Below, in pieces: positions 1-64,000 of a stretch of 64,000 nucleotides of DNA. Position numbers and translations under genes: made by a program. The stretch spans positions 40,260,998 through 40,324,997 of the forward strand of contig JAHRHZ010000016.1 of assembly GCA_024137785.1 (NCBI GenBank), given 5' to 3'. The notes below the pieces were generated by a model. The model was not told where the DNA came from. It was given only the letters and a program-made list of their open reading frames with translations, and searched no databases. The DNA comes from Ginglymostoma cirratum. Lineage: Eukaryota. How positions within the stretch are numbered: position 1 is the first letter of the stretch; each line of letters begins with the position of its first letter.

Positions 1-2569
1 CCCACCTTCTCTTTCGTTTATTTGCATTTCATATTCCAAAGGCCTGCAACAACTGGCTAGATCCCCACTCAGCAGACAACCAAACTCTGCAATCTTCCCA
101 TCTGCTGGGTTTTCTCTTCTTTGCTTTTCTCACTCTAACTTACACATTTACCTACTGAGTGCTTGGAACTATCAAAATGATTTATCATGCTCAGCGAGAA
201 GTCAGAGGGAACCCATTTGGTTAAAGTCCCATTTATATCAAGGAACTCCTTCCAATATGGCATATTTGCCTATGTTCCAAAAGCATGCTGTTTACCCGTG
301 TAGCCGTCCTGGAGGCAGGAGCATTTGTTTGATTAAAATCTTAGCAAGTGCTCAGGATTTGCATTTGTGGGGTTATGATTCTGGTCACAAAGCTAAATAA
401 ATATTAGGGAAAACAATAGGGAAACGGCGTCATTGACTTGTGTGAAAGTTATGTTCAATTTACATTTGCCATCAGCTTTAATTTGCTCTTCCACCTCCAA
501 GAGACATGAAATGAAACAATATTGTGAGTTGATGTCTTTGCCTCAGCGGGTATGAATTAATTGCAGAGTTGCAACTAGAGGCAGTATGACCTTTATAGAT
601 GGGACTTCAGAAGCATGTTTTCTTGTCATCTGTCTTACTGTTTGCTCTCTGTTCAGATTTCTTCAGTGAGTACTTTTTGATAGCCCAATGTTACACTGGC
701 TACATACTTATTATGAAAATCTCTGATCATCTTGGCTAATTTCACACGTATGATTAAAATCTTTGCAGTTAAAAATACACCATACAAAATGTCATATGCT
801 TTCAAATGATAATGTCCTTCTGGTATTTGTCAGTTTTCCATATTTATTGTGATTCATTCAGTAGCATTGCAGACAGTTATGATAAGAACTAGCTGACTCA
901 GCACCTTAATAAAACGCACACTGGGATTTCAACTCTGTCAACATGGGCAATCTGTTTGTTCCAATGTCTGTTCTTTAATCATCAACTACTGATTGCCTGA
1001 GAGTAACGTAATTGGTTGATACATAAGTAAATTTATAGGCAGAAGCTCTAAGTTTGCAAAAATCTTTCATATTAAAATTGCTACTGTGTCAGTACATTTT
1101 TTACCAATGTATTTCTTAATGATCTTTGTGAATTTTAAAAAAGTGCCTGTTATTACTTGCGGGACTCATAAAAATATATATAATCTCCCAGTTGGTTGCT
1201 TGACATGAAACTATGGTCTTATATATACATATAAGACAAATTTTGGCTTGTTAATAGTCAAAGTGCATAAAAACACTAAAGATAAAAAATACAGGAGTGC
1301 TTAATATATATTTCTTTGGCTTGTCTGTCAAGTGGTAATAAATGTGTGATAACATTACCACTTGCAGAATATGCATTAGCAAATTGCTGCAAGGCGGACA
1401 TGCTATGTATGCATTCACCCTGCCAACATTATACTATAAAATTTATATACCTGCATTTATAATACTACCAACTAGTAAGAGTGTTTAATTACATTGTGAC
1501 AAATTTACACCAGTAGTTCCCATTATCAATGTAGACTTAGGAATTTATGTTGATGCACAATTAAGAACAGAACTAATTAAAGTACTTTAAAATGGAAACT
1601 GAATTACATTATTATACCCTCATTTAATTATTCCTCTTCCTCTAACCCTTTTTCACCTGAAGGATGGTATTTAGTCTTGACCCTGTGAGCTCCTCCATTG
1701 CAGTTGGGTTGGTAACAGGTTAAAAATCTTATGGTTACTTCACTTACAATAAAATATCGCGATTATAAATTCTGCTTTTCCTTGTCATAATCAAAAACCA
1801 CCTCGATATCACACTGCAACTCTACTGTTCCTCCTGCAGAAATGTGCCAGCACCACCATCAGTGAGATGGCGTAATAACATTGTGATACATTACATGATC
1901 ACTTCCCATTGTAAAAGTGAAAAGATGAAACTATAAATGTATATTATAAAACTCAGGACAGGATTTATAACTCAATTATTGAAGCTAAAATTGACTGTTA
2001 ATCAATCTCTTTCTGTTATTGTCTTCTGTTGCCCTAGGTCTTCACACATTCTTTGTTTTTCTAATTTATTTCAAGCTTTTTTTAATTGTGTAATGTTTAA
2101 AAGGTACCAATGTTTCAATTGTATTTTAATTTTGTGTTTTATGTTATTGTTCATTCCTCAGAAACTTTCTCCATTGATTGTACCCCACCGTCCTCTTTGG
2201 TCTGATTGAGAGTTAAATAAATATTCTCAGATGTTCTTTCAGTTCTGATGACGTGTAGCCTGAAATATTAACGTAGCTCTTGATAAATCTGGCTTGTGCT
2301 CCTAGAATGGTTTTGTTTTTATCCCACTCATTTTCAAATGTTTTATCCTGATCTGGAATAGGGCTTGACCAGCACCTGCCAACAAATAAAGCTTTCTCCC
2401 TAAATGTATAGATCACTTGAGCAGTCGATTAGCACAATATACCGTGCATGATATGTTGCTCTTATCACCTTTAAAGAGTATACACATGAAATCCACAGAT
2501 TTCTTAAGTTCTATGCTTAATTAGTTAACATTATCTAGGACAGCAGTTAGAGCATTATGACCATTTAAC

Positions 2570-3130
2570 ATATAAATTAAGAACAACACTAAGCCATTTG
2601 GTCCCTCAATCTCAAATCCACTTTCCTGCCAACTAATGATACCATTTGATTCCCTTGTTAGTCAAGTATCTATCTACATCTGCCTTCAAAATATTTAATG
2701 GCACTGCCTCTACCACTGTCTGGGAAGAAGAGTTGCACAGACCTATGACCGTCCGAGAGAAAAATATTCTTCATTTTCTTCTTAAGTGGGAGACCCCTTA
2801 TTTATAAGCTGTGTCCCGAGCTCAAGTCTTTCCCACAAGGGGAAACATCCTTTCCAACCCCTGTCAGGATCTTTTATGTTTCAATAGGATCATCTCTCAT
2901 TCTTCTAAAGCCCAAATGATACAGGCCCAACTTGTCTAATTTTTCTCAAAAGGAAAGTTCCTCATTCCCAGCATCAGGCAAGTGAGCCTATTCTGAACTG
3001 CTCCTAATGCAATATCTAATATCCTTTCTTTAATAACAAGTCCAAGACTGTACATAGTACTCTAGCTGTTGTCTCACCAATGAGCTTTAAAACTGAAACA
3101 AAACATCCCTACTTTTACATACTATTTCTG
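2570..3130 (-). mobile_element. CR1-type LINE 3' fragment, old
   Basis: Reverse-strand CR1 3' end signature (aagaac...gccatttggtccctc; ttccacag; ctgtacatagtactctagctg). Degenerate, no ORF. Confidence 0.65.
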
Positions 3131-4986
3131 ACCAGGATCCTAACCTGACCATGTCCAATGGATGTGAGATTAAAAAAAAAAGACAGAGTTGTGTTTCCTA
3201 AATGCTGTCTAGTGATGCCTACCAGAAAGTTTGTGGGCATTAGCTGAGCACAAATTTGGGTTTTTGCTATAATAGTTGTTGACTTTAATGTCCCAGCTGA
3301 TGATCATACTGGCAAACCAGATCCTAGAATGAAATATGGCCTGATAGTGTAGATATTTAACTTTTGTAGTTAGTTCACATGCTGGTAGGTCATTGAAATA
3401 TACCCATACAAGGTTGCAATTGCTCTTTAGCAACAGAATATAAACTGATTACATGAAAAGAAATTGTTTTGGACACATATTATATATATAGTAGGAAAGA
3501 TGTCAACACATCAGAATAAAGCTTCAATATGGTTCCCAGAACCATCCAATGTAACAGTTACATTCAAGAGAAGTACCTCTCCTAAATCAGATTTTTACAT
3601 CTTTACTCAACTAGTTCTGTCGAGTTTCATTCCCTTGGACTGTTGAGAACTCTTTATGATTCATTTCCAAGTCCATTGGTAAGAACCTGTCTCAGATCTG
3701 ATGGCCCTAGTGTTGTCAGTTCTAACCACTTGAAGACTTTTATCCAGACTCTCCTGGATTGGAAGCTTTACAAACTTGAACCCACTTCTGCTGGGGTGAC
3801 TGGTTTGCCTGCAATAATTTTGATTCTCCTGTTCTGAGAAGCTGTTCTATTTTCTGAACTGAACTCAGAGTTCTTCTAACTAAAGCTTTGAATGTTCTGT
3901 TCGAGGTCAAAACTGAACTAATTGCCGTAATGTATTTACTCTGTCATAAACGCAACAGTATAAACATTTTTTATCCATTAACAGCAGAGGTTGACCCAAG
4001 CATTATAAAGTAATCACAAGCTTTCTGGGAACTGATGTATTTAGGTTACCCTTTCAAATTGGTTTTCTGACCTATTAGGACACCTTCATAGAAATGGTCC
4101 ATATCCATCTACCTCAGTTTTGAAATCAAATTACAAAAAGAATCATATAATTTACCTTGTATCATGCCATGAAACAAAACTATGGGCTCACACTTGCAGA
4201 ATAGATACTTGGATGAGATATTGATTAGTATGCCAGAAAAAAGGCAATAAAACTCTGAAATCATTTACGAAAAAGCTAAATGCAGTGATGAAGCCCAGGA
4301 AGCGACTTGTGGTTGGATGAGCTAAGAGCTCAGTGGTGTCCCTTATCTGGGTCTATTTTGTAATGTACTGACATATTAATTGTCTCTTTATTGCTAATAT
4401 GTCATTGTGAGATGTGATCCTGCACTGATTATCAAAATATTGGTTTACATGTTAAAGAAAGATTCATGCTGATACGTAAGAATAAATTGCATTCACATTT
4501 GCTGTAAATTGCACTGAATTATTCATCCTTTGAGGCTAGCATCTTTGATCAGCCTGCTGTTAAAACATGAAGGACCCCGTGACTTAAAAGATAATTGTTT
4601 TTAATTCTTATGTTCTTTTGACTTTTTGTTGATCAATGATCATAGACTTACCTTTTGAGCTGTAAAATCAAGCTGTTTGTCCATTGTCATGACCTATGGT
4701 AATGATGCCCACTGCTGATGCATGGCTATAATTCAAAAGTGAATTGTGTGTGTGTGTGTGAGTGTGAAGCTTCACACAATTCAAAAGCAACTCAGTTGAA
4801 GATAAGAACCTGTTTGTAGTGTATCATGAGTACTATAGTATTTTTTAGTAACCAGAAAATTCTGTAAATTATGATAAATTTGCAGAGAAGTTGCAGGTTA
4901 CTGTGGGTGTAGTTAAATATTCATTTTTGTTAAATCTGGTTATAAATTGTTTCATTAAATGTTAAGCTACTTTCAAGATTCCTGTT

Positions 4987-7345
4987 ACCAGGCATACCTA
5001 AAACTGAGGTGACACTCTGATGAAGCTACAACAGAGGACTACTTGCATGTGACACAGCAGAAGCAGCATGCAATGGACAGGGTTAATCTCAAAACCTGCG
5101 GATCGGCAGGATTGACTATGAATAGATCTAGCCACTGAAGACTGGGCACATAGGCGCTATGGAGCATCAGCAGCAACCAAATTGTACAACAACACAATTT
5201 TCAATCTCATGACAAGACATATCCCCCACTGTACCATCAACATCAAGCCAGGGTTCAACCCTGGTTCAATAAGAGAATGCCAGGAACAGCATCAGACATA
5301 AAAATGAGATGTCAACCTAGTGAAGCGACTAAACAGGGCTACTTGCATGCCAAACAGTATAAGCAGTAAGTGCTTGACAGGGCTAAGCGATCCCACAACC
5401 AATGGGTTGGATCTAAGATCTGCAGTCTTGCTATGTCCAATCATGAATGGTGGTGGACAATTAAACAACAGAAAGGAGCAGGAGACTCCACAAGTATCCC
5501 TATCCTCAGTGATGGGGAGTCAAGAAGATCAGTACAAAAGATAGGCGTGAGGCATTTGCAACATTTCCAGCCAGATATGTTGAGTTGATGATTCATCATG
5601 GCCTCCTCCAGTGGTCCTCAGCATCACAAATGCCAGATTTCAGCCAGCCAATTTGATTTAATCCACACATTATCAAGAAACAGCTGAAGACATTGGATAC
5701 TACAAATGCTAGGGATCCTTACTATATTCTTGAAACAATACTGGAAACCCTGTGATCCAGAACTAGCCATGGCCATTGCCATTGTTCTAGTACAGCTAAC
5801 ACACTGGAATTTAACTGGGAGTATGGATAATTGCCCAGGTATGCCCTTGCTACTAAAATCAGGACAAATCCAACCTAGTCCAATACTGCACCTTCAGTCT
5901 ACTCTCAATCATTAGCAAAGTGATGGGAGGGATCAATCTCTGTTGCTACTGAGCGACAGTTCTATAAAAACAATCTGTTCACTGAGACCTGCACCTACAT
6001 CAGTTCTGAGGAAGGGTCACCAGACGCAAAATGTTAACTCTGTTTTTGCCTTCACCAATGCTGTCAGACCTGCTGGGCTTTTCCAGCAACTTTGTTTTCT
6101 GTTCCTGCTCATGGATGGTCAGTTTGGGCCACTCAGCTCCTGGCTTCATTCCATCCTTAGCCTGAATGTGGACCAAACAGCTGAATTCTAGCTGTGAGTT
6201 GAGAATGACTGCCCTCGTCATTAAAAGAAATAGTTGACTGGGTGTGGCAGAGTCCTATCAAAACTGGAATCAATGATGATTGTCGTGAATACTCTCCACA
6301 GGTTGGAGTCCTATCTAGGGCACAGAAAGTTTGATTTTGCTGGAGACCAACCACCTCAATCTGAGGACATTGCTGCAGGAGCTGGTAAGGGTAGTATCAG
6401 GCCCAGTCATCTACAGCTGCTTTATCATAATGCCAGATTTGAAGATCTTCAGCGATGATTAAATAATGTTTAACAGCATTCTCGACTTCTCAGAAGATGA
6501 AAGAACTCATGTCCATATGCAGCAAGACTTGGGAAACGTCTAGGCTTAGGTTAATAAGCGGCAAGTAACATTTGCAGTATACAGGTGCTAGGAAATGACC
6601 ATTTAAGATTGAATCTTGCTGTCTTCACTTAACATTCAATACATGACGATTGCAAAAGGCCCCAGTCTCATCATTCTGTGGGTTACCAATAAGTAATGGT
6701 AGTGGCAAAAGCTGAACTGATCCAGTCATATAAATACTGTGACTACTAAAGGAGATCAAAGGCTTGGAATTCTGAGGTGTGTAACCCATCTCCTAACTCT
6801 CCAAAGCCTGTCCACCATTTACAAGGCTCAAGTCAGGTGTTTGATGGAATACTCTGAATGGAGCAGTTCCCACAACACTCAGGAATTTCAACATTATCCA
6901 GGACATAGTATCCTATTTGTTGGCACTCTATCCACCACCTTCCGCATTCATTTAATTCACCACTGACTTATGGCAGCAGCAATACTACAATCTACAAGAT
7001 ACACTGCAGTATCTCGCCAAGGATACTTTCAACAGAGACTTTCATACCTGCACCTTCCATCACCTAGAAGGACCAGGGCAGCACATGTATGGAAACACCA
7101 CCCTGGTAAGTTCCCTTCCCAGCTATATACCAACTTGACTTGGAATCATACAGCCGTTACCTCACTGTTCTGGGGTCGAAATCTATGCCCTTGCTCTCTA
7201 ATAGCACTAAAGGTGCCCTCAACCCCATGGATTGCAATGGTCATGAAGACAGCTCACTGTATCATCTTCACCACAGTTAGAGATGAGCAATAAATGCTGG
7301 CCTAGCTCGTGACATGCACATCCCTTGCACTGAATAGAAAAAAAA
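4987..7345 (+). mobile_element. Jockey-group (CR1/L2-like) LINE 'family B', decayed ORF2 to 3' end; 5' part duplicated; interrupted by a PLE fragment near 6000-6105
   Basis: Peptides DRAKRSHNQ..SKICS..EWWWTIKQ, WKIAQVCP-like, LSTIYKAQVRCLMEYS; 3' end gcaataaatgctggcctagc...gaatagaaaaaaaa. Segment 4987-5105 repeats at 5290-5415. Confidence 0.85.
6000..6105 (+). mobile_element. PLE family 2 pLTR fragment with degenerate HHR motif
   Basis: cagttCTGAGGAagggtcaccagacgcAAAATgttaactctg...cagacctgctgggcttttccagcaac; same family as 16755 and 42090. Confidence 0.7.
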
Positions 7346-7584
7346 GACTATCCCCTTCCATAAATCTCCTTTACTTTCCTAGTGCCCCTTGTTTACAATC
7401 TTTACCCTTTCTCTTCCAGCATTTATGCAAACATTCCTCTTTGAGGGAAGATTCTTATTCTCTCTCAGTTTGGCAAGAAACATAAGCAATTATGCAAGGC
7501 AAAGCTGAAGTTGTGCTTGTGAATGTGTCCTGGGGTGCAGTTTTCTGAGTCCAGGACAAAATGGTAATCAAGCAAAACAATAGC

Positions 7585-8050
7585 AGTCATAGATTCATAC
7601 AGCACAGAAACAGAGCCTCTGGTCCAACTTATCCAGGCTGACCAAGTTTCCCAAACTGAACTAGCCCCACTTGTCTGCGTTTGGCCCATATCCCTCTAAA
7701 CCATTCCTATTCATGTACCTGTCCAGATGTCTTTTAGATGTTGTAACTGTATCTTCGCTTACCATTTCTTCTGGCAATTCATTCCACACAAGGATCACTT
7801 TCTGAGAAAAAGTTGCCAAATCTTTCTCCTCTTACTTTAAAATTACACCCTCTAGTTTTGAAATCCCCAGCCCTAGGGAAAGACCTTTGCTATTCATGAT
7901 TTTATATACCCCTATAAAGTCAGCCCTCAACTTCCTAAGTTCCGGTGGAAAATATGTCCCAGCCTCTCCAGCCTCTCCTTATAACTGAAACCCTTCAGTC
8001 TTGGTGACATCCATGCAAATCTTTTCTGCACCCTCTCCAATTTAATAATA
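7585..8050 (-). mobile_element. CR1 (HER1-like) LINE 3' end
   Basis: Tail (tcataga)n-like, then cccatatccctctaaaccattcctattcatgtacctgtcc and ttttctgcaccctctccaa, the reverse complement of the CR1 ORF2 C-terminus. Confidence 0.8.
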
Positions 8051-8829
8051 TTGAAGTAGCTGCATCAATGTCGGATACAGATGGCCTCAAGTTCACATTG
8101 TTAACCCTTGGAGGAGTAGGGTGGAATGAATGCCCTGCGCCATGGTGAATTTGGTGGTCAAGGAGGAGGAAAATAACAGGTGCATGGATGGCACCATGGA
8201 CCTTGGCACCTTCCTGCCCCTATTGCAATAACGTCTTTAGTAGGAAGGCTTGTGGATGACCTCCCCCATGCCAACACCAACTGAGAGTCTGAAATAGACA
8301 ATTAATACTTGCTTCACATCCTCATCCTGCTGAAACTGGGTGTCTGAAAAGTAAACCCTGGTGCATTTGTTTGTGGGAATCTCAGAACAAGTTCCTTTTT
8401 TCAAACTGAACTCATTTCCTGATTGAAGAACCCAGCATTGGGAAGGTGGAGCCCAGTTAGAGCTTTCTCCTGCCCTAGCTGCTGGCACCATTTCCTCTGC
8501 CCTCCCACCCAGGTCACTCTCAATCCATTCACTTCAAATGGGTCTATGGCAATCTTAGACTTCAACTGACTTTTGTGCTCCCTGGTGCACTGTAATTCAA
8601 TTAACAGCTGCTGGCCTCTGATTTCAAAAGGTGCTGGGTGGGGTGGGGTAGGGTGGGAGGGATGTTCCTTGATCCCAAAGATGACCAACCAGCCTGCCAA
8701 TTCATACAGCTGGCATTTGTGAAAGGTGGCGATATGACTCAGGTGAGTCGCCATCACCTCCATTGGAAATCTCCCATAGTTTCAATTCATCAACTGGTGA
8801 GTTTGAGAGTGTGGCTGTGCATTTAGAGG

Positions 8830-9000
8830 AACTCCATCATGTCAGAGATGGGGATGTTCACCAATGATTGCACAGTGGTCAGCACCATTTGTGACTCCTC
8901 AGATACTGAAGCAGTCCATGTTCAAACGTGCAAGATCTGGACAATATCCAGGCATGGGTCGACAAGTGGCAAGTATGATTCTTGCCACATAAATGCCCAG
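8830..9000 (+). mobile_element. LINE family B RT-core fragment
   Basis: SEMGMFTNDCTVVSTICDSSDTEAVHVQ (degenerate FADD motif). Confidence 0.75.
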
Positions 9001-9227
9001 CAGTCTGTGGTTCTGACTCATTTCAGCCTAAATTTCTAGCGTTCTTATTTGGATCGACCTTGTTCTAATGAAAGATCATCAATCTGAAAATCTGAGCCTC
9101 TGATTAGTTTACTGTGGTTGCTGAGTTTTTCCAGCCTTGTTTTTATTACAGCATTTCAAGAATTCTTTGTGGCAACGTCACATTTCTTGACAGTCTGATG
9201 ACAAATTGTTTAATTAATGGAGTGCTG

Positions 9228-9257
9228 TTTACACTGTCAATTAATTGACAGTGTAAA
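9228..9257. promoter_or_regulatory. Perfect 30-bp palindrome in unique DNA; candidate enhancer / conserved non-coding element core
   Basis: tttacactgtcaatt|aattgacagtgtaaa is its own reverse complement. It contains TAATTA, CTGTCA/TGACAG and FOX-like TGTTTAC/GTAAAT motifs. Function is inferred only. Confidence 0.5.
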
Positions 9258-10264
9258 TTCATTTCTTTCCCAAGGATACTTGGTAATTTTCTCAATTACG
9301 GTCTGTCTTTGTGCATTTAACTTCAAAAAAGCTCACACCTCGAAAATGATTTTCTTCTCAATAGCAAATGTAATCCTGTTACAACTGATTACATCTGCAG
9401 TTCCTTTTGAAACAGTTGGTGATATGAAACCAATTGCCATGATAGCTTTTCTTCATTTACCTTTCTTTATTCATGTGTATATCAAAGTCAATTGCTTGTG
9501 AACCATTTACTGTTCCACTTTGCACCCATTGCCATCTCAGGCATTTTCCAAGTCTGTATTGGTGAGAATCTATAAAGAAATGTGAAGCTCTGCTACTGTC
9601 CCTCAAATGGAATCACAAGAGAACAGCCTGCAGCACAAGTCTGATATTGTAATTTTTCATAGGCTGTGACCCTTAATGTCCCTGACTGAGTCTTATATCT
9701 GAACGGATTATGTTGCTATGAACTGATGCCTATGGGGAACGTCACCAAACCGGCTGGCATCCATTTCACTCACAAGCCTGAATTGTCTCAGAACAACCAT
9801 TCCTCGAAATTGAATTCCCAAAGGTAGATTAATGGATTTCTATTCCACATACTGATTCATAAAATCTCTGTCTGTAGCTTTTAATCACAAATACGTAACT
9901 AAACAAACAACAGTTTATTTTGACTTGTGACTCAATTATATACACCTACTGGCTTTCAAAACGTAGTTTTATTTTGTCAAGGAAATGGCTCAATTGATTA
10001 ATATGACCCAAAAATCTAAACAAACTTCATGTATGATTCTTATCGCTGATGTGGGTGTGCACTTTTTTCTATGATCATTTCATACTCCTTTGTAATGCTA
10101 ATTTCAGTTGAGATAGTGAACCTAGAATTTTATTAAGAGTTTTATTTAGGGAGCATAATTAATGTTACATTTTCAGTGGTTACGCTCAGAGCCAGCTCGC
10201 CAATCCCCAAGGCTACCTTGTCCACAGACATCCGTGAGATAGGGTGGGAGCACGTCAAAGCTCT

Positions 10265-11650
10265 ATATTGCTGTCACTTGCAGTTGTGAATGGCGGTGCA
10301 CAATCAAAAAGAACTCATTGGAGGATGAGACTCCACAGATATCCCCATCCTCAAATGATGGGAGCCCAATACATTGGTGCGAAAGACAAGGCACAAGTAT
10401 TTGCATCCTTCTTCAGCCAGAAGTGCTGAGTGAATGATTCAGCTTGGTCTCCTCTGGAGGTCCCCATATTACAGTTCTAGTGTTCAATCAATTCAATTCA
10501 TTCCATGTGATATCAAAGAAATGGCCAATGATGCTGGATACAGCAAAGGCCTTGACTACATTTTGGCTGTATTTTCCTGAGTCCTGCATTAAGGAGTCCT
10601 AGGAAAAGTGGAATTAATGAGTATTGGAGAGAAAACTGTCTGCTGGTTGTAATCATAGCTGGTGCAAAAGAAGGTGGTCGTGGTTGATGGAGGTCAGTCA
10701 TCTCAACCCTAAGACATATTGCATGTGTTCCTTAAGGAAGTATCCTTGATCCAATTACTTCAATTACTTCATCAATGACTTTCCATCATCAAAGTCAGAA
10801 GTGGGGATGTTCCCTAATGATTGCACAATCTTCAGAGCCATTTGTGACTCCTCAGATCCTGAAATAGCAAAGGTCAAATGCAGCAAGATCTGGACAATAC
10901 CCAGGTTGGGGCTGACAAATGACAGATAATATTTGTGTCACATAAATGCTAGACAATGTCCATATCCAACACGAGAGGATCTAACCATTATCCTTTGGCA
11001 TTCAATGGCATTGCCATTGATGCCTCACTATCAACATCATGGGGATAACCATTGACCCAATACAGAACTGGACTAACTATATAATTACTGTAGCTAGGAA
11101 TTCTGTGTCAGTTAGCCTACCTTCTGTCTCCAGAATGCCTGTCCACAATCTATAATCCATAAGTCATGAGTATGATGGAATAATCTCCACTTGATTCCAT
11201 GAGTGCATCTTCAACAACACTCAAGAAGTTTGATACAAACTTGGACAAAGCACCCACTTGATTGGCGCCCCATCCACCACCTTGAATATTCACTCTCTTC
11301 ACCACCCACACAGTGGTGAGTGTGTACCTTCTTAAAATGTATTTGATTGACTCAGCATTTTCCTTCAACAACACCTTCCAAAAATCTACCACCAAGAAGG
11401 ACAAGGGCAGCATGTTCCTCTCCAAGTCACACACTACCCTGATTTTAACTTTATTACTTTTCCTTCACTGTTGTTGGATCAAAATCTTGGAAAACAATTC
11501 TTAATAGCACACTGGATGCCCCTAGACCCAAGGACTGCAGTGGATCAAGAAGGTAACTCACCATCACCTTCTTCAGGGCAATTATGGATGGGTAATATAT
11601 TGTTGGTCTGGATGGTGACACTTGTGTGTCCTGATCAAAACAAAAGAAAC
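10265..11650 (+). mobile_element. LINE family B, 5'-truncated and internally deleted
   Basis: GAQYIGAKDKAQVFASFFSQKC; GMFPND; 3' end caccatcaccttcttcagggcaattatggatgggtaat. Confidence 0.8.
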
Positions 11651-12694
11651 TGCAGATCAATTCATTAATTTTATTTAAATTTGTGCTGGAAATAGGAACA
11701 AAATGGCTTTATGATTTATTAGTTTAGGAATATAAACTTGATGTTAACCCATGACATTAAGCCCAAATGAAATCTGTATCTATTCCCAAATTAATTGGTC
11801 CATTTATTTGGAAATAATTACATTTATACTGAAGTAGGACATTTTTTCCTGGAAAATTTGGAGTAATTTGTGTGCCTAAACTAACAGACATTTCTGTGAG
11901 AATTTGAAGGTAAGTTTTTCTAGAAGTTGTGGCTGATAGAAAGAACAGTGTCTCACTCAATTGCTGTTTATAGTCTTTTTCCTAACTTTTTTTCCACTGC
12001 CAAGCTGGTTTATTGTGTGTATAGAGTCTGAGCCTAGTTTTCCAAGTACTGCTTCTGGAATCCAAAGCATTTTCTGTAAGAATTGGTTGTTTGCAGCATG
12101 ATCTAAATTCTATGGAATGTGTGCTTTCTTCTAAATCTTGACTTACAATCACGTGAAAGTGATATCATTATTTCATCACTATATTAGTCTTATGATTCTA
12201 CAAACCTCAGCAAGCAAGGGTGAATTGAAAGCATCCAGATTCAGCAGATGAGGCTTTTAAAGGTTATTCATTGATGAAGGAGTAGGAGTTCTTACCCCGA
12301 GTCCTCAAAAGCAAACGTTTGCAGTGATCAGCCAAGCCTTGCAATTCCACAATCCCTCCTGATAACATTCGCCTTCCTGTTGCTGGTTCAGGTGTTTCTA
12401 CAACGTGGTCTTGTATTGTTATTGCCATTGTAAGAAACCACTTGTGAAATAACCTTTATTTTCTTGTTCACAATTCAGTCTAAATTCAGCTTTACAGTTT
12501 CTAGGCCAGCATATGAGTAAATTGGAATTCCAGTCTAAACAAAAGTCCCAGACAAAAATCCCCATTCTGTTGGCTCTGTTGTGCATTCACTACAGCTTCA
12601 GTCCAGGGTTTAGCCCAATATTTTAGATTTTGGAAAAGTCCAGGGTCCTGTCAGTATTCTAGATGATCAGGATTTTTGCTCAATCTTACAGAGG

Positions 12695-12757
12695 ATGGAA
12701 CCTAACCTGGGTCCCTGGCATTATGAGGCAGCAGTGCTAACCACTGACCCTCCATGC
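12695..12757 (-). mobile_element. HE1 SINE 5' (tRNA-like head) fragment
   Basis: aacctgggtccctggcattatgaggcagcagtgctaaccactga matches the heads of the full copies. Confidence 0.7.
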
Positions 12758-14064
12758 TTTCCAGCACTTAGATGTGTAGATTGAGAATTTCAACTGTATA
12801 TATTTGGGTTTGATGGTTTGGATCAATTTCAAGTCATAATGACCATATCCCCATCCACACCTAGTTCTAAACTACTTTGACTTAATTGATTTTTCTGGTC
12901 ATTAACAAGCAGTTTCAGTCTCAGCAATATCGGAGTAGAATTGTGTGGAATTTCACTGATATGCTATTGGTCATCATGTCAACACTTTAATAAATACTAT
13001 GTCCCTTTCAAAGAGTTATTGTGGCAGTAGACTGAATATCTTATATATTCCATCTGGCCATATCAGTGGTGGAAGTGCAGCTGAATATGAGTTTTGTCTT
13101 CAGCTTCCTATGCCCTAGGCTCAGGAATTGCTTTCTGAAATTTTGCCACATCTCTTGCAATTGACTCCACTGGGTTTTTGATCTGTTGATCTTTGGCTGT
13201 ACTTCTGATATGTGTAGTAAATGAGCTCTTTTCTCCCTGTGTAGCTGCAAATTTCTGGAGGAATATGGAAAATAAATTAAGTGAAATATTTTTGTTGTTT
13301 GACTATGATAAATGGGTGGATGTATCATACAAACTGTGCCACTTCCGACATTATATTAACTGGCTAGAAAATGGCAGAGGATCTGGCGTAATGTGTCCCT
13401 GGCCAATATATTGCTGTTATTCACTCCCATTCCATTGAAAAATCATGAGAGACAGAAGATCCTGATAGTTGATGCTTTTACAAAGTAATGTAAAATTGCT
13501 TTTTAAGTTTAAGCGAAAAGCAAGTAACATTATGATCAAAAATGAATTTGAATTTGAGAAATGTGTTATATTGAGCATAAGCTAATTTCAAAAGCATTGA
13601 TTTACATGTTCGTTATGGTCAATTTTTAAAAAATAATAGTGGTGTCTTGTTAAAGTATAAATTTGATGGTAAAATTATTAAATGGATTGTACAATAATGA
13701 CTTACTGTGTTCGTAGAACTAACTTGTGTCTGTAATTTCTACATTTGTGGAATGAGTTTGGAAACAACCTAAGATGTATAAGAAGCACAGTGATAAAAAG
13801 CAGCCATGAAAGTCTGCAACACTCAAAATGTGGTAACAGAAATTCAGTGATCAGAACAAGAAGCCGCTTGCTATAATTCCTTCCACACTTCTAAGGCTTA
13901 AAATGAAAGTTATACTGATGTATTCGTACTCCACTTCTGCATTGATTAATCTCTGTTAATGGACTTGATGCCTGTGCTGACCTGTGAGAAGTACTGACCT
14001 GCAAAACACAGAACTATTAAACTAATTGTGAAGATTGGCAGAACTATTGTACGGTGAAGAGTGC

Positions 14065-14680
14065 AGTTGGGCATGCCAGAAGCACCAACAGGCTCATCAA
14101 AAATGAGCTCTGAAGCGGATGAAGTTACAACATAGAACTATTTGCATGTCAACAGCAGAAGCAGTCTGATATAGACAGGGCAAAGCAATCCCACAAACAA
14201 CAGATCAGGTCTAAGTTTTGCTGTGCTCATGGCCAGTCATGAAAGTTGTTTAATTGTTCACCAGCAAACTGGAGATTTGGGCTCCACAAATATCCCCATC
14301 CTCAATAATGGGGGAGCCGAGCACATGAGTACAAAAAGACAAGGTGGAAGTATTTATATCAAACTAACACAGAAAATTGCTGGAGAAACTCAGAAGGTCT
14401 GGCAGCATCTATGCACAGAACTCTGTTTTCTTGCCACAGATGCTGCCAGACCTGCTCAGTTCCTCCAACAGTTTCTGTTTGTTTCAGATCTTCAGAATCT
14501 GCAGTTCTTTATTTTCTGGAGTATTTAGCCAGAAGTGCCAAGATGATGATCCATTTTGGCCACCTCCTGAGGTCCCAGTGCCACTAATGCTAATATACAA
14601 CCAATTCCAGTCACTCCGGTGATATCAAGAAAGGGCTGAAGACACAGAATACTGCAAAGTCTACAGGCCCTGATAATAAT
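14065..14680 (+). mobile_element. LINE family B fragment (resumes at ~16570-16660 after a nested CR1)
   Basis: STNIPILNNGGAEHMSTK; FSQKCQDDDPFWPPPEVP. Confidence 0.75.
14368..14515. mobile_element. PLE family 2 fold-back unit (inverted pLTR pair)
   Basis: acagaaaattgctggagaaactcagaaggtctggcagcatct ... agatgctgccagacctgctcagttcctccaacagtttctgt: imperfect ~40-bp inverted arms. Confidence 0.7.
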
Positions 14681-15723
14681 AAAGTAAGGTGGAATCCGGC
14701 CAAGTAGACTGGGAACAGCTGCTGTAGGTTAACCTACACCAGAACAGTGGGGTGTATTCAAAAAGGAAATTAGCAGAGTACAGGCCCAATAAGTTCCTTC
14801 TGGTGTGAAATGTAAGAGGAACAAGTCAAGAGAACCCTGGATGTTTAAGAGTATTCAGGATTGGATAAGAAGAAAAAGAGAGGTTTTTAGCAGGTACAAA
14901 GGGAGCAAATCAATGGAGGCCATTGTGGAGTATACAAAATGCAGGAAGAACTTAAGAAAGCAGTTAGGAGAGCATAGGGGCTCATGAGAAACACTGGTGA
15001 GTAAAATTAGGGAGAATTTCAAGATACTCTGAGTACATTAAGGGGAAGAGGATAACTAAGTAAAGAGTAGGGCCCAAATGGGGCCAAGGGGATAATGTGT
15101 GTGGAGCTGGAAGACATTGGTGGGTGTCAATATGTACCTCATATTTGTCTTCATTTTGGAGAAGGTGGATGTTAGTGCAGAATTCAGGAAGAGGGACTGT
15201 AAGTTTCTTGTGCAGATTGACATAGGTGGTGAGATGTATTGGAGGTTTTGGCAGCCTTAAAATTGAACAAATCCCCAGGCCCAGGTGAATTGTATCCAGG
15301 CTGCTATGGGAGGCGAGCGTGGAAAGTACAAGGGCTTTGGCACAAAATTTTAATCCTTTCTGGCCACAAGAGAGGTGCCAGAGGACTGGAGGACAGCTAA
15401 TGTGATTCCACATTTCAAAAAGAGTGGTAGGAATAAACCAAAGAACTATAAATAAGTGAGTCTTGAATCAGCGTTAAGTAAACTGTTGAAAAAAATTCTG
15501 AAGGAGAGAATCAATCTCTACTTAGAAAGGTTAGGTTTGATCAGGGATAGTCAGTGTGGCTTTGTCAGAGGGAGGTCATGCCTAATAAATTTGGTAGAAA
15601 TTTTCCAGGAGGTGATCGGGTGTGTAGATGCAGTTGATGTTGTTTGCATGGATTTCAGCAAAATCTTGGAAAAAATCCCACGTGAGAAACTGATAAAGAA
15701 AGTAAAATCACATGGGATCCAGG

Positions 15724-16080
15724 ATTCATAGAATCATAGAACCCCTACGGTGTGTAAACAGGCCATTCGGCCCAACAAGTCCACACCAACTCTCTGAAGA
15801 GCATCCCACCCAGACTCACTCCCCCTAACCTATCCCTGTAACCCTGTATTTCTCATGGTTAATCCGCTTAACCTACACATCCGTGGACACTATGGGCAAT
15901 TTAGCATGCCAATTGACCTAGCCTGCACATGTTTGGACTGTGGGAGGAAACCGGAGCACCCGGAGGAAACCCGCACAGAAACTGGGAGAATGTGCAAACT
16001 CCACACAGACAGTCGAATTGAACCTGGATCCCTGGCGCTGTGATGCAGCACTGCTAACCACTGAGCGACCATGCCGTCCC
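15724..16080 (-). mobile_element. HE1 SINE (tRNA head, V-domain, CR1-like tail), full length
   Basis: Minus strand gggacggcatggtcgctcagtggttagcagtgctgc...gggatccaggttcaattc (A/B boxes); ttcctcccacagtccaaacatgtgcagg core; (ttctatga)n tail. Confidence 0.9.
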
Positions 16081-16120
16081 AAAAAATAGCGCCACACCCC
16101 TCGGAATGCAGCTTAAAACC

Positions 16121-16202
16121 TGACTGTGGTGGGACTCGAACCCGCAACCTTTGAATGCCTTCAACAACTTCAGACCAGAAGTCCAACATGCTGTCCACTG
16201 TG
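16121..16202 (-). pseudogene. Intron-containing tRNA-Arg(TCT) pseudogene, 5'-truncated by ~10 nt
   Basis: Minus strand cacagtggacagcatgttggacTTCTg-[19-nt intron 16157-16175]-attcaaaggttgcgggttcgagtcccaccacagtca matches the vertebrate Arg-TCT pattern GGACTTCTA/intron/ATTCAAAGGTTG.GGGTTCGA.TCCCACCAGAGTCG; followed by ggTTTT. Confidence 0.88.
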
Positions 16203-16754
16203 GGAATTAGTTGGATCCAAAATTAGCTTGGTGGCAGGAGACAGAGGATATTGGTAGAAGGCTGTTTGTGTGACTGGAATTCTGTGACAGGTGCCAGGGA
16301 TCAGTGCTGGGTCCTTTATTGTTTGTGATATATTATATTCTTTTCATATACAAAAGAGAGAATGTGGGGTATCATAAGTAAATTTGCAGATATCATGAAG
16401 ATTGCCGGAGTGGGTTAATAGTGAGGAGGAAGGTCTTAGATTACATGAAAAAATAAATGGATTAGTCAGATGGGCAGATCAGTAACAGATGGAATTTAAC
16501 CCTGAAAAGTGTTAGCTGACGCACTTTGGAAGAAGTAACAAGACGAGAGAGTACTCAAAGAATGGGCCAACACATGCATACTGTGGCTAAAAAAAAGTTG
16601 ATCAGATGCTTGGAATTCTGTGGCAAATAACTCACCTCCTGTCTCCTGTCTCCAAAAAGCCTGATTTTGTAGCCAAACATTTCAAGGGAAAAAAAAACTG
16701 GCTATCATTAATTTTTCCATATTCTATCAATTACTATCCTCAGAACTGGGGATG

Positions 16755-16862
16755 GTGTTCTGAGGAAGGGTCACCGGACCCGAAATGTTAACTCTGATTT
16801 TTGTCTACAGATGCTGCCAGAGCAACTGAACTTTTCCAGCAATTTCTGTTTTTGTTTCAAAC
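16755..16862 (+). mobile_element. PLE family 2 pLTR with well-formed minimal HHR
   Basis: gttCTGAGGAa GGGTC-accg-GACCC GAAA tgtt aac: perfect stem II; stem I gtt/aac. Confidence 0.75.
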
Positions 16863-17479
16863 AAAATGTGTTAGTACAACGTAGGTTTTCCAATTAACAC
16901 TGATGATGTTAAGTTTATCAGCAGCGATCACCTGGGATGGTCAGGTCATCTGGGCAGGATTTTCAAATCACCAGTGAGAGAGATTAGTAAAATGGGTGCT
17001 TGAAAAATAGTGCACTTGAATGGCATGTCAGTCTTCCAATGAGTGTGTGTGCACAGGAATTTTTAAAGGGAGGTTGGCTGGCAGAGAGGACTGTTTGCAT
17101 ACATCAAATCAACTGGCAGTTGCAATTGTTGAAGAGCTTATTAACAGTCTGGTAAGGGACACAATCAATTTTTTAGAAGTGATAACAGGAAGAAACTGTG
17201 TGAGACACCTAATTGCACATCTGATTGCAACATAGTGAATGGGCATTATTCATTGTGGTTGCTGTTATAAAAGCTTGTATATAAAAAAAAGCTGAGTTCA
17301 AACTCAGAAGAGGCTAAGCTGATGAACTCATTTGCTGACACGAAGTTGACAACACTCAAATAGAACAACTTGAGAGCTTGCGAACTGAGTGTTGAGCAGT
17401 TGTGTGTTAGTAATGTGTTGTCTTGTCTGTACCATTGCTCCAGGAAATGGCAAGCCCTGTGTGAAAATGTAGCAATTAA

Positions 17480-18350
17480 GCTATGTTGCATTCTGAGTTG
17501 TATTAATTGGGACATAGAGTACAAGAGCAAGGAGATTCTGTTGACTATATAAGACACTGAAATGACTCCCACCGAGGCTGACACCCATTTCCAAGTCTCC
17601 CTCTATTTACAATGAACAGTCCTTGACTTTTGTATTGCCTCATTCAGGAGTCAGGTACCAGAGTGTCAGTATCTCTGACACTCCCCTTTGTATATGTCAG
17701 CCAGGATTCCCTGATTGGGGCTGTTACTCTGATTCAATCAGGGAATTCATATTCTATGAGGTCCAGCTGGCTGACCTTGTTACCATCACTACAGATACTA
17801 GTTCAGCCTGAACTATATTGTTAGGTTCAATTCTGTGTGCTAACTTTAGGAAGCTTGTGAAGACATTGGAGAAGATGCAGGAAAGAGTTGAGAAGAACAG
17901 TTCCAGCAATGAGAAACTTCAGCTGTGAAGATTGCTTCAAGATATTAGGGATTGTTTTCTTTGGAGAAAAGAAGGGCGAGCAGAGATTTGATAGAGGTAT
18001 TCAAAATCATGACAAATCTGGACAGAGTGAAGAGAAAAAACGTTCCCACTTGGGGAGGGGATTGAAAGAGAATATGGATTTAAAATTAATTGGTGAATGT
18101 GGGAAAAAACAATATGAAGAAAATCTTCCTCAATCAGCAAATGGTTATGGTCTGGACCACCCTGTCTGCGAGTATGATGGAGGCAGGTTCAAATGAAACA
18201 TCCAAACGAGAACTAGACTGTTTATGAACAGGAAGAATTAACACGGTTACAGGGGGAGGCCAGGGGCACTAAGTGATTTGATCAGTTAAATAGCCAGTGC
18301 AGATACAGTTGGTTGAATGGCCTCCATTTGCACTGGAGCAATCTGTGATG
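17480..18350 (+). mobile_element. Old CR1 3' region, interrupted by a solo LTR
   Basis: INWDIEYKSKEILL; aactatattgttaggttcaattctg; gatttgatagaggtattcaaaatcatg; gaatggcctcc tail. Confidence 0.75.
17558..17793 (-). mobile_element. Solo LTR (236 bp) with 5-bp TSD
   Basis: TG...CA termini (tgaaatg...cactaca), flanks gacac/gatac; removal restores contiguous CR1 sequence. Strand inferred. Confidence 0.75.
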
Positions 18351-18775
18351 GTTATATTTACCTTGAAACGTCACTGTCCAGAAGTGCTTCCCACTTCTGC
18401 CTTTCATCATCTGCCTCTAATTCAGTGCCCAGGTAAACGAGGGCCCTTTTCTATGAAAATTCTATTGCCTGAATGAAACTGCAGTGGTGAGGTTGGGATA
18501 GAGAAAAAGGCGTGATGTTGGATTACTGACCCCAAATTGGACATTCATGCCAAAGCTCTTGCCGGTTTCAAAGAAAGAAATTGTTCAATTCTTGAAACTG
18601 TTTTGTCAAATAGCTGGATTTATCTTTGCAAATAGGAACAATCTATACTTAAGCAATATTATAAGTTATACAAAACTATGTTGATCTTTTAATAACATCT
18701 ATGGCTTACCTAACCACTTTAGTTCAAGTCTTAGAATCCCAAACCTCTCATCTCACTACAAATTAACCCATGCCT

Positions 18776-19369
18776 TGTATTATTGACCAGACCAAATCCC
18801 CTCAGAATATATTAAGAAGATGTCTTTAAAATAAGAAGAAGTTATTGTCTAGGCCAAATTGAAGGCACTGTGTTCCAGATGCAATTCAATTCACCAAACT
18901 ACTCAACTTTAAACAAAACACACTTTATAGTAGACTACAGTTAAAATACAGACAAAAAAAAAAGAACTGGCTAAATAACATATATATTAACTACTACTAA
19001 TTAACTGTTCCAATGTAGTAATGTCCCATAAACATAAAAAGACAAAGGCAAATTCAGTCAAACAGATTGTCTCACATGCAATTCTAGCTGTACGAAGAGA
19101 ACACCAGCCTATAGCTGTAATGGAGAGAGTAATAAGGGCTTCCACATCCAACTTTAATATCCCAGCAACTGCAGAAAACCAAAACTAAAAACCTTGATTC
19201 TGTGGGAGCTTGACCCCACCCATTCAGGCTGCTTCTGTTGTTCCAACTTGAAAAAAAACAGGCTGTTTACTTCTTTGGCTTTGAGCAGAATGCTCGGTAC
19301 CTCTGTCTCAGCCTTTCTTTGTTAAAAAAAAGGACATATTATACCTCTTAAAGCCATAGCATTGTTACT
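18776..19369 (-). mobile_element. Probable solo LTR
   Basis: tgtatt..gaccagaccaaatcccc start and gccatagcattgttac end; LTR-like composition; TSD not clear. Confidence 0.4.
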
Positions 19370-19739
19370 CTTGGCATTAACTGGCACTGAATTGGTCTTC
19401 CCATGCAGGCAGACTACAAGTTAGCTTGTGTGGAATATTATGGGCAGGGAGGAATGCACTATGGCAGAACATGTAGTAGGTTCTTTCATTTGTGGCAGTT
19501 CCTGTAAGTAGATGTTAATCCTGTCACCTGAAAGCTGCACATGTGTGCTATTCCATACGATTGTAAATTGACAATGGTCTATATTCTGTATTAACCGTGG
19601 TTCCCTGCTGCATTATTTGATCTCTTTGGTCTGGCATAAGTTAAATTGGACTTTGCAGTTTTTACCGAACAACTTACAAAGAACGTATTTCACTGCAAAG
19701 ACAAAAAAAATCTAATTTGATAATTCCTTAGATAGCATT

Positions 19740-20035
19740 TGCCAAATCCATAAGCACTACCATCTATAAGGATAAAGGCACGTTAACAACACCATCTACA
19801 AATTCCCCTCCAAGCCACTCAGCAACCTAGCATGGAAATATTGCCATTCCTCCACTGTCACTGGGTCAATATCCTGGAGTTACCTCCTTAACAGCATTGT
19901 GGGTCTACTTACAGCACATAGACAGCAGATGTTTAAGAAGACAGCTCACCACCATTTTCTCAAGGGCAACTAGGGATGGACAATAAATCTGGGCTTGACA
20001 GTGACACCCACATCACATCAGTGAATTAAAAAAAA
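19740..20035 (+). mobile_element. LINE family B 3' end
   Basis: aattcccctccaagccactc...caagggcaactagggatggacaataaat...gaattaaaaaaaa. Confidence 0.8.
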
Positions 20036-20255
20036 CAGAAATGCTATATGGAAAAATAATTCTTAACAGTTTAATTTACCCTTCCGCATAACTTTTCCTG
20101 AGCATCAAAGCATTTTATACAGCAAACAACAGCATTTTCTGACAGAAAATTATCCTGGTACTTTCTCCTCCTTAATGATATGTTTTTCTGTTATTTGTAA
20201 TTGAATTGTGTCATTAATTCCACTCAATTGTGGAACTAGCAAAGTTACTGCTTTT

Positions 20256-21688
20256 AAGATAACAAGCATGGGGCTGGATGAACACAGCAGGTCAAGCAGC
20301 ATCACAGGAGCAGGAAAACTTGACGTTTCGGGCCTAAANNNNNNNNNNNNNNNNNNNNNNNNNNNNNNNNNNNNNNNNNNNNNNNNNNNNNNNNNNNNNN
20401 NNNNNNNNNNNNNNNNNNNNNNNNNNNNNNNNNNNNNNNNNNNNNNNNNNNNNNNNNNNNNNNNNNNNNNNNNNNNNNNNNNNNNNNNNNNNNNNNNNNN
20501 NNNNNNNNNNNNNNNNNNNNNNNNNNNNNNNNNNNNNNNNNNNNNNNNNNNNNNNNNNNNNNNNNNNNNNNNNNNNNNNNNNNNNNNNNNNNNNNNNNNN
20601 NNNNNNNNNNNNNNNNNNNNNNNNNNNNNNNNNNNNNNNNNNNNNNNNNNNNNNNNNNNNNNNNNNNNNNNNNNNNNNNNNNNNNNNNNNNNNNNNNNNN
20701 NNNNNNNNNNNNNNNNNNNNNNNNNNNNNNNNNNNNNNGGAGATGAGCTGGGCTGGTTTTGGGATGCGGTTGGGGGAGGGGAGATTTTGAAGCTTGTGAA
20801 ATCCACATTGATGCCATTGGGCTGCAGGGTTCCCAGGCTGAATATGATTTGCTGTTCCTGCAGCCTTCGGGTGGCATCACTGTGGCATTGCAGGAGGCCA
20901 AGGATGGACATGTCATCTGAGGAATGGGAGGGGGAGTTGAAATGGTTCGCGACTGGGAGGTGCAGTTGTTTGTTGCGAACTGAGCGCAGGTGTTCTGCAA
21001 AGAGGTCCCCAAGCCTCCGCTTGGTTTCCCCGATGTAGAGGAAGCCACAACGGGTACAGCGGATGCAGTATACCACATTGGCAGATGTGCAGGTGAACCT
21101 CTGCCTGATGTGGAAAGTCTTCTTGGGGCCTGGGATTGGGGTGAGGGAGGAGGTGTGGGGGCAGGTGTAGCACTTCCTGCAGTTACAAGGAAAAGTGCCG
21201 GGTGTGGTGGGGCTGGAGGGGAGTGTGGAGCGGACAAGGGAGTCGCGGAGGGAGTGGTCCCTCCGGAAGGCAGATAAGGGTGGGGAGGGAAAAATGTCTT
21301 TGGTGGTGGGGTCTGATTGCAGATGGCGGAAGTGTCGGAGGATGATGAGTTGGATCCGGAGGTTGGTAGGGTGGTATGTGAGGACGAGGGGGATTTTTTT
21401 TGGTTATTGTTGCGGGGACGGGGCGTGAGGGATGTGTTCCGGGAAATGCGGGAGACACGGTCGAGGGCGTTCTCGACCACTGTGGGGGGGGAAGTTGCGG
21501 TCCTTGAAGAATGAGGACATTTGAGATGTGCTTCCTCTACATCGGGGAAACCAAGCGGAGGCTTGGGGACCGCTTTGCAGAAACGTCAAGTTTTCCTGCT
21601 CCTATGATGCTGCTTGACCTGCTGTGTTCCTCCAGCCCCATGCTTGTTATCTTGGATTCTCCAGCATCTGCAGTACCTTTTATCTCTG
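20256..21688 (-). mobile_element. PLE family 1, GIY-YIG end with inverted pLTR and 14-bp TSD
   Basis: ORF VYCIRCTRCGFLYIGETKRRLG..FAEHLRSV...PVANHFNS..HS..D...GINVDF is a PLE GIY-YIG endonuclease. TSD aagttactgctttt at 20242-20255 and 21689-21702. Contains a 400-N gap. Confidence 0.92.
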
Positions 21689-22289
21689 AAGTTACTGCTT
21701 TTGTCTATCCAAACTCCTTGAAATCAACTAAAGTCCAACTATTTTTGACAAGAGCATTGCTCACAAATACATTTGACAATAAAGCTGGTCAGTCTGACAA
21801 AACCCGAAGAGATTAGAAACAGATATGAATCAACAGCATTTGGTCATACATTTCAAACATTGATTTTATGATTACAAGAACCACTCACATTCAAAGCTAA
21901 AATACAAGTTGTCAGAAAATTCAATTCTATTTACGTGTTGCCAAACACAGTGGCTAATCTGCAATCTTGAAGAAGATGGAATTTGATTCTCTCAGTATAG
22001 CAGACATTAGCAATTTAAAATAGCAAACAACATTTTTCATTGGAAGACAGGGCATTTTGTTTTCAATCTTCAAGAAGCTTCACACCATCTGCTCACTATT
22101 TTCAAAAGGATAAGCACAAAGCTATAAATTTATAGACTCTACATGTAGCCGTGTGACACCATAGGTCAGTCAGTGGGTGCAGTGTCTGAAAAGGAATTTC
22201 AATTTCTTCCGCAATAAAATCCTTGTTCTTAGTCGTACAAAATTTAAAAAATAAATCCTCCAACCTTCAGCATATTTTGAAACAAATAC

Positions 22290-23625
22290 TAAGAAAATGC
22301 TGGGAACGATAGACCAGTGAGTCTGACTTCAGTGGTGGGTAAGTTGTTGGAAGTGATTTGGAAAGATAGAATTGGAGAGGGAAGGAAAAATTATGGATAA
22401 TTAGCATGGTTTTGTGTGAGGGAAATTGTGTCTCACAAACTGGATTGAGTTTTTTAAGGAAGTAACCACGAAGATTGATGAGGGTAGAGGGGTAGACATT
22501 GTTTACTTGGACTTTAGAAAAGCCTTTGTCAAGGTTCCGCATGGTAGACTAATTAGTAAAGTTAGATCACGTGGGATTCAGGGTGATCTTGCCTATTGGA
22601 TGCAAACTTGGCTAAACGGCAAAGATAGAGAGTAATGGAGGAGGGTTATTTTTCAGATTGGAGGCCTGTAACCAGCAATGTTCCAGAGGGATTGGTGCTG
22701 GGTACACTTTTATTTGTCAGTATAAAAATAATTTAGATAAGAAAATAGAAGGCATGGTTAGTAAGTTTGCAGATGAAACCAAATTGGTGGTCTAGTGGAC
22801 TGTGAAGGTGGTCATCTACAAGGGGACATTGATCAACTGGGTCAATGGGTTGAAGAATGGCAGATGGAGTTTAATTTGGATATATGCGAGGTCTTGCATT
22901 CTGGTAAAACAAACAAAGGCGGGACTTACAAATTAAAAGAAGGGCCTTGAGTAGTGTTGTAGACCAGACAGACCAAGGGTTCAGGTACATAATTCTTTGA
23001 TTTTAGTGTCACATATAAATAGTTTGGTAAAGAGGGTGTTTAGCATGGTTGCCTACATTGCTTAGACATTTGAGTATAGGATTTGGGACGTTATGTTGAG
23101 GTTGTACAGGCCGTTGATGAGGTCTCTTCTGGAGTAATGTGTTCAGTTCTGGTCACTCTGTTATAAGAAAGATATTATTAAGCTGGAGAGAGCTCAGAAG
23201 ACATTTACCAGGATGTTCCTGGGAATGGGGGAGTTGAGTTATAAGGAAAGACTGGGGCGTTTTTCACTGGAGCATAGGAAATTGAGGGTTGACCTTATGG
23301 AAATTTATAAAATCATGAGAGGTTTGGATAAAGTGAATAACAGGTGTCTTCCCTAGAGTGAGGAATTTCAAGACTAGGGGGCCTATTTTTAAGGTGAGAG
23401 GAGAAAGATTTAAAAAAGACGAGGGCAGTATATTTTTCCCTACACGAAGAGTGGTTTATGTATGGAATGAACTTCCAGAGAAAGTTATGGATATGGGTAC
23501 AGTTAGAATGTTTAACACATTTAGGTAATTACATGAATAAGAAATGTTTGGGGGGATATGGGCCAAGTGCAGGCAGGTTGGACTGAAGGGTCTGTTTCCG
23601 TGCTGTGTGACTCTCTGACTTTATG
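22290..23625 (+). mobile_element. CR1 LINE, RT domain to 3' end, decayed
   Basis: CLTNWIEFFKEVTTKIDEGRGVDIVYLDFRKAFVKVPHGRL; KFADETK; tail gggtctgtttccgtgctgtgtgactctctgact. Confidence 0.9.
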
Positions 23626-23744
23626 AAATGACCTTTCAATCTAGTCCAGAACGGCTGTGGTCAATCCCCTGCAAAAATGCTTTCCATGCATTTGGTAGTG
23701 AATATTGTAGCTTGTGTAATGCTTTGTCATAAAATAAAATAAAA

Positions 23745-23795
23745 AAACTGCGGATGCTGGAAATCTGCAATTAAAACACAGAGTGCCAGAGAAAT
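23745..23795 (-). mobile_element. PLE family 2-like pLTR 3' fragment
   Basis: aactgcggatgctggaaatctgcaattaaaacacagagtgccagagaaa. Confidence 0.5.
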
Positions 23796-24819
23796 GGTAT
23801 GACATCCTTCCACCGAGGAGTTGGAAGCCCAACTCTGCACTAATTTAGCCCACCCCAAGTGGGATACACCCATGGGATAGGAAGGGGATGTTGATACTTG
23901 GGGGTTTAGCTACGCAGGAACCTGAAAGTCATGGTCCGAGGTGCAGCCACCGTTGCCTTCCATCATCCTGTCAAGCATAAGTGCACAATGGAAATGAAAA
24001 TGGCAGCAATCAGAGTGGGCAATGTAAGTGTTGTTATTTGTCTGCAAGCTACAGCTAAGTGGAGCCCTTCAAAGGCCAAAGGGCTACACCAGTAAAGGCA
24101 TACCCGTACATTCCCCACATCATGAAAATGATACACATTTGTGAGCTCAGCATGCCTTGTGATTCTTTGGCTTTAGGCGACCGTGCGCAGTTCAATTTCT
24201 TGACTCAAACTCTCTTGGTCATTTCGTGTTGGCTAATGGCTGAATGCTATGAATGCCTATGACTGGGCACCTAGAGAGATGAAGCCAAGTTGCCCAGGTT
24301 GCGAGTCACCCATTGCCTGCTCATGGGGCAGTAACTGCTCACTTCACAGATCATCATCTACAGATCAGGATCAGTGGCTTCAGCACATTCAACAATGCTG
24401 TACAGAGACTCACACAAGCAGGTTAGAGTGAAGTCATAACTTTGCTAGAGGCAGATGTCACCTGAGCCACCAAAAGATATACCTGTACCTTTCCCTCCCA
24501 GTACATCTCAGTGCAGTCCCACCCCAAAGGGCAGGACAATCTCAAAAAGCAGGATGCAAATTCTGCTGAAGTCATCTTTGCAAAGGAGAAAAATATTGTG
24601 TTCTCACTGGAGCAGCTAAATCATTTTGCACACAAATAAATGGCCAGAAAGAAGCACAAAAATGGCACGTACAAATGATCACTGGAGGGAAATCAACTGA
24701 AGATTCTAGTGAATCATTCTACACCTTGCAACCGGTTGGTTCAGTCAAGTTAATAGATGATATATGGTTTGTGACATTTGGAATGAAAACCGCAGAAACA
24801 GAACATCAGGTCGACATAA

Positions 24820-26500
24820 AGGGCTGAATCTTATGTTCTTTTGGCTCAGTAACAGTTGTGTCAAGTTTACGGACAGTTTACCACTGTGAGGGCAAGCAGG
24901 ATTTCTCACCAGACCTTATCAAACCTGCCTCATTAACTACCTACCCCACCCCCATGGCATTTCTCTTGTCTGCTCTTCACCCCATCTTACCATGTGCTGT
25001 TTCTGAAACAACTCACCAGTCAGCAGATATCCAAAAAAAAGGACAAGGACCCCTGTCACTGTCACCATATTCTAAAGGCGGCCGCACACCTGGAGAAGCA
25101 CTGGCATTCTGACGCTGTCCTACTCAGTGATAGACAGACGCGTGAAGATATCAGAGAAGGAATAGATGGTGCTGCACATCTTTGACGGGGGGCGTCCGTC
25201 AGTCAGTCTAATTCAGGTCGGGTTGGTCAGTCAGTCGGACTCTGCTGGAGTTTGGAATATGATCAGATGGGTAAAAGGAAAAGGGGCAGTGCAGTGGCTC
25301 AGTGGTTAGCACTGCCGCCTCACAGTGCCAGGCACCCAGGTTCAGTTCTAGCCGTGGTTGACTGTCTGTGTGGAATTTGTATATTCTCGCCATATCCATG
25401 TGGAATTCTGTCAGGTGCTCCAGTTTCCTCCACAGTCCAAAGATGTGCAGGTTAGATGGACTGGCCATGCTAAATTGCCCACAGTGTCCTGGCATGTGCA
25501 GGCCAGGTGGGTTAGCCATAATTGCAAGGTTACAGGGATGGGGTGGGGGTGTGTGCGAGGCTAGGTCTAGTTGGGATGCTGTTTGGAGGGTCAGTGCATA
25601 ATTGATAGGCCGAATGGCCTCTTTCCTCACTGTAGGGATTCTACGATTTCTATGACCTGGATGTCCTGATGGAGAGGATGCCCTTTGTTTCCCCCCCAGA
25701 GGACCTGAATGGGAGGCAATTACACCAGACTCTGGCTGCTGGATCGGGGATCGCTACTGAAGTTGTGGATGAACAGCCAGAGGTGCTGCAATAATGTCAT
25801 TGACCTTCTCCAGTGTGTCTGGATAAGTCATACAGCCTTCTCTCTGCTTCCTTATGCTCACAGTCATTCTATTTCTGCAACTGCACTTATCTCCCACAAA
25901 GACTCATTTGCTGCCACTCCTACTTCTAGCTGCAACATCTTTCCTCAGCTGGTCTCCCCAACCTCCCATACTACTAACCCTGCCTCCTCACTACCCGGGA
26001 ACACCTTATCCAACTGCATGAGCACTAACAGCTGTGCCACCCATTCTCATCTGACTTAATCCCTCTCTTTCTTTACATTCCAAGAGAAGACAGTCCTCTG
26101 TAGATCAGATATGTGGATTTCAGACTCCTCACTCCCCTTAAAGGCAACAATCCTGCTCCCTGCAGGTGAAATGTAGGACTGCTCCTGTGATGATGCTGAG
26201 CTATCCATATCCTGCCAACCATGAAAGTACCACTCTTCATTCTCCTACAATACTCCCACATTAACCCCATTGTCAATGCCCTCTATTGCATGCCTTTTCT
26301 AATCATTGGCTACAATGCCTTCCCTTTCTTGTGAAATCAGGTCCTGAGGACCTCTGTGACCTCAGTAAAGAAATGTCTGGCTCCCCTAAGAAGCCACCTC
26401 CTCAAGCCGTGGTGACAAGAGGCCTCAGAGGAAGCACAGGCAATGAGCGATTTTGTCCACATGTACAGGGAGGAACAGGAGCAGCAGATGGGACTCATTG
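24820..26500 (+). mobile_element. Degenerate PIF/Harbinger-derived element with Myb/SANT-like ORF remnant, interrupted by HE1
   Basis: GGG-starting TIR-like gggctgaatctta; after the SINE, DLDVLM...LFPP...TLAA(W)...RCCNNVIDLL resembles the Harbinger Myb protein. Very decayed; right boundary approximate. Confidence 0.4.
25283..25653 (+). mobile_element. HE1 SINE, full length
   Basis: ggggcagtgcagtggctcagtggttagcactgccgcctcacagtgccaggcacccaggttc...cagtccaaagatgtgcaggttag...ggccgaatggcct...gggattctacgatttctatga. Confidence 0.9.
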
Positions 26501-26527
26501 ACCCTTACAGCACAGAAGCTGCAGGGA

Positions 26528-26630
26528 AGCAGCTTTCCTGTTCCTATGATGCTGCTTGGCCTGCTGTGTTCATCCAGCTCTACACCTTGTTATCTCAGAT
26601 TCTCCAGCATCTGCAGTACCTATTATCTTT
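26528..26630 (+). mobile_element. PLE family 1 pLTR 3' fragment
   Basis: agctttcctgttcctatgatgctgcttggcctgctgtgttcatccagctc...ctgcagtacctattatct. Confidence 0.8.
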
Positions 26631-26685
26631 CTTACACTAAGTATGCAGCCAACTTCCAAAGCCAACGGTTTCTACACAATATAGA

Positions 26686-27320
26686 GGTGCCTGTTTTGGA
26701 CTGGGGTGGACAAGGTCAGAAATCACACAACACCAATTTATAGTCCAACAGGTTTATTTGAAATCATAAGTTTTCAGAGCCTCAGTCCTCCTTCAGGTGT
26801 TAGTGAGAGAGGTAGTATCAGACACAGAATTTATAAGTAAAAGATCAAAAGTTCACACCATTGATGAGGATGTACTAAACAAACCTAAGATGCTGTTAAA
26901 TCTTTAATCGGTTAGAAGGTTTTAATTGATTAATATGTATATGCAAATCCCCGAATTCCTTTCAAATCACGGTCCTGAGAGAACTGAAGGTTTTATCAGT
27001 GTAAAGAAGAGGTGACCTTTTAGGTATGAGACCTTGTTTAGAATCTGCTTCTGTTTTAGTTTGGAGTCAGACTGGTTGTATTTCTAAAGTAGGAACTTAT
27101 AAAATACCATTGACTGACTGTCTCTAAATTGTGTGCTTTTGGAACAAAATAAAATGTATTTGCAAATACAAATTCACCCCGTAGATTCACTTGAGTCTGT
27201 GAGACAGAGTGAGAGCGTGAGAGTGGAGAAGGGAGAAAGAGAGAGAGTGAGTGTGAGTGTGTGAGTGAGTGCGTGTGCATGTGCGTAGAGCAGGTGTCCT
27301 CCACCTCAGCTTGGAACCTG
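26686..27320 (-). mobile_element. PLE family 3 3' region with degenerate HHR
   Basis: Minus strand cacCTGAAGGAggactgaggctcTGAAAacttatg...AATAAAcctgttggactata...gtccaccccagtcca; GA/GT microsatellite further upstream. Confidence 0.6.
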
Positions 27321-27414
27321 GGACAACACTAGGTGTAGTGAGAGGGAAGGAAAGAAAATAACTTTTTTAGTGCACTTTGGTGGCTTGGGTGACAATGTGC
27401 TGCATACAAGGTAT

Positions 27415-27594
27415 GAGAGATAATAGGAACTGCAGATGCTGGAGAATCCGAGATAACAAGGTGTGGAGCTGGATGAACACAGCAGGCCAAGCAGCATCAT
27501 AGGAGCAGGAAAGCTTGATGTTTCGGGCCTAGACCCTGCTCCTATGATGCTGCTTGGCCTGCTGTGTTCATCCAGCTCCACACCTTGTTATCTA
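27415..27594. mobile_element. 180-bp PLE family 1 fold-back unit with 17-bp TSD
   Basis: Perfect 59-bp inverted arms 27451-27509 and 27535-27593; TSD tgctgcata(c/t)aaggtat at 27398-27414 and 27595-27611. Confidence 0.9.
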
Positions 27595-27724
27595 TGCTGC
27601 ATATAAGGTATCACATTTACGAAACTCTGATCATTCTAATACTACAACTGTTTATTTGGCTCTGTCTTTAGCCCTAAATGTAAGTGTGCCAGCGAGATGC
27701 CTAACTCCATATTCATACAGGATG

Positions 27725-28520
27725 TACCATGGATAGATGGCTGTATTGAGACCCTGCTCGATAAAAAGGAAAGAAGTAAGCAAAGGGACAACTGCACGAA
27801 GCGGATTGGCAGCACAGTAGCAGTGAAACAGCTTGGAAAGCCGAGAGCATGAATCAACCCAAAGGATTTAAATAAAGCACTGTAGAGATCTCAGTGCCCC
27901 ATGCCAATCACTGAAGAAATTTTGGCAGAACTTGCACAAGCAACACTCTTCACTACCCTAGATGCAAAAAATGATTACTGGCAAGTGAAACTGGGAGGTA
28001 ACTGTAGTTTTTTTAAACAGGGGAGAGATCAATGGTGCATGCAGTTCGGTACATCCATGACTCTGGAGGAATATCAACACAGACAACATGAGCTAGTGAT
28101 CTTCCCAAGTGGAAGCTATAGTGGATGATTTACTAGTTTATGAAGATTCAATGAAAAAAAATCCATTACTGACCATGACCAAAATCTAGTGTGACTGCCA
28201 GACAGAACTTACCAGATGAATCTGAAATTAAACAAGAAAATATTGGAATAAAGAAGTTAGAATCAAATACATTGACAATGTGGTTACAGTTTGCCCAGAT
28301 CCCAGAAACAATTGTGAGCTGTGGCAACAATGGAACAAGCAATGAATGTAGAAACAATGAGAGTATCCCTCAGCTCATGAGTGAAGAATTCAGTCACTTT
28401 GATTCACCACCACACATTATTTCCACACTGTTGTCAGTTGAATGGAAAGGCTGAGGCAGCAGGGAAAATTGCCAGAAATCTCAAAGAAATTGAGGAAATC
28501 CCACAAGTTTTATTAAAGGC
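27725..28520 (+). mobile_element. Ty3/Gypsy pol remnant (RT plus integrase pieces)
   Basis: NPKDLNKAL.RSQCPMPITEEILAELAQATLFTTLDAKNDYWQVKL (Gypsy RT); later QFAQIPETIVS..N and SPPH...NGKAE (integrase core). Confidence 0.8.
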
Positions 28521-30296
28521 AAGCCCGTGGTAAAGCACTTTTCAGTTATAATGTTCTTGCCAACGTTGAACTCTATTTATTTGGTCCACATGCATTCTTT
28601 CCTTACAGAAATTTCTCCCAGTTATTCATCTTCACCCTGCAGAAATTGCAAATACTATAAACAAATGACAAAGAGATTTATGGCAAGCACTGAGTGATAC
28701 GTATCCCCTCTGTGTCAATACTCTTGAAGAATAACAGAATGTGATAGAGACAGGTTGAATTTAAACATATAAGAAAGTGTGCATTATCATGGATATTTTG
28801 GGTTATCCACATTACCCTATATACACACACAGTGCACTGCTGTTCTTGTGCAATTGGAGTTTGTTAATCTTGTCGGTCTCTGCATATACATTTCATATGT
28901 AAATCTTAAAATTGCACTGGTCTCTTAATGGTGCGTACATGTTTTCATTAACTGCTCATTTGGGTTCATCTGCTGTTCCCATTTCATTTCTTGTTTCTGT
29001 GTTAGCTGTTTTTATTACATCTTTGTTGTTACAACGATGATAAAACCAAGACTGAATATGGGAAGAAAGATTTGAAAAAATAAAACTGCTTCCGACATAT
29101 TGATTGTTGGTATATTGTGTGTTCCTTAAACTATTTTATTTTTCAAAACTATTGCATCACAACTATTGGAAACAACTTTTATTGTAATTGATTTGCCCTA
29201 AGAATTTTTGTGGCATTTCTGAACAGTGTTTAAAATCAGCTACTTACTAGATAAGCTTGCTCTTGTTTGTTGCCAACCTGAAAATGACCCATTTATCCCA
29301 ACTTATCTTCATTCACTAACTGACTTTCCGACAGGATACTGATGAGTCTGCCATTCCCATCAAGTTTCAGGCAGCTGGGAATTGGAGTGAATATTAGACC
29401 CTTTCAATGCTGTTGGGATGATGCCTCAGCCATTATTCACTATCATGACTGTGCCAATTCTCTGCAAAAGCAACTCTGCTGGTCCCAAAACCAAATTTTT
29501 CTGTCAAATTACATTGTAAAGGATAATAAGTAAGAGAATATTTCCATTACGGTGCGCAGATGCATGGCATTGCTTTTGTTAACAGCAGACAATAGAAAAT
29601 GGTACAGTTTAGAACATGGACCCTTAAAAGAACCCATTTGATTTTCTGTCATTTGTTGTTCTAAGCAGAGATGAAAGAATAGGGGAAGAACCCTTGTAGT
29701 TTTTAAAGCTTTGAAGGCAAATCCAGTGTAATCTTTATTTGATGCTGTCTTTAAGAAAATTATGAGTTGTCAGCCTTCTTGGATTTTTAAACACAAGTCG
29801 CAGAATGAAGCAAATTTAAATCACGACATGGGTTCGCCAAATGTATATATTTAAAATCCTGCATTCAAGCATTAAATGACTTTGAGCCTTCCTATAATGA
29901 AACTCATCATCTAGAAAGCTGAAAACACAGTAAAGTAGATGACAGTGTGACTAACGATATAGAATTTTACAATATATGCTGCAATGTTTTTTGACTATGA
30001 GATGTTGAATCTTCCCTACCTTGGAGGTATTATGGTCCTTCAGACCTGACATTATCCATGTAGCACTTCACAGGTAATTGCCCAGGATAACAATTTTCAT
30101 CTGAAAGTTACTGAATCTATTTATTCCCATGTATGCTCTATTAAATTGATCGAGTTCATGATCCTTTTCTTAGATCAACTTCTGAAATTTTTAATGTTAT
30201 TTAGACAATGACATCATGAGCATCTTGATTGAAGATATGGGTTTTGTTCAGGCTGAAGTTGGGTATGTAGATGGACAATCCTGTGGATTAGTTCTT

Positions 30297-31335
30297 GGCA
30301 GGACTGGGGAGACCATAGTCCCTGGATTACCTACAGACATAATTAACTTATAATAAGAAAGGTTGTTTTGTTGAAAACAGAATGGACATACAAGGCAGAG
30401 AGATGGCTTTAAGCGTAATTCAGTGACGTTGAAAATTCCTGCGTGAATTACACCCAGCTTCAAGAGGAATGTCACATGTGGAAGGATGTCAAGGAATTTC
30501 AGAAAGCCCACTTGAAAAGGAAGAGATGCAATGCAAAACCTGTACCATCTCCTGTGACTAACATGCCTCGATAAAAGAAACACATCTGGGTGAAAGGCAC
30601 GTCTGGTGTTTCCCCTTGCCAGGAATACAGAAAGGAAAGAATTTAAAAACTTACTGCAACCTGAGTCTGTATGTGTGTGTGTGTGTGTGTGTCCCTGCGA
30701 ATCTGGTGTTCTGAAAGTATGCTAGACTGGTATCCCAGTACTACTAGGCCAGAGTGTGCTGTGAAATGTGATGTCTAAAGAGCATTGACCAGATTCCCCC
30801 TATACTAGCAGTTTAAAAAATAAAACGAACAAACAAAAAAAAAGTGAAGCACTCTGTCTCCGATTGCTAAAAGGAAATCACCTGTCAAAAGCCACAATTG
30901 AACAGGAACCAAACACATTGTTTTGGCCAAGATACTGAACCCAGAATTTCCAAATCAACTGCTTAACTGCCAGAGATAATACCACCTGAAACATCCAAGT
31001 TAATGACTACAGCATTTCACCAGCTGCATGGATAAACCAAAGACTAATTCATACATTTTTAGTGGTTATTCTCTCTTAGCTCATTTCTCATCTCAAATTT
31101 GTTTGCGTTAGGTTTAAATTTGCAATTCTATTGTTTTAGTAACTCACTCTTTCTTTAATTGAAGAATGCCTTGTTAAATTATCTCCTTTTCAATGTAATT
31201 ATTTTTTTTTAAATTGGGAAAGATGTCCATCGAGGAAGGTATCCTTTGTTTTGATTTGACCTTGTTGTGACCAACAGAGGGAAGGGTTAAATAAAGGCAA
31301 TCCAGTTCCTCCCTCCTCACCCAGGATCAAGACTA
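30297..31335 (+). mobile_element. Probable solo LTR
   Basis: LTR-like layout, ends ...ccagttcctccctcctcacccaggatcaagac; internal (TG)n; termini degenerate. Confidence 0.35.
30670..30692. repeat. (TG)n microsatellite
   Basis: Visible directly; others at ~4746, ~37917, ~53093. Confidence 0.95.
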
Positions 31336-31359
31336 ATTGGGGACCCTCACCTGAGATCC

Positions 31360-31670
31360 AATCATAAAAAGAACATGTGGAGGCTATTCCAACCCTTGAG
31401 CTTATTTTGTCATTCAATTCCCTTGCCAATCAAAACCTATCTATCTAACTCGTATTCAGTGGCCCAGCATCTACTGCCTTCTAAGGAAGAGAGTTCCAAA
31501 CACTAATGATCTAACAAGCAAAGAAATAAGTCCTCTGTTCCATCTTTAATGGGAGACCCCTACGTTGAAATTTTATCCCTTAGTGCTGGGCTTCCTCAAT
31601 CACAGGAACATTGTCTTTGCATCTACCCTGGAATCTTATGATTCGACAAGATCAGCTCTCATTTAAAAGG
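31360..31670 (-). mobile_element. Old CR1 3' fragment
   Basis: aatcataaaaagaacatg...aggaagagagttccaaacactaatg...gggagacccc, similar to 2570-3130. Confidence 0.6.
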
Positions 31671-32194
31671 AAATGGGTTGGGAGGTAATTAACTAACCTA
31701 CCTTTGAGAGGATTCTCAGCAATTTAGACATAGTAATAAGAATGAGCTGGTAAATTTTCAAATTGGAAACCAGGCAACTGGAGGGAGACCAGTTGTTCAG
31801 TTCAGCACTTGAGTGGATTTTTAATCACTCTTTGCAGAACAGGAGCAATAGAAGTGCTTCACCAAATAACCTGTTTTCCTCCTGGTGATCAAAACGTTCT
31901 CTGACCTGAGTCAACTAACTCCCATGGTATGACATCCCCTATGAACTGAAGACCTCTTCAGCTGATTTCCATCCAATCTGAAGGCTTCACCCCAATCTAA
32001 TGAACTCCATCCAATTTGAAGACCCCTCCCATTCCATGATCACTCTTTCCTTTCATTCTGCTTGTGGCCTTGTGCTGGAGCTCTCACTGCTTACCAGCTA
32101 GTAAGCCTCTCAATTCGGTTGGCCAACAGCTGGAAAGCATAGGCAAAAAAAAAAAAAAAATTGAATGCAGCCCTGATGTTAGATTCTGTGGGAA

Positions 32195-32860
32195 CTTTTT
32201 CTATTTATTCATTCAGGGAAGTGGGTGTTAGTGGTCTGGTCAGCAATATTGCCCATCCCTTCTTGTTCTTGAGAAGGAGGTGATGAGCTGTCTTCTTGAA
32301 CCAAAGCAATGCATTTTGTGTAAATAGACCCACAATGATAATAGGGAGGGTTTTTTTAACTACCTGAAGAGTCGTGAATTAGGCGTTGTTCATCACAATC
32401 AGTGGGGAACATCCCCACTTCTGTCCTTATGATGTGGGGAAGATCATTGATGAAAGAACTGAAAATGGTTTGAGCTAGGACAATACTCTGAGGAACTCCT
32501 ACAGAGATGTCCTGGAGTTGAAATGGCTAACATCCAAAAACAACAACCATCTTCCATTGTGCCAGATATGACTCCAAACAATGAAGAATGTTTTCCTGAA
32601 TTCCACTGACTCTAATTTTACTAGAACTCCTTGATGCAACACTCACCCAAAGGCAGTCTTGATGTAAAAAGGGCAGTCACTCTCACCTTATCTCTGGAAT
32701 ACAACTCACTTGTTTATGTTTATACCGAGATTGTAAGTAGTTCAGGAGCTGAGTGGCCCTAGTGAAGCCAAATCTGGTCATCAATGAGTAGGTTATTGCT
32801 AAGCAGGCGCTGCTTTGGTTGCACAGTTTATGACATCATCCAACACTTTATGATGACCAA
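32195..32860 (-). mobile_element. LINE family B (3' end joined to RT segment)
   Basis: tttattcattcagggaagtgggtgt...gcccatccct; catccccacttctgtccttatgat; aagggcagtcactctcacct. Confidence 0.8.
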
Positions 32861-32864
32861 GGAA

Positions 32865-33050
32865 CTTAGTGAACTAGATTTTTTAAAACTAGTGTTTTTA
32901 TGACAATGGTCTCATAGTTATCATTACGCTTTATATTTCAGACATTTATCAAATTCAAATTCCACCAACTGCAGATGAGATTTGAACCCAAATCCCCAGC
33001 AAATTATTTGGGACTTCTGGATGTAGTTCAGTGATAACATCGTTGCAAAC
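32865..33050 (-). mobile_element. tRNA-derived SINE (non-HE1) 5' portion
   Basis: Minus strand ...gctggggatttgGGTTCAAATCtcatctgcagttggtggaatttgaattt (B-box). Confidence 0.5.
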
Positions 33051-33206
33051 ACCTCACATTAAAAAACCTGCACATTACTCATGTAAAGTGCATATCTTTT
33101 TATTTTTGTGCTTTTTAAAATTGTGGACTGAAATGAAAAAGAACAGTTTTAAAACTAAATGTTTTTCAAGGATTGCTGTAGGTTTTGAAAAAGCAAGTAA
33201 CCTGAC

Positions 33207-33999
33207 TGTCATGACAAACTTGTCTTGAACTAACAGTAATTGAAGTGTTTGCAGATGAATAGAGCTGAGAGTATTCAGATAGAGCTTTGGTTGGCAACAA
33301 GATTGGTCTATGGACCAGTGATCAAGTTATCAAAGACTAAGGTGTTTGCCTGTCAACAACTATATGATTAATTGTCATGTAACTGACTAGCTGGGGGCTG
33401 TGAACAAGATGCAGAGAAAAACCATCCAATTTTCATCCAACTATGTGTTCTCTCACTGTGCTCTGTAGTAGCCAGTTTAAATGTGAAGAAAAACAATTCG
33501 TCTTTTCGTCAGTCGTTGCTGTAAGTTGTGATATTTACTTGAAGAACCAGAGACCTTTTACAAGTGAACCAGCAACACTCTGCCTCTTGCAAACCAATGG
33601 AAAAATTCAGAAAACGAAAGCCAATAGGTAACATTCTGATCAGCAAGAACCTACTCATTAGATCTTATGAACAAAGATTACTGAATTCCTTTTGCATTTT
33701 ATTTCTGTCTACATCTGTCTGTGTGTGCAAAAGAAGGAGCTTGTGAGGGGATTGGAGTTTAAAATTAATAGCGTTATATGGTGATGGTTTATAACAGTTA
33801 ATCTGTAGATAATTTAATTACTTATTATAAATAGTAATTCTTGTTCAGTACAGATACCTGGTCATTTAGTTCCATCAACGTAGGTCTGGAAATCAGGTAA
33901 ATTAGGAAGTTTGAGTGTTTTTTAAAATCTTAAACTTTTGTGATGACCTTGCAATAGCAGGGCTTGATTTCCAACATAATATCCCAATGAGAAGTGACA
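33207..33999 (+). mobile_element. Probable solo LTR
   Basis: tgtca...tgaca termini; LTR-like interior; no direct TSD seen. Confidence 0.4.
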
Positions 34000-34089
34000 G
34001 TCATGGTTTTGATGTTATAATCACAGCTAATGATACTACTGAGCCAGTCAGATCACAGACTGGAATCTGGTTTGATAGATGATGTCTCC

Positions 34090-35700
34090 TGCATTTTGGA
34101 AAAAAGGGGTCTTTTACTAAAGTACAAGCGCAGAGTACTGCAGATCTGGTTTTACCAATTGAACCAGAGTTGATTCACAAAAGTAAAGATGATAAAATAG
34201 ACTAACTTTGTTTCAAATTGTTATGTGGAAAAAGAAACATTTTGAAACTGAAAGTAAAAAGTACAATTCCATCTATCCCAACATCAATACTTTATAGCAC
34301 TCAAGCACCAGAGAGAGTTTGCTTCGCTATCATGTCTTTAATTTTAACTGTTGTTTCTTTCAACTCTTATTCTTGAGAATTTGGTTGCTTCTTCCTGGAC
34401 AACTCATACAAGTGAGGTTACATTTTCTCAGCTTTGAAAAACCCTTTCGTTGTTCTAACTAAAGATTTCTCATCTGGAACTTTCAAACTGAATGCCATAT
34501 ACCAAGATAACTTATTTCTAACAGACATAAATTATCTCCTTTCTTCAGGAGAAAATATTTCACACATTTAACTTCCACTAGGCTCTCTGAACTGAAAACA
34601 AAGGCTTTCCAATGCATCTCAAAAGCAAAAAAAAAATTCTTGTTTCTTAAACAATGCTGGTGAGTGCTCCTTAGTATTTACACTGTCCACTCAAATCTCT
34701 CCCGCATCAAACAAACTCCCAATATCACCCCAGGGAATTCTTCTCTCATACTGGTTCTGAAAAAATTCATGGATAAAGAAATACTGACAAGTTAATCATT
34801 AAAGGCTGTCATGGTCACTGACCAAAGCCTATAACAACTAGTTCAAAATCCAAATGCTAAATTAAATATTATTATATATAATCACACACCTTGCATCATG
34901 AAGAAGAATTAAAGTACATCTTTTAAGAGGCAGCTTCATTACCTATCAAAACTTATCATAACACTATTTCAATGCCACATCAACAGTAGCAACATATTGG
35001 CATTAAATGTACAATGAGCTACATGCCCTACCACGTTTTACCTATGTCCATCAGTATCACAGAATTTGGCGCCCTTCATCTGTTCCCTTGATAATGCATG
35101 TTATCACTTTTCATATTCCAGGCGCACAAAATTTTTTCAAAATTATATAATTGAAGAATTAAGTTCCACCAAAATAGCCTTTGCCCTGTAGTTTTCCCCC
35201 TGAGGTAATCAAAGGATTGTGATCCATATAAATAATAGGATTTTCCAATTTGTTGACTGTATATTTCAAAATGATGTACAGTTAACCCAAGACTCAGTTA
35301 TTGAATAATTTTGCCAACATGCAGACAGTTTCTTTGAAAAATAACTGACTGGCTATTTGAGCCCATCTTATCATCTTGACAACCCCCACACCAATGTCAC
35401 TCACATTAACAGTGAGTTTTAATGTCTTCTCATACGTCAGTGTGGCTTAAACCAACACAGTTGTCAGCTTTCAAGTTTTCAAAGACACTTTGACATTCCC
35501 ATGTCCATTCAAATTTTCTGCGTTCAAAAAAAATTTCATTAAAGGTGCAATTGCAGTGCTGAAATCCAGGACAAGTTGACAAGTTGACAAGTTAATCATT
35601 AAAACTCCTTATAGACCCAGACCAAAATCCACATGTGACTAGTTCAAATCCAAGCTCTAAAGTTATCAATAAATTCACACACTTTATATCACATTGTGAC
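34090..35700 (-). repeat. Two related LTR-like remnants in tandem
   Basis: tgacaagttaatcattaaa...gaccaaa...actagttcaaa.tccaa...cacacac occurs at ~34785-34890 and ~35585-35680. Confidence 0.4.
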
Positions 35701-36179
35701 CCAATGGTTATTGCCACCACATCTCACTGGAAACGCTGTGAGTAATTGCTTCTTCCTGATGAAATTATTTCTCTGCTCAGAAAGGCTGTAAAACAGGCCA
35801 CTTGTTTTGTGTGCACAACCTAATAAGTGCTAATCAGACTTTTAACAAATCTATTTAAGACTCCATTGGGTAGAGATATTTTCAGAATAATTTCAACACA
35901 ACATTATTCAAAAAACAGAAGATTCCGACCAAAAGTAACATCAAAGACAATTTCTTGGAAGACCATTTATCACTTTACTGCACTTGGCTAAAATATTTGA
36001 TCATCAATTACTTGTGATATGAGAGAAATTAAGTACTTACTTATAACGTATGTCAAGTGGTAGACATGTGCATCCCTTGTTTTGGACAAGTTAAAAACTG
36101 ATGCAGAATTCAGTAATTGATAAACAAATCTTTATCGGGGGATACTCAGGGGGAGATAGTGGTAAAATCAATTAACTAA

Positions 36180-37740
36180 AACCCTAGTTCAATGGAGAGT
36201 GCAGGAAGGCATGTCAGGAACAGCACCAGGTATACTTAAAAATGAGATGTCAACCTGGTGAAGCTACCAAACAGGACAATTTGTCTGCAAAGCAGCAAAT
36301 GACGGACAGAGATAACAAGTTGTGGGGCTGGATGAACACAGCAGGCCAAGCAGCAANNNNNNNNNNNNNNNNNNNNNNNNNNNNNNNNNNNNNNNNNNNN
36401 NNNNNNNNNNNNNNNNNNNNNNNNNNNNNNNNNNNNNNNNNNNNNNNNNNNNNNNNNNNNNNNNNNNNNNNNNNNNNNNNNNNNNNNNNNNNNNNNNNNN
36501 NNNNNNNNNNNNNNNNNNNNNNNNNNNNNNNNNNNNNNNNNNNNNNNNNNNNNNNNNNNNNNNNNNNNNNNNNNNNNNNNNNNNNNNNNNNNNNNNNNNN
36601 NNNNNNNNNNNNNNNNNNNNNNNNNNNNNNNNNNNNNNNNNNNNNNNNNNNNNNNNNNNNNNNNNNNNNNNNNNNNNNNNNNNNNNNNNNNNNNNNNNNN
36701 NNNNNNNNNNNNNNNNNNNNNNNNNNNNNNNNNNNNNNNNNNNNNNNNNNNNNNNNCAAGCTTTCCTGCTCCTATAATGCTGCTTGGCCTGCTGTGTTCA
36801 TCCAGCCCCACAACTTGTTATCTCGGATCCTCCAGCATCTGCAGTACCTTTTATCTCTAATGACGGACAGAACTAAGTGATCCCATAACCAACAGAGCAG
36901 ATCTATGCTCTGGAGTACCACCATATCCAGGTATGAATGGTGGTAGACAGTTAAACAACTCCCTGGAGGAGGAGGGTTTACAAATATCGCCATCCTCAAT
37001 AATGAAAAAAGACCAACACATAAAAGCAAAAGATAAAGTGGAAGCATTCGCAACAATCTTCAGTCAGAAGTGCTGGGTGGATGGTCCATACTGGCCTCCC
37101 CTGGTGGTCCCCAACATCACAGATGACAGTCTTCAGCCAGTTTGATTCATGCTGTGTGATGTCAAACATTTGGAGACACTAGGTACTGCAAAGACTATGG
37201 ATGCTGACAACATTCCGGCAATAGTACTGAAGACTTGTGATTAAGAACTTGTTGCTCCCCTAGCCAAGCTGTTCCAGTATATTTGCAATGCTGGCATCTA
37301 CCTGGCAATGTGGAAAATTGCCCGAGTATGTAAAAAGCAGGACAAATCCAACCGACCAATTACCACTCCATCAGTCGACTCTCGATCATCAATAAAGTGA
37401 TGGAAAGTGTCATTAACAGTGTTATCAGTCAGCACCTGCTCAATAATAACCTGCTCAGTGATGCCCAGTTTGGGTTCCACCAGGTCACTCAGCTGCTGAC
37501 CTCATTATGGCTTTGGTTCAAAGATGGACAAAAGAGAATGCTGGAGGTGAGGTGAGAGTGATGGCACTTGAAATCAAGGTCACGTTCAGCCAAATGTGGG
37601 ATCAAGGAGCCCTAGAAAAACTGGAATCAATGTGTGTAAGGGGGCAAATTCTCCACTGGTTGGAGTCATTCCTGGCACATAGATTGTGGTTGTTGAAGGG
37701 CAGTCACCTTAGGTCCAGGACATCTCTGCAGGAGCTCTGC
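36180..37740 (+). mobile_element. LINE family B ORF2 fragment hosting a PLE fold-back
   Basis: MRCQPGEATKQD; KAKDKVEAFATIFSQKC; WKIARV; ALVQRWTKE..GEVRVMALEIK. Confidence 0.88.
36311..36858. mobile_element. PLE family 1 fold-back unit with 13-bp TSD (400-N gap inside)
   Basis: Inverted pLTR arms sharing the private variant caagttgtgggg; TSD aatgacggacaga at 36298-36310 and 36859-36871. Confidence 0.88.
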
Positions 37741-37789
37741 AGAATGGATACACTCACCCAAGTGAATCCTGCAATCCTAGTGCATTCCT

Positions 37790-38105
37790 GATGAACCTTG
37801 TGTTGAGATGTTGAGAGGTCAGGAGGTTAGCCACTTATTACAGAGTATCCAGCCTGTGCTCTGAACTTGTGGCCACATTGCTGATGTGACTGACATATTC
37901 AATATGCTGATTCATGTTGTGTGTGTGTGTGTCACTCCTAAACCGCCACCATCCCCGTCCCACCCCACTACATCACCCAATATGAGATGACGTTGCTATT
38001 GAAAGTCGAGAGAAAATGGTTTGACACTTTTTGATGAAGGTAAACTTTATCTGGATCATATGTAGCATGGATATTATCTGGCAATTGCTAGTCTAAGCTG
38101 TATTA
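37790..38105 (-). mobile_element. Older LINE family B-like fragment
   Basis: gagaggtcaggaggttagccactta...cagagtatccagcct...ttgtggccaca, reverse of the family B RT C-terminal region. Confidence 0.5.
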
Positions 38106-38624
38106 GACAGTCTGATCTGTAAACATTTTCACCAGTACAATTTTCAATATTGGATACATCAAATTGCAATTTTGTTGTATAATGTTCTGGTATTTTTGCT
38201 GATTGTTTTGATGATTGAATTCAACTATTTTCTGGTTATTTTTCTGTGTAAACTATAGAACAATTTCCTTGAATGTTATTATTATCTTTCCTTTGATTGC
38301 ACATTGTTTTAAAGGTAAGGTACACAGCAGGAGTAATGGCAGGGTACTGTAGGTTTGTGATAGGAATCCAGAATTCAGCCTAATTACTGAGGCTTTGAAA
38401 CACTTGGAACTGGTTGTTGAAGACTGGGAAGTATATGGGATGAGTCTAGCTTTCTTCTGCACTGTGTAGGAGCCTATGTAATGAAGTAGTATTGGGTAAC
38501 GGTGGTGAAGAGAAGTATTTACCTGGAGCATAGCAGATTGTGAATCAAAGGATGTGGTATCATTGGAGGTGAGAGGATTGTCAGAATCCAGGCAATATCA
38601 ACAGTATTGTACTGATGGAGGATT

Positions 38625-39250
38625 TTTTTTCTATTTATTCCTTCACAGAATTTGGTTAGACTAGCATTTGTTGGCTATCACTACTGGCTTTTGTGGAAGT
38701 GATGATGAATTCCTTTCTTGAACCCATACTGTGGTGAGGAGGAAGTTCTGGGATTTTGACCCAGCAACTGTGAGGGGAGGTTGATAGAGTTCTAAGTCAA
38801 GGTAATGTGGTTTGTAGGGGATCTTGTAAATGATGGTGTTCTCATGTTTCCACTGCTCTCACCCTCCTTGGTGGTAGAGATCACAAGGTCGGAAGGAGCT
38901 TTGCTGAATTGCTGCTGTACAAGTTTTAGATGGTATTTAATACTGTCACTGCATATCAGTGTTGAAGGATTGAATGCTTAAATTTGTGACTGGAGTCCCA
39001 ATCAAGAGGATTGTTTTTGTCTTGCTTGATGTCAAGTTTCTTGAGTGTTACACTAATCTAGGCAGGTGGAAAGTATTTCCCTCACACTTCTGATGAGTGC
39101 CTTGTGGATAGATGATGGACAAGCTTTGGGGAGTCAGGAAGTGAGTTACTTGCCAGAATTCCCAGCCTCTGATCGGCCCTTACAGCCACAGCTTGTATAT
39201 AACTTATCCAGTTCAATTTCTAGTGAATGCTAAACCCCGGGATGCTGATA
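38625..39250 (-). mobile_element. LINE family B 3' part
   Basis: tttttctatttattccttcac...gatggacaagctttggggagtcaggaagtgagttacttgccagaattcccagcct. Confidence 0.8.
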
Positions 39251-41062
39251 GTTCCAGGTTCTGCAACACTAGAGGAAGGCAAACCTAGAATCACTTAATG
39301 CGTTGCCTGGTCCTGACTTGGACTCATTTGTTTCTTGCAAAATAAATACATTCCTGTTTTGGCAGAGAGCCTGATGGTAACTTTATCTGTGACAGAATGC
39401 TAGGGGCAAGAGAGCTGCTGCCTCAGCGTAGTTCAATTCAACAAATGTCATGATGACAATTCTTAATTTGTTCTGAGCCTACCAGGATAGAATAATCATC
39501 CTGTTCTCCCTGATAATATGTCATAAGTTATTTATAAACAATCTTTCTGGAAAATGTTTCTTGGATGGAGAAATGCATCAGTTGTAAGAACGTAACCAAT
39601 TTGCTTCGGTTAAAAGACTGACTTAATCTTCCAGCAATGTAGTAATGAATTACAGTGCATTACATGGAAGGTGAATAAATGCATATAACACAACTAAATC
39701 ATAACCCATGTCTGACACCTAGCTAGTAATGTTTGTTTGTTGTGAGCTACTGTTTAATCAATTTATCATTTAGCATGTCCCTCTGCACTTTTACTAGGCA
39801 TCTTGTGTAATTTGTCTCCAGTCAGGAAGCGCAAACACACTGGCAACTCATCCTCTCGCGCTTCTAATGTCAGTTTCCATCCATTGTTCAGCTGGAAATC
39901 AAACTGATTTTTTATAGCATATTGTAGTCCAACTGAAAAATCACCAGTAGGTAGGTTAACGGACAATATAGATGCAACAGCTGCACACAAAAGGTGAAAG
40001 AGTATGAATCAGATTGTCTGAGAAGACAACAACTGAATGAATGGACCAAGTATCATGCATAAAGTTTGTTGATGATGCACAGCTACAGGGGAAAGAATGA
40101 GGAGGCCACAAACATTGCAAAATGATAAGGCCCGAATATAAGTGTGGGGATTAAGATGTGCAAATAAACCATACTTATTTATTACAAAGTAGACTGCTCG
40201 CAAGCCATCTTGCTTTCTCATTTAGTAGTGTACAAAAACATGCTGCTGAGTGACTTCACACCTCACCAAGGAGCTCATGCCTTGCAAGGCTAGCACTATT
40301 CTAAGCCAGGCATTAGTTAAAGCAACTGTCTACACGTCTTAAAAGAGAAATACTTTCAGTCTGCAGCAGATACTGGAAGTGGCTGGGAAAGATTGTGTGT
40401 CTGAAAAATGGTTCAACATGACAGAAAGGTTGGTCCAAGGTTCTCTGACCTTGTGATGAGTGTCTTGGTGCAGGCAGTGGATTGGAGGAAAGAGGTTTGT
40501 TGTCCACAGGGGCTGAGATCTTCCAGGTAGACACCGAGTGGGTTCTGGGAGTAGATACCCATTGCTGTCAATGCAAGTGGTGTAGTTCCAAGGGCCAGGA
40601 TGGAATGCATAATTTTTAAAATAATTTTACATAAAAAGCCAAGATCATCATCAACATCATCTGTTGCCATATCCTTGTTAATTAACCATTAGCTTCACTA
40701 ACTGCTTAATTCACCACCTTATTGACATCTTCATTGTCCAGTAATGGTCTCTATCAACCATGGTTCATTCATGACATTCATAGCTTCACTTTACCCACAC
40801 GCACTTAGCAGATTTGCAAGTGTCACAACTACATTTCACAGCGTACCCGCACTGTCAACCATTTAACGGTAACAGATACATCAACCAAATACAGTGCATC
40901 GCGCCCACTGACATGCTTCGTCTTGAGCCACTGGGAAAACATTGATACATGAGACCTGCTACTCCAGAGATTGTCACAAGAGTTAAAGGTTTAATTAAAT
41001 TACTCAAAGCCCTCAATATCTGATGGACTCATTTAAGAGAAAGCCGACCAGGTTTCTGTACT

Positions 41063-41410
41063 TAGAATCATAGAATCCCTATAATGTAGAAATAGACCAT
41101 TCAGTCCAACAAGTCCACACTGCCCCTCCGAAGAGCATCCCACCTAGTTCCATCACCCCACGTTTTCCATGGCTAATCCACCTAATTTATACACCCTGGA
41201 CACTGCAGGCAATATAGAGGCCAATCCACTTAACCCAGACATTTATGATCGTGGCAGGAAACCAGAGCACCCGGCAGGAAACCAGAGCACCCAGCAGAAA
41301 CCCAGGCAGACTTGGCGAGAACATGCAAACTTCACACAGTCATCCAAGGGTGGAATCAAGCCTGGGTCCCTGGCACTGTGAGGCAGCAGTGCTAATCTCT
41401 GAGCCACCCG
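41063..41410 (-). mobile_element. HE1 SINE with an internal ~21-bp duplication
   Basis: tagaatcatagaatccct tail; ggcaggaaaccagagcaccc twice; head gggtccctggcactgtgaggcagcagtgctaa. Confidence 0.88.
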
Positions 41411-42087
41411 CTTGATGAGGAGTATTATTTAATACCAAGAAATCAGTTCTGAACACAGGAAAAAAAATTGATCTACTGATAACTTTACTAGTTCAGCACT
41501 ATGCCCTTCTGAAACTCTTTTACCCACATGTAGACAGACACAGGAAAAACAAACATAGATGTTATGGGTGAAGCAAAAGAAAATTAGGGGAATGCAGCTG
41601 AATAGCCACCTCTCTTTTTGCCCCATAGTTTCTTCGGACAGACTTGACGGACTGACATAGCCAACTTTCTGAACTGCAGAGGTACGGACCCCTGACTGAC
41701 TCCATCCTGATTGGATACCTGACCATGGCCAATCCTCTGGACTTGTATGGGATGCTGCCTTTGATTCACCATACTGCAATCCTGTGACTGATGGGTGCCT
41801 CCATGGATTCCAGTGAGGACTACTCTATTAAGAGTTGGATACGTGGCTGTCTGCTGGTTGCACACGTAATGAGTTTGTTGTATGAGCTTTAGCACATAGC
41901 TGGTGTGAGGTTAACGTAGCACACTGCCGTACAGCAAGATCTGCGCCCATAGACTGAGCACAGTTTAGCAGCAAGGCATGCTGGCTGGCTGTGTAACTAT
42001 ACTATTTGTCATGGCAAAGCAGGGATGTTATGAGTAAGCAGGTAGACACCAAGAGGGCAAGCATTAAGAGAACATGGAGCATTCCAG

Positions 42088-42215
42088 ATCAGTTCTGAGG
42101 ACCCGAAACACTAACTCTGTTTTCTCCTTCACAGATGCTGCCAGACCCGCTGAGCTTTGCCAGCAACTTTGTTTTTGTTCCTGATTTACAGAATCTGCAG
42201 TTCTTTTGGTTTTTA
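42088..42215 (+). mobile_element. PLE family 2 pLTR, HHR stem II deleted
   Basis: cagttctgaggacccgaaacactaactctg...agatgctgccagacccgctgagc...atctgcagttc. Confidence 0.75.
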
Positions 42216-44029
42216 CAAAATGGAATGAGATGTTTGGGACATTGAGATGCGCCTTGCCACACCTGTTATTCAGTTTTGCCACACACCTGACCATAGCGCA
42301 TGCCACTCAGACTCCAGTAAGATTCTGTCCTTGGTTTGCAATGGGTCCTTTAAAGACCTCCCTTTGGACAAATTGCGGAGTCAGTTTTCTTGCTTACAGA
42401 GCACCCAGCAGGTACAAGGGCTTTATTTGCATATAAAGAGATTACCATACCTACTCCAGATGTGTGGGGATGTAAATGCATTTACGGCTCTGGTGAGTGA
42501 CGTTTGAGTGTGACTTTAATGTATGTGCACTAAATATGCATACTGCAATCAAATATCCAGGCATTTACCTTTTAGAGGTTAAACTATTGCTGTTCCTGAC
42601 ATCTACTGCTGCAGCTAGGAGAAAACAATAATGAAGCTGATTTTTATTGCTTCACGTTTAAGCAGTGAATGTCAAAGTTGCGGTGAAGAGCTTTTGGTAA
42701 AATGTAAACCTCCCATGAAGTGTAATTTATGATAATGAATTTGTCCTTGTATTGAGGTACTGTGGAAATGAGGTTAGCCTGCTATGTGCTCGGTCCCACA
42801 GGAACATTATTTCTATGCTTGGCTGGGTCTAATTAATTTGCAAGTCCTGGGTAATTCACTTATTTTACTTGTGGATGCCTGTAAAATAATTCAAAAAATT
42901 AAAAAGATGAAGTAGTAACTCACATAACAAGTGTTTCACATGACTAAAAGGATTTTGAATCAAGTTCAAAATCAATAAAGTTCTTCATCACCCACATAGG
43001 CATAAATTAATCAAATTTGTCAATAATTAGAGGAGAAAAGATTAAAAAAGTAAACACAAAAGGCAATGACATTGATCCTACATTGCAAGCAGCTTTCTTA
43101 AACTATTACAAAACATTTTAATAGCAAGCTGTTTGGATTGAATTTCCATTGAATGTTAATTTATTATGTACTGGGATTGGTGAAGGGCAACAGGGCATCC
43201 AAAAGCAATTGTGATTAACATCTCTTTTATTCATTCAAAGTGCAACGTCTTCCCTCCTTTTTTACATAGCTGAGGTAGTAAGAAGCACAGAAGTCCACGA
43301 TCAGGAACAGTGATGGTAATTATTTTGAAATATTTTGAACTGAGTCTGGGATCACTCTTGGGCAGTCCATGCATCCTTTCTTAAATTTCTTCAGATACAA
43401 AATTTAGTACTAAGTGGCTCTTTTAAAAAGAAACAAAGTATGATTTCAATCTGAACTCAGGAAGTGGAAATATTTGAATATTGGTGATGAGAAGTGTTGC
43501 AAAGTTGGGTAGAGTACTTCTGGATTGGAAGGTAGGACATTGGAATTTGGTGTTTGTAAAATACTGATCTTTATAAAATGATTGGTGGAAAGCAATGTGT
43601 GGTCCCTTTAAAAGATGATGCGCATTTTCTAGGCTTGGAGATTTTAAAAAAAGTCCGTGGGCAGCTTATGAGTTTGTAGGCGCACAGAGCATCTGAATTG
43701 TAATATTTGTATCAACAGGCTGTATAGTTAGCAGGCCAAACTGCAGTTTTGTTTTGTTATCAAGACACCCAGTTCTGATTTAGCCAATTAATTTAAACCA
43801 GGCACTTAAATACTAAAAACTAATTAAATTTAAATATGATGGTTTTGGCAACATAAGACCAATCCTTTTGTAACAAATTAATATGTCATCAAGGATGTAA
43901 AAGATGCAGTTGCAAAATTGGCAGAGGGTGAACTGCCATCTGCTAAGAGATCAGCTCTTAGGGAAGGCATCATCTAAATAAAGGTACCGCGGCACACTTA
44001 GTTAATATTCCTGACAGAAGAATTTGACA

Positions 44030-44198
44030 GAGATTCATTTAAGATGCGTCTGGACAGATGCATGGGTGGGTGGGGAGCAGAGGGATACAGATCCTTAGGA
44101 ATTGGGTGATAGGTTTAGACAGTGGATTTGGATTGGCACAGGCTTGGAAGGCCGAACGGCCTGTTCCTGGGCTGTAAGTTTTCTTTGTTCTTTGTTCT
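44030..44198 (+). mobile_element. CR1 3' end, same family as the 47200 element
   Basis: ggagcagagggatacagatcctt...ggcctgttcctgggctgtaagttttctttgttctttgttct; ttcctgacaga at 44008-44018 and 44205-44215 may be a TSD. Confidence 0.85.
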
Positions 44199-44349
44199 AA
44201 GGTGTTCCTGACAGAGGATCAATGGAGAAGACACTAAACATTTTGGAAGATGTAACCTGGCTGCAATTTTGAGAGACAATGTTCTAATTTTTTTTGGTTT
44301 ATGTAAGTGTGACTTGTATTTATTAGAACAGAGTACCATTAGAATTTTG

Positions 44350-44449
44350 GAGATAACACAGTGTGAAGCTGGAGGAACACAGCAGGCCAGGCAGCATCAG
44401 AGGAGCAGGATGCTCCTTTTGGTCTGATTCATCAGCAGTTCTTATGATC
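44350..44449. mobile_element. 100-bp PLE fold-back unit (older subfamily) with 15-bp TSD
   Basis: Minus-strand pLTR arm gagataacacagtgtg...aggagcagga, then plus-strand tgctcct...gcagttctt..atc; TSD accattagaattttg at 44335-44349 and 44450-44464. Confidence 0.8.
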
Positions 44450-44914
44450 ACCATTAGAATTTTGTTTTATTTGGAAATAATTAGTAGTTAGAGGGGAATT
44501 GTTTGGTTTGTTAATAGTTCAATTAATTTGTTCACTGTTAGAGTTAGATAAATAAATTGTTACTTGTTGATTATAGAGTGAGTGTCAGGAGTTTCTTTCA
44601 TTTAACCACTCCTTTGAAAAAGATTGGGGGTGAGCGACAGGTTATTACCACTCTTCACACTTCTTTTAACAGATTATGGGATAAGGGTCTGGGCACCTCT
44701 CTGGGTGTTTCAGTTTTAGTTATCAGAGTGGGGTCAACCTCTATAACATGAAGAGAATGGCCCTGAGGTATGTCTTGAGTGGATAGATAGATGCTCTGAA
44801 CTGGCAAAACTAAATAGTAGTTCATGGAAGTGTTTTGTGATAAATGTCAATAACTAAAGACCAGCAGACTGCCTGAATTGCTGTTATGATAAATAATGAA
44901 CATTCAAATATAAA

Positions 44915-46090
44915 AACATATGAATTAGGAATAAAACTGTGCTCTTTGGCACCTCATGCCTGTCCCACCTTTCAATAATATCATGGTGGATCTGTTTTGT
45001 CTTGATTCCTATCTACCATCAACAACGTCATGATTCAATTGCCTAAAAACAATCCTTTCATCTGAAAATTATTCTGTCTCCGTAATTCTTTGAGGCAAAG
45101 ATGTCCAAATTTGCACAAGTCTCTAGGAGAGGAAAAAGGTTTTCCTCGTCTCAACCACAACTTTGAAGCACTCACTCCCCACTCCTCCCTCACCTACCTT
45201 AGGAAGCACCCTTTTATTGTCCACCTTGTCAAGACCATTTAGGATTGTATACTTCAATCAAGCCTTCTAAACTCCAGCAGAAACAAACTGAGTCTGTCCA
45301 ACCTTCCCTTATAAGGCACCCTGCTCCATCCATGGATCAATCTAGTAAATCTCCTCTGAACTGTCCTGAAACTAGGAGACCAAAACTATACACTATCTTA
45401 GAAATGTAATCTCACTGAAGCTCTGTATAATTGAAGAACAACTTCCTTACCTTTGTGTTCAATTCCTCTCATAATTAAGGATAACATTACACTTGCCTTC
45501 TTAATTACTTGCTATATTTGTAGGTAAGTATTTTGTGACTCATGTACAAGAACAACTAGACCCCTCTGCAACTCAGAATCCTGTAGTCTTTCTCCATATT
45601 AAATGATATACTGATCTTTTGTTGTTCCTGCCACATTACATGCCGTCTGCCATATATTTGCCCAATCACTCAACCTGTCTATATCAGTAGGCAACCTCCT
45701 TTTGTCATCATGGCATACTTTCCTTTTTATTTTTGAGTCATCTGCAAATTTAGCCGCCATGACTTTGCTCCCTTTATCTAAGTCATTGATGTAAATTGTA
45801 AAATGCTGAGGCCCCAGCGCAGACTGCTGAGGGATTCCACTCGATATCTCCTGTCAATCAGAAAAAGACACATTTGTTCACACTCTCTGCTAGCCAACCA
45901 AGCTTCTATCTGTGCTAGTATCCCTGCACCACGAGCTTCCACATTGCATCATTTTAGGTGGCGCCTTGTAAAACGCTTTATGGAAATCCAAGTACAGAAT
46001 ATCAATGGGCTCCCTTTAATCCAATGTTTTACTTCTTCAAAAAGAACCAATAAATTGGTTAAATATGATTTCCCACCATATTAAAACCAT
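44915..46090 (-). mobile_element. CR1-type LINE, RT to 3' end, old
   Basis: Reverse strand tcatctgcaaattt (KFADD), ggccccagcgcagac (GSVLGP-like), ggaaatccaagtaca (YLDF). Confidence 0.8.
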
Positions 46091-46199
46091 AAAAATGACT
46101 TGAAGGACTGTTGAAGGAGTCTTGGTTCTGGAATTCAGATAAGTGGGCTGTCAATTTATTTACTGCTGAGATCCTGGTGCGAAAATGTTTGGTCTGATG

Positions 46200-47030
46200 C
46201 TTTACTGCTGGAAAGCTTTGAGGCAGTCTGCTTATATGGCACCTGATGCTGTATAACCCAAGTGAAACCTAGTAGATTGGCACAGGTTTGAGCTGTGATT
46301 GATATTAGGAGAGCTAATGTCACTGAATTTTAGGTTGAGGGCTGAGCAATGGCATTGATAGAAGTGGTCTCACTCAATGATAGGTTGCAATGTTGTTTGA
46401 GGTTAGAACGTCACACAAGTTGGCCTCAGGCTCCTCCATGTTCTCAGACATGCAGACCAAGCTGTCCAATGCTTTTTGAAGTTCCACTTGTGTAGAAAAC
46501 AACTTCCTCTTGATGGTTGATCCCTGAAAGACATCACTTCTTTCATCCTCATCAAAGCCAGAACCTGAGCTTGCCCTCCACATTCCTGGACTGTCTGTTC
46601 CACAAATCACTCCCCCTGCACTTTTGTGCTCTGTGATTTATGAAATGCAGACCTGTCTAACTTGCTACCCATCCCAATTTCTGTGTTGGTAAGTGACAGG
46701 AATGAACAAACACTTTTTCAGGAGTGCCCTCCTGGAATAACTGGAGATGGTCAATGGCTAGCACAGATGGGCAATGCAGAGCATAGCCTCCAGCTTTACT
46801 GTCAGTATTCATCGTTGGCATGATGATCTCCATAGCTTGCTCCTGCGTCTGGGTGAGGGTTTGGATGGAGGTTGGTCATCTGTTTCTCTTCTGGATGTTG
46901 TGAATTACATTCCTGAAGAAGAGGAAGGAGAGAATCACTCAGTGTGTGTTGAGCAGGGTTATGCAAAGACCTGGGTCAGCTTAATATGGTCTCTATGTCA
47001 AGGCGGTGAAGCAGTAAATTGAAAGCAGGG
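46200..47030 (-). mobile_element. Possible Harbinger accessory (Myb-associated) gene remnant
   Basis: Low-complexity and coiled-coil peptide STIKRKLFSTQVELQKALDSLVCMSENMEEPEANL; weak family resemblance only. Confidence 0.3.
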
Positions 47031-47044
47031 AAGGAGCGTAGTCA

Positions 47045-50000
47045 GAGATAAAAGGTACTGCAGATGCTGGAGAATCCAAGATAACAAGCATGGGGCTGGA
47101 TGAACACAGCAGGTCAAGCAGCATGAGAGGAGCAGGAAAGTTGATTTTTCAGGTCGGGACCCTTCTTCAGAAATGGGGAGGGGGAAGGGAGCTGGGGAAT
47201 AAGAACAAAAGAACAAAGAAAACTACAGCACAGGAACTGGCCCTTCGGCCCTCCAAGCCTGTGCTGATCCAGATCTTCTATCTAAACCTGTTGCCTATTT
47301 TCCAAGGATCTGTATCCTTCTGCTCCCTGCCCGTTCATGTATCTGTCTAGATATGTCTTAAATGACGCTATCGTGCCCGCCTCTACCACCTCCGCTGGCA
47401 ATGCGTTCCAGGCACCCACCACCCTCTGTGTAAAGAACTTTCCACGCATATCTCCCTTAAACTTTTCCCCTCTCACCTTGAAATTGTGACCCCTAGTAAT
47501 TGAATCCCACACTCCGGGAAAAAGCTTTTGCTATGCACTCTGTCTATACCTCTCATGATTTTGTAGACCTCAATCAGGGCCCCCCTCAACCTCCATCTTT
47601 CTAATGTAAATAATCCTAATCTACTCAACCTCTCTTCATAGCTAGCGCCCTCCATAACAGGCAACATCCTGGTCAACCTCCTCTGCACCCTCTCCAAAGC
47701 ATCCACATCTGTTTGGTAATGTGGCAACCAGAACTGTACGCAGTATTCCAAATGCGGTCGAACCAATATCCTATACAACTGTAACATGACCTGCCAACTC
47801 TTGTACTCTATACCCCGTCTGATGAATGGAAGTATGCCCATTTTCTTCCAAATGTAAATAGATCCTATCCCTCAGTATCTTCTCCAGCAGCTTCCCCACC
47901 ACTGACGTCAGGCTCACCGGTCTATAATTTCCTGGATTATCATTGCTACTCTTCTTAAACAAGGGGACAACATTAGCAATTCTCCAGTCCTCCTGGACCT
48001 CACCTGTGCTCAAGGATGCTGCAAAGATATCTGTTCAGGCCCCAGCTATTTCCTCTCTCGCTTCCCTCAGTAACCTGGGATAGATCCCATCCGGACCTGG
48101 GGAGTTGTCCACCGCAATGCCTTTTAGAATACCCAACACTTCCCCCCTCCTTACGCCGACTTGACCTAGAGTAATCAAACATCTATCCCTAACCTCAACA
48201 TCCGTTACATCCCTCTCCTCAGTGAATACGGACGCAAAGTACTCATTAAGAATGTCACTCATTTTCTCTGACTCCTCGCATAACTTCCCTCCTTTGTCCT
48301 TGAGTGGGCCAACCCTTTCTCTAGTTATCCTCTTGCTCCTTAATTGCGAATAAAAGACTTTGGGATTTTCCTTAACCCTGTTTGCTAAAGATATTTCCTG
48401 ACCCCTTTTAGCCCTCTAAATTCCTCATTTCAGATTGGTCCTACTTTCCCAATATTCTTCCATAGCTTTGTCTGTTTTCAGTCGCCTAGACCTTATCTAT
48501 GCTTCCTTTTTCCTCTTTGCTAGTCTCACAATTTCACCTGTCATCCATGGTTCTGTAATCTTTCACTTTTTATCCCTCATTTTCACAAGGACATGTCTGT
48601 CCTGCACTCTAATCAACCTCTCTTTAAAAGCCTCCCACATATCAAATGTGGATTTACCTTCAAACAGCTGCTTCCAATCCACATTCCCCAGCTCCTGCCG
48701 AATTTTGCTATAGTTGGCGTTCCCCCAATTTAGCAGTCTTCCTTTAGGACCACTCTCGTCTTTGTCCATCAATATTGTAAAACTTATGGAATTGTGATCT
48801 CTATTCCCAAAGTAATCCCCAACTGAAACTTCAACCACCTGGCCGGGCTCATTCCCCAACACCAGGTCCAGTATGGCCCCTTCCCGAGTTGGACTATTTA
48901 CATACTGCTCTATAAAACCCTCCTGGATGCTCCTCAAAAATTCTGCTCCATCTAAACCCCTAACACTAAGTGAATCCCAGTCAATGTTTTGAAAATTAAA
49001 ATCTCCCATCACCACCATCCTATTGCTCCTACATCTTTCCATAATCTGTCTGCATACTTGTACCTCTATCTCACGCTCGCTGTTGGGAGGCCTGTAGTAC
49101 AGCCCCAACATCGTTACCGCACCTTTCCTTTTTCTCAGCTCTGCCCATATTGCCTCACTGCTCGAGTCCTCCATTGTGCCCTCCTTCAGCACAGCTGTGA
49201 TATCCTCTTTGACCAGTAATGCAACTCTACCCCTTTTACCTCCATCTCTATCCCACCTGAAGCATCTATATCCTGGGATATTTAGTTGCCAATCTTACTC
49301 TTCCCTCAACCAAGTCTCAGTAATAGCAATAACATCATACTCCCAGGTACCAACCCAAGCCCTAAGTTCATCTGCCTTACCTACTACACTTCTCGCATTA
49401 AAACAAATGCACCTCAGACCACCTGTCCCTCTGTGTCCATCATCTGATCTCTGCCTACTCTTCCCCTTAGTCACACTGTCTTCATTATCTAGTTCCTTAC
49501 AGGCTTTAGTTAGTACCTCCTTACTGTCCACTATCCTCCTCATTTGATTCCCATCCTCCTGCCACATTAGTTTAAACCCTCCTCAACAGCGTTAGCAAAA
49601 CCACCCCCTAGGACTTTGGTTCCAGTCTTGCCCAGGAGTAGACCGTCTGATTTGTAATAGTCCCACCATCATGTGGTCTAACAACAGCTGCAGCTGGACA
49701 CACTTCCTGCACTTGTACGAGTCAGAGACATCAGCCGCGTCCCTGAGCTTCCACATTGAGCAAGAGGAGCATAACACGGGTCTGGGATCTCCTGCCATTT
49801 TTACTCTTAAGCTTAGCTTAGTCCTACTATAATATCAAATAATAGATAAATGAAATGAAAAAACTTTTACCAATCACGCTACATACCAGCACACGATAAA
49901 AAAAAGAGAGAGGGAAGGTGTGGGTTTGGGGAAGGTAGGTGGGATGGTGATAGGTGAGTGCGGGTAGTGAGTGGTGGGGATTGGTCAGTGGGATGGGTGG

Positions 50001-50776
50001 GGCAGATAGATGGGAGAGAAGATGGACAAGTTGTGTCAGGTCAAGGAGGTGGGAATGAGAGGGAGTGTTGGACATGGGATGAGGCCGGGGGTGGGGAGAT
50101 TTTAAAACTGGTGAATTCTATGTTTGGGCCATCGGGCTGTAGGCTCCCGAGGCAGAATATGAGGTGCTGCTCCTCCAGTTGCACGTAGTGTCGTTGTGAC
50201 ACTGGAGAACGCCTGGGATGGACATGTCATCCAGGGAATGGGAGGGGGAGTTAAAATGGTTCGCAACCGGAAGGTGTTGTCGTTTGTTGTGTACATCGCG
50301 TAGATGCTCTACAAAATGGTCTCCAAGTCTATGCTTGGTCTCACCAATGTAGAGGAGGCCACGTCGAGAGCAATGGATACAGTCGACCGAGTTTAGGGAT
50401 GAACAGGTGAACCCCTGTCCAATGAAAGGTTTGTTTTGGGCCTTGAATGGAGGTGAGGGGAGAGGTGTAGGGGCAGGTGTAGCACTTCCTGTGGTTGCAG
50501 GGAAAGGTGCCGTGGGTAGTGGGGTTAGTGGAGAGTTTTGAGTGGATGAGGGAGTCATGGAGAGAGCAGTCCCTACGGAAGGCAGATAGGAGTGGAAAGG
50601 AGAATATCTCTTTGCTTGTGGGGTCAGAATGTAGGTGGCAGAAGTGGCAGAGAATGATACGTTGGATGTGGAGGTTGGTGGAGTGATATGTGAGGACAAG
50701 GGGGATTCTGTCTTTATTTTTGTTGTGGTGAGCTCCACACTGTGTTATCTCTGACTCCAGCATCTGCAGTTCTTCC
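47045..50776 (-). mobile_element. PLE (GIY-YIG end) with inverted pLTR stub and 13-bp TSD, split by a CR1 insertion
   Basis: IHCSRRGLLYIGETKHRLGDHFVEHLRDV...PVANHFNSPSHSLDD; RIPLVLTYH. TSD aggagc(g/a)tagtca at 47032-47044 and 50777-50789. Minus-strand HHR ttctgaagaagggtcccgacctgaaa at ~47145-47172. Confidence 0.9.
47200..49890 (-). mobile_element. Near full-length CR1 LINE (5'UTR, ORF1 remnant, EN, partial RT, 3' tail) with two internal deletions
   Basis: ORF1 zinc finger CSSCSMW...CRKC; esterase tail YYKSDGLLLGKTGTKVL; APE endonuclease FNARS, ITETW, YRPP, MGDFN, LDLVL, DH; RT flanks NYRPVSLTSVVGK and VRPHLEYCVQFW; (ttctttg)n tail. Confidence 0.93.
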
Positions 50777-50966
50777 AGGAGCATAGTCATGTTTTTCAAA
50801 TGGGATATTTACTATATACTACGTTCTTGTTTTATATTTTATATTTATATTCTAATGTGATTCTACTTTGACGAACCTCACATTTTTAAAAAAAATCAAT
50901 TTTGTGTTTTCTTTCATGAAGTTCCCTTTAAACCCAGAGGGAAGTTAAGTTCTGGGGAAACAATTT

Positions 50967-51707
50967 GGGTGGAATCTTATAAGGGTCTGAGTGACAGGGA
51001 CTGTTGTGAGATGTGTGACAGAATTAAACACCGTGTGGTGAGGTCTATCTCAACTTTGAGATTGTCTCACTTCATCTTTCATACCTATCACAAATCACAT
51101 GGCATGATTCTTGTTGGGTAGGAGCAAGAAGCCAATTAACAGTAATTATTGCCCGTTGAATGCTTTGTTAATGCCACAATGTGCCTTATTCATACTCAGA
51201 CTTCAGGAGAAGTACATTGACCTTCTTCTTATACTGTTGGTTTTCCTGCAGATGACTGATTCTGTCTTACCACAGGTGGCAACCTCAGACCAGACTGGCA
51301 TGGTCTGATGTCATGGCCTCCACAGATGGTCCCGGGGAAGAACGATATCCCCCATGTAAAACACCCCATCTAGTGGGACCGTCCAGTTTCTACCCACCAG
51401 ACAGGCTTGTAATTTAACATAGTTTACCATGTCCATAGCAAATGTCAGCATCTGCAGGAGCTTTTAAAGGTGGCACAGGTGCAAGGGATGCCAATGAATG
51501 CTGGGATATTGGCTGAGTGGTGACTCATTCTGGGAATGGCACGTGGTAATTGGATGTGAGAAATGCTTTAGGTGTATAGTAGGTAATTAATAAGGCCAGC
51601 TTGGTCTAAGATAAGATGACAACAGGTCATGAGGTTTTATGGCAACAAACGTTCCAAACAACTGGATGAAATTTGGACTTAGCCAATAAAAAATTTAGAT
51701 TCAGCTC
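50967..51707. mobile_element. Non-autonomous Harbinger-like TIR element, degenerate
   Basis: Imperfect TIRs gggtggaatctta ... tagattcagctc, flanked by ttt/ttt. Confidence 0.4.
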
Positions 51708-51985
51708 TTTATAACCAGAATTGCTAGCTTGAGATCACATCTGAGAAATGTTCATGTGGCCTAACTTGTTATGGAGATGAGAGACAAAAAGAGAAAAATC
51801 ATACAGACAAGCAACTGGGACTAAGGTTGTAGCTTGAGTTATAAGCAGGAAACAAAGAGATTCTCACAGAAACTCTGGTGGTAGAAGAAGTAAAACTCAC
51901 AGAAAAGGGTATTTTCTGTTCAGTAGTAAAGATCACTGGGAGATGAAGCAAAACTTTCTATCAGACCTGACTAGGCTATTAGTGG

Positions 51986-52107
51986 AGAAGAAGGGTCCCA
52001 ACCCGAAACATTAGCTTTCCTGCTCCTCTGCTGCCTGGCCTGCTGTGTTCCTCCAGCTCCACACTGTGTTATCTCAGACTCCAGCATCCGCAGTTCTTGC
52101 TATCTTT
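51986..52107 (+). mobile_element. 122-bp solo PLE pLTR starting inside the HHR core, 14-bp TSD
   Basis: gaagaagggtcccaacccGAAAcattagc...gcagttcttgctatct; TSD taggctattagtgg at 51972-51985 and 52108-52121. Confidence 0.88.
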
Positions 52108-55100
52108 TAGGCTATTAGTGGGATTTAGTCAAGGGTTGAAACAAATGAGTCTCTGGCAATCTTGTGTGGTGACTGGATGAGTGAAAAGGTTCATTAAGGT
52201 GTTTCTTGCTGGTAATAATTGCATTTGGAAAATTCAAATTGGATGAAATGGTTAATGAAGGACCTTAGACGATTTAGCCTGGCATAATGAAGAGTGGTGG
52301 AAATTAATTGGAAAGCTGAGAGGAACTTTGGGATTTATTATATTGTGCCTTTAATGTCTGTAGTATTGATTTAAAGTGAAATTTATCTTTTACATTCAAG
52401 AAAAGCAAATGTTTTATTGACTGGCACCTATGGGACCAGGAGTGTGCCAGTTGATCAAATATTTTGGTTGATCCAGAGGTCCACATAATTATTGTAAAGA
52501 AATAGAAATGTAATGCAGTGGGTATACATATCAATGTTTAACAGTAGTTATAGATTAAATCACTTAATTAATAATGCAACTTTGCCTTAAATAAAATTAA
52601 CGCCAGGGAACCTTCTCACTCACACCCTCACCTGATTACTTGGACATGGTGGAGATTGCAATAATACAGTAAACTTCTGGTATTTCAGGTAGATAATTTT
52701 TGCCAGTTTATCGAGAGTGCCAGTTAAAAACAAAGTTTGCTGTATTATTTATCTGTTAGTCAACTGATGTCTGATGTCTGATTCTAACAGTGTAGCAGAA
52801 TTTAATGTCCTTCCTTGAGGGGAGTTTGAAGTTGGGTAGCAGAATCCACTTCCAGTATCATCTTCCCCAGTGAAATGTCCCCAGCCTCAAGTCCTTGACC
52901 TGGGAAGGTCTGCCTCTGGCTGCTGTTTGTCTGGCACTTAAACTGTAGATTTTTTCCTAAAGGATGTAGGGCGGGGCTCTTGCCAGCTCTCTAGCTGTCA
53001 GGGGGCACTGTTGTATAGTGTAAATTCCAACCTCTGACAAAAATGATATGGCAAAGTTAGTACAGGTTTTCTTATATCATATTATCACAATATGTGTGTG
53101 TGTGTGTGTTTCAAGCTATTAACCAATATAGTTCAAAGTGTGACATTGGAGTGACAGCTAAGATCCCTGCTGCAAACACAAGTTCCTCGGGGCAATGCTA
53201 TTAAGCTTTATAATTGTGTAGAACTGTGATGCTGTCACAGCCCGTGTCAGAATTAAGCTTGAGTTAGTGTCCGTGCACAATAAATATTTTATACCCTGCA
53301 CTTTAAGGGCAGTCCTTCTCATTCCATTAGCTAGAAACGATTGAGATATTAGACTACATATCACAACTGATTCCGTGAATGTTCTTTGCAGTTTTAAAAA
53401 TTTTATATGAACCTTGTATGTTTTGTATCCTTCAATCCAATATTTAATGCCTATTTGTTATTGTATCAATAAAACAGAATAAAAAAGAAAAAAGTGAAGT
53501 ATATTTTTTCGTTTGCATTAGTTGTTAATTTGTCATTAAACATATAATAGTTCTTTTTAGTGATTTTTTTCCACATTGAAGGTAAGAGGTGTTAGTATGT
53601 GGAATGGAGGTGAGAGTGATCAATTATCAGGATTAAGCATTCCCAGGCCAGATGAACTTTGAGTTCAATGCAGGCAAAGAATTATTTTCTTCAGACTTAA
53701 CCATGTCTCTTAACCCCAATAAGATTCTATTTAAAACAGTCTTATAAATAAACTGTTTGTGTGGATTCATCTTCATTAGAAGTGGACTGAGGTTAACCAA
53801 ACTCTTTTCACTTTCAATCACTTTGGCCATATTGGAATGTTACATCTCAGAAATCTGTAATGGATTTGAACCTCGTTCCCAGTGATAAAAATACTTAGTT
53901 TCTCCCCTCTTTTAGGCAGCCCCTAAGGAACAGAATATGTTGTGGGTCCTGAGCTGGCTAGATGGTTCGATACTACATCTGTAAACTCTGCTGGCTGGTG
54001 TATGCTGAGGTGGGTGAGTGGGTTTCTCAGGTCTTTGCACCATCTTGTGTTTCTTCCCATTGGCTTCCGTCTGAACCTATCAGAGGCGCTTGAAATTGTT
54101 GGCCCTTTGGCAGATGCTACTACGCCACAATTTTGGGTTCGACATTCCCACAAGTCAGTGAAGCTATTTTTCTGGGAGGCTTTGAGGATGTGATTGAATT
54201 GTTTCCTTTGCACACCTGGTGAATTTACCATGACAAAGTTTGGAGAAGTTAATCACTATACCACACTCCCACTTTATTTTTGTTCAGATGCAATGCTACT
54301 TTCATTCTCAGATTTTATTTTGAACATTGTCGAGATGTTATTATAATGAGGAATTTAGGTTGTAGACAGAATCAGAATAAAATGTAGTCAGGCTGTGATA
54401 TCTTGCCACAAATACAATATAATTAAAAGGAACACCTTAGAACTGTGTATCCAGATTATGTAACTTTCACACACGGCAATGATGTTCTGTACTCAAGCTC
54501 TGGTCCAAATGACCCATGATTTTTTCCTCTACAGACCTTTTAATTTTGCTTAATTTTCCCACTTTAATTCCTTCCTTTTTTAGTTACTGAATGAGATAAT
54601 GTCACATTATAATGCTCTGGGTTACACACAGCCATGTCTCTGGGGAATGCATTGGTTAGAGAAAACATACACTGATCAACCGATGTATATTTTGCCAAGA
54701 GGAATGGCAAAAGAACCATAGATCATACAAGGAAACGCGCACTGACTCTCCCCATGACTGCCCAGGTACACCTGACAAAACCTGAACAAGCCATGGCACT
54801 ACCTAACTGAGTACCTGACTAATCCACCACACGATTGCACATCTCAAACAAAGTTGAAAGTCACTTCTAACCTGACTCGATCCACTCCCTCCAATCCACT
54901 TACCCACCTGCCACCTTACACATTTGTTGCCTTACCCACTACTTGCCACACTGTCCATTTACCTCACCCACCTTATTGACTTAGCCTACTCAAATAATCA
55001 CTCATTCACCTATTCACTAATTTTCACATCGGATATTTAAACTTATTTTAGCTGGTGCCTTCAAATGGCGGTGGGGGGGGAGGGGGATGGTGTTGGTGAT

Positions 55101-55339
55101 GGTGGTGGTGGTGATGGTGTGTGGGCATGTCCAGTCTGCTCTGCTGACATCATTTTGCTGTGATGAAGCCCTTTGTGGGACTGAACACTTTGCAATTCTG
55201 TGTAAACTGGGCTTGATAGCGCACCATCGAGGTATTGAAATGTTTGAGCTGAGACAATCTGCCAGTGATTGCCAATTTGTCGAAGATTCGGGCTAACATT
55301 TTCTCTGCATACCATGGGTTTTTATGATGCTGAATGTAT

Positions 55340-55500
55340 GGAATTGCAGATTCAATAACTTTCAAAATGGATTTGGATCAATACATGAAGGAAAACCTTG
55401 TCAGATTATAGGGAAAATATGGGGAGTGGGATGAATTGGATAGTTTTTTTTCTGAGGCTGGCCTAGGCATGATGATTGAATAGTTTCCATCAATTCTTTG
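55340..55500 (+). mobile_element. Old CR1 3' fragment
   Basis: gattcaataactttcaaaatggatttggatcaatacatgaagg...ggggagtgggat. Confidence 0.55.
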
Positions 55501-55924
55501 TCAAGAAATAAAGACTGTCAAAAATAAATATTTTTCCATAATTTGATGGTCAGAGGGAAAATAATAATTTGGTTTCAGATAATAATAGAAAAACAAACGA
55601 TGTAATACTGCCAAAATAGGAGACATCTCTTTTTCGTTTCTGGCTCCATTAAAAATCAAATACATGCCATCACCCCCTCAAAAGTTAGGTCAGGCTCTGA
55701 GAAACATAAGGAATATAACCAAAGCATTGTGCTCATTTGATTCATCCATGAATCTAAATCTTCATAGAGGTTTTGGGATTCCGATCAAACTAGATATAGT
55801 CACATATTTGACAGTATTGATCAGCCCTACGAAGTGATCCCATTCAAATAGAAAATGAGAATGTTTGACCTGTCTTACAATCCCAGTCACTGTGACTGAC
55901 TGGGACAAATGAATGTGTTTAACT

Positions 55925-56135
55925 GTAACTGGTAGTGTTCTTACCTGTAGGTCTGAAAGGTCTGGTTTCAAGACACACCTGCCCTGGATATGTCTGTCAT
56001 AGCTTGTGTGAGCAGGTTGTTCAAATATAATAGGGTCATGTGACACAGTGGTAAGTGTTGTCCAGAAGGCCTGTGCTCATGCCCTCTACATCCACAGGTG
56101 TATCATAGCATGTTTCAGCAGGGTGATTAAAATAA
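55925..56135 (+). mobile_element. Two head-to-tail copies of a ~105-bp tRNA-derived SINE
   Basis: Both show tggta(a)gtgtt...aaggtctggtttcaag / aaggcctgtgctcatg...tcatagc.tgt...gcagg.tg.tt; third copy inverted at 56588-56700. Confidence 0.55.
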
Positions 56136-56587
56136 TCATGACGATAGCACAAAGCCATATAGACAAGTGGGGCTACCACCAAATGTCAGAGTGATTACAT
56201 GTTCATGCAAATTCTGTAGGAAAACTCCTCCAGAGTTGTGTAGCATCCAGGCTATAGCAGCAAGTTTTGATTTGAGCAGTTATATTTCTCATTGTGAAAT
56301 CATTGTCAGTGGTTAAGAGATGGGGTTAGGTAAGCTGCAAATGTTATTATATAACAAGACTCTATAAATGACAACCCTACCATCTGCAAAACCAAGAGAC
56401 AGACTCTTAACAGCCAAGGGATCAAAGGTTGAGCTGCTTTTCTTCCGAATGCAAGTAAGTGTAAATTGACCGCTCGTTTATACATTTGAACTAAAGCAAC
56501 TCATAAATTTTTATATCAAATCTCTTGATTTATTTAATCATTAATGGATTAGAGTTCTTTACAAAAATCACGGGTTGATTTCTTTCC

Positions 56588-56700
56588 CTCTAATCAACCT
56601 GTTCTATGATGTTATTACCGATCTCTGGAGCAGTTGGGCCTTGAACACAGGCTTCCTGGCTCAGGGATAGGGACACTAGCACTGCACCATGAGAGAACCC
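56588..56700 (-). mobile_element. Short tRNA-derived SINE
   Basis: Minus strand catggtgcagtgctagtgtccctatccctgagccaggaagcctgtGTTCAAggcccaactgctccagag...gaacaggttgattag (A/B boxes). Confidence 0.65.
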
Positions 56701-57299
56701 TCAACAGGTCAGATTTTTAAACCACCCTCACAATATGGGAATGGAGGTGGGGAGGATGGGACAGCAAACCCAGTCTTCTCCCAAAAATGGCCAATTCAAA
56801 TCATTAAAAAACTTGTGAAGAGATGGAGTGGGGAGGGTGCACCATTTAAAAGGGAGCGGGAATTTCAGAACTGGACAGATTTTGAACAGCTAAGGGAAGG
56901 CAAGCCAGTCACAATGGCCAAGGGCATCACATCAGCCCTATAAGGTCATCAAAACAGAAGGGCACTTAGCACCTGTGTAAATAGGTGCCCTTAGCTTTGT
57001 GCAGGTGGCATGGAAAGTGGGCACACTCCTCTCAGGCATCAAACAGGGCTGCCACAGCCTGGCAGTCTGGGGCCAGGAGATCAGGGGCATGGCCGTCAAT
57101 CACAATCGAACAGTCATATGTCTGAAAGGAAGGCTCCAGATGGCATCAGGCCATGACTGTCAGATTTTGGGGCCAACGGCAAAGAGGAACAGAATCCTAC
57201 ACAGCATGGGCAAAACCTTACATATTAAAAGGAAATGGAAGAGGAAAGAGGGGCAGAAAGGCAACACAGCATGGGATCGATTACGGAAAGAAGACAAAG

Positions 57300-58290
57300 C
57301 TACCAGTGGATGACTGAGACCCAACGTCGCAGTGATGCTCACAGGATGGTCATAGACATCTGTATCCTTCTCATACCTGGTACCTCACACCTCGTGGAAC
57401 TGGTCATCATACTCTGGCAGTAACTGTCAAAATCTCCATGGCCCTGAACATTTTCACTTCTGGACCCTTTCAATAATCAGACATTGGTGACATCTTGCAA
57501 ATGATTGCACCTCATTGGTTAATGGTGCACTCTTTCATCATTCACTGTCCCCATGTGGCTACCACTACCTCTGTGTCCAATTGGGCTGTGACCATAACAC
57601 AGTTTCATGTGTTTAATTGAGACCATAACATCATGTGTATACTCAGTCTCTTGGCAGCCACCATGGCCCTTTCATCCTGTGCCTATTCTTTGCTTCAGCC
57701 CCTGAGTGTGTTGATGGATCAAAGGGAATAATCATACCATAGAATCCCTAGAGTGTGGAAACAGGCCCTTTGGCCCAACAAGTCCACACTGATCCTCAGA
57801 GCATCCCACCTGGGCCCATCCCTCTATAACCCACCTAAACTACACATCTCTGAATACTATGGGCAATTTAGCATGACCAATCCACCTAGCCTGCACATCT
57901 TTGGACTGTGGGAAGAAACTGGAGCACCTGGAGGAAACCCACGCAAACACAGGGAGAATGTGTAAACTCCACACAGTCGCCCGAGGGTGGAATTGAACCT
58001 GGGTCCCTGGCGCTGTGAGGCAGCAGTGCTAACCACTGAGCCACCGTGCCACCCCCAATAAGGAATATCCTCAAAGTAGCTATTCATCCGTTTCAAAGGG
58101 GCCCAGACGGAAGTATGGAAGCAACACAGCTAACGCAACCTGTTCAGTAGGACAACACTACGCTTTTGAAGATGTAGTTCCACTGCCTGGATCAATCAAT
58201 ACACTCCAGCAAGGCTCACAATCATTGGGTTGGTTCATCCCACATTGCAATACATGGCTTAATAGGGATATGTGGGTCTTGAGTGTTAGG
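57300..58290 (+). mobile_element. PIF/Harbinger transposase remnant interrupted by HE1
   Basis: VKISMALNIFTSGPFQ (N-terminal HTH region) at ~57427; LLKM*FHCLDQS..YTPAR at ~58160 (C-terminal DDE region, cf. LLKMRFRCLDRS). Confidence 0.65.
57732..58055 (-). mobile_element. HE1 SINE, full length
   Basis: Minus strand ggggtggcacggtggctcagtggttagcactgctgcctcacagcgccagggacccaggttcaattcc; tail ttctatgg/tatga. Confidence 0.92.
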
Positions 58291-60507
58291 AGGGCCTTGA
58301 AGGAGTCAGAAATGAGGCAGGAAGAGGAAGAGAATGATGATGAACATAGAGTTGCCCCTGCTGCTTAATAAGGTGGCATTCCCTGCCACTCTTGAAGGAC
58401 AGGATCTCTTGCACAGCATCCAAAGTTGTATTCAGGTCATCATCGATGAAGTGAAGGTCTGACCTGCCTTGGGTGCCAGGCCTGTGACACACCATTGACA
58501 TCTTACAGTGCAGTTTGTATAATTAGACACAAGCCACAGAAGTCTCCCTCAAGACAACCAGCAGCCTCACTGAAAACTGCTACAAGGTTTTCAACACTTC
58601 ATCAGTCACCTCCATTCCAATTCCCACTGGTTCAAAATGTGCAGGCACACAGTCTCCATATGAAATAAGGGCTCACACTTGTGAACATCTGAAATAGAAT
58701 CAGCTTTCCATTGGAGGCATGCTTCTGTCTCTAAAAGCTCAACCAGTTTGTGATTTCCTGTCTCTGGGATGAAAGTTCATCCTCTTTTATTGCATTTGAA
58801 AATCTGTTCTGACTTGTATACTATTCTGTCAAAGTTCACCCATATAGGTGAAATATCATAATTATTACCAGTCTCCACTTTATCCACCATGATGCATATT
58901 GCAGAAATATTTTCACACTGAGGCTAATCAGGCTAAATACCAGTGTATATGATTCTGGAGTCAGGATATGGGGCCAATTTTAGTAACGTAAATCTAGAGA
59001 ACAAGTCTCATGGATTTGTTGCCTGAAGGAGTTCTATATAAAAGCACAGCTTCTTTTGAATTTAAAATGATAGTTTTCTGTTGTAATGTAAAGATAAAAG
59101 CCCCTTCTGAATTTATTGCTTATAAGCAAGGCAATTTTTATCAGTATCAAATGAAACTGAAGGAAGGTGGCTCATGTAGCTGTGGTTGATTACATGCTGG
59201 TAAAGGGCAAAAACACTTTGAAGTGTCAGGCCTCACTGCTTCAAAAAAATAAGAAATCACCGAACCATAAAAGTTGTTAAGAACAAAATCAAAGACATGT
59301 ACTGTGATTCGATCACACACTTGCAGACTCCTTTTTTCTATACAGTTTATTTACAAAATGTATTAAAATTCCTTTCTTTTACAACACCTCATTACTGAGA
59401 CTCAGTAAATGATGTCCAATCATGCATTTTTATGCTTTAAATATTTGCTATTTTGCTTGTTAACATTTCTGTGTTTGCTGAAGTGCAGTTTTAACAAAAA
59501 ATTTTTTTAAGTGACTACAGCTTAACTTCTATAGCTTGAAGTTAATAGCAGGAAGTGTAGGCAATCATGCAAGTTTAAAAAGAATGAAAATAACTCAAAT
59601 CCTTCACCTCTATGAAGTTGATCACTCTTGAAAACTGACACAAGTTGATAAATCTACATTGGTTCTGTTCATATAATCCTTTAAAAAATTATTTTTTTGT
59701 TTTCCTATAGATACTTTATCTGTGGAGCTTTGATTAACCCTTTCTCACCTGATCAATTCACTCTTGATTCAAATTAAATCTTCTCAATAATCAGACACTT
59801 GAAAATATTCAGGGAGGAAATGGTTAAACACATTTGCTCCTATATAAAAGTAGGCCATTTCATTGTACATGATTGTTCACATTCTGTTTGACATCTTGAT
59901 AGCCGCTTTCTTCTCCTCCACACAGATTGGATGCTAACCCACTGAATTTCCATCTTGTAATATTAACAGAGGTAATTAGTATGTAGGTACTTCACTGAAC
60001 AGCCTGAATTTAATTAAAAAAAACTTACAATTATGGTTCTTCTCTCACAGAAAAGATATCATGTAAGAATTTAACCTTTGTACTTGGCAGGAATTATGTA
60101 ATTTTTAAAATTGCCATTATTTGTTAGTGAATCATTCATTAAAGGAACAGATTTTATACATTTAATTTATGTTGCACATTTCTTTCAAGTTCCTTTCCAA
60201 TTTTTAATTTTATTTGGTACAAGGAAACTACCTTGGCTCTCAAAGTGATAAATTTCAATATTATTGTTCAGATATTTTATACATGAAACCTTTTCTCTGC
60301 AATAGTTGTGTTATCAAATGATGGCTTTTTGCTGAACTAAATTGATTTTATTTCAGTATATAATTTCACAGAGAAGCTTGATTCATTTTTTAAACTCTGT
60401 CCTGTATTTTCAAGCAAGCTAGACTCTTATTGTGATTCAGAATGATGAGTTGCATTGTTGTGATTCTCCATTATGTTCCATAAGGCACTGAAGGAGTATT
60501 CAGTTTT

Positions 60508-60672
60508 TTATGAAAAGTCTGGTGCACCATCAGCCACTCTGGTACCATGTCTGACACCTGGTACAGCGTGCGGTGACCGCAGGTAGTCAGGGGTCATGGC
60601 ACGGCCGTTTTCTCCAATGCTCCCAAATATGGACAGTGTTCCTTTATTTTGCGTGGCATCAGTGTAAGTGAG
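60508..60672 (-). CDS. Candidate terminal coding exon of an unidentified minus-strand gene (54 aa plus stop)
   Basis: Strong acceptor ttctttttttcccacttctctgtaacacAG; phase-0 frame LTYTDATQNKGTLSIFGSIGENGRAMTPDYLRSPHAVPGVRHGTRVADGAPDFS*; GC/CpG-rich patch in AT-rich unique DNA; minus-strand AATAAA motifs downstream. Confidence 0.55.
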   Translation of the reverse strand, partial: LTYTDATQNKGTLSIFGSIGENGRAMTPDYLRSPHAVPGVRHGTRVADGAPDFS

Positions 60673-61471
60673 CTGTGTTACAGAGAAGTGGGAAAAAAAG
60701 AATATATACTATTAAAAATTAAAGTCTTAAGTACATCACAGCAAAGTTTATGGGTTGACTGACAAATGAATGCTTTGCTTGACACATTGATTTCCAAAAT
60801 GTGATGCAGTTCCCATAGTGCAATGAAAATGTCTGATAAGTTGAAACAAAACACTGAAAAGGAGTCAAAGTAAATTAGATTACTGACTGTCTAAAATTAA
60901 TGCATTTCCAGTCATGCATTGTAATATTTTCAAAGAGATTATATGCAGTTCCATGCAGCACCAAACTTGGCATAATTATAGCAAAAGTTATTATAGAATT
61001 GCTTATAGAATTGGACACAAAGATTTGTAGACTTCACAACTGCTGTTAAAATTATGAACAGCCAAGGGTGGGTATCACTAACAGCTGTAGATCTTCTATG
61101 ACTCAGATACCTCGAAGGTAATATAAAAGACCTAAAAATATTTAATTTGCTCATTCAGACTCCACTCATGTCAAATTTTAATTTAGTCTGATTAGTACAG
61201 CTGCTGTTAATGCCGGTCACTTCTATCCCAGCAGAGACTATCCTTCACATCACCTGTCATAGATATCTGAGTTTAGAATTGTGAATTCACCCGTTCCCCA
61301 TTCTTGTCTGAATTGAGACTTGCAGAAAAATTATTTTCCTTTTAATTTATTTTAGTTTGTGACAAATGGTAATTTTTCGTAATATATACACCTCATGATT
61401 CCACTGCAGAAGAGCTTTGGTTCTATCTTGATCAAATGCACATTTTTAAATTATGCCTGTGGCTTTTATCC

Positions 61472-62170
61472 TCAAATCTCACTCCAGGGACTTGAACATA
61501 AACATCTAGGGTTTTTAAAATATTTGTTAATGGAATGAGGGTGTTTCTGGTTGGGGCAGCATTTGTCACAATTCTTAATTGCCCTTGAGAAAATGGTTGG
61601 GAGTCGATTTCGTGAATTCCTGCAATCTGTTTGGTGCAGATAGATTGACAAACCTACTAAGGAGGGTGTTCCAAGATTTTGATTCAATGACACTGAAGGA
61701 ACGGAATATTTCCAAGTCAGGGTGTTGGGTGGCTTGGAGGGGACCGTGAAGATAGTATCTTCCCATGTATCTACTGTCCTTGTCCTTCTAGATGGTTGTG
61801 GTCATGGACTTGGAAGACGCTGTCTATGGAGCCTTGGTGAATTTGAAGTGCATCTGTGGTTACTACACACTGCTGCTACTGAGCTTTGGTGGGGGAAGGA
61901 GTGAATATTTGTGAATGTGGTGCCATTCAAGCGGGCTGCCATGTCGTAGATGGTGTCAATCTTCTTGAATAGTGCTGCGGACAAGTGGGATGTATTCCAT
62001 CACACTCCTGACTTGTGCCCTGTAGACTGTGGACAAGGCTTGGGGACTCAGGGGGCAAGTTACTTGCTGCAGAATTCCTGGGCTCTCACCTGCTTTTATA
62101 GCCAATGTATTTATGCAGCATTGCAGTTTTAATGAAGTGCCTCACTGTTAGAGGTGCTGTCTTTAGGAGT
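61472..62170 (+). mobile_element. DeuSINE (SacSINE1/AmnSINE-like) fragments split by a LINE (61472-61510 and ~62133-62170)
   Basis: tcaaatctcactccagggacttgaacataaacatctagg ... gtgcctcactgttagaggtgctgtcttt resembles the recalled DeuSINE 5' region. Confidence 0.4.
61511..62130 (-). mobile_element. LINE family B 3' part
   Basis: gcatttgtcacaattcttaattgcccttgaga...tgtggacaaggcttggggactcagggggcaagttacttgctgcagaattcct. Confidence 0.8.
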
Positions 62171-62701
62171 GTGAGTGCTCAGCCATTCAAGATCATAATT
62201 GATATTCTAGCAACACCATATTCTCACACTATACCCATATTCCTTGATGTCACTCATAACTAGAAATCTATCAATTGCTATCTGGAACCTACTTAATCAC
62301 TGAACATTGATAGCCCTCTGGGGTAGAGAATGCCAATCATTCACTACCCTGAGAGAAGATGTTCTTCCCTGTCGCTGTCCTAAAATGCTTGCTTTTTATT
62401 CTGAGATTTGTGTCCTCTGGGTCTAGAACCCATAGTTCGGGGAAGCTTACTTTTTATGTCTACCCTGTCTACCCCTTTAAGATACGCGATCGGCTCTCAT
62501 TTTTCCAAACTCCAGAGAATCTCGATCCAGTCTCCTCAAAGATCAGTCTCGCCATTCCAGCAGTCAGTCTGGTGAACCTCTGTTGCACTTCCAAGATGGG
62601 CAGTATATATTCCTTAGGCAAGACGGCCAGATCTGCTCACAATACTTGCGCACGTACGTGCTAGCTTTCAGTGATGAGTAAACCAAACAAAGCTACTTAG
62701 A

Positions 62702-63453
62702 GATAAAAGGTACTGCAGATGCTGGAGAATCCGAGATAACAAGCATGGGGCTGGATGAACGCAGCAGGTCAAGCAGCATCATAGGAGCAGGAAAACTTGA
62801 CGTTTCGGGCCTAAACCCTTCATCAGAAATCATTTCTGATGAAGGGNNNNNNNNNNNNNNNNNNNNNNNNNNNNNNNNNNNNNNNNNNNNNNNNNNNNNN
62901 NNNNNNNNNNNNNNNNNNNNNNNNNNNNNNNNNNNNNNNNNNNNNNNNNNNNNNNNNNNNNNNNNNNNNNNNNNNNNNNNNNNNNNNNNNNNNNNNNNNN
63001 NNNNNNNNNNNNNNNNNNNNNNNNNNNNNNNNNNNNNNNNNNNNNNNNNNNNNNNNNNNNNNNNNNNNNNNNNNNNNNNNNNNNNNNNNNNNNNNNNNNN
63101 NNNNNNNNNNNNNNNNNNNNNNNNNNNNNNNNNNNNNNNNNNNNNNNNNNNNNNNNNNNNNNNNNNNNNNNNNNNNNNNNNNNNNNNNNNNNNNNNNNNN
63201 NNNNNNNNNNNNNNNNNNNNNNNNNNNNNNNNNNNNNNNNNNNNNNATTTCTGATGAAGGGTTTAGGCCCGAAACGTCAAGTTTTCCTGCTCCTATGATG
63301 CTGCTTGACCTGCTGCGTTCATCCAGTCCCATGCTCGTTATCTCGGATTCTCCAGCATCTGCAGTACCTTTTATCTCTGATACAATTTTAACCCCACTGC
63401 GAAGCCTCTTCTAAGGATTTCTGATGAAGGGTTTAGGCCGAAACGTCAAGTTT
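62702..63453. mobile_element. Young PLE family 1 fold-back/tandem unit with three HHR motifs and 15-bp TSD (400-N gap inside)
   Basis: CTGATGAa-gggtttaggccc-GAAAcGTC on the minus strand at ~62798-62826 and on the plus strand at 63251 and 63421; TSD acaaagctacttaga at 62687-62701 and 63454-63468. Confidence 0.92.
63248..63284 (+). ncRNA. Minimal type I hammerhead ribozyme motif
   Basis: ttt CTGATGA a GGGT-ttag-GCCC GAAA c GTC aagt: catalytic core, 4-bp stem II, palindromic ACGT stem III (dimer type), short stem I. Confidence 0.8.
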
Positions 63454-64000
63454 ACAAAGCTACTTAGATCTCTTTAGACAGCAACATTTTCCAATCTTTC
63501 ATTGCTTAAGAAACATTCTGCACATTAGTTCCTCCTACCAAGTGGATAACCTCATACTTATCCACATTGTACCCCATCTGCCATGCTTTTGCCCATTGAG
63601 GGAGTGTCACCCTGTCTAAATCCCACCGGAGCCTCTTTGTATACTCCTCAGAACTCTCACTCTCATGAAGTTTTGTATTAAATGTAATCTCGGAAATATC
63701 ACAATTTAGTTCATGGGACCTTTTATTTGGGTGCCACATTTCCTACTTTGAGTGTCAATACACTTAAAAAGCACTTCCATCCAGACCCTCAGAGAATCAC
63801 TCACCCAATCCCCCAGTCATCTACCCTCCCAGACACCATTCATTCCACCTCTCCAAGTCACTCACTCACTCATCCACACCCAAGGTACCTACCCCTTGTA
63901 GGCAAGTTACTCACTTGCCCAGTAGCCCCGGGCACTCACTCATCCTCCTCAAATCATTCACTTCAACACCCCCATCCCACCCCTGAGTTGCTCACCTATA

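Follow-up and report, generated by a model that had tools for sequence, protein, structure and literature searches.

Paired long and short ends in mirror-image insertions of a Penelope-like element of Ginglymostoma cirratum

Insertions in the window

The window, a 64,000-nt stretch of Ginglymostoma cirratum contig JAHRHZ010000016.1, contains six mirror-image insertions that are cut-down copies of an abundant Neptune-type Penelope-like element (PLE). As a preliminary description of this DNA had stated, all six lie inside target site duplications (TSDs) of 13-17 bp. Their inverted arms are mostly of two kinds. Long-end arms finish at a site termed L, and short-end arms stop at a site termed S, about 33 nt inside L (33 nt from motif to motif, or 35 nt with the final CT counted). 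The features are as follows.

20242..21702, insertion 1, L+S: TSD 20242-20255/21689-21702 (14 bp); S arm 20257-20338 (minus), 400-N gap, ORF 3' remnant 20739-21529 (minus), then a short endonuclease piece plus L arm 21530-21687 (plus)
20739..21529, minus, PLE ORF 3' remnant: one in-frame stop; in translation, a CX4CxxC linker and GIY-YIG with CCHH residues
26531..26628, plus, single L-end arm: no TSD found
27398..27611, insertion 2, L+S, ungapped hairpin: TSD 27398-27414/27595-27611 (17 bp, 1 mismatch); L arm 27416-27537 (minus), S arm 27535-27593 (plus)
36298..36871, insertion 3, L+S: TSD 36298-36310/36859-36871 (13 bp); S arm 36309-36355 (minus), 400-N gap, L arm 36757-36858 (plus)
44335..44464, insertion 4, older subfamily: TSD 44335-44349/44450-44464 (15 bp); S arm 44350-44410 (minus), decayed L-end remnant of ~27 nt at about 44423-44449 (plus)
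47032..50789, insertion 5, L+L exception: TSD 47032-47044/50777-50789 (13 bp, 1 mismatch); chimeric left arm 47044-47200 (minus), whose outer ~95 nt are of the young subfamily and whose body is of the old one; centre of about 2.7 kb unrelated sequence and an old-subfamily interior at about 49900-50731 (minus); old-subfamily right arm 50731-50774 (plus), stopping 7 nt short of L
51972..52121, plus, single L-end arm, older subfamily: 14-bp TSD 51972-51985/52108-52121
62687..63468, insertion 6, exception: TSD 62687-62701/63454-63468 (15 bp); L arm 62699-62830 (minus), 400-N gap, arm 63247-63416 (plus), tandem stub 63417-63453 (plus)
63247..63282, plus, predicted minimal hammerhead-like motif: CUGAUGA, stem II, GAAAC and GUC by eye; predicted cut after 63278

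The preliminary description assigned one long and one short arm to the insertions at 20256, 27415 and 36311, which is accurate. At 44350 the S arm is present, but its L partner survives only as the decayed remnant, whose score is matched by 0-13 of 2000 shuffles (against four references). The insertions at 47044 and 62699 depart from the L+S pattern. The former joins arms from different subfamilies. In the latter, the plus-strand arm extends 40 nt beyond L, and its tandem stub ends 6 nt past the predicted hammerhead cut. Gaps of 400 N make three of the six centres unreadable. The host sequence of insertion 3 is a repeat, paralogues of which carry a single TSD copy. The single arm at 51972..52121 was missing from the earlier list.

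The sequence-based Neptune-type label rests on a CX2-5CxxC linker between the reverse transcriptase (RT) and endonuclease (EN), although Nematis has a reduced linker too. Translations of the shark PLE read CNCRKCYTC or CNRRKCYTC here, and an overview of PLEs treats this linker, where it deals with clades, as diagnostic of Neptune versus Penelope and Poseidon (PMC8557442). The C-terminal GIY-YIG endonuclease with its CCHH motif reads VVYC-C-CG-LYIGET...EH...NHF; the Pfam GIY-YIG match to the ORF remnant (E=0.002) is under the curated cut-off. An RT fragment (GVAMG...RYIDD) lies within a copy in L250, with a weak RVT_1 match (E=0.12). No intact or full-length PLE ORF was found in the sequence examined, and an Rfam scan of the 64-kb window gave no match at the gathering score, the hammerhead-like motif included.

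The pLTR sequence occurs both after the end of the ORF and ahead of the likely ATG; S and L both lie 5' of this codon. The tail between S and L is 33 nt long, or 31 in the older subfamily. This is the layout of EN+ PLEs, in which the pLTR overlaps the 5' end, is inverted or direct, and carries an optional tail of 30-40 nt. The genome holds tens of thousands of PLE stumps. Most sampled copies are stumps of 100-260 bp, and hairpins span 120-260 bp.

End sites, pairing and target

Pair-type counts rest on nine sampled blocks plus four extensions (about 1.03 Mb), which are not a random draw; 12 of the first 20 blocks of 50 kb were left out as unreadable. Among 140 arms that align well, L is the end point of 65 and S of 52. 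The second end had been described as fixed; the ends are clustered instead of fixed to the base, with S ends spread from -6 to +2 and L ends from -7 to +9. Random scatter of second-arm ends, which had been named as fatal to the earlier proposal, is not what the sample contains. For the young subfamily, exact counting across the genome gives 13,107 copies that stop at S, 28,603 that read through S and 1,208 that extend 25 nt past L. Tandem units are common among read-through copies.

Inverted pairs linked by a TSD are L+S in 33 of 45 cases (29/40 in the first set, 4/5 in the extension set). Where both arms end at a site, 33 of 36 pairs are L+S (p=1.1e-7 versus 50%). The other 12 of the 45 comprise eight pairs of L with an earlier end, two S+S, one L+L and one of another kind. 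The TTATCT motif had been proposed to determine the ends, but a sister family that lacks it obeys the same rule, with nine of 11 TSD-linked pairs L+S and none L+L. Because TSDs also enclose single arms of either kind (18 L and 12 S), twin priming is a frequent result but not an obligatory one.

The duplications are true TSDs. Their length is 13-17 bp in 47 of 49 insertions, with a mode of 14-15. Unrelated arm pairs reach a TSD score of at least 9 in 1.1% and of at least 11 in 0.1% of 4121 trials. Paralogues spanning the site were found for 13 of 56 insertions and none has a doubled TSD site; the paralogous empty sites hold one copy, and not the two that would have spoken against the earlier proposal.

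The flanks of the TSD are A-rich and symmetric. At 48 discovery sites, A occupies positions -8 to -6 outside the two TSD ends in 86/144 and 81/144 cases, and positions -14 to -9 are at background for A. In a test fixed beforehand, held-out sites have A in 132/258 against 29.6% (p=4e-13), and the sister family has it in 29/66 (p=0.009). Single-arm insertions show the preference on both sides (44/90 and 51/90). Junction microhomology averages 1.9 nt at L (25 junctions) and 1.5 nt at S (23), compared with permuted means of 0.75 and 0.66; the observed level is reached in 0 of 3000 permutations.

Inner ends and templates

The inner junctions vary between insertions, and the arms pass gradually into ORF sequence. 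Among 29 simple hairpins free of gaps, 13 have an S arm that extends further 5' than the L arm, 11 show the reverse and five are ties, a comparison that under-represents perfect hairpins in that 17 of 49 L+S insertions contain an assembly gap. Hammerhead cleavage was considered as the origin of the 5' ends and rejected: only four of 121 arms have their start within 25-33 of the core, and there is no peak.

The preliminary description held that both arms of an insertion were copied from one template, on the strength of private variants. The variant at 27.4 kb is a common subfamily haplotype, also present on both arms of b3_18381 and b6_30495, whereas that at 36.3 kb is unique among 49 insertions, yet flanks a gap. 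Partner arms share nine rare variants and differ in 49, and an arm's own partner is its nearest relative in only three of 41 cases. Arm haplotypes agree in 11 of 20 insertions versus 7.3 after permutation (p=0.019), but L175 and L197 each join arms with different multi-base subfamily haplotypes. One shared template is thus not demonstrated and is weakly supported.

Tail-to-tail S-spacer-L junctions were rejected as proof that priming takes place on a single target duplex, since genuine cases are too few. Two of seven pattern matches are not element ends and four resemble a young copy that landed at the end of an old one; L281 alone fits, plus L174 from another set. S-S junctions occur at two loci and L-L junctions at none. 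No convincing structure joining S to L emerged when the tail region was folded by minimum free energy.

Priming models and related elements

Two priming events, one per nick, at two defined RNA sites fit these data best, and this part of the earlier proposal of programmed twin priming stands; the role given to TTATCT does not. The two inverted arms mostly end one at each of two sites about 33 nt apart, probably because each nick primes its own cDNA at a different RNA start site, likely through a nicking protein dimer. All support for double priming is genomic. Such a dimer would cut both target strands about 14 nt apart in a concerted manner, leaving 3' overhangs of ~14 nt. Each nick would then prime a separate cDNA, at S or L respectively, aided by 1-2 nt of pairing. 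Both cDNAs would usually run off or stall near the hammerhead front, and microhomology or a small number of filler bases could join their 3' ends head to head. If just one cDNA were retained, the TSD would enclose a lone L or S arm.

That both cDNAs usually derive from one RNA molecule has slightly better than even prospects. In that case, L+S exclusivity would follow from site occupancy, and the first cDNA would have to undergo strand displacement. A fuller version is tentative and falls somewhat short of an even chance. Here, the dimer would read a palindromic target of ~30 bp (A-rich half-sites around a 14-nt stagger) and prime both strands on one RNA as default integration, with one subunit at each tail edge. 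The tail would be the footprint between active sites, and the second strand a second round of reverse transcription.

The main variant of double priming, which shares its two-priming core, supplies each subunit with its own template, either two RNAs or two pLTR copies of a tandem transcript, and derives the L/S asymmetry from the order or geometry of priming. Discordant arms at L175, L197 and 47044 and the frequency of tandem units favour it, and strand displacement becomes unnecessary. It is nevertheless rather unlikely: an extra rule is needed for the rarity of L+L and S+S (3/36), within-class haplotype concordance slightly exceeds permutation, and arm discordance could reflect later gene conversion. 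More distant is a snap-back route, in which one cDNA, started at L, doubles back and serves as its own template, and the endonuclease of the element joins or cuts it at S. Routes of this type have been proposed as 'EN-mediated resolution' of the tail (PMC8557442) and as self-priming (PMC3846280). Snap-back accounts for shared variants and L+S exclusivity, and centre junctions overlap by 1-7 nt in 13 of 29 hairpins. However, the S arm extends up to 561 nt beyond the L arm among the 13 ungapped hairpins where it reaches further 5', which no copy made from the L cDNA could do; were an S cDNA to snap back instead, the tail would be missing, and S ends stand alone in TSDs (12 of 30 singles). Because the 5' ends of the two arms are independent, snap-back as the sole route is largely refuted, and we consider this explanation improbable.

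Two further readings do not involve priming from both nicks. Inverted termini, uniform long TSDs, a size of 120-260 bp and very high copy number are what self-propagating hairpins with fixed asymmetric ends would present, whether as MITE-like DNA elements or retrozyme-like RNAs. Yet symmetric termini and a conserved shared interior, as in MITEs or DNA transposons, are absent: ends are asymmetric, centres are unique to each insertion among the 49 sampled, and single arms and tandem forms share the same ends and TSDs. Such propagation is very improbable. A palindrome artefact of short-read assembly is also very improbable. Fixed-size N gaps interrupt three of six window insertions and 17 of 49 sampled ones, and gapped arms are nearly identical, but the other 32 of the 49 have no gap, their arms have diverged and their TSDs are unique. 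In contigs from four public runs of four studies, loose ends fall at these S and L positions too, and empty paralogues confirm the TSDs.

In L1 twin priming, reportedly described by Ostertag and Kazazian in 2001, both nicks are said to prime cDNA, giving an inversion within a TSD of about 15 bp and a microhomology join; the second primer reportedly acts at an internal site that varies, and the cDNAs are said to share no overlap. The shark PLE likewise uses both target nicks, but its second end is clustered at S and its arms overlap in the template, and so the variable second site and non-overlapping cDNAs of L1 are not found here.

The layout of the element, its two RNA start sites and the extension of both strands are largely known from published work. 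For EN+ PLEs, the layout has been described in Adineta vaga Pen2a (PMC3846280) and in an overview (Craig et al. 2021; PMC8557442). The passages on insertion structure in these papers likewise report inverted, 5'-truncated pLTRs, a tail on the 3' end of one inverted pLTR only, the whole unit in one TSD, and assembly problems. They give TSDs of 8-10 bp, in contrast to 13-17 bp in the shark, and invoke self-priming or endonuclease resolution. Most shark copies, moreover, are stumps. A repeat of 34-37 bp is noted for Drosophila virilis Penelope (PMC2377424).

A close parallel is Poseidon of Anolis carolinensis (PAc; Frangieh et al. 2024), which in vitro nicks and extends both strands; reverse transcription starts at two internal sites bounding the tail, and a dimer is predicted (PMC11167929). 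The two PAc start sites lie downstream of a hammerhead and bound a tail of 30-40 nt; S and L would be their shark counterparts, and the cutting and extension of both target strands is what the double-priming model proposes for the shark PLE. PAc belongs to another clade than the shark PLE with its CX2-5CxxC linker, and its start sites lie inside the ORF, unlike the shark sites 5' of the likely ATG. PAc prefers to cut at ATT, and the sections of the report drawn on here do not report a pairing rule, a length for the TSD, target symmetry or microhomology. Its in vitro start sites are equal for top and bottom strands, which by itself predicts no exclusivity, and its start is described as non-homologous to the cut DNA; both observations count against double priming as formulated here. 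The overview and the PAc report both treat as open how PLEs complete integration and why their inverted ends carry a tail on one side only (PMC8557442, PMC11167929). New here are the L+S pairing rate, the independent 5' ends of arms, junction microhomology, the symmetric A-rich target and the fact that a sister family obeys the rule. With stumps in the tens of thousands, the genome yields figures testable in the existing in vitro system, namely L+S pairing, a stagger of ~14 nt, a symmetric target and 1-2 nt of priming homology. For annotators, the MITE-looking hairpins of this genome are retroelement products.

Two arm ends and their pairing

Insertions of this abundant Penelope-like element (PLE) consist of inverted pLTR arms inside a target-site duplication (TSD). 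Arms are read here in the same direction as the element RNA, and the first TATCT motif defines the short end (S) and the second the long end (L), which lies 33 nt 3' of S (31 nt in the older subfamily). The genome containing the window is 4.36 Gb. The sample comprises 833 kb of readable sequence in nine blocks, including the window, with 12 other blocks left out as unreadable; a further 193 kb extends it. Among 140 well-aligned arms, a count that still includes some sister-family arms, 65 end at L and 52 at S. The remaining 23 end elsewhere; the second end, described earlier as fixed, is a cluster of end points.

Dropping 24 sister-family and 5 gap-cut arms leaves 139, which at a TSD score cut-off of 8.5 form 40 TSD-linked head-to-head pairs and leave 59 arms without a partner. 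These pairs are L+S in 29 cases, L with an earlier end in 7, S+S in 2, L+L in 1 and another combination in 1; the few close to the cut-off may be chance matches. The extension adds four L+S pairs and one of L with an earlier end. Among pairs in which each arm stops at one of the two sites, 33 of 36 are L+S (p = 1.1e-7 versus 50%). As read off the table, TSD-linked partners at 30 loci chosen by their S end are 8 L and 1 S, and partners at 60 loci chosen by their long arm are 15 S, 1 possible L and 3 others, the remainder being single or unresolved. Exact whole-genome counts for the young subfamily give 13,107 stops at S, 28,603 passages through S and 1,208 well beyond L. Contigs from four public runs, which contain about 30% of the window's words, have loose ends that likewise fall at S and L.

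The preliminary description assigned priming to TTATCT sites. However, a related family without TTATCT (99 arms in the sample) obeys the same two-end rule, with ends at corresponding positions and L+S in 9 of 11 TSD-linked pairs. Position or structure, not the motif, therefore sets the sites. The window holds copies of that sister family, which is hammerhead-bearing and has T-rich ends, at these positions:

6004-6107
14373-14510
16758-16856
42099-42208

Insertions of the window and identity of the element

All six insertions claimed for the window are found in its sequence together with their TSDs. The rule of one long and one short arm fits four: 20256, 27415 and 36311 are S+L, as described, and 44350 is an S arm with a decayed L-end remnant. 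Insertions 47044 and 62699 deviate. The partner arm of 47044 lies at 50731-50774, and both arms are long; the left one is chimeric, with a young-subfamily outer part on an old-subfamily inner part. This switch (47044-47200, after about 95 nt of young sequence and inside one TSD) may reflect a template switch, gene conversion or a young cDNA that later replaced the old end. Unrelated, repeat-like sequence of about 2.7 kb interrupts the same insertion at about 47206-49890; its start resembles 44035-44198 in reverse orientation (77%). The right arm of 62699 extends 40 nt beyond L into a 37-nt tandem stub. Three of the six hold 400-N gaps; the N runs 20339-20738, 36357-36756 and 62847-63246 are all exactly 400 long and all within these hairpins.

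The interior at 20739-21529 codes a CX4CxxC linker and a GIY-YIG domain with CCHH residues, and another copy of the element holds an RT fragment. By the diagnostics in the available part of PMC8557442, the element is of Neptune or Nematis type rather than Penelope/Poseidon. In the L arm of 20256, a 53-nt endonuclease piece (21530-21582) is joined directly to the pLTR, by internal deletion or template jump.

A likely ATG follows L by about 45 nt in 30 copies extending beyond it, which places both ends inside the 5' leader. Most of these copies are tandem junctions, whose end points scatter between +40 and +280. Copies of this kind at loci L231-L260 mostly form head-to-tail junctions that stop 40-280 nt 3' of L and join a 5'-truncated unit, with small clusters of end points near +40-50 and +110-150. 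A putative minimal hammerhead motif lies about 65 nt 5' of S; an Rfam scan of the window did not call it.

Target sites

TSDs are called in 49 of 50 L+S insertions examined, with lengths of 12 (1), 13 (4), 14 (16), 15 (15), 16 (9), 17 (3) and 19 bp (1). The range of 13-17 bp given initially covers nearly all of them, but not the single cases of 12 and 19. TSDs around 30 insertions with one arm (18 L, 12 S) are shorter and spread over a broader range of lengths (mean 13.6 versus 14.8 for L+S). For 13 of 56 insertions, which lie in repeats, spanning paralogues represent the empty site; none of the 13 carries two TSD copies, as expected of genuine duplications.

Flanks beyond both TSD ends of 48 discovery sites are A-rich at -8 to -6, T-poor at -8 to -1 and often AAC. 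A test for A-richness, specified before held-out sites were analysed, gives A at 132 of 258 test positions in those sites versus 29.6%; sister-family targets have A at 29 of 66. Single-arm insertions carry the A-rich signal on both flanks, so the second nick is likely made by the element too. At four sampled loci (L283, L284, L285 and L287, at about 1500), young copies landed right where older ones have their short end, which suggests that the element's own ends are a favoured target.

Templates, priming and proposed mechanism

Centres are simple in 29 of 32 ungapped L+S insertions, and seams show small overlaps or fillers. Of these 29, the S arm is the one that extends further in the 5' direction in 13 and the L arm in 11, while the two are level in 5. 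A copy of the L-primed cDNA cannot exceed it, so the frequent further reach of S implies two separate cDNAs. At filler-free junctions, mean microhomology is 1.9 nt for L (25 of 34 callable junctions) and 1.5 nt for S (23 of 27), versus 0.75 and 0.66 when permuted over real targets. In 46 of 121 arms, the first nucleotide lies no more than 10 nt from the front edge of the hammerhead; 5' ends show no peak at its predicted cut.

Copying of both arms from one template, as originally proposed, is not shown by the data. Across 41 pairs, rare variants are common to partners 9 times and unshared 49 times, although 8 pairs were picked for an L-arm variant, which biases against sharing; these 8 also show that arms are not homogenised. 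The closest arm is the own partner in 3 of the 41. Arm haplotypes are concordant in 11 of 20 cases versus 7.3 permuted (p = 0.019), and arms at loci L175 and L197 carry clearly different subfamily haplotypes. Two transcripts from one source also share variants, so sharing cannot decide template number.

Most likely, a dimeric RNP would nick a loosely palindromic target twice, with about 14 nt between the cuts. At each nick, the 3' end would prime cDNA through 1-2 nt of pairing, with L as the start site for one cDNA and S for the other. The cDNAs would halt independently, often at the hammerhead front, and be joined head to head, with fill-in yielding the TSD. We infer the dimer, concerted nicking and the single-RNA reading.

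In their available parts, PMC11167929 reports that a PLE cleaves and extends both strands, has two start sites flanking the tail and is predicted to form a dimer; PMC3846280 describes a pair of inverted pLTRs within an 8-10 bp TSD, one of which bears a tail; PMC8557442 terms this one-sided layout general; and PMC2377424 describes a 34-37 bp repeat. The available parts of bioRxiv 10.64898/2026.07.22.740005 and PMC12910113 yielded nothing further. L+S pairing counts, a symmetric PLE target and twin priming for PLEs were not found in literature outside subscription papers (for example, Arkhipova 2006, Pyatkov 2004). The pattern is real and, as a genomic signature of already published PLE behaviour, well supported; it extends that behaviour to a second clade and supplies numbers that can be tested.

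Two sampled loci, L174 (about 1440-1700) and L281 (about 1450-1660), have an S end, a short target piece and an L end arranged tail to tail, with the target piece partly duplicated outside. This arrangement is possibly an alternative resolution of double priming.
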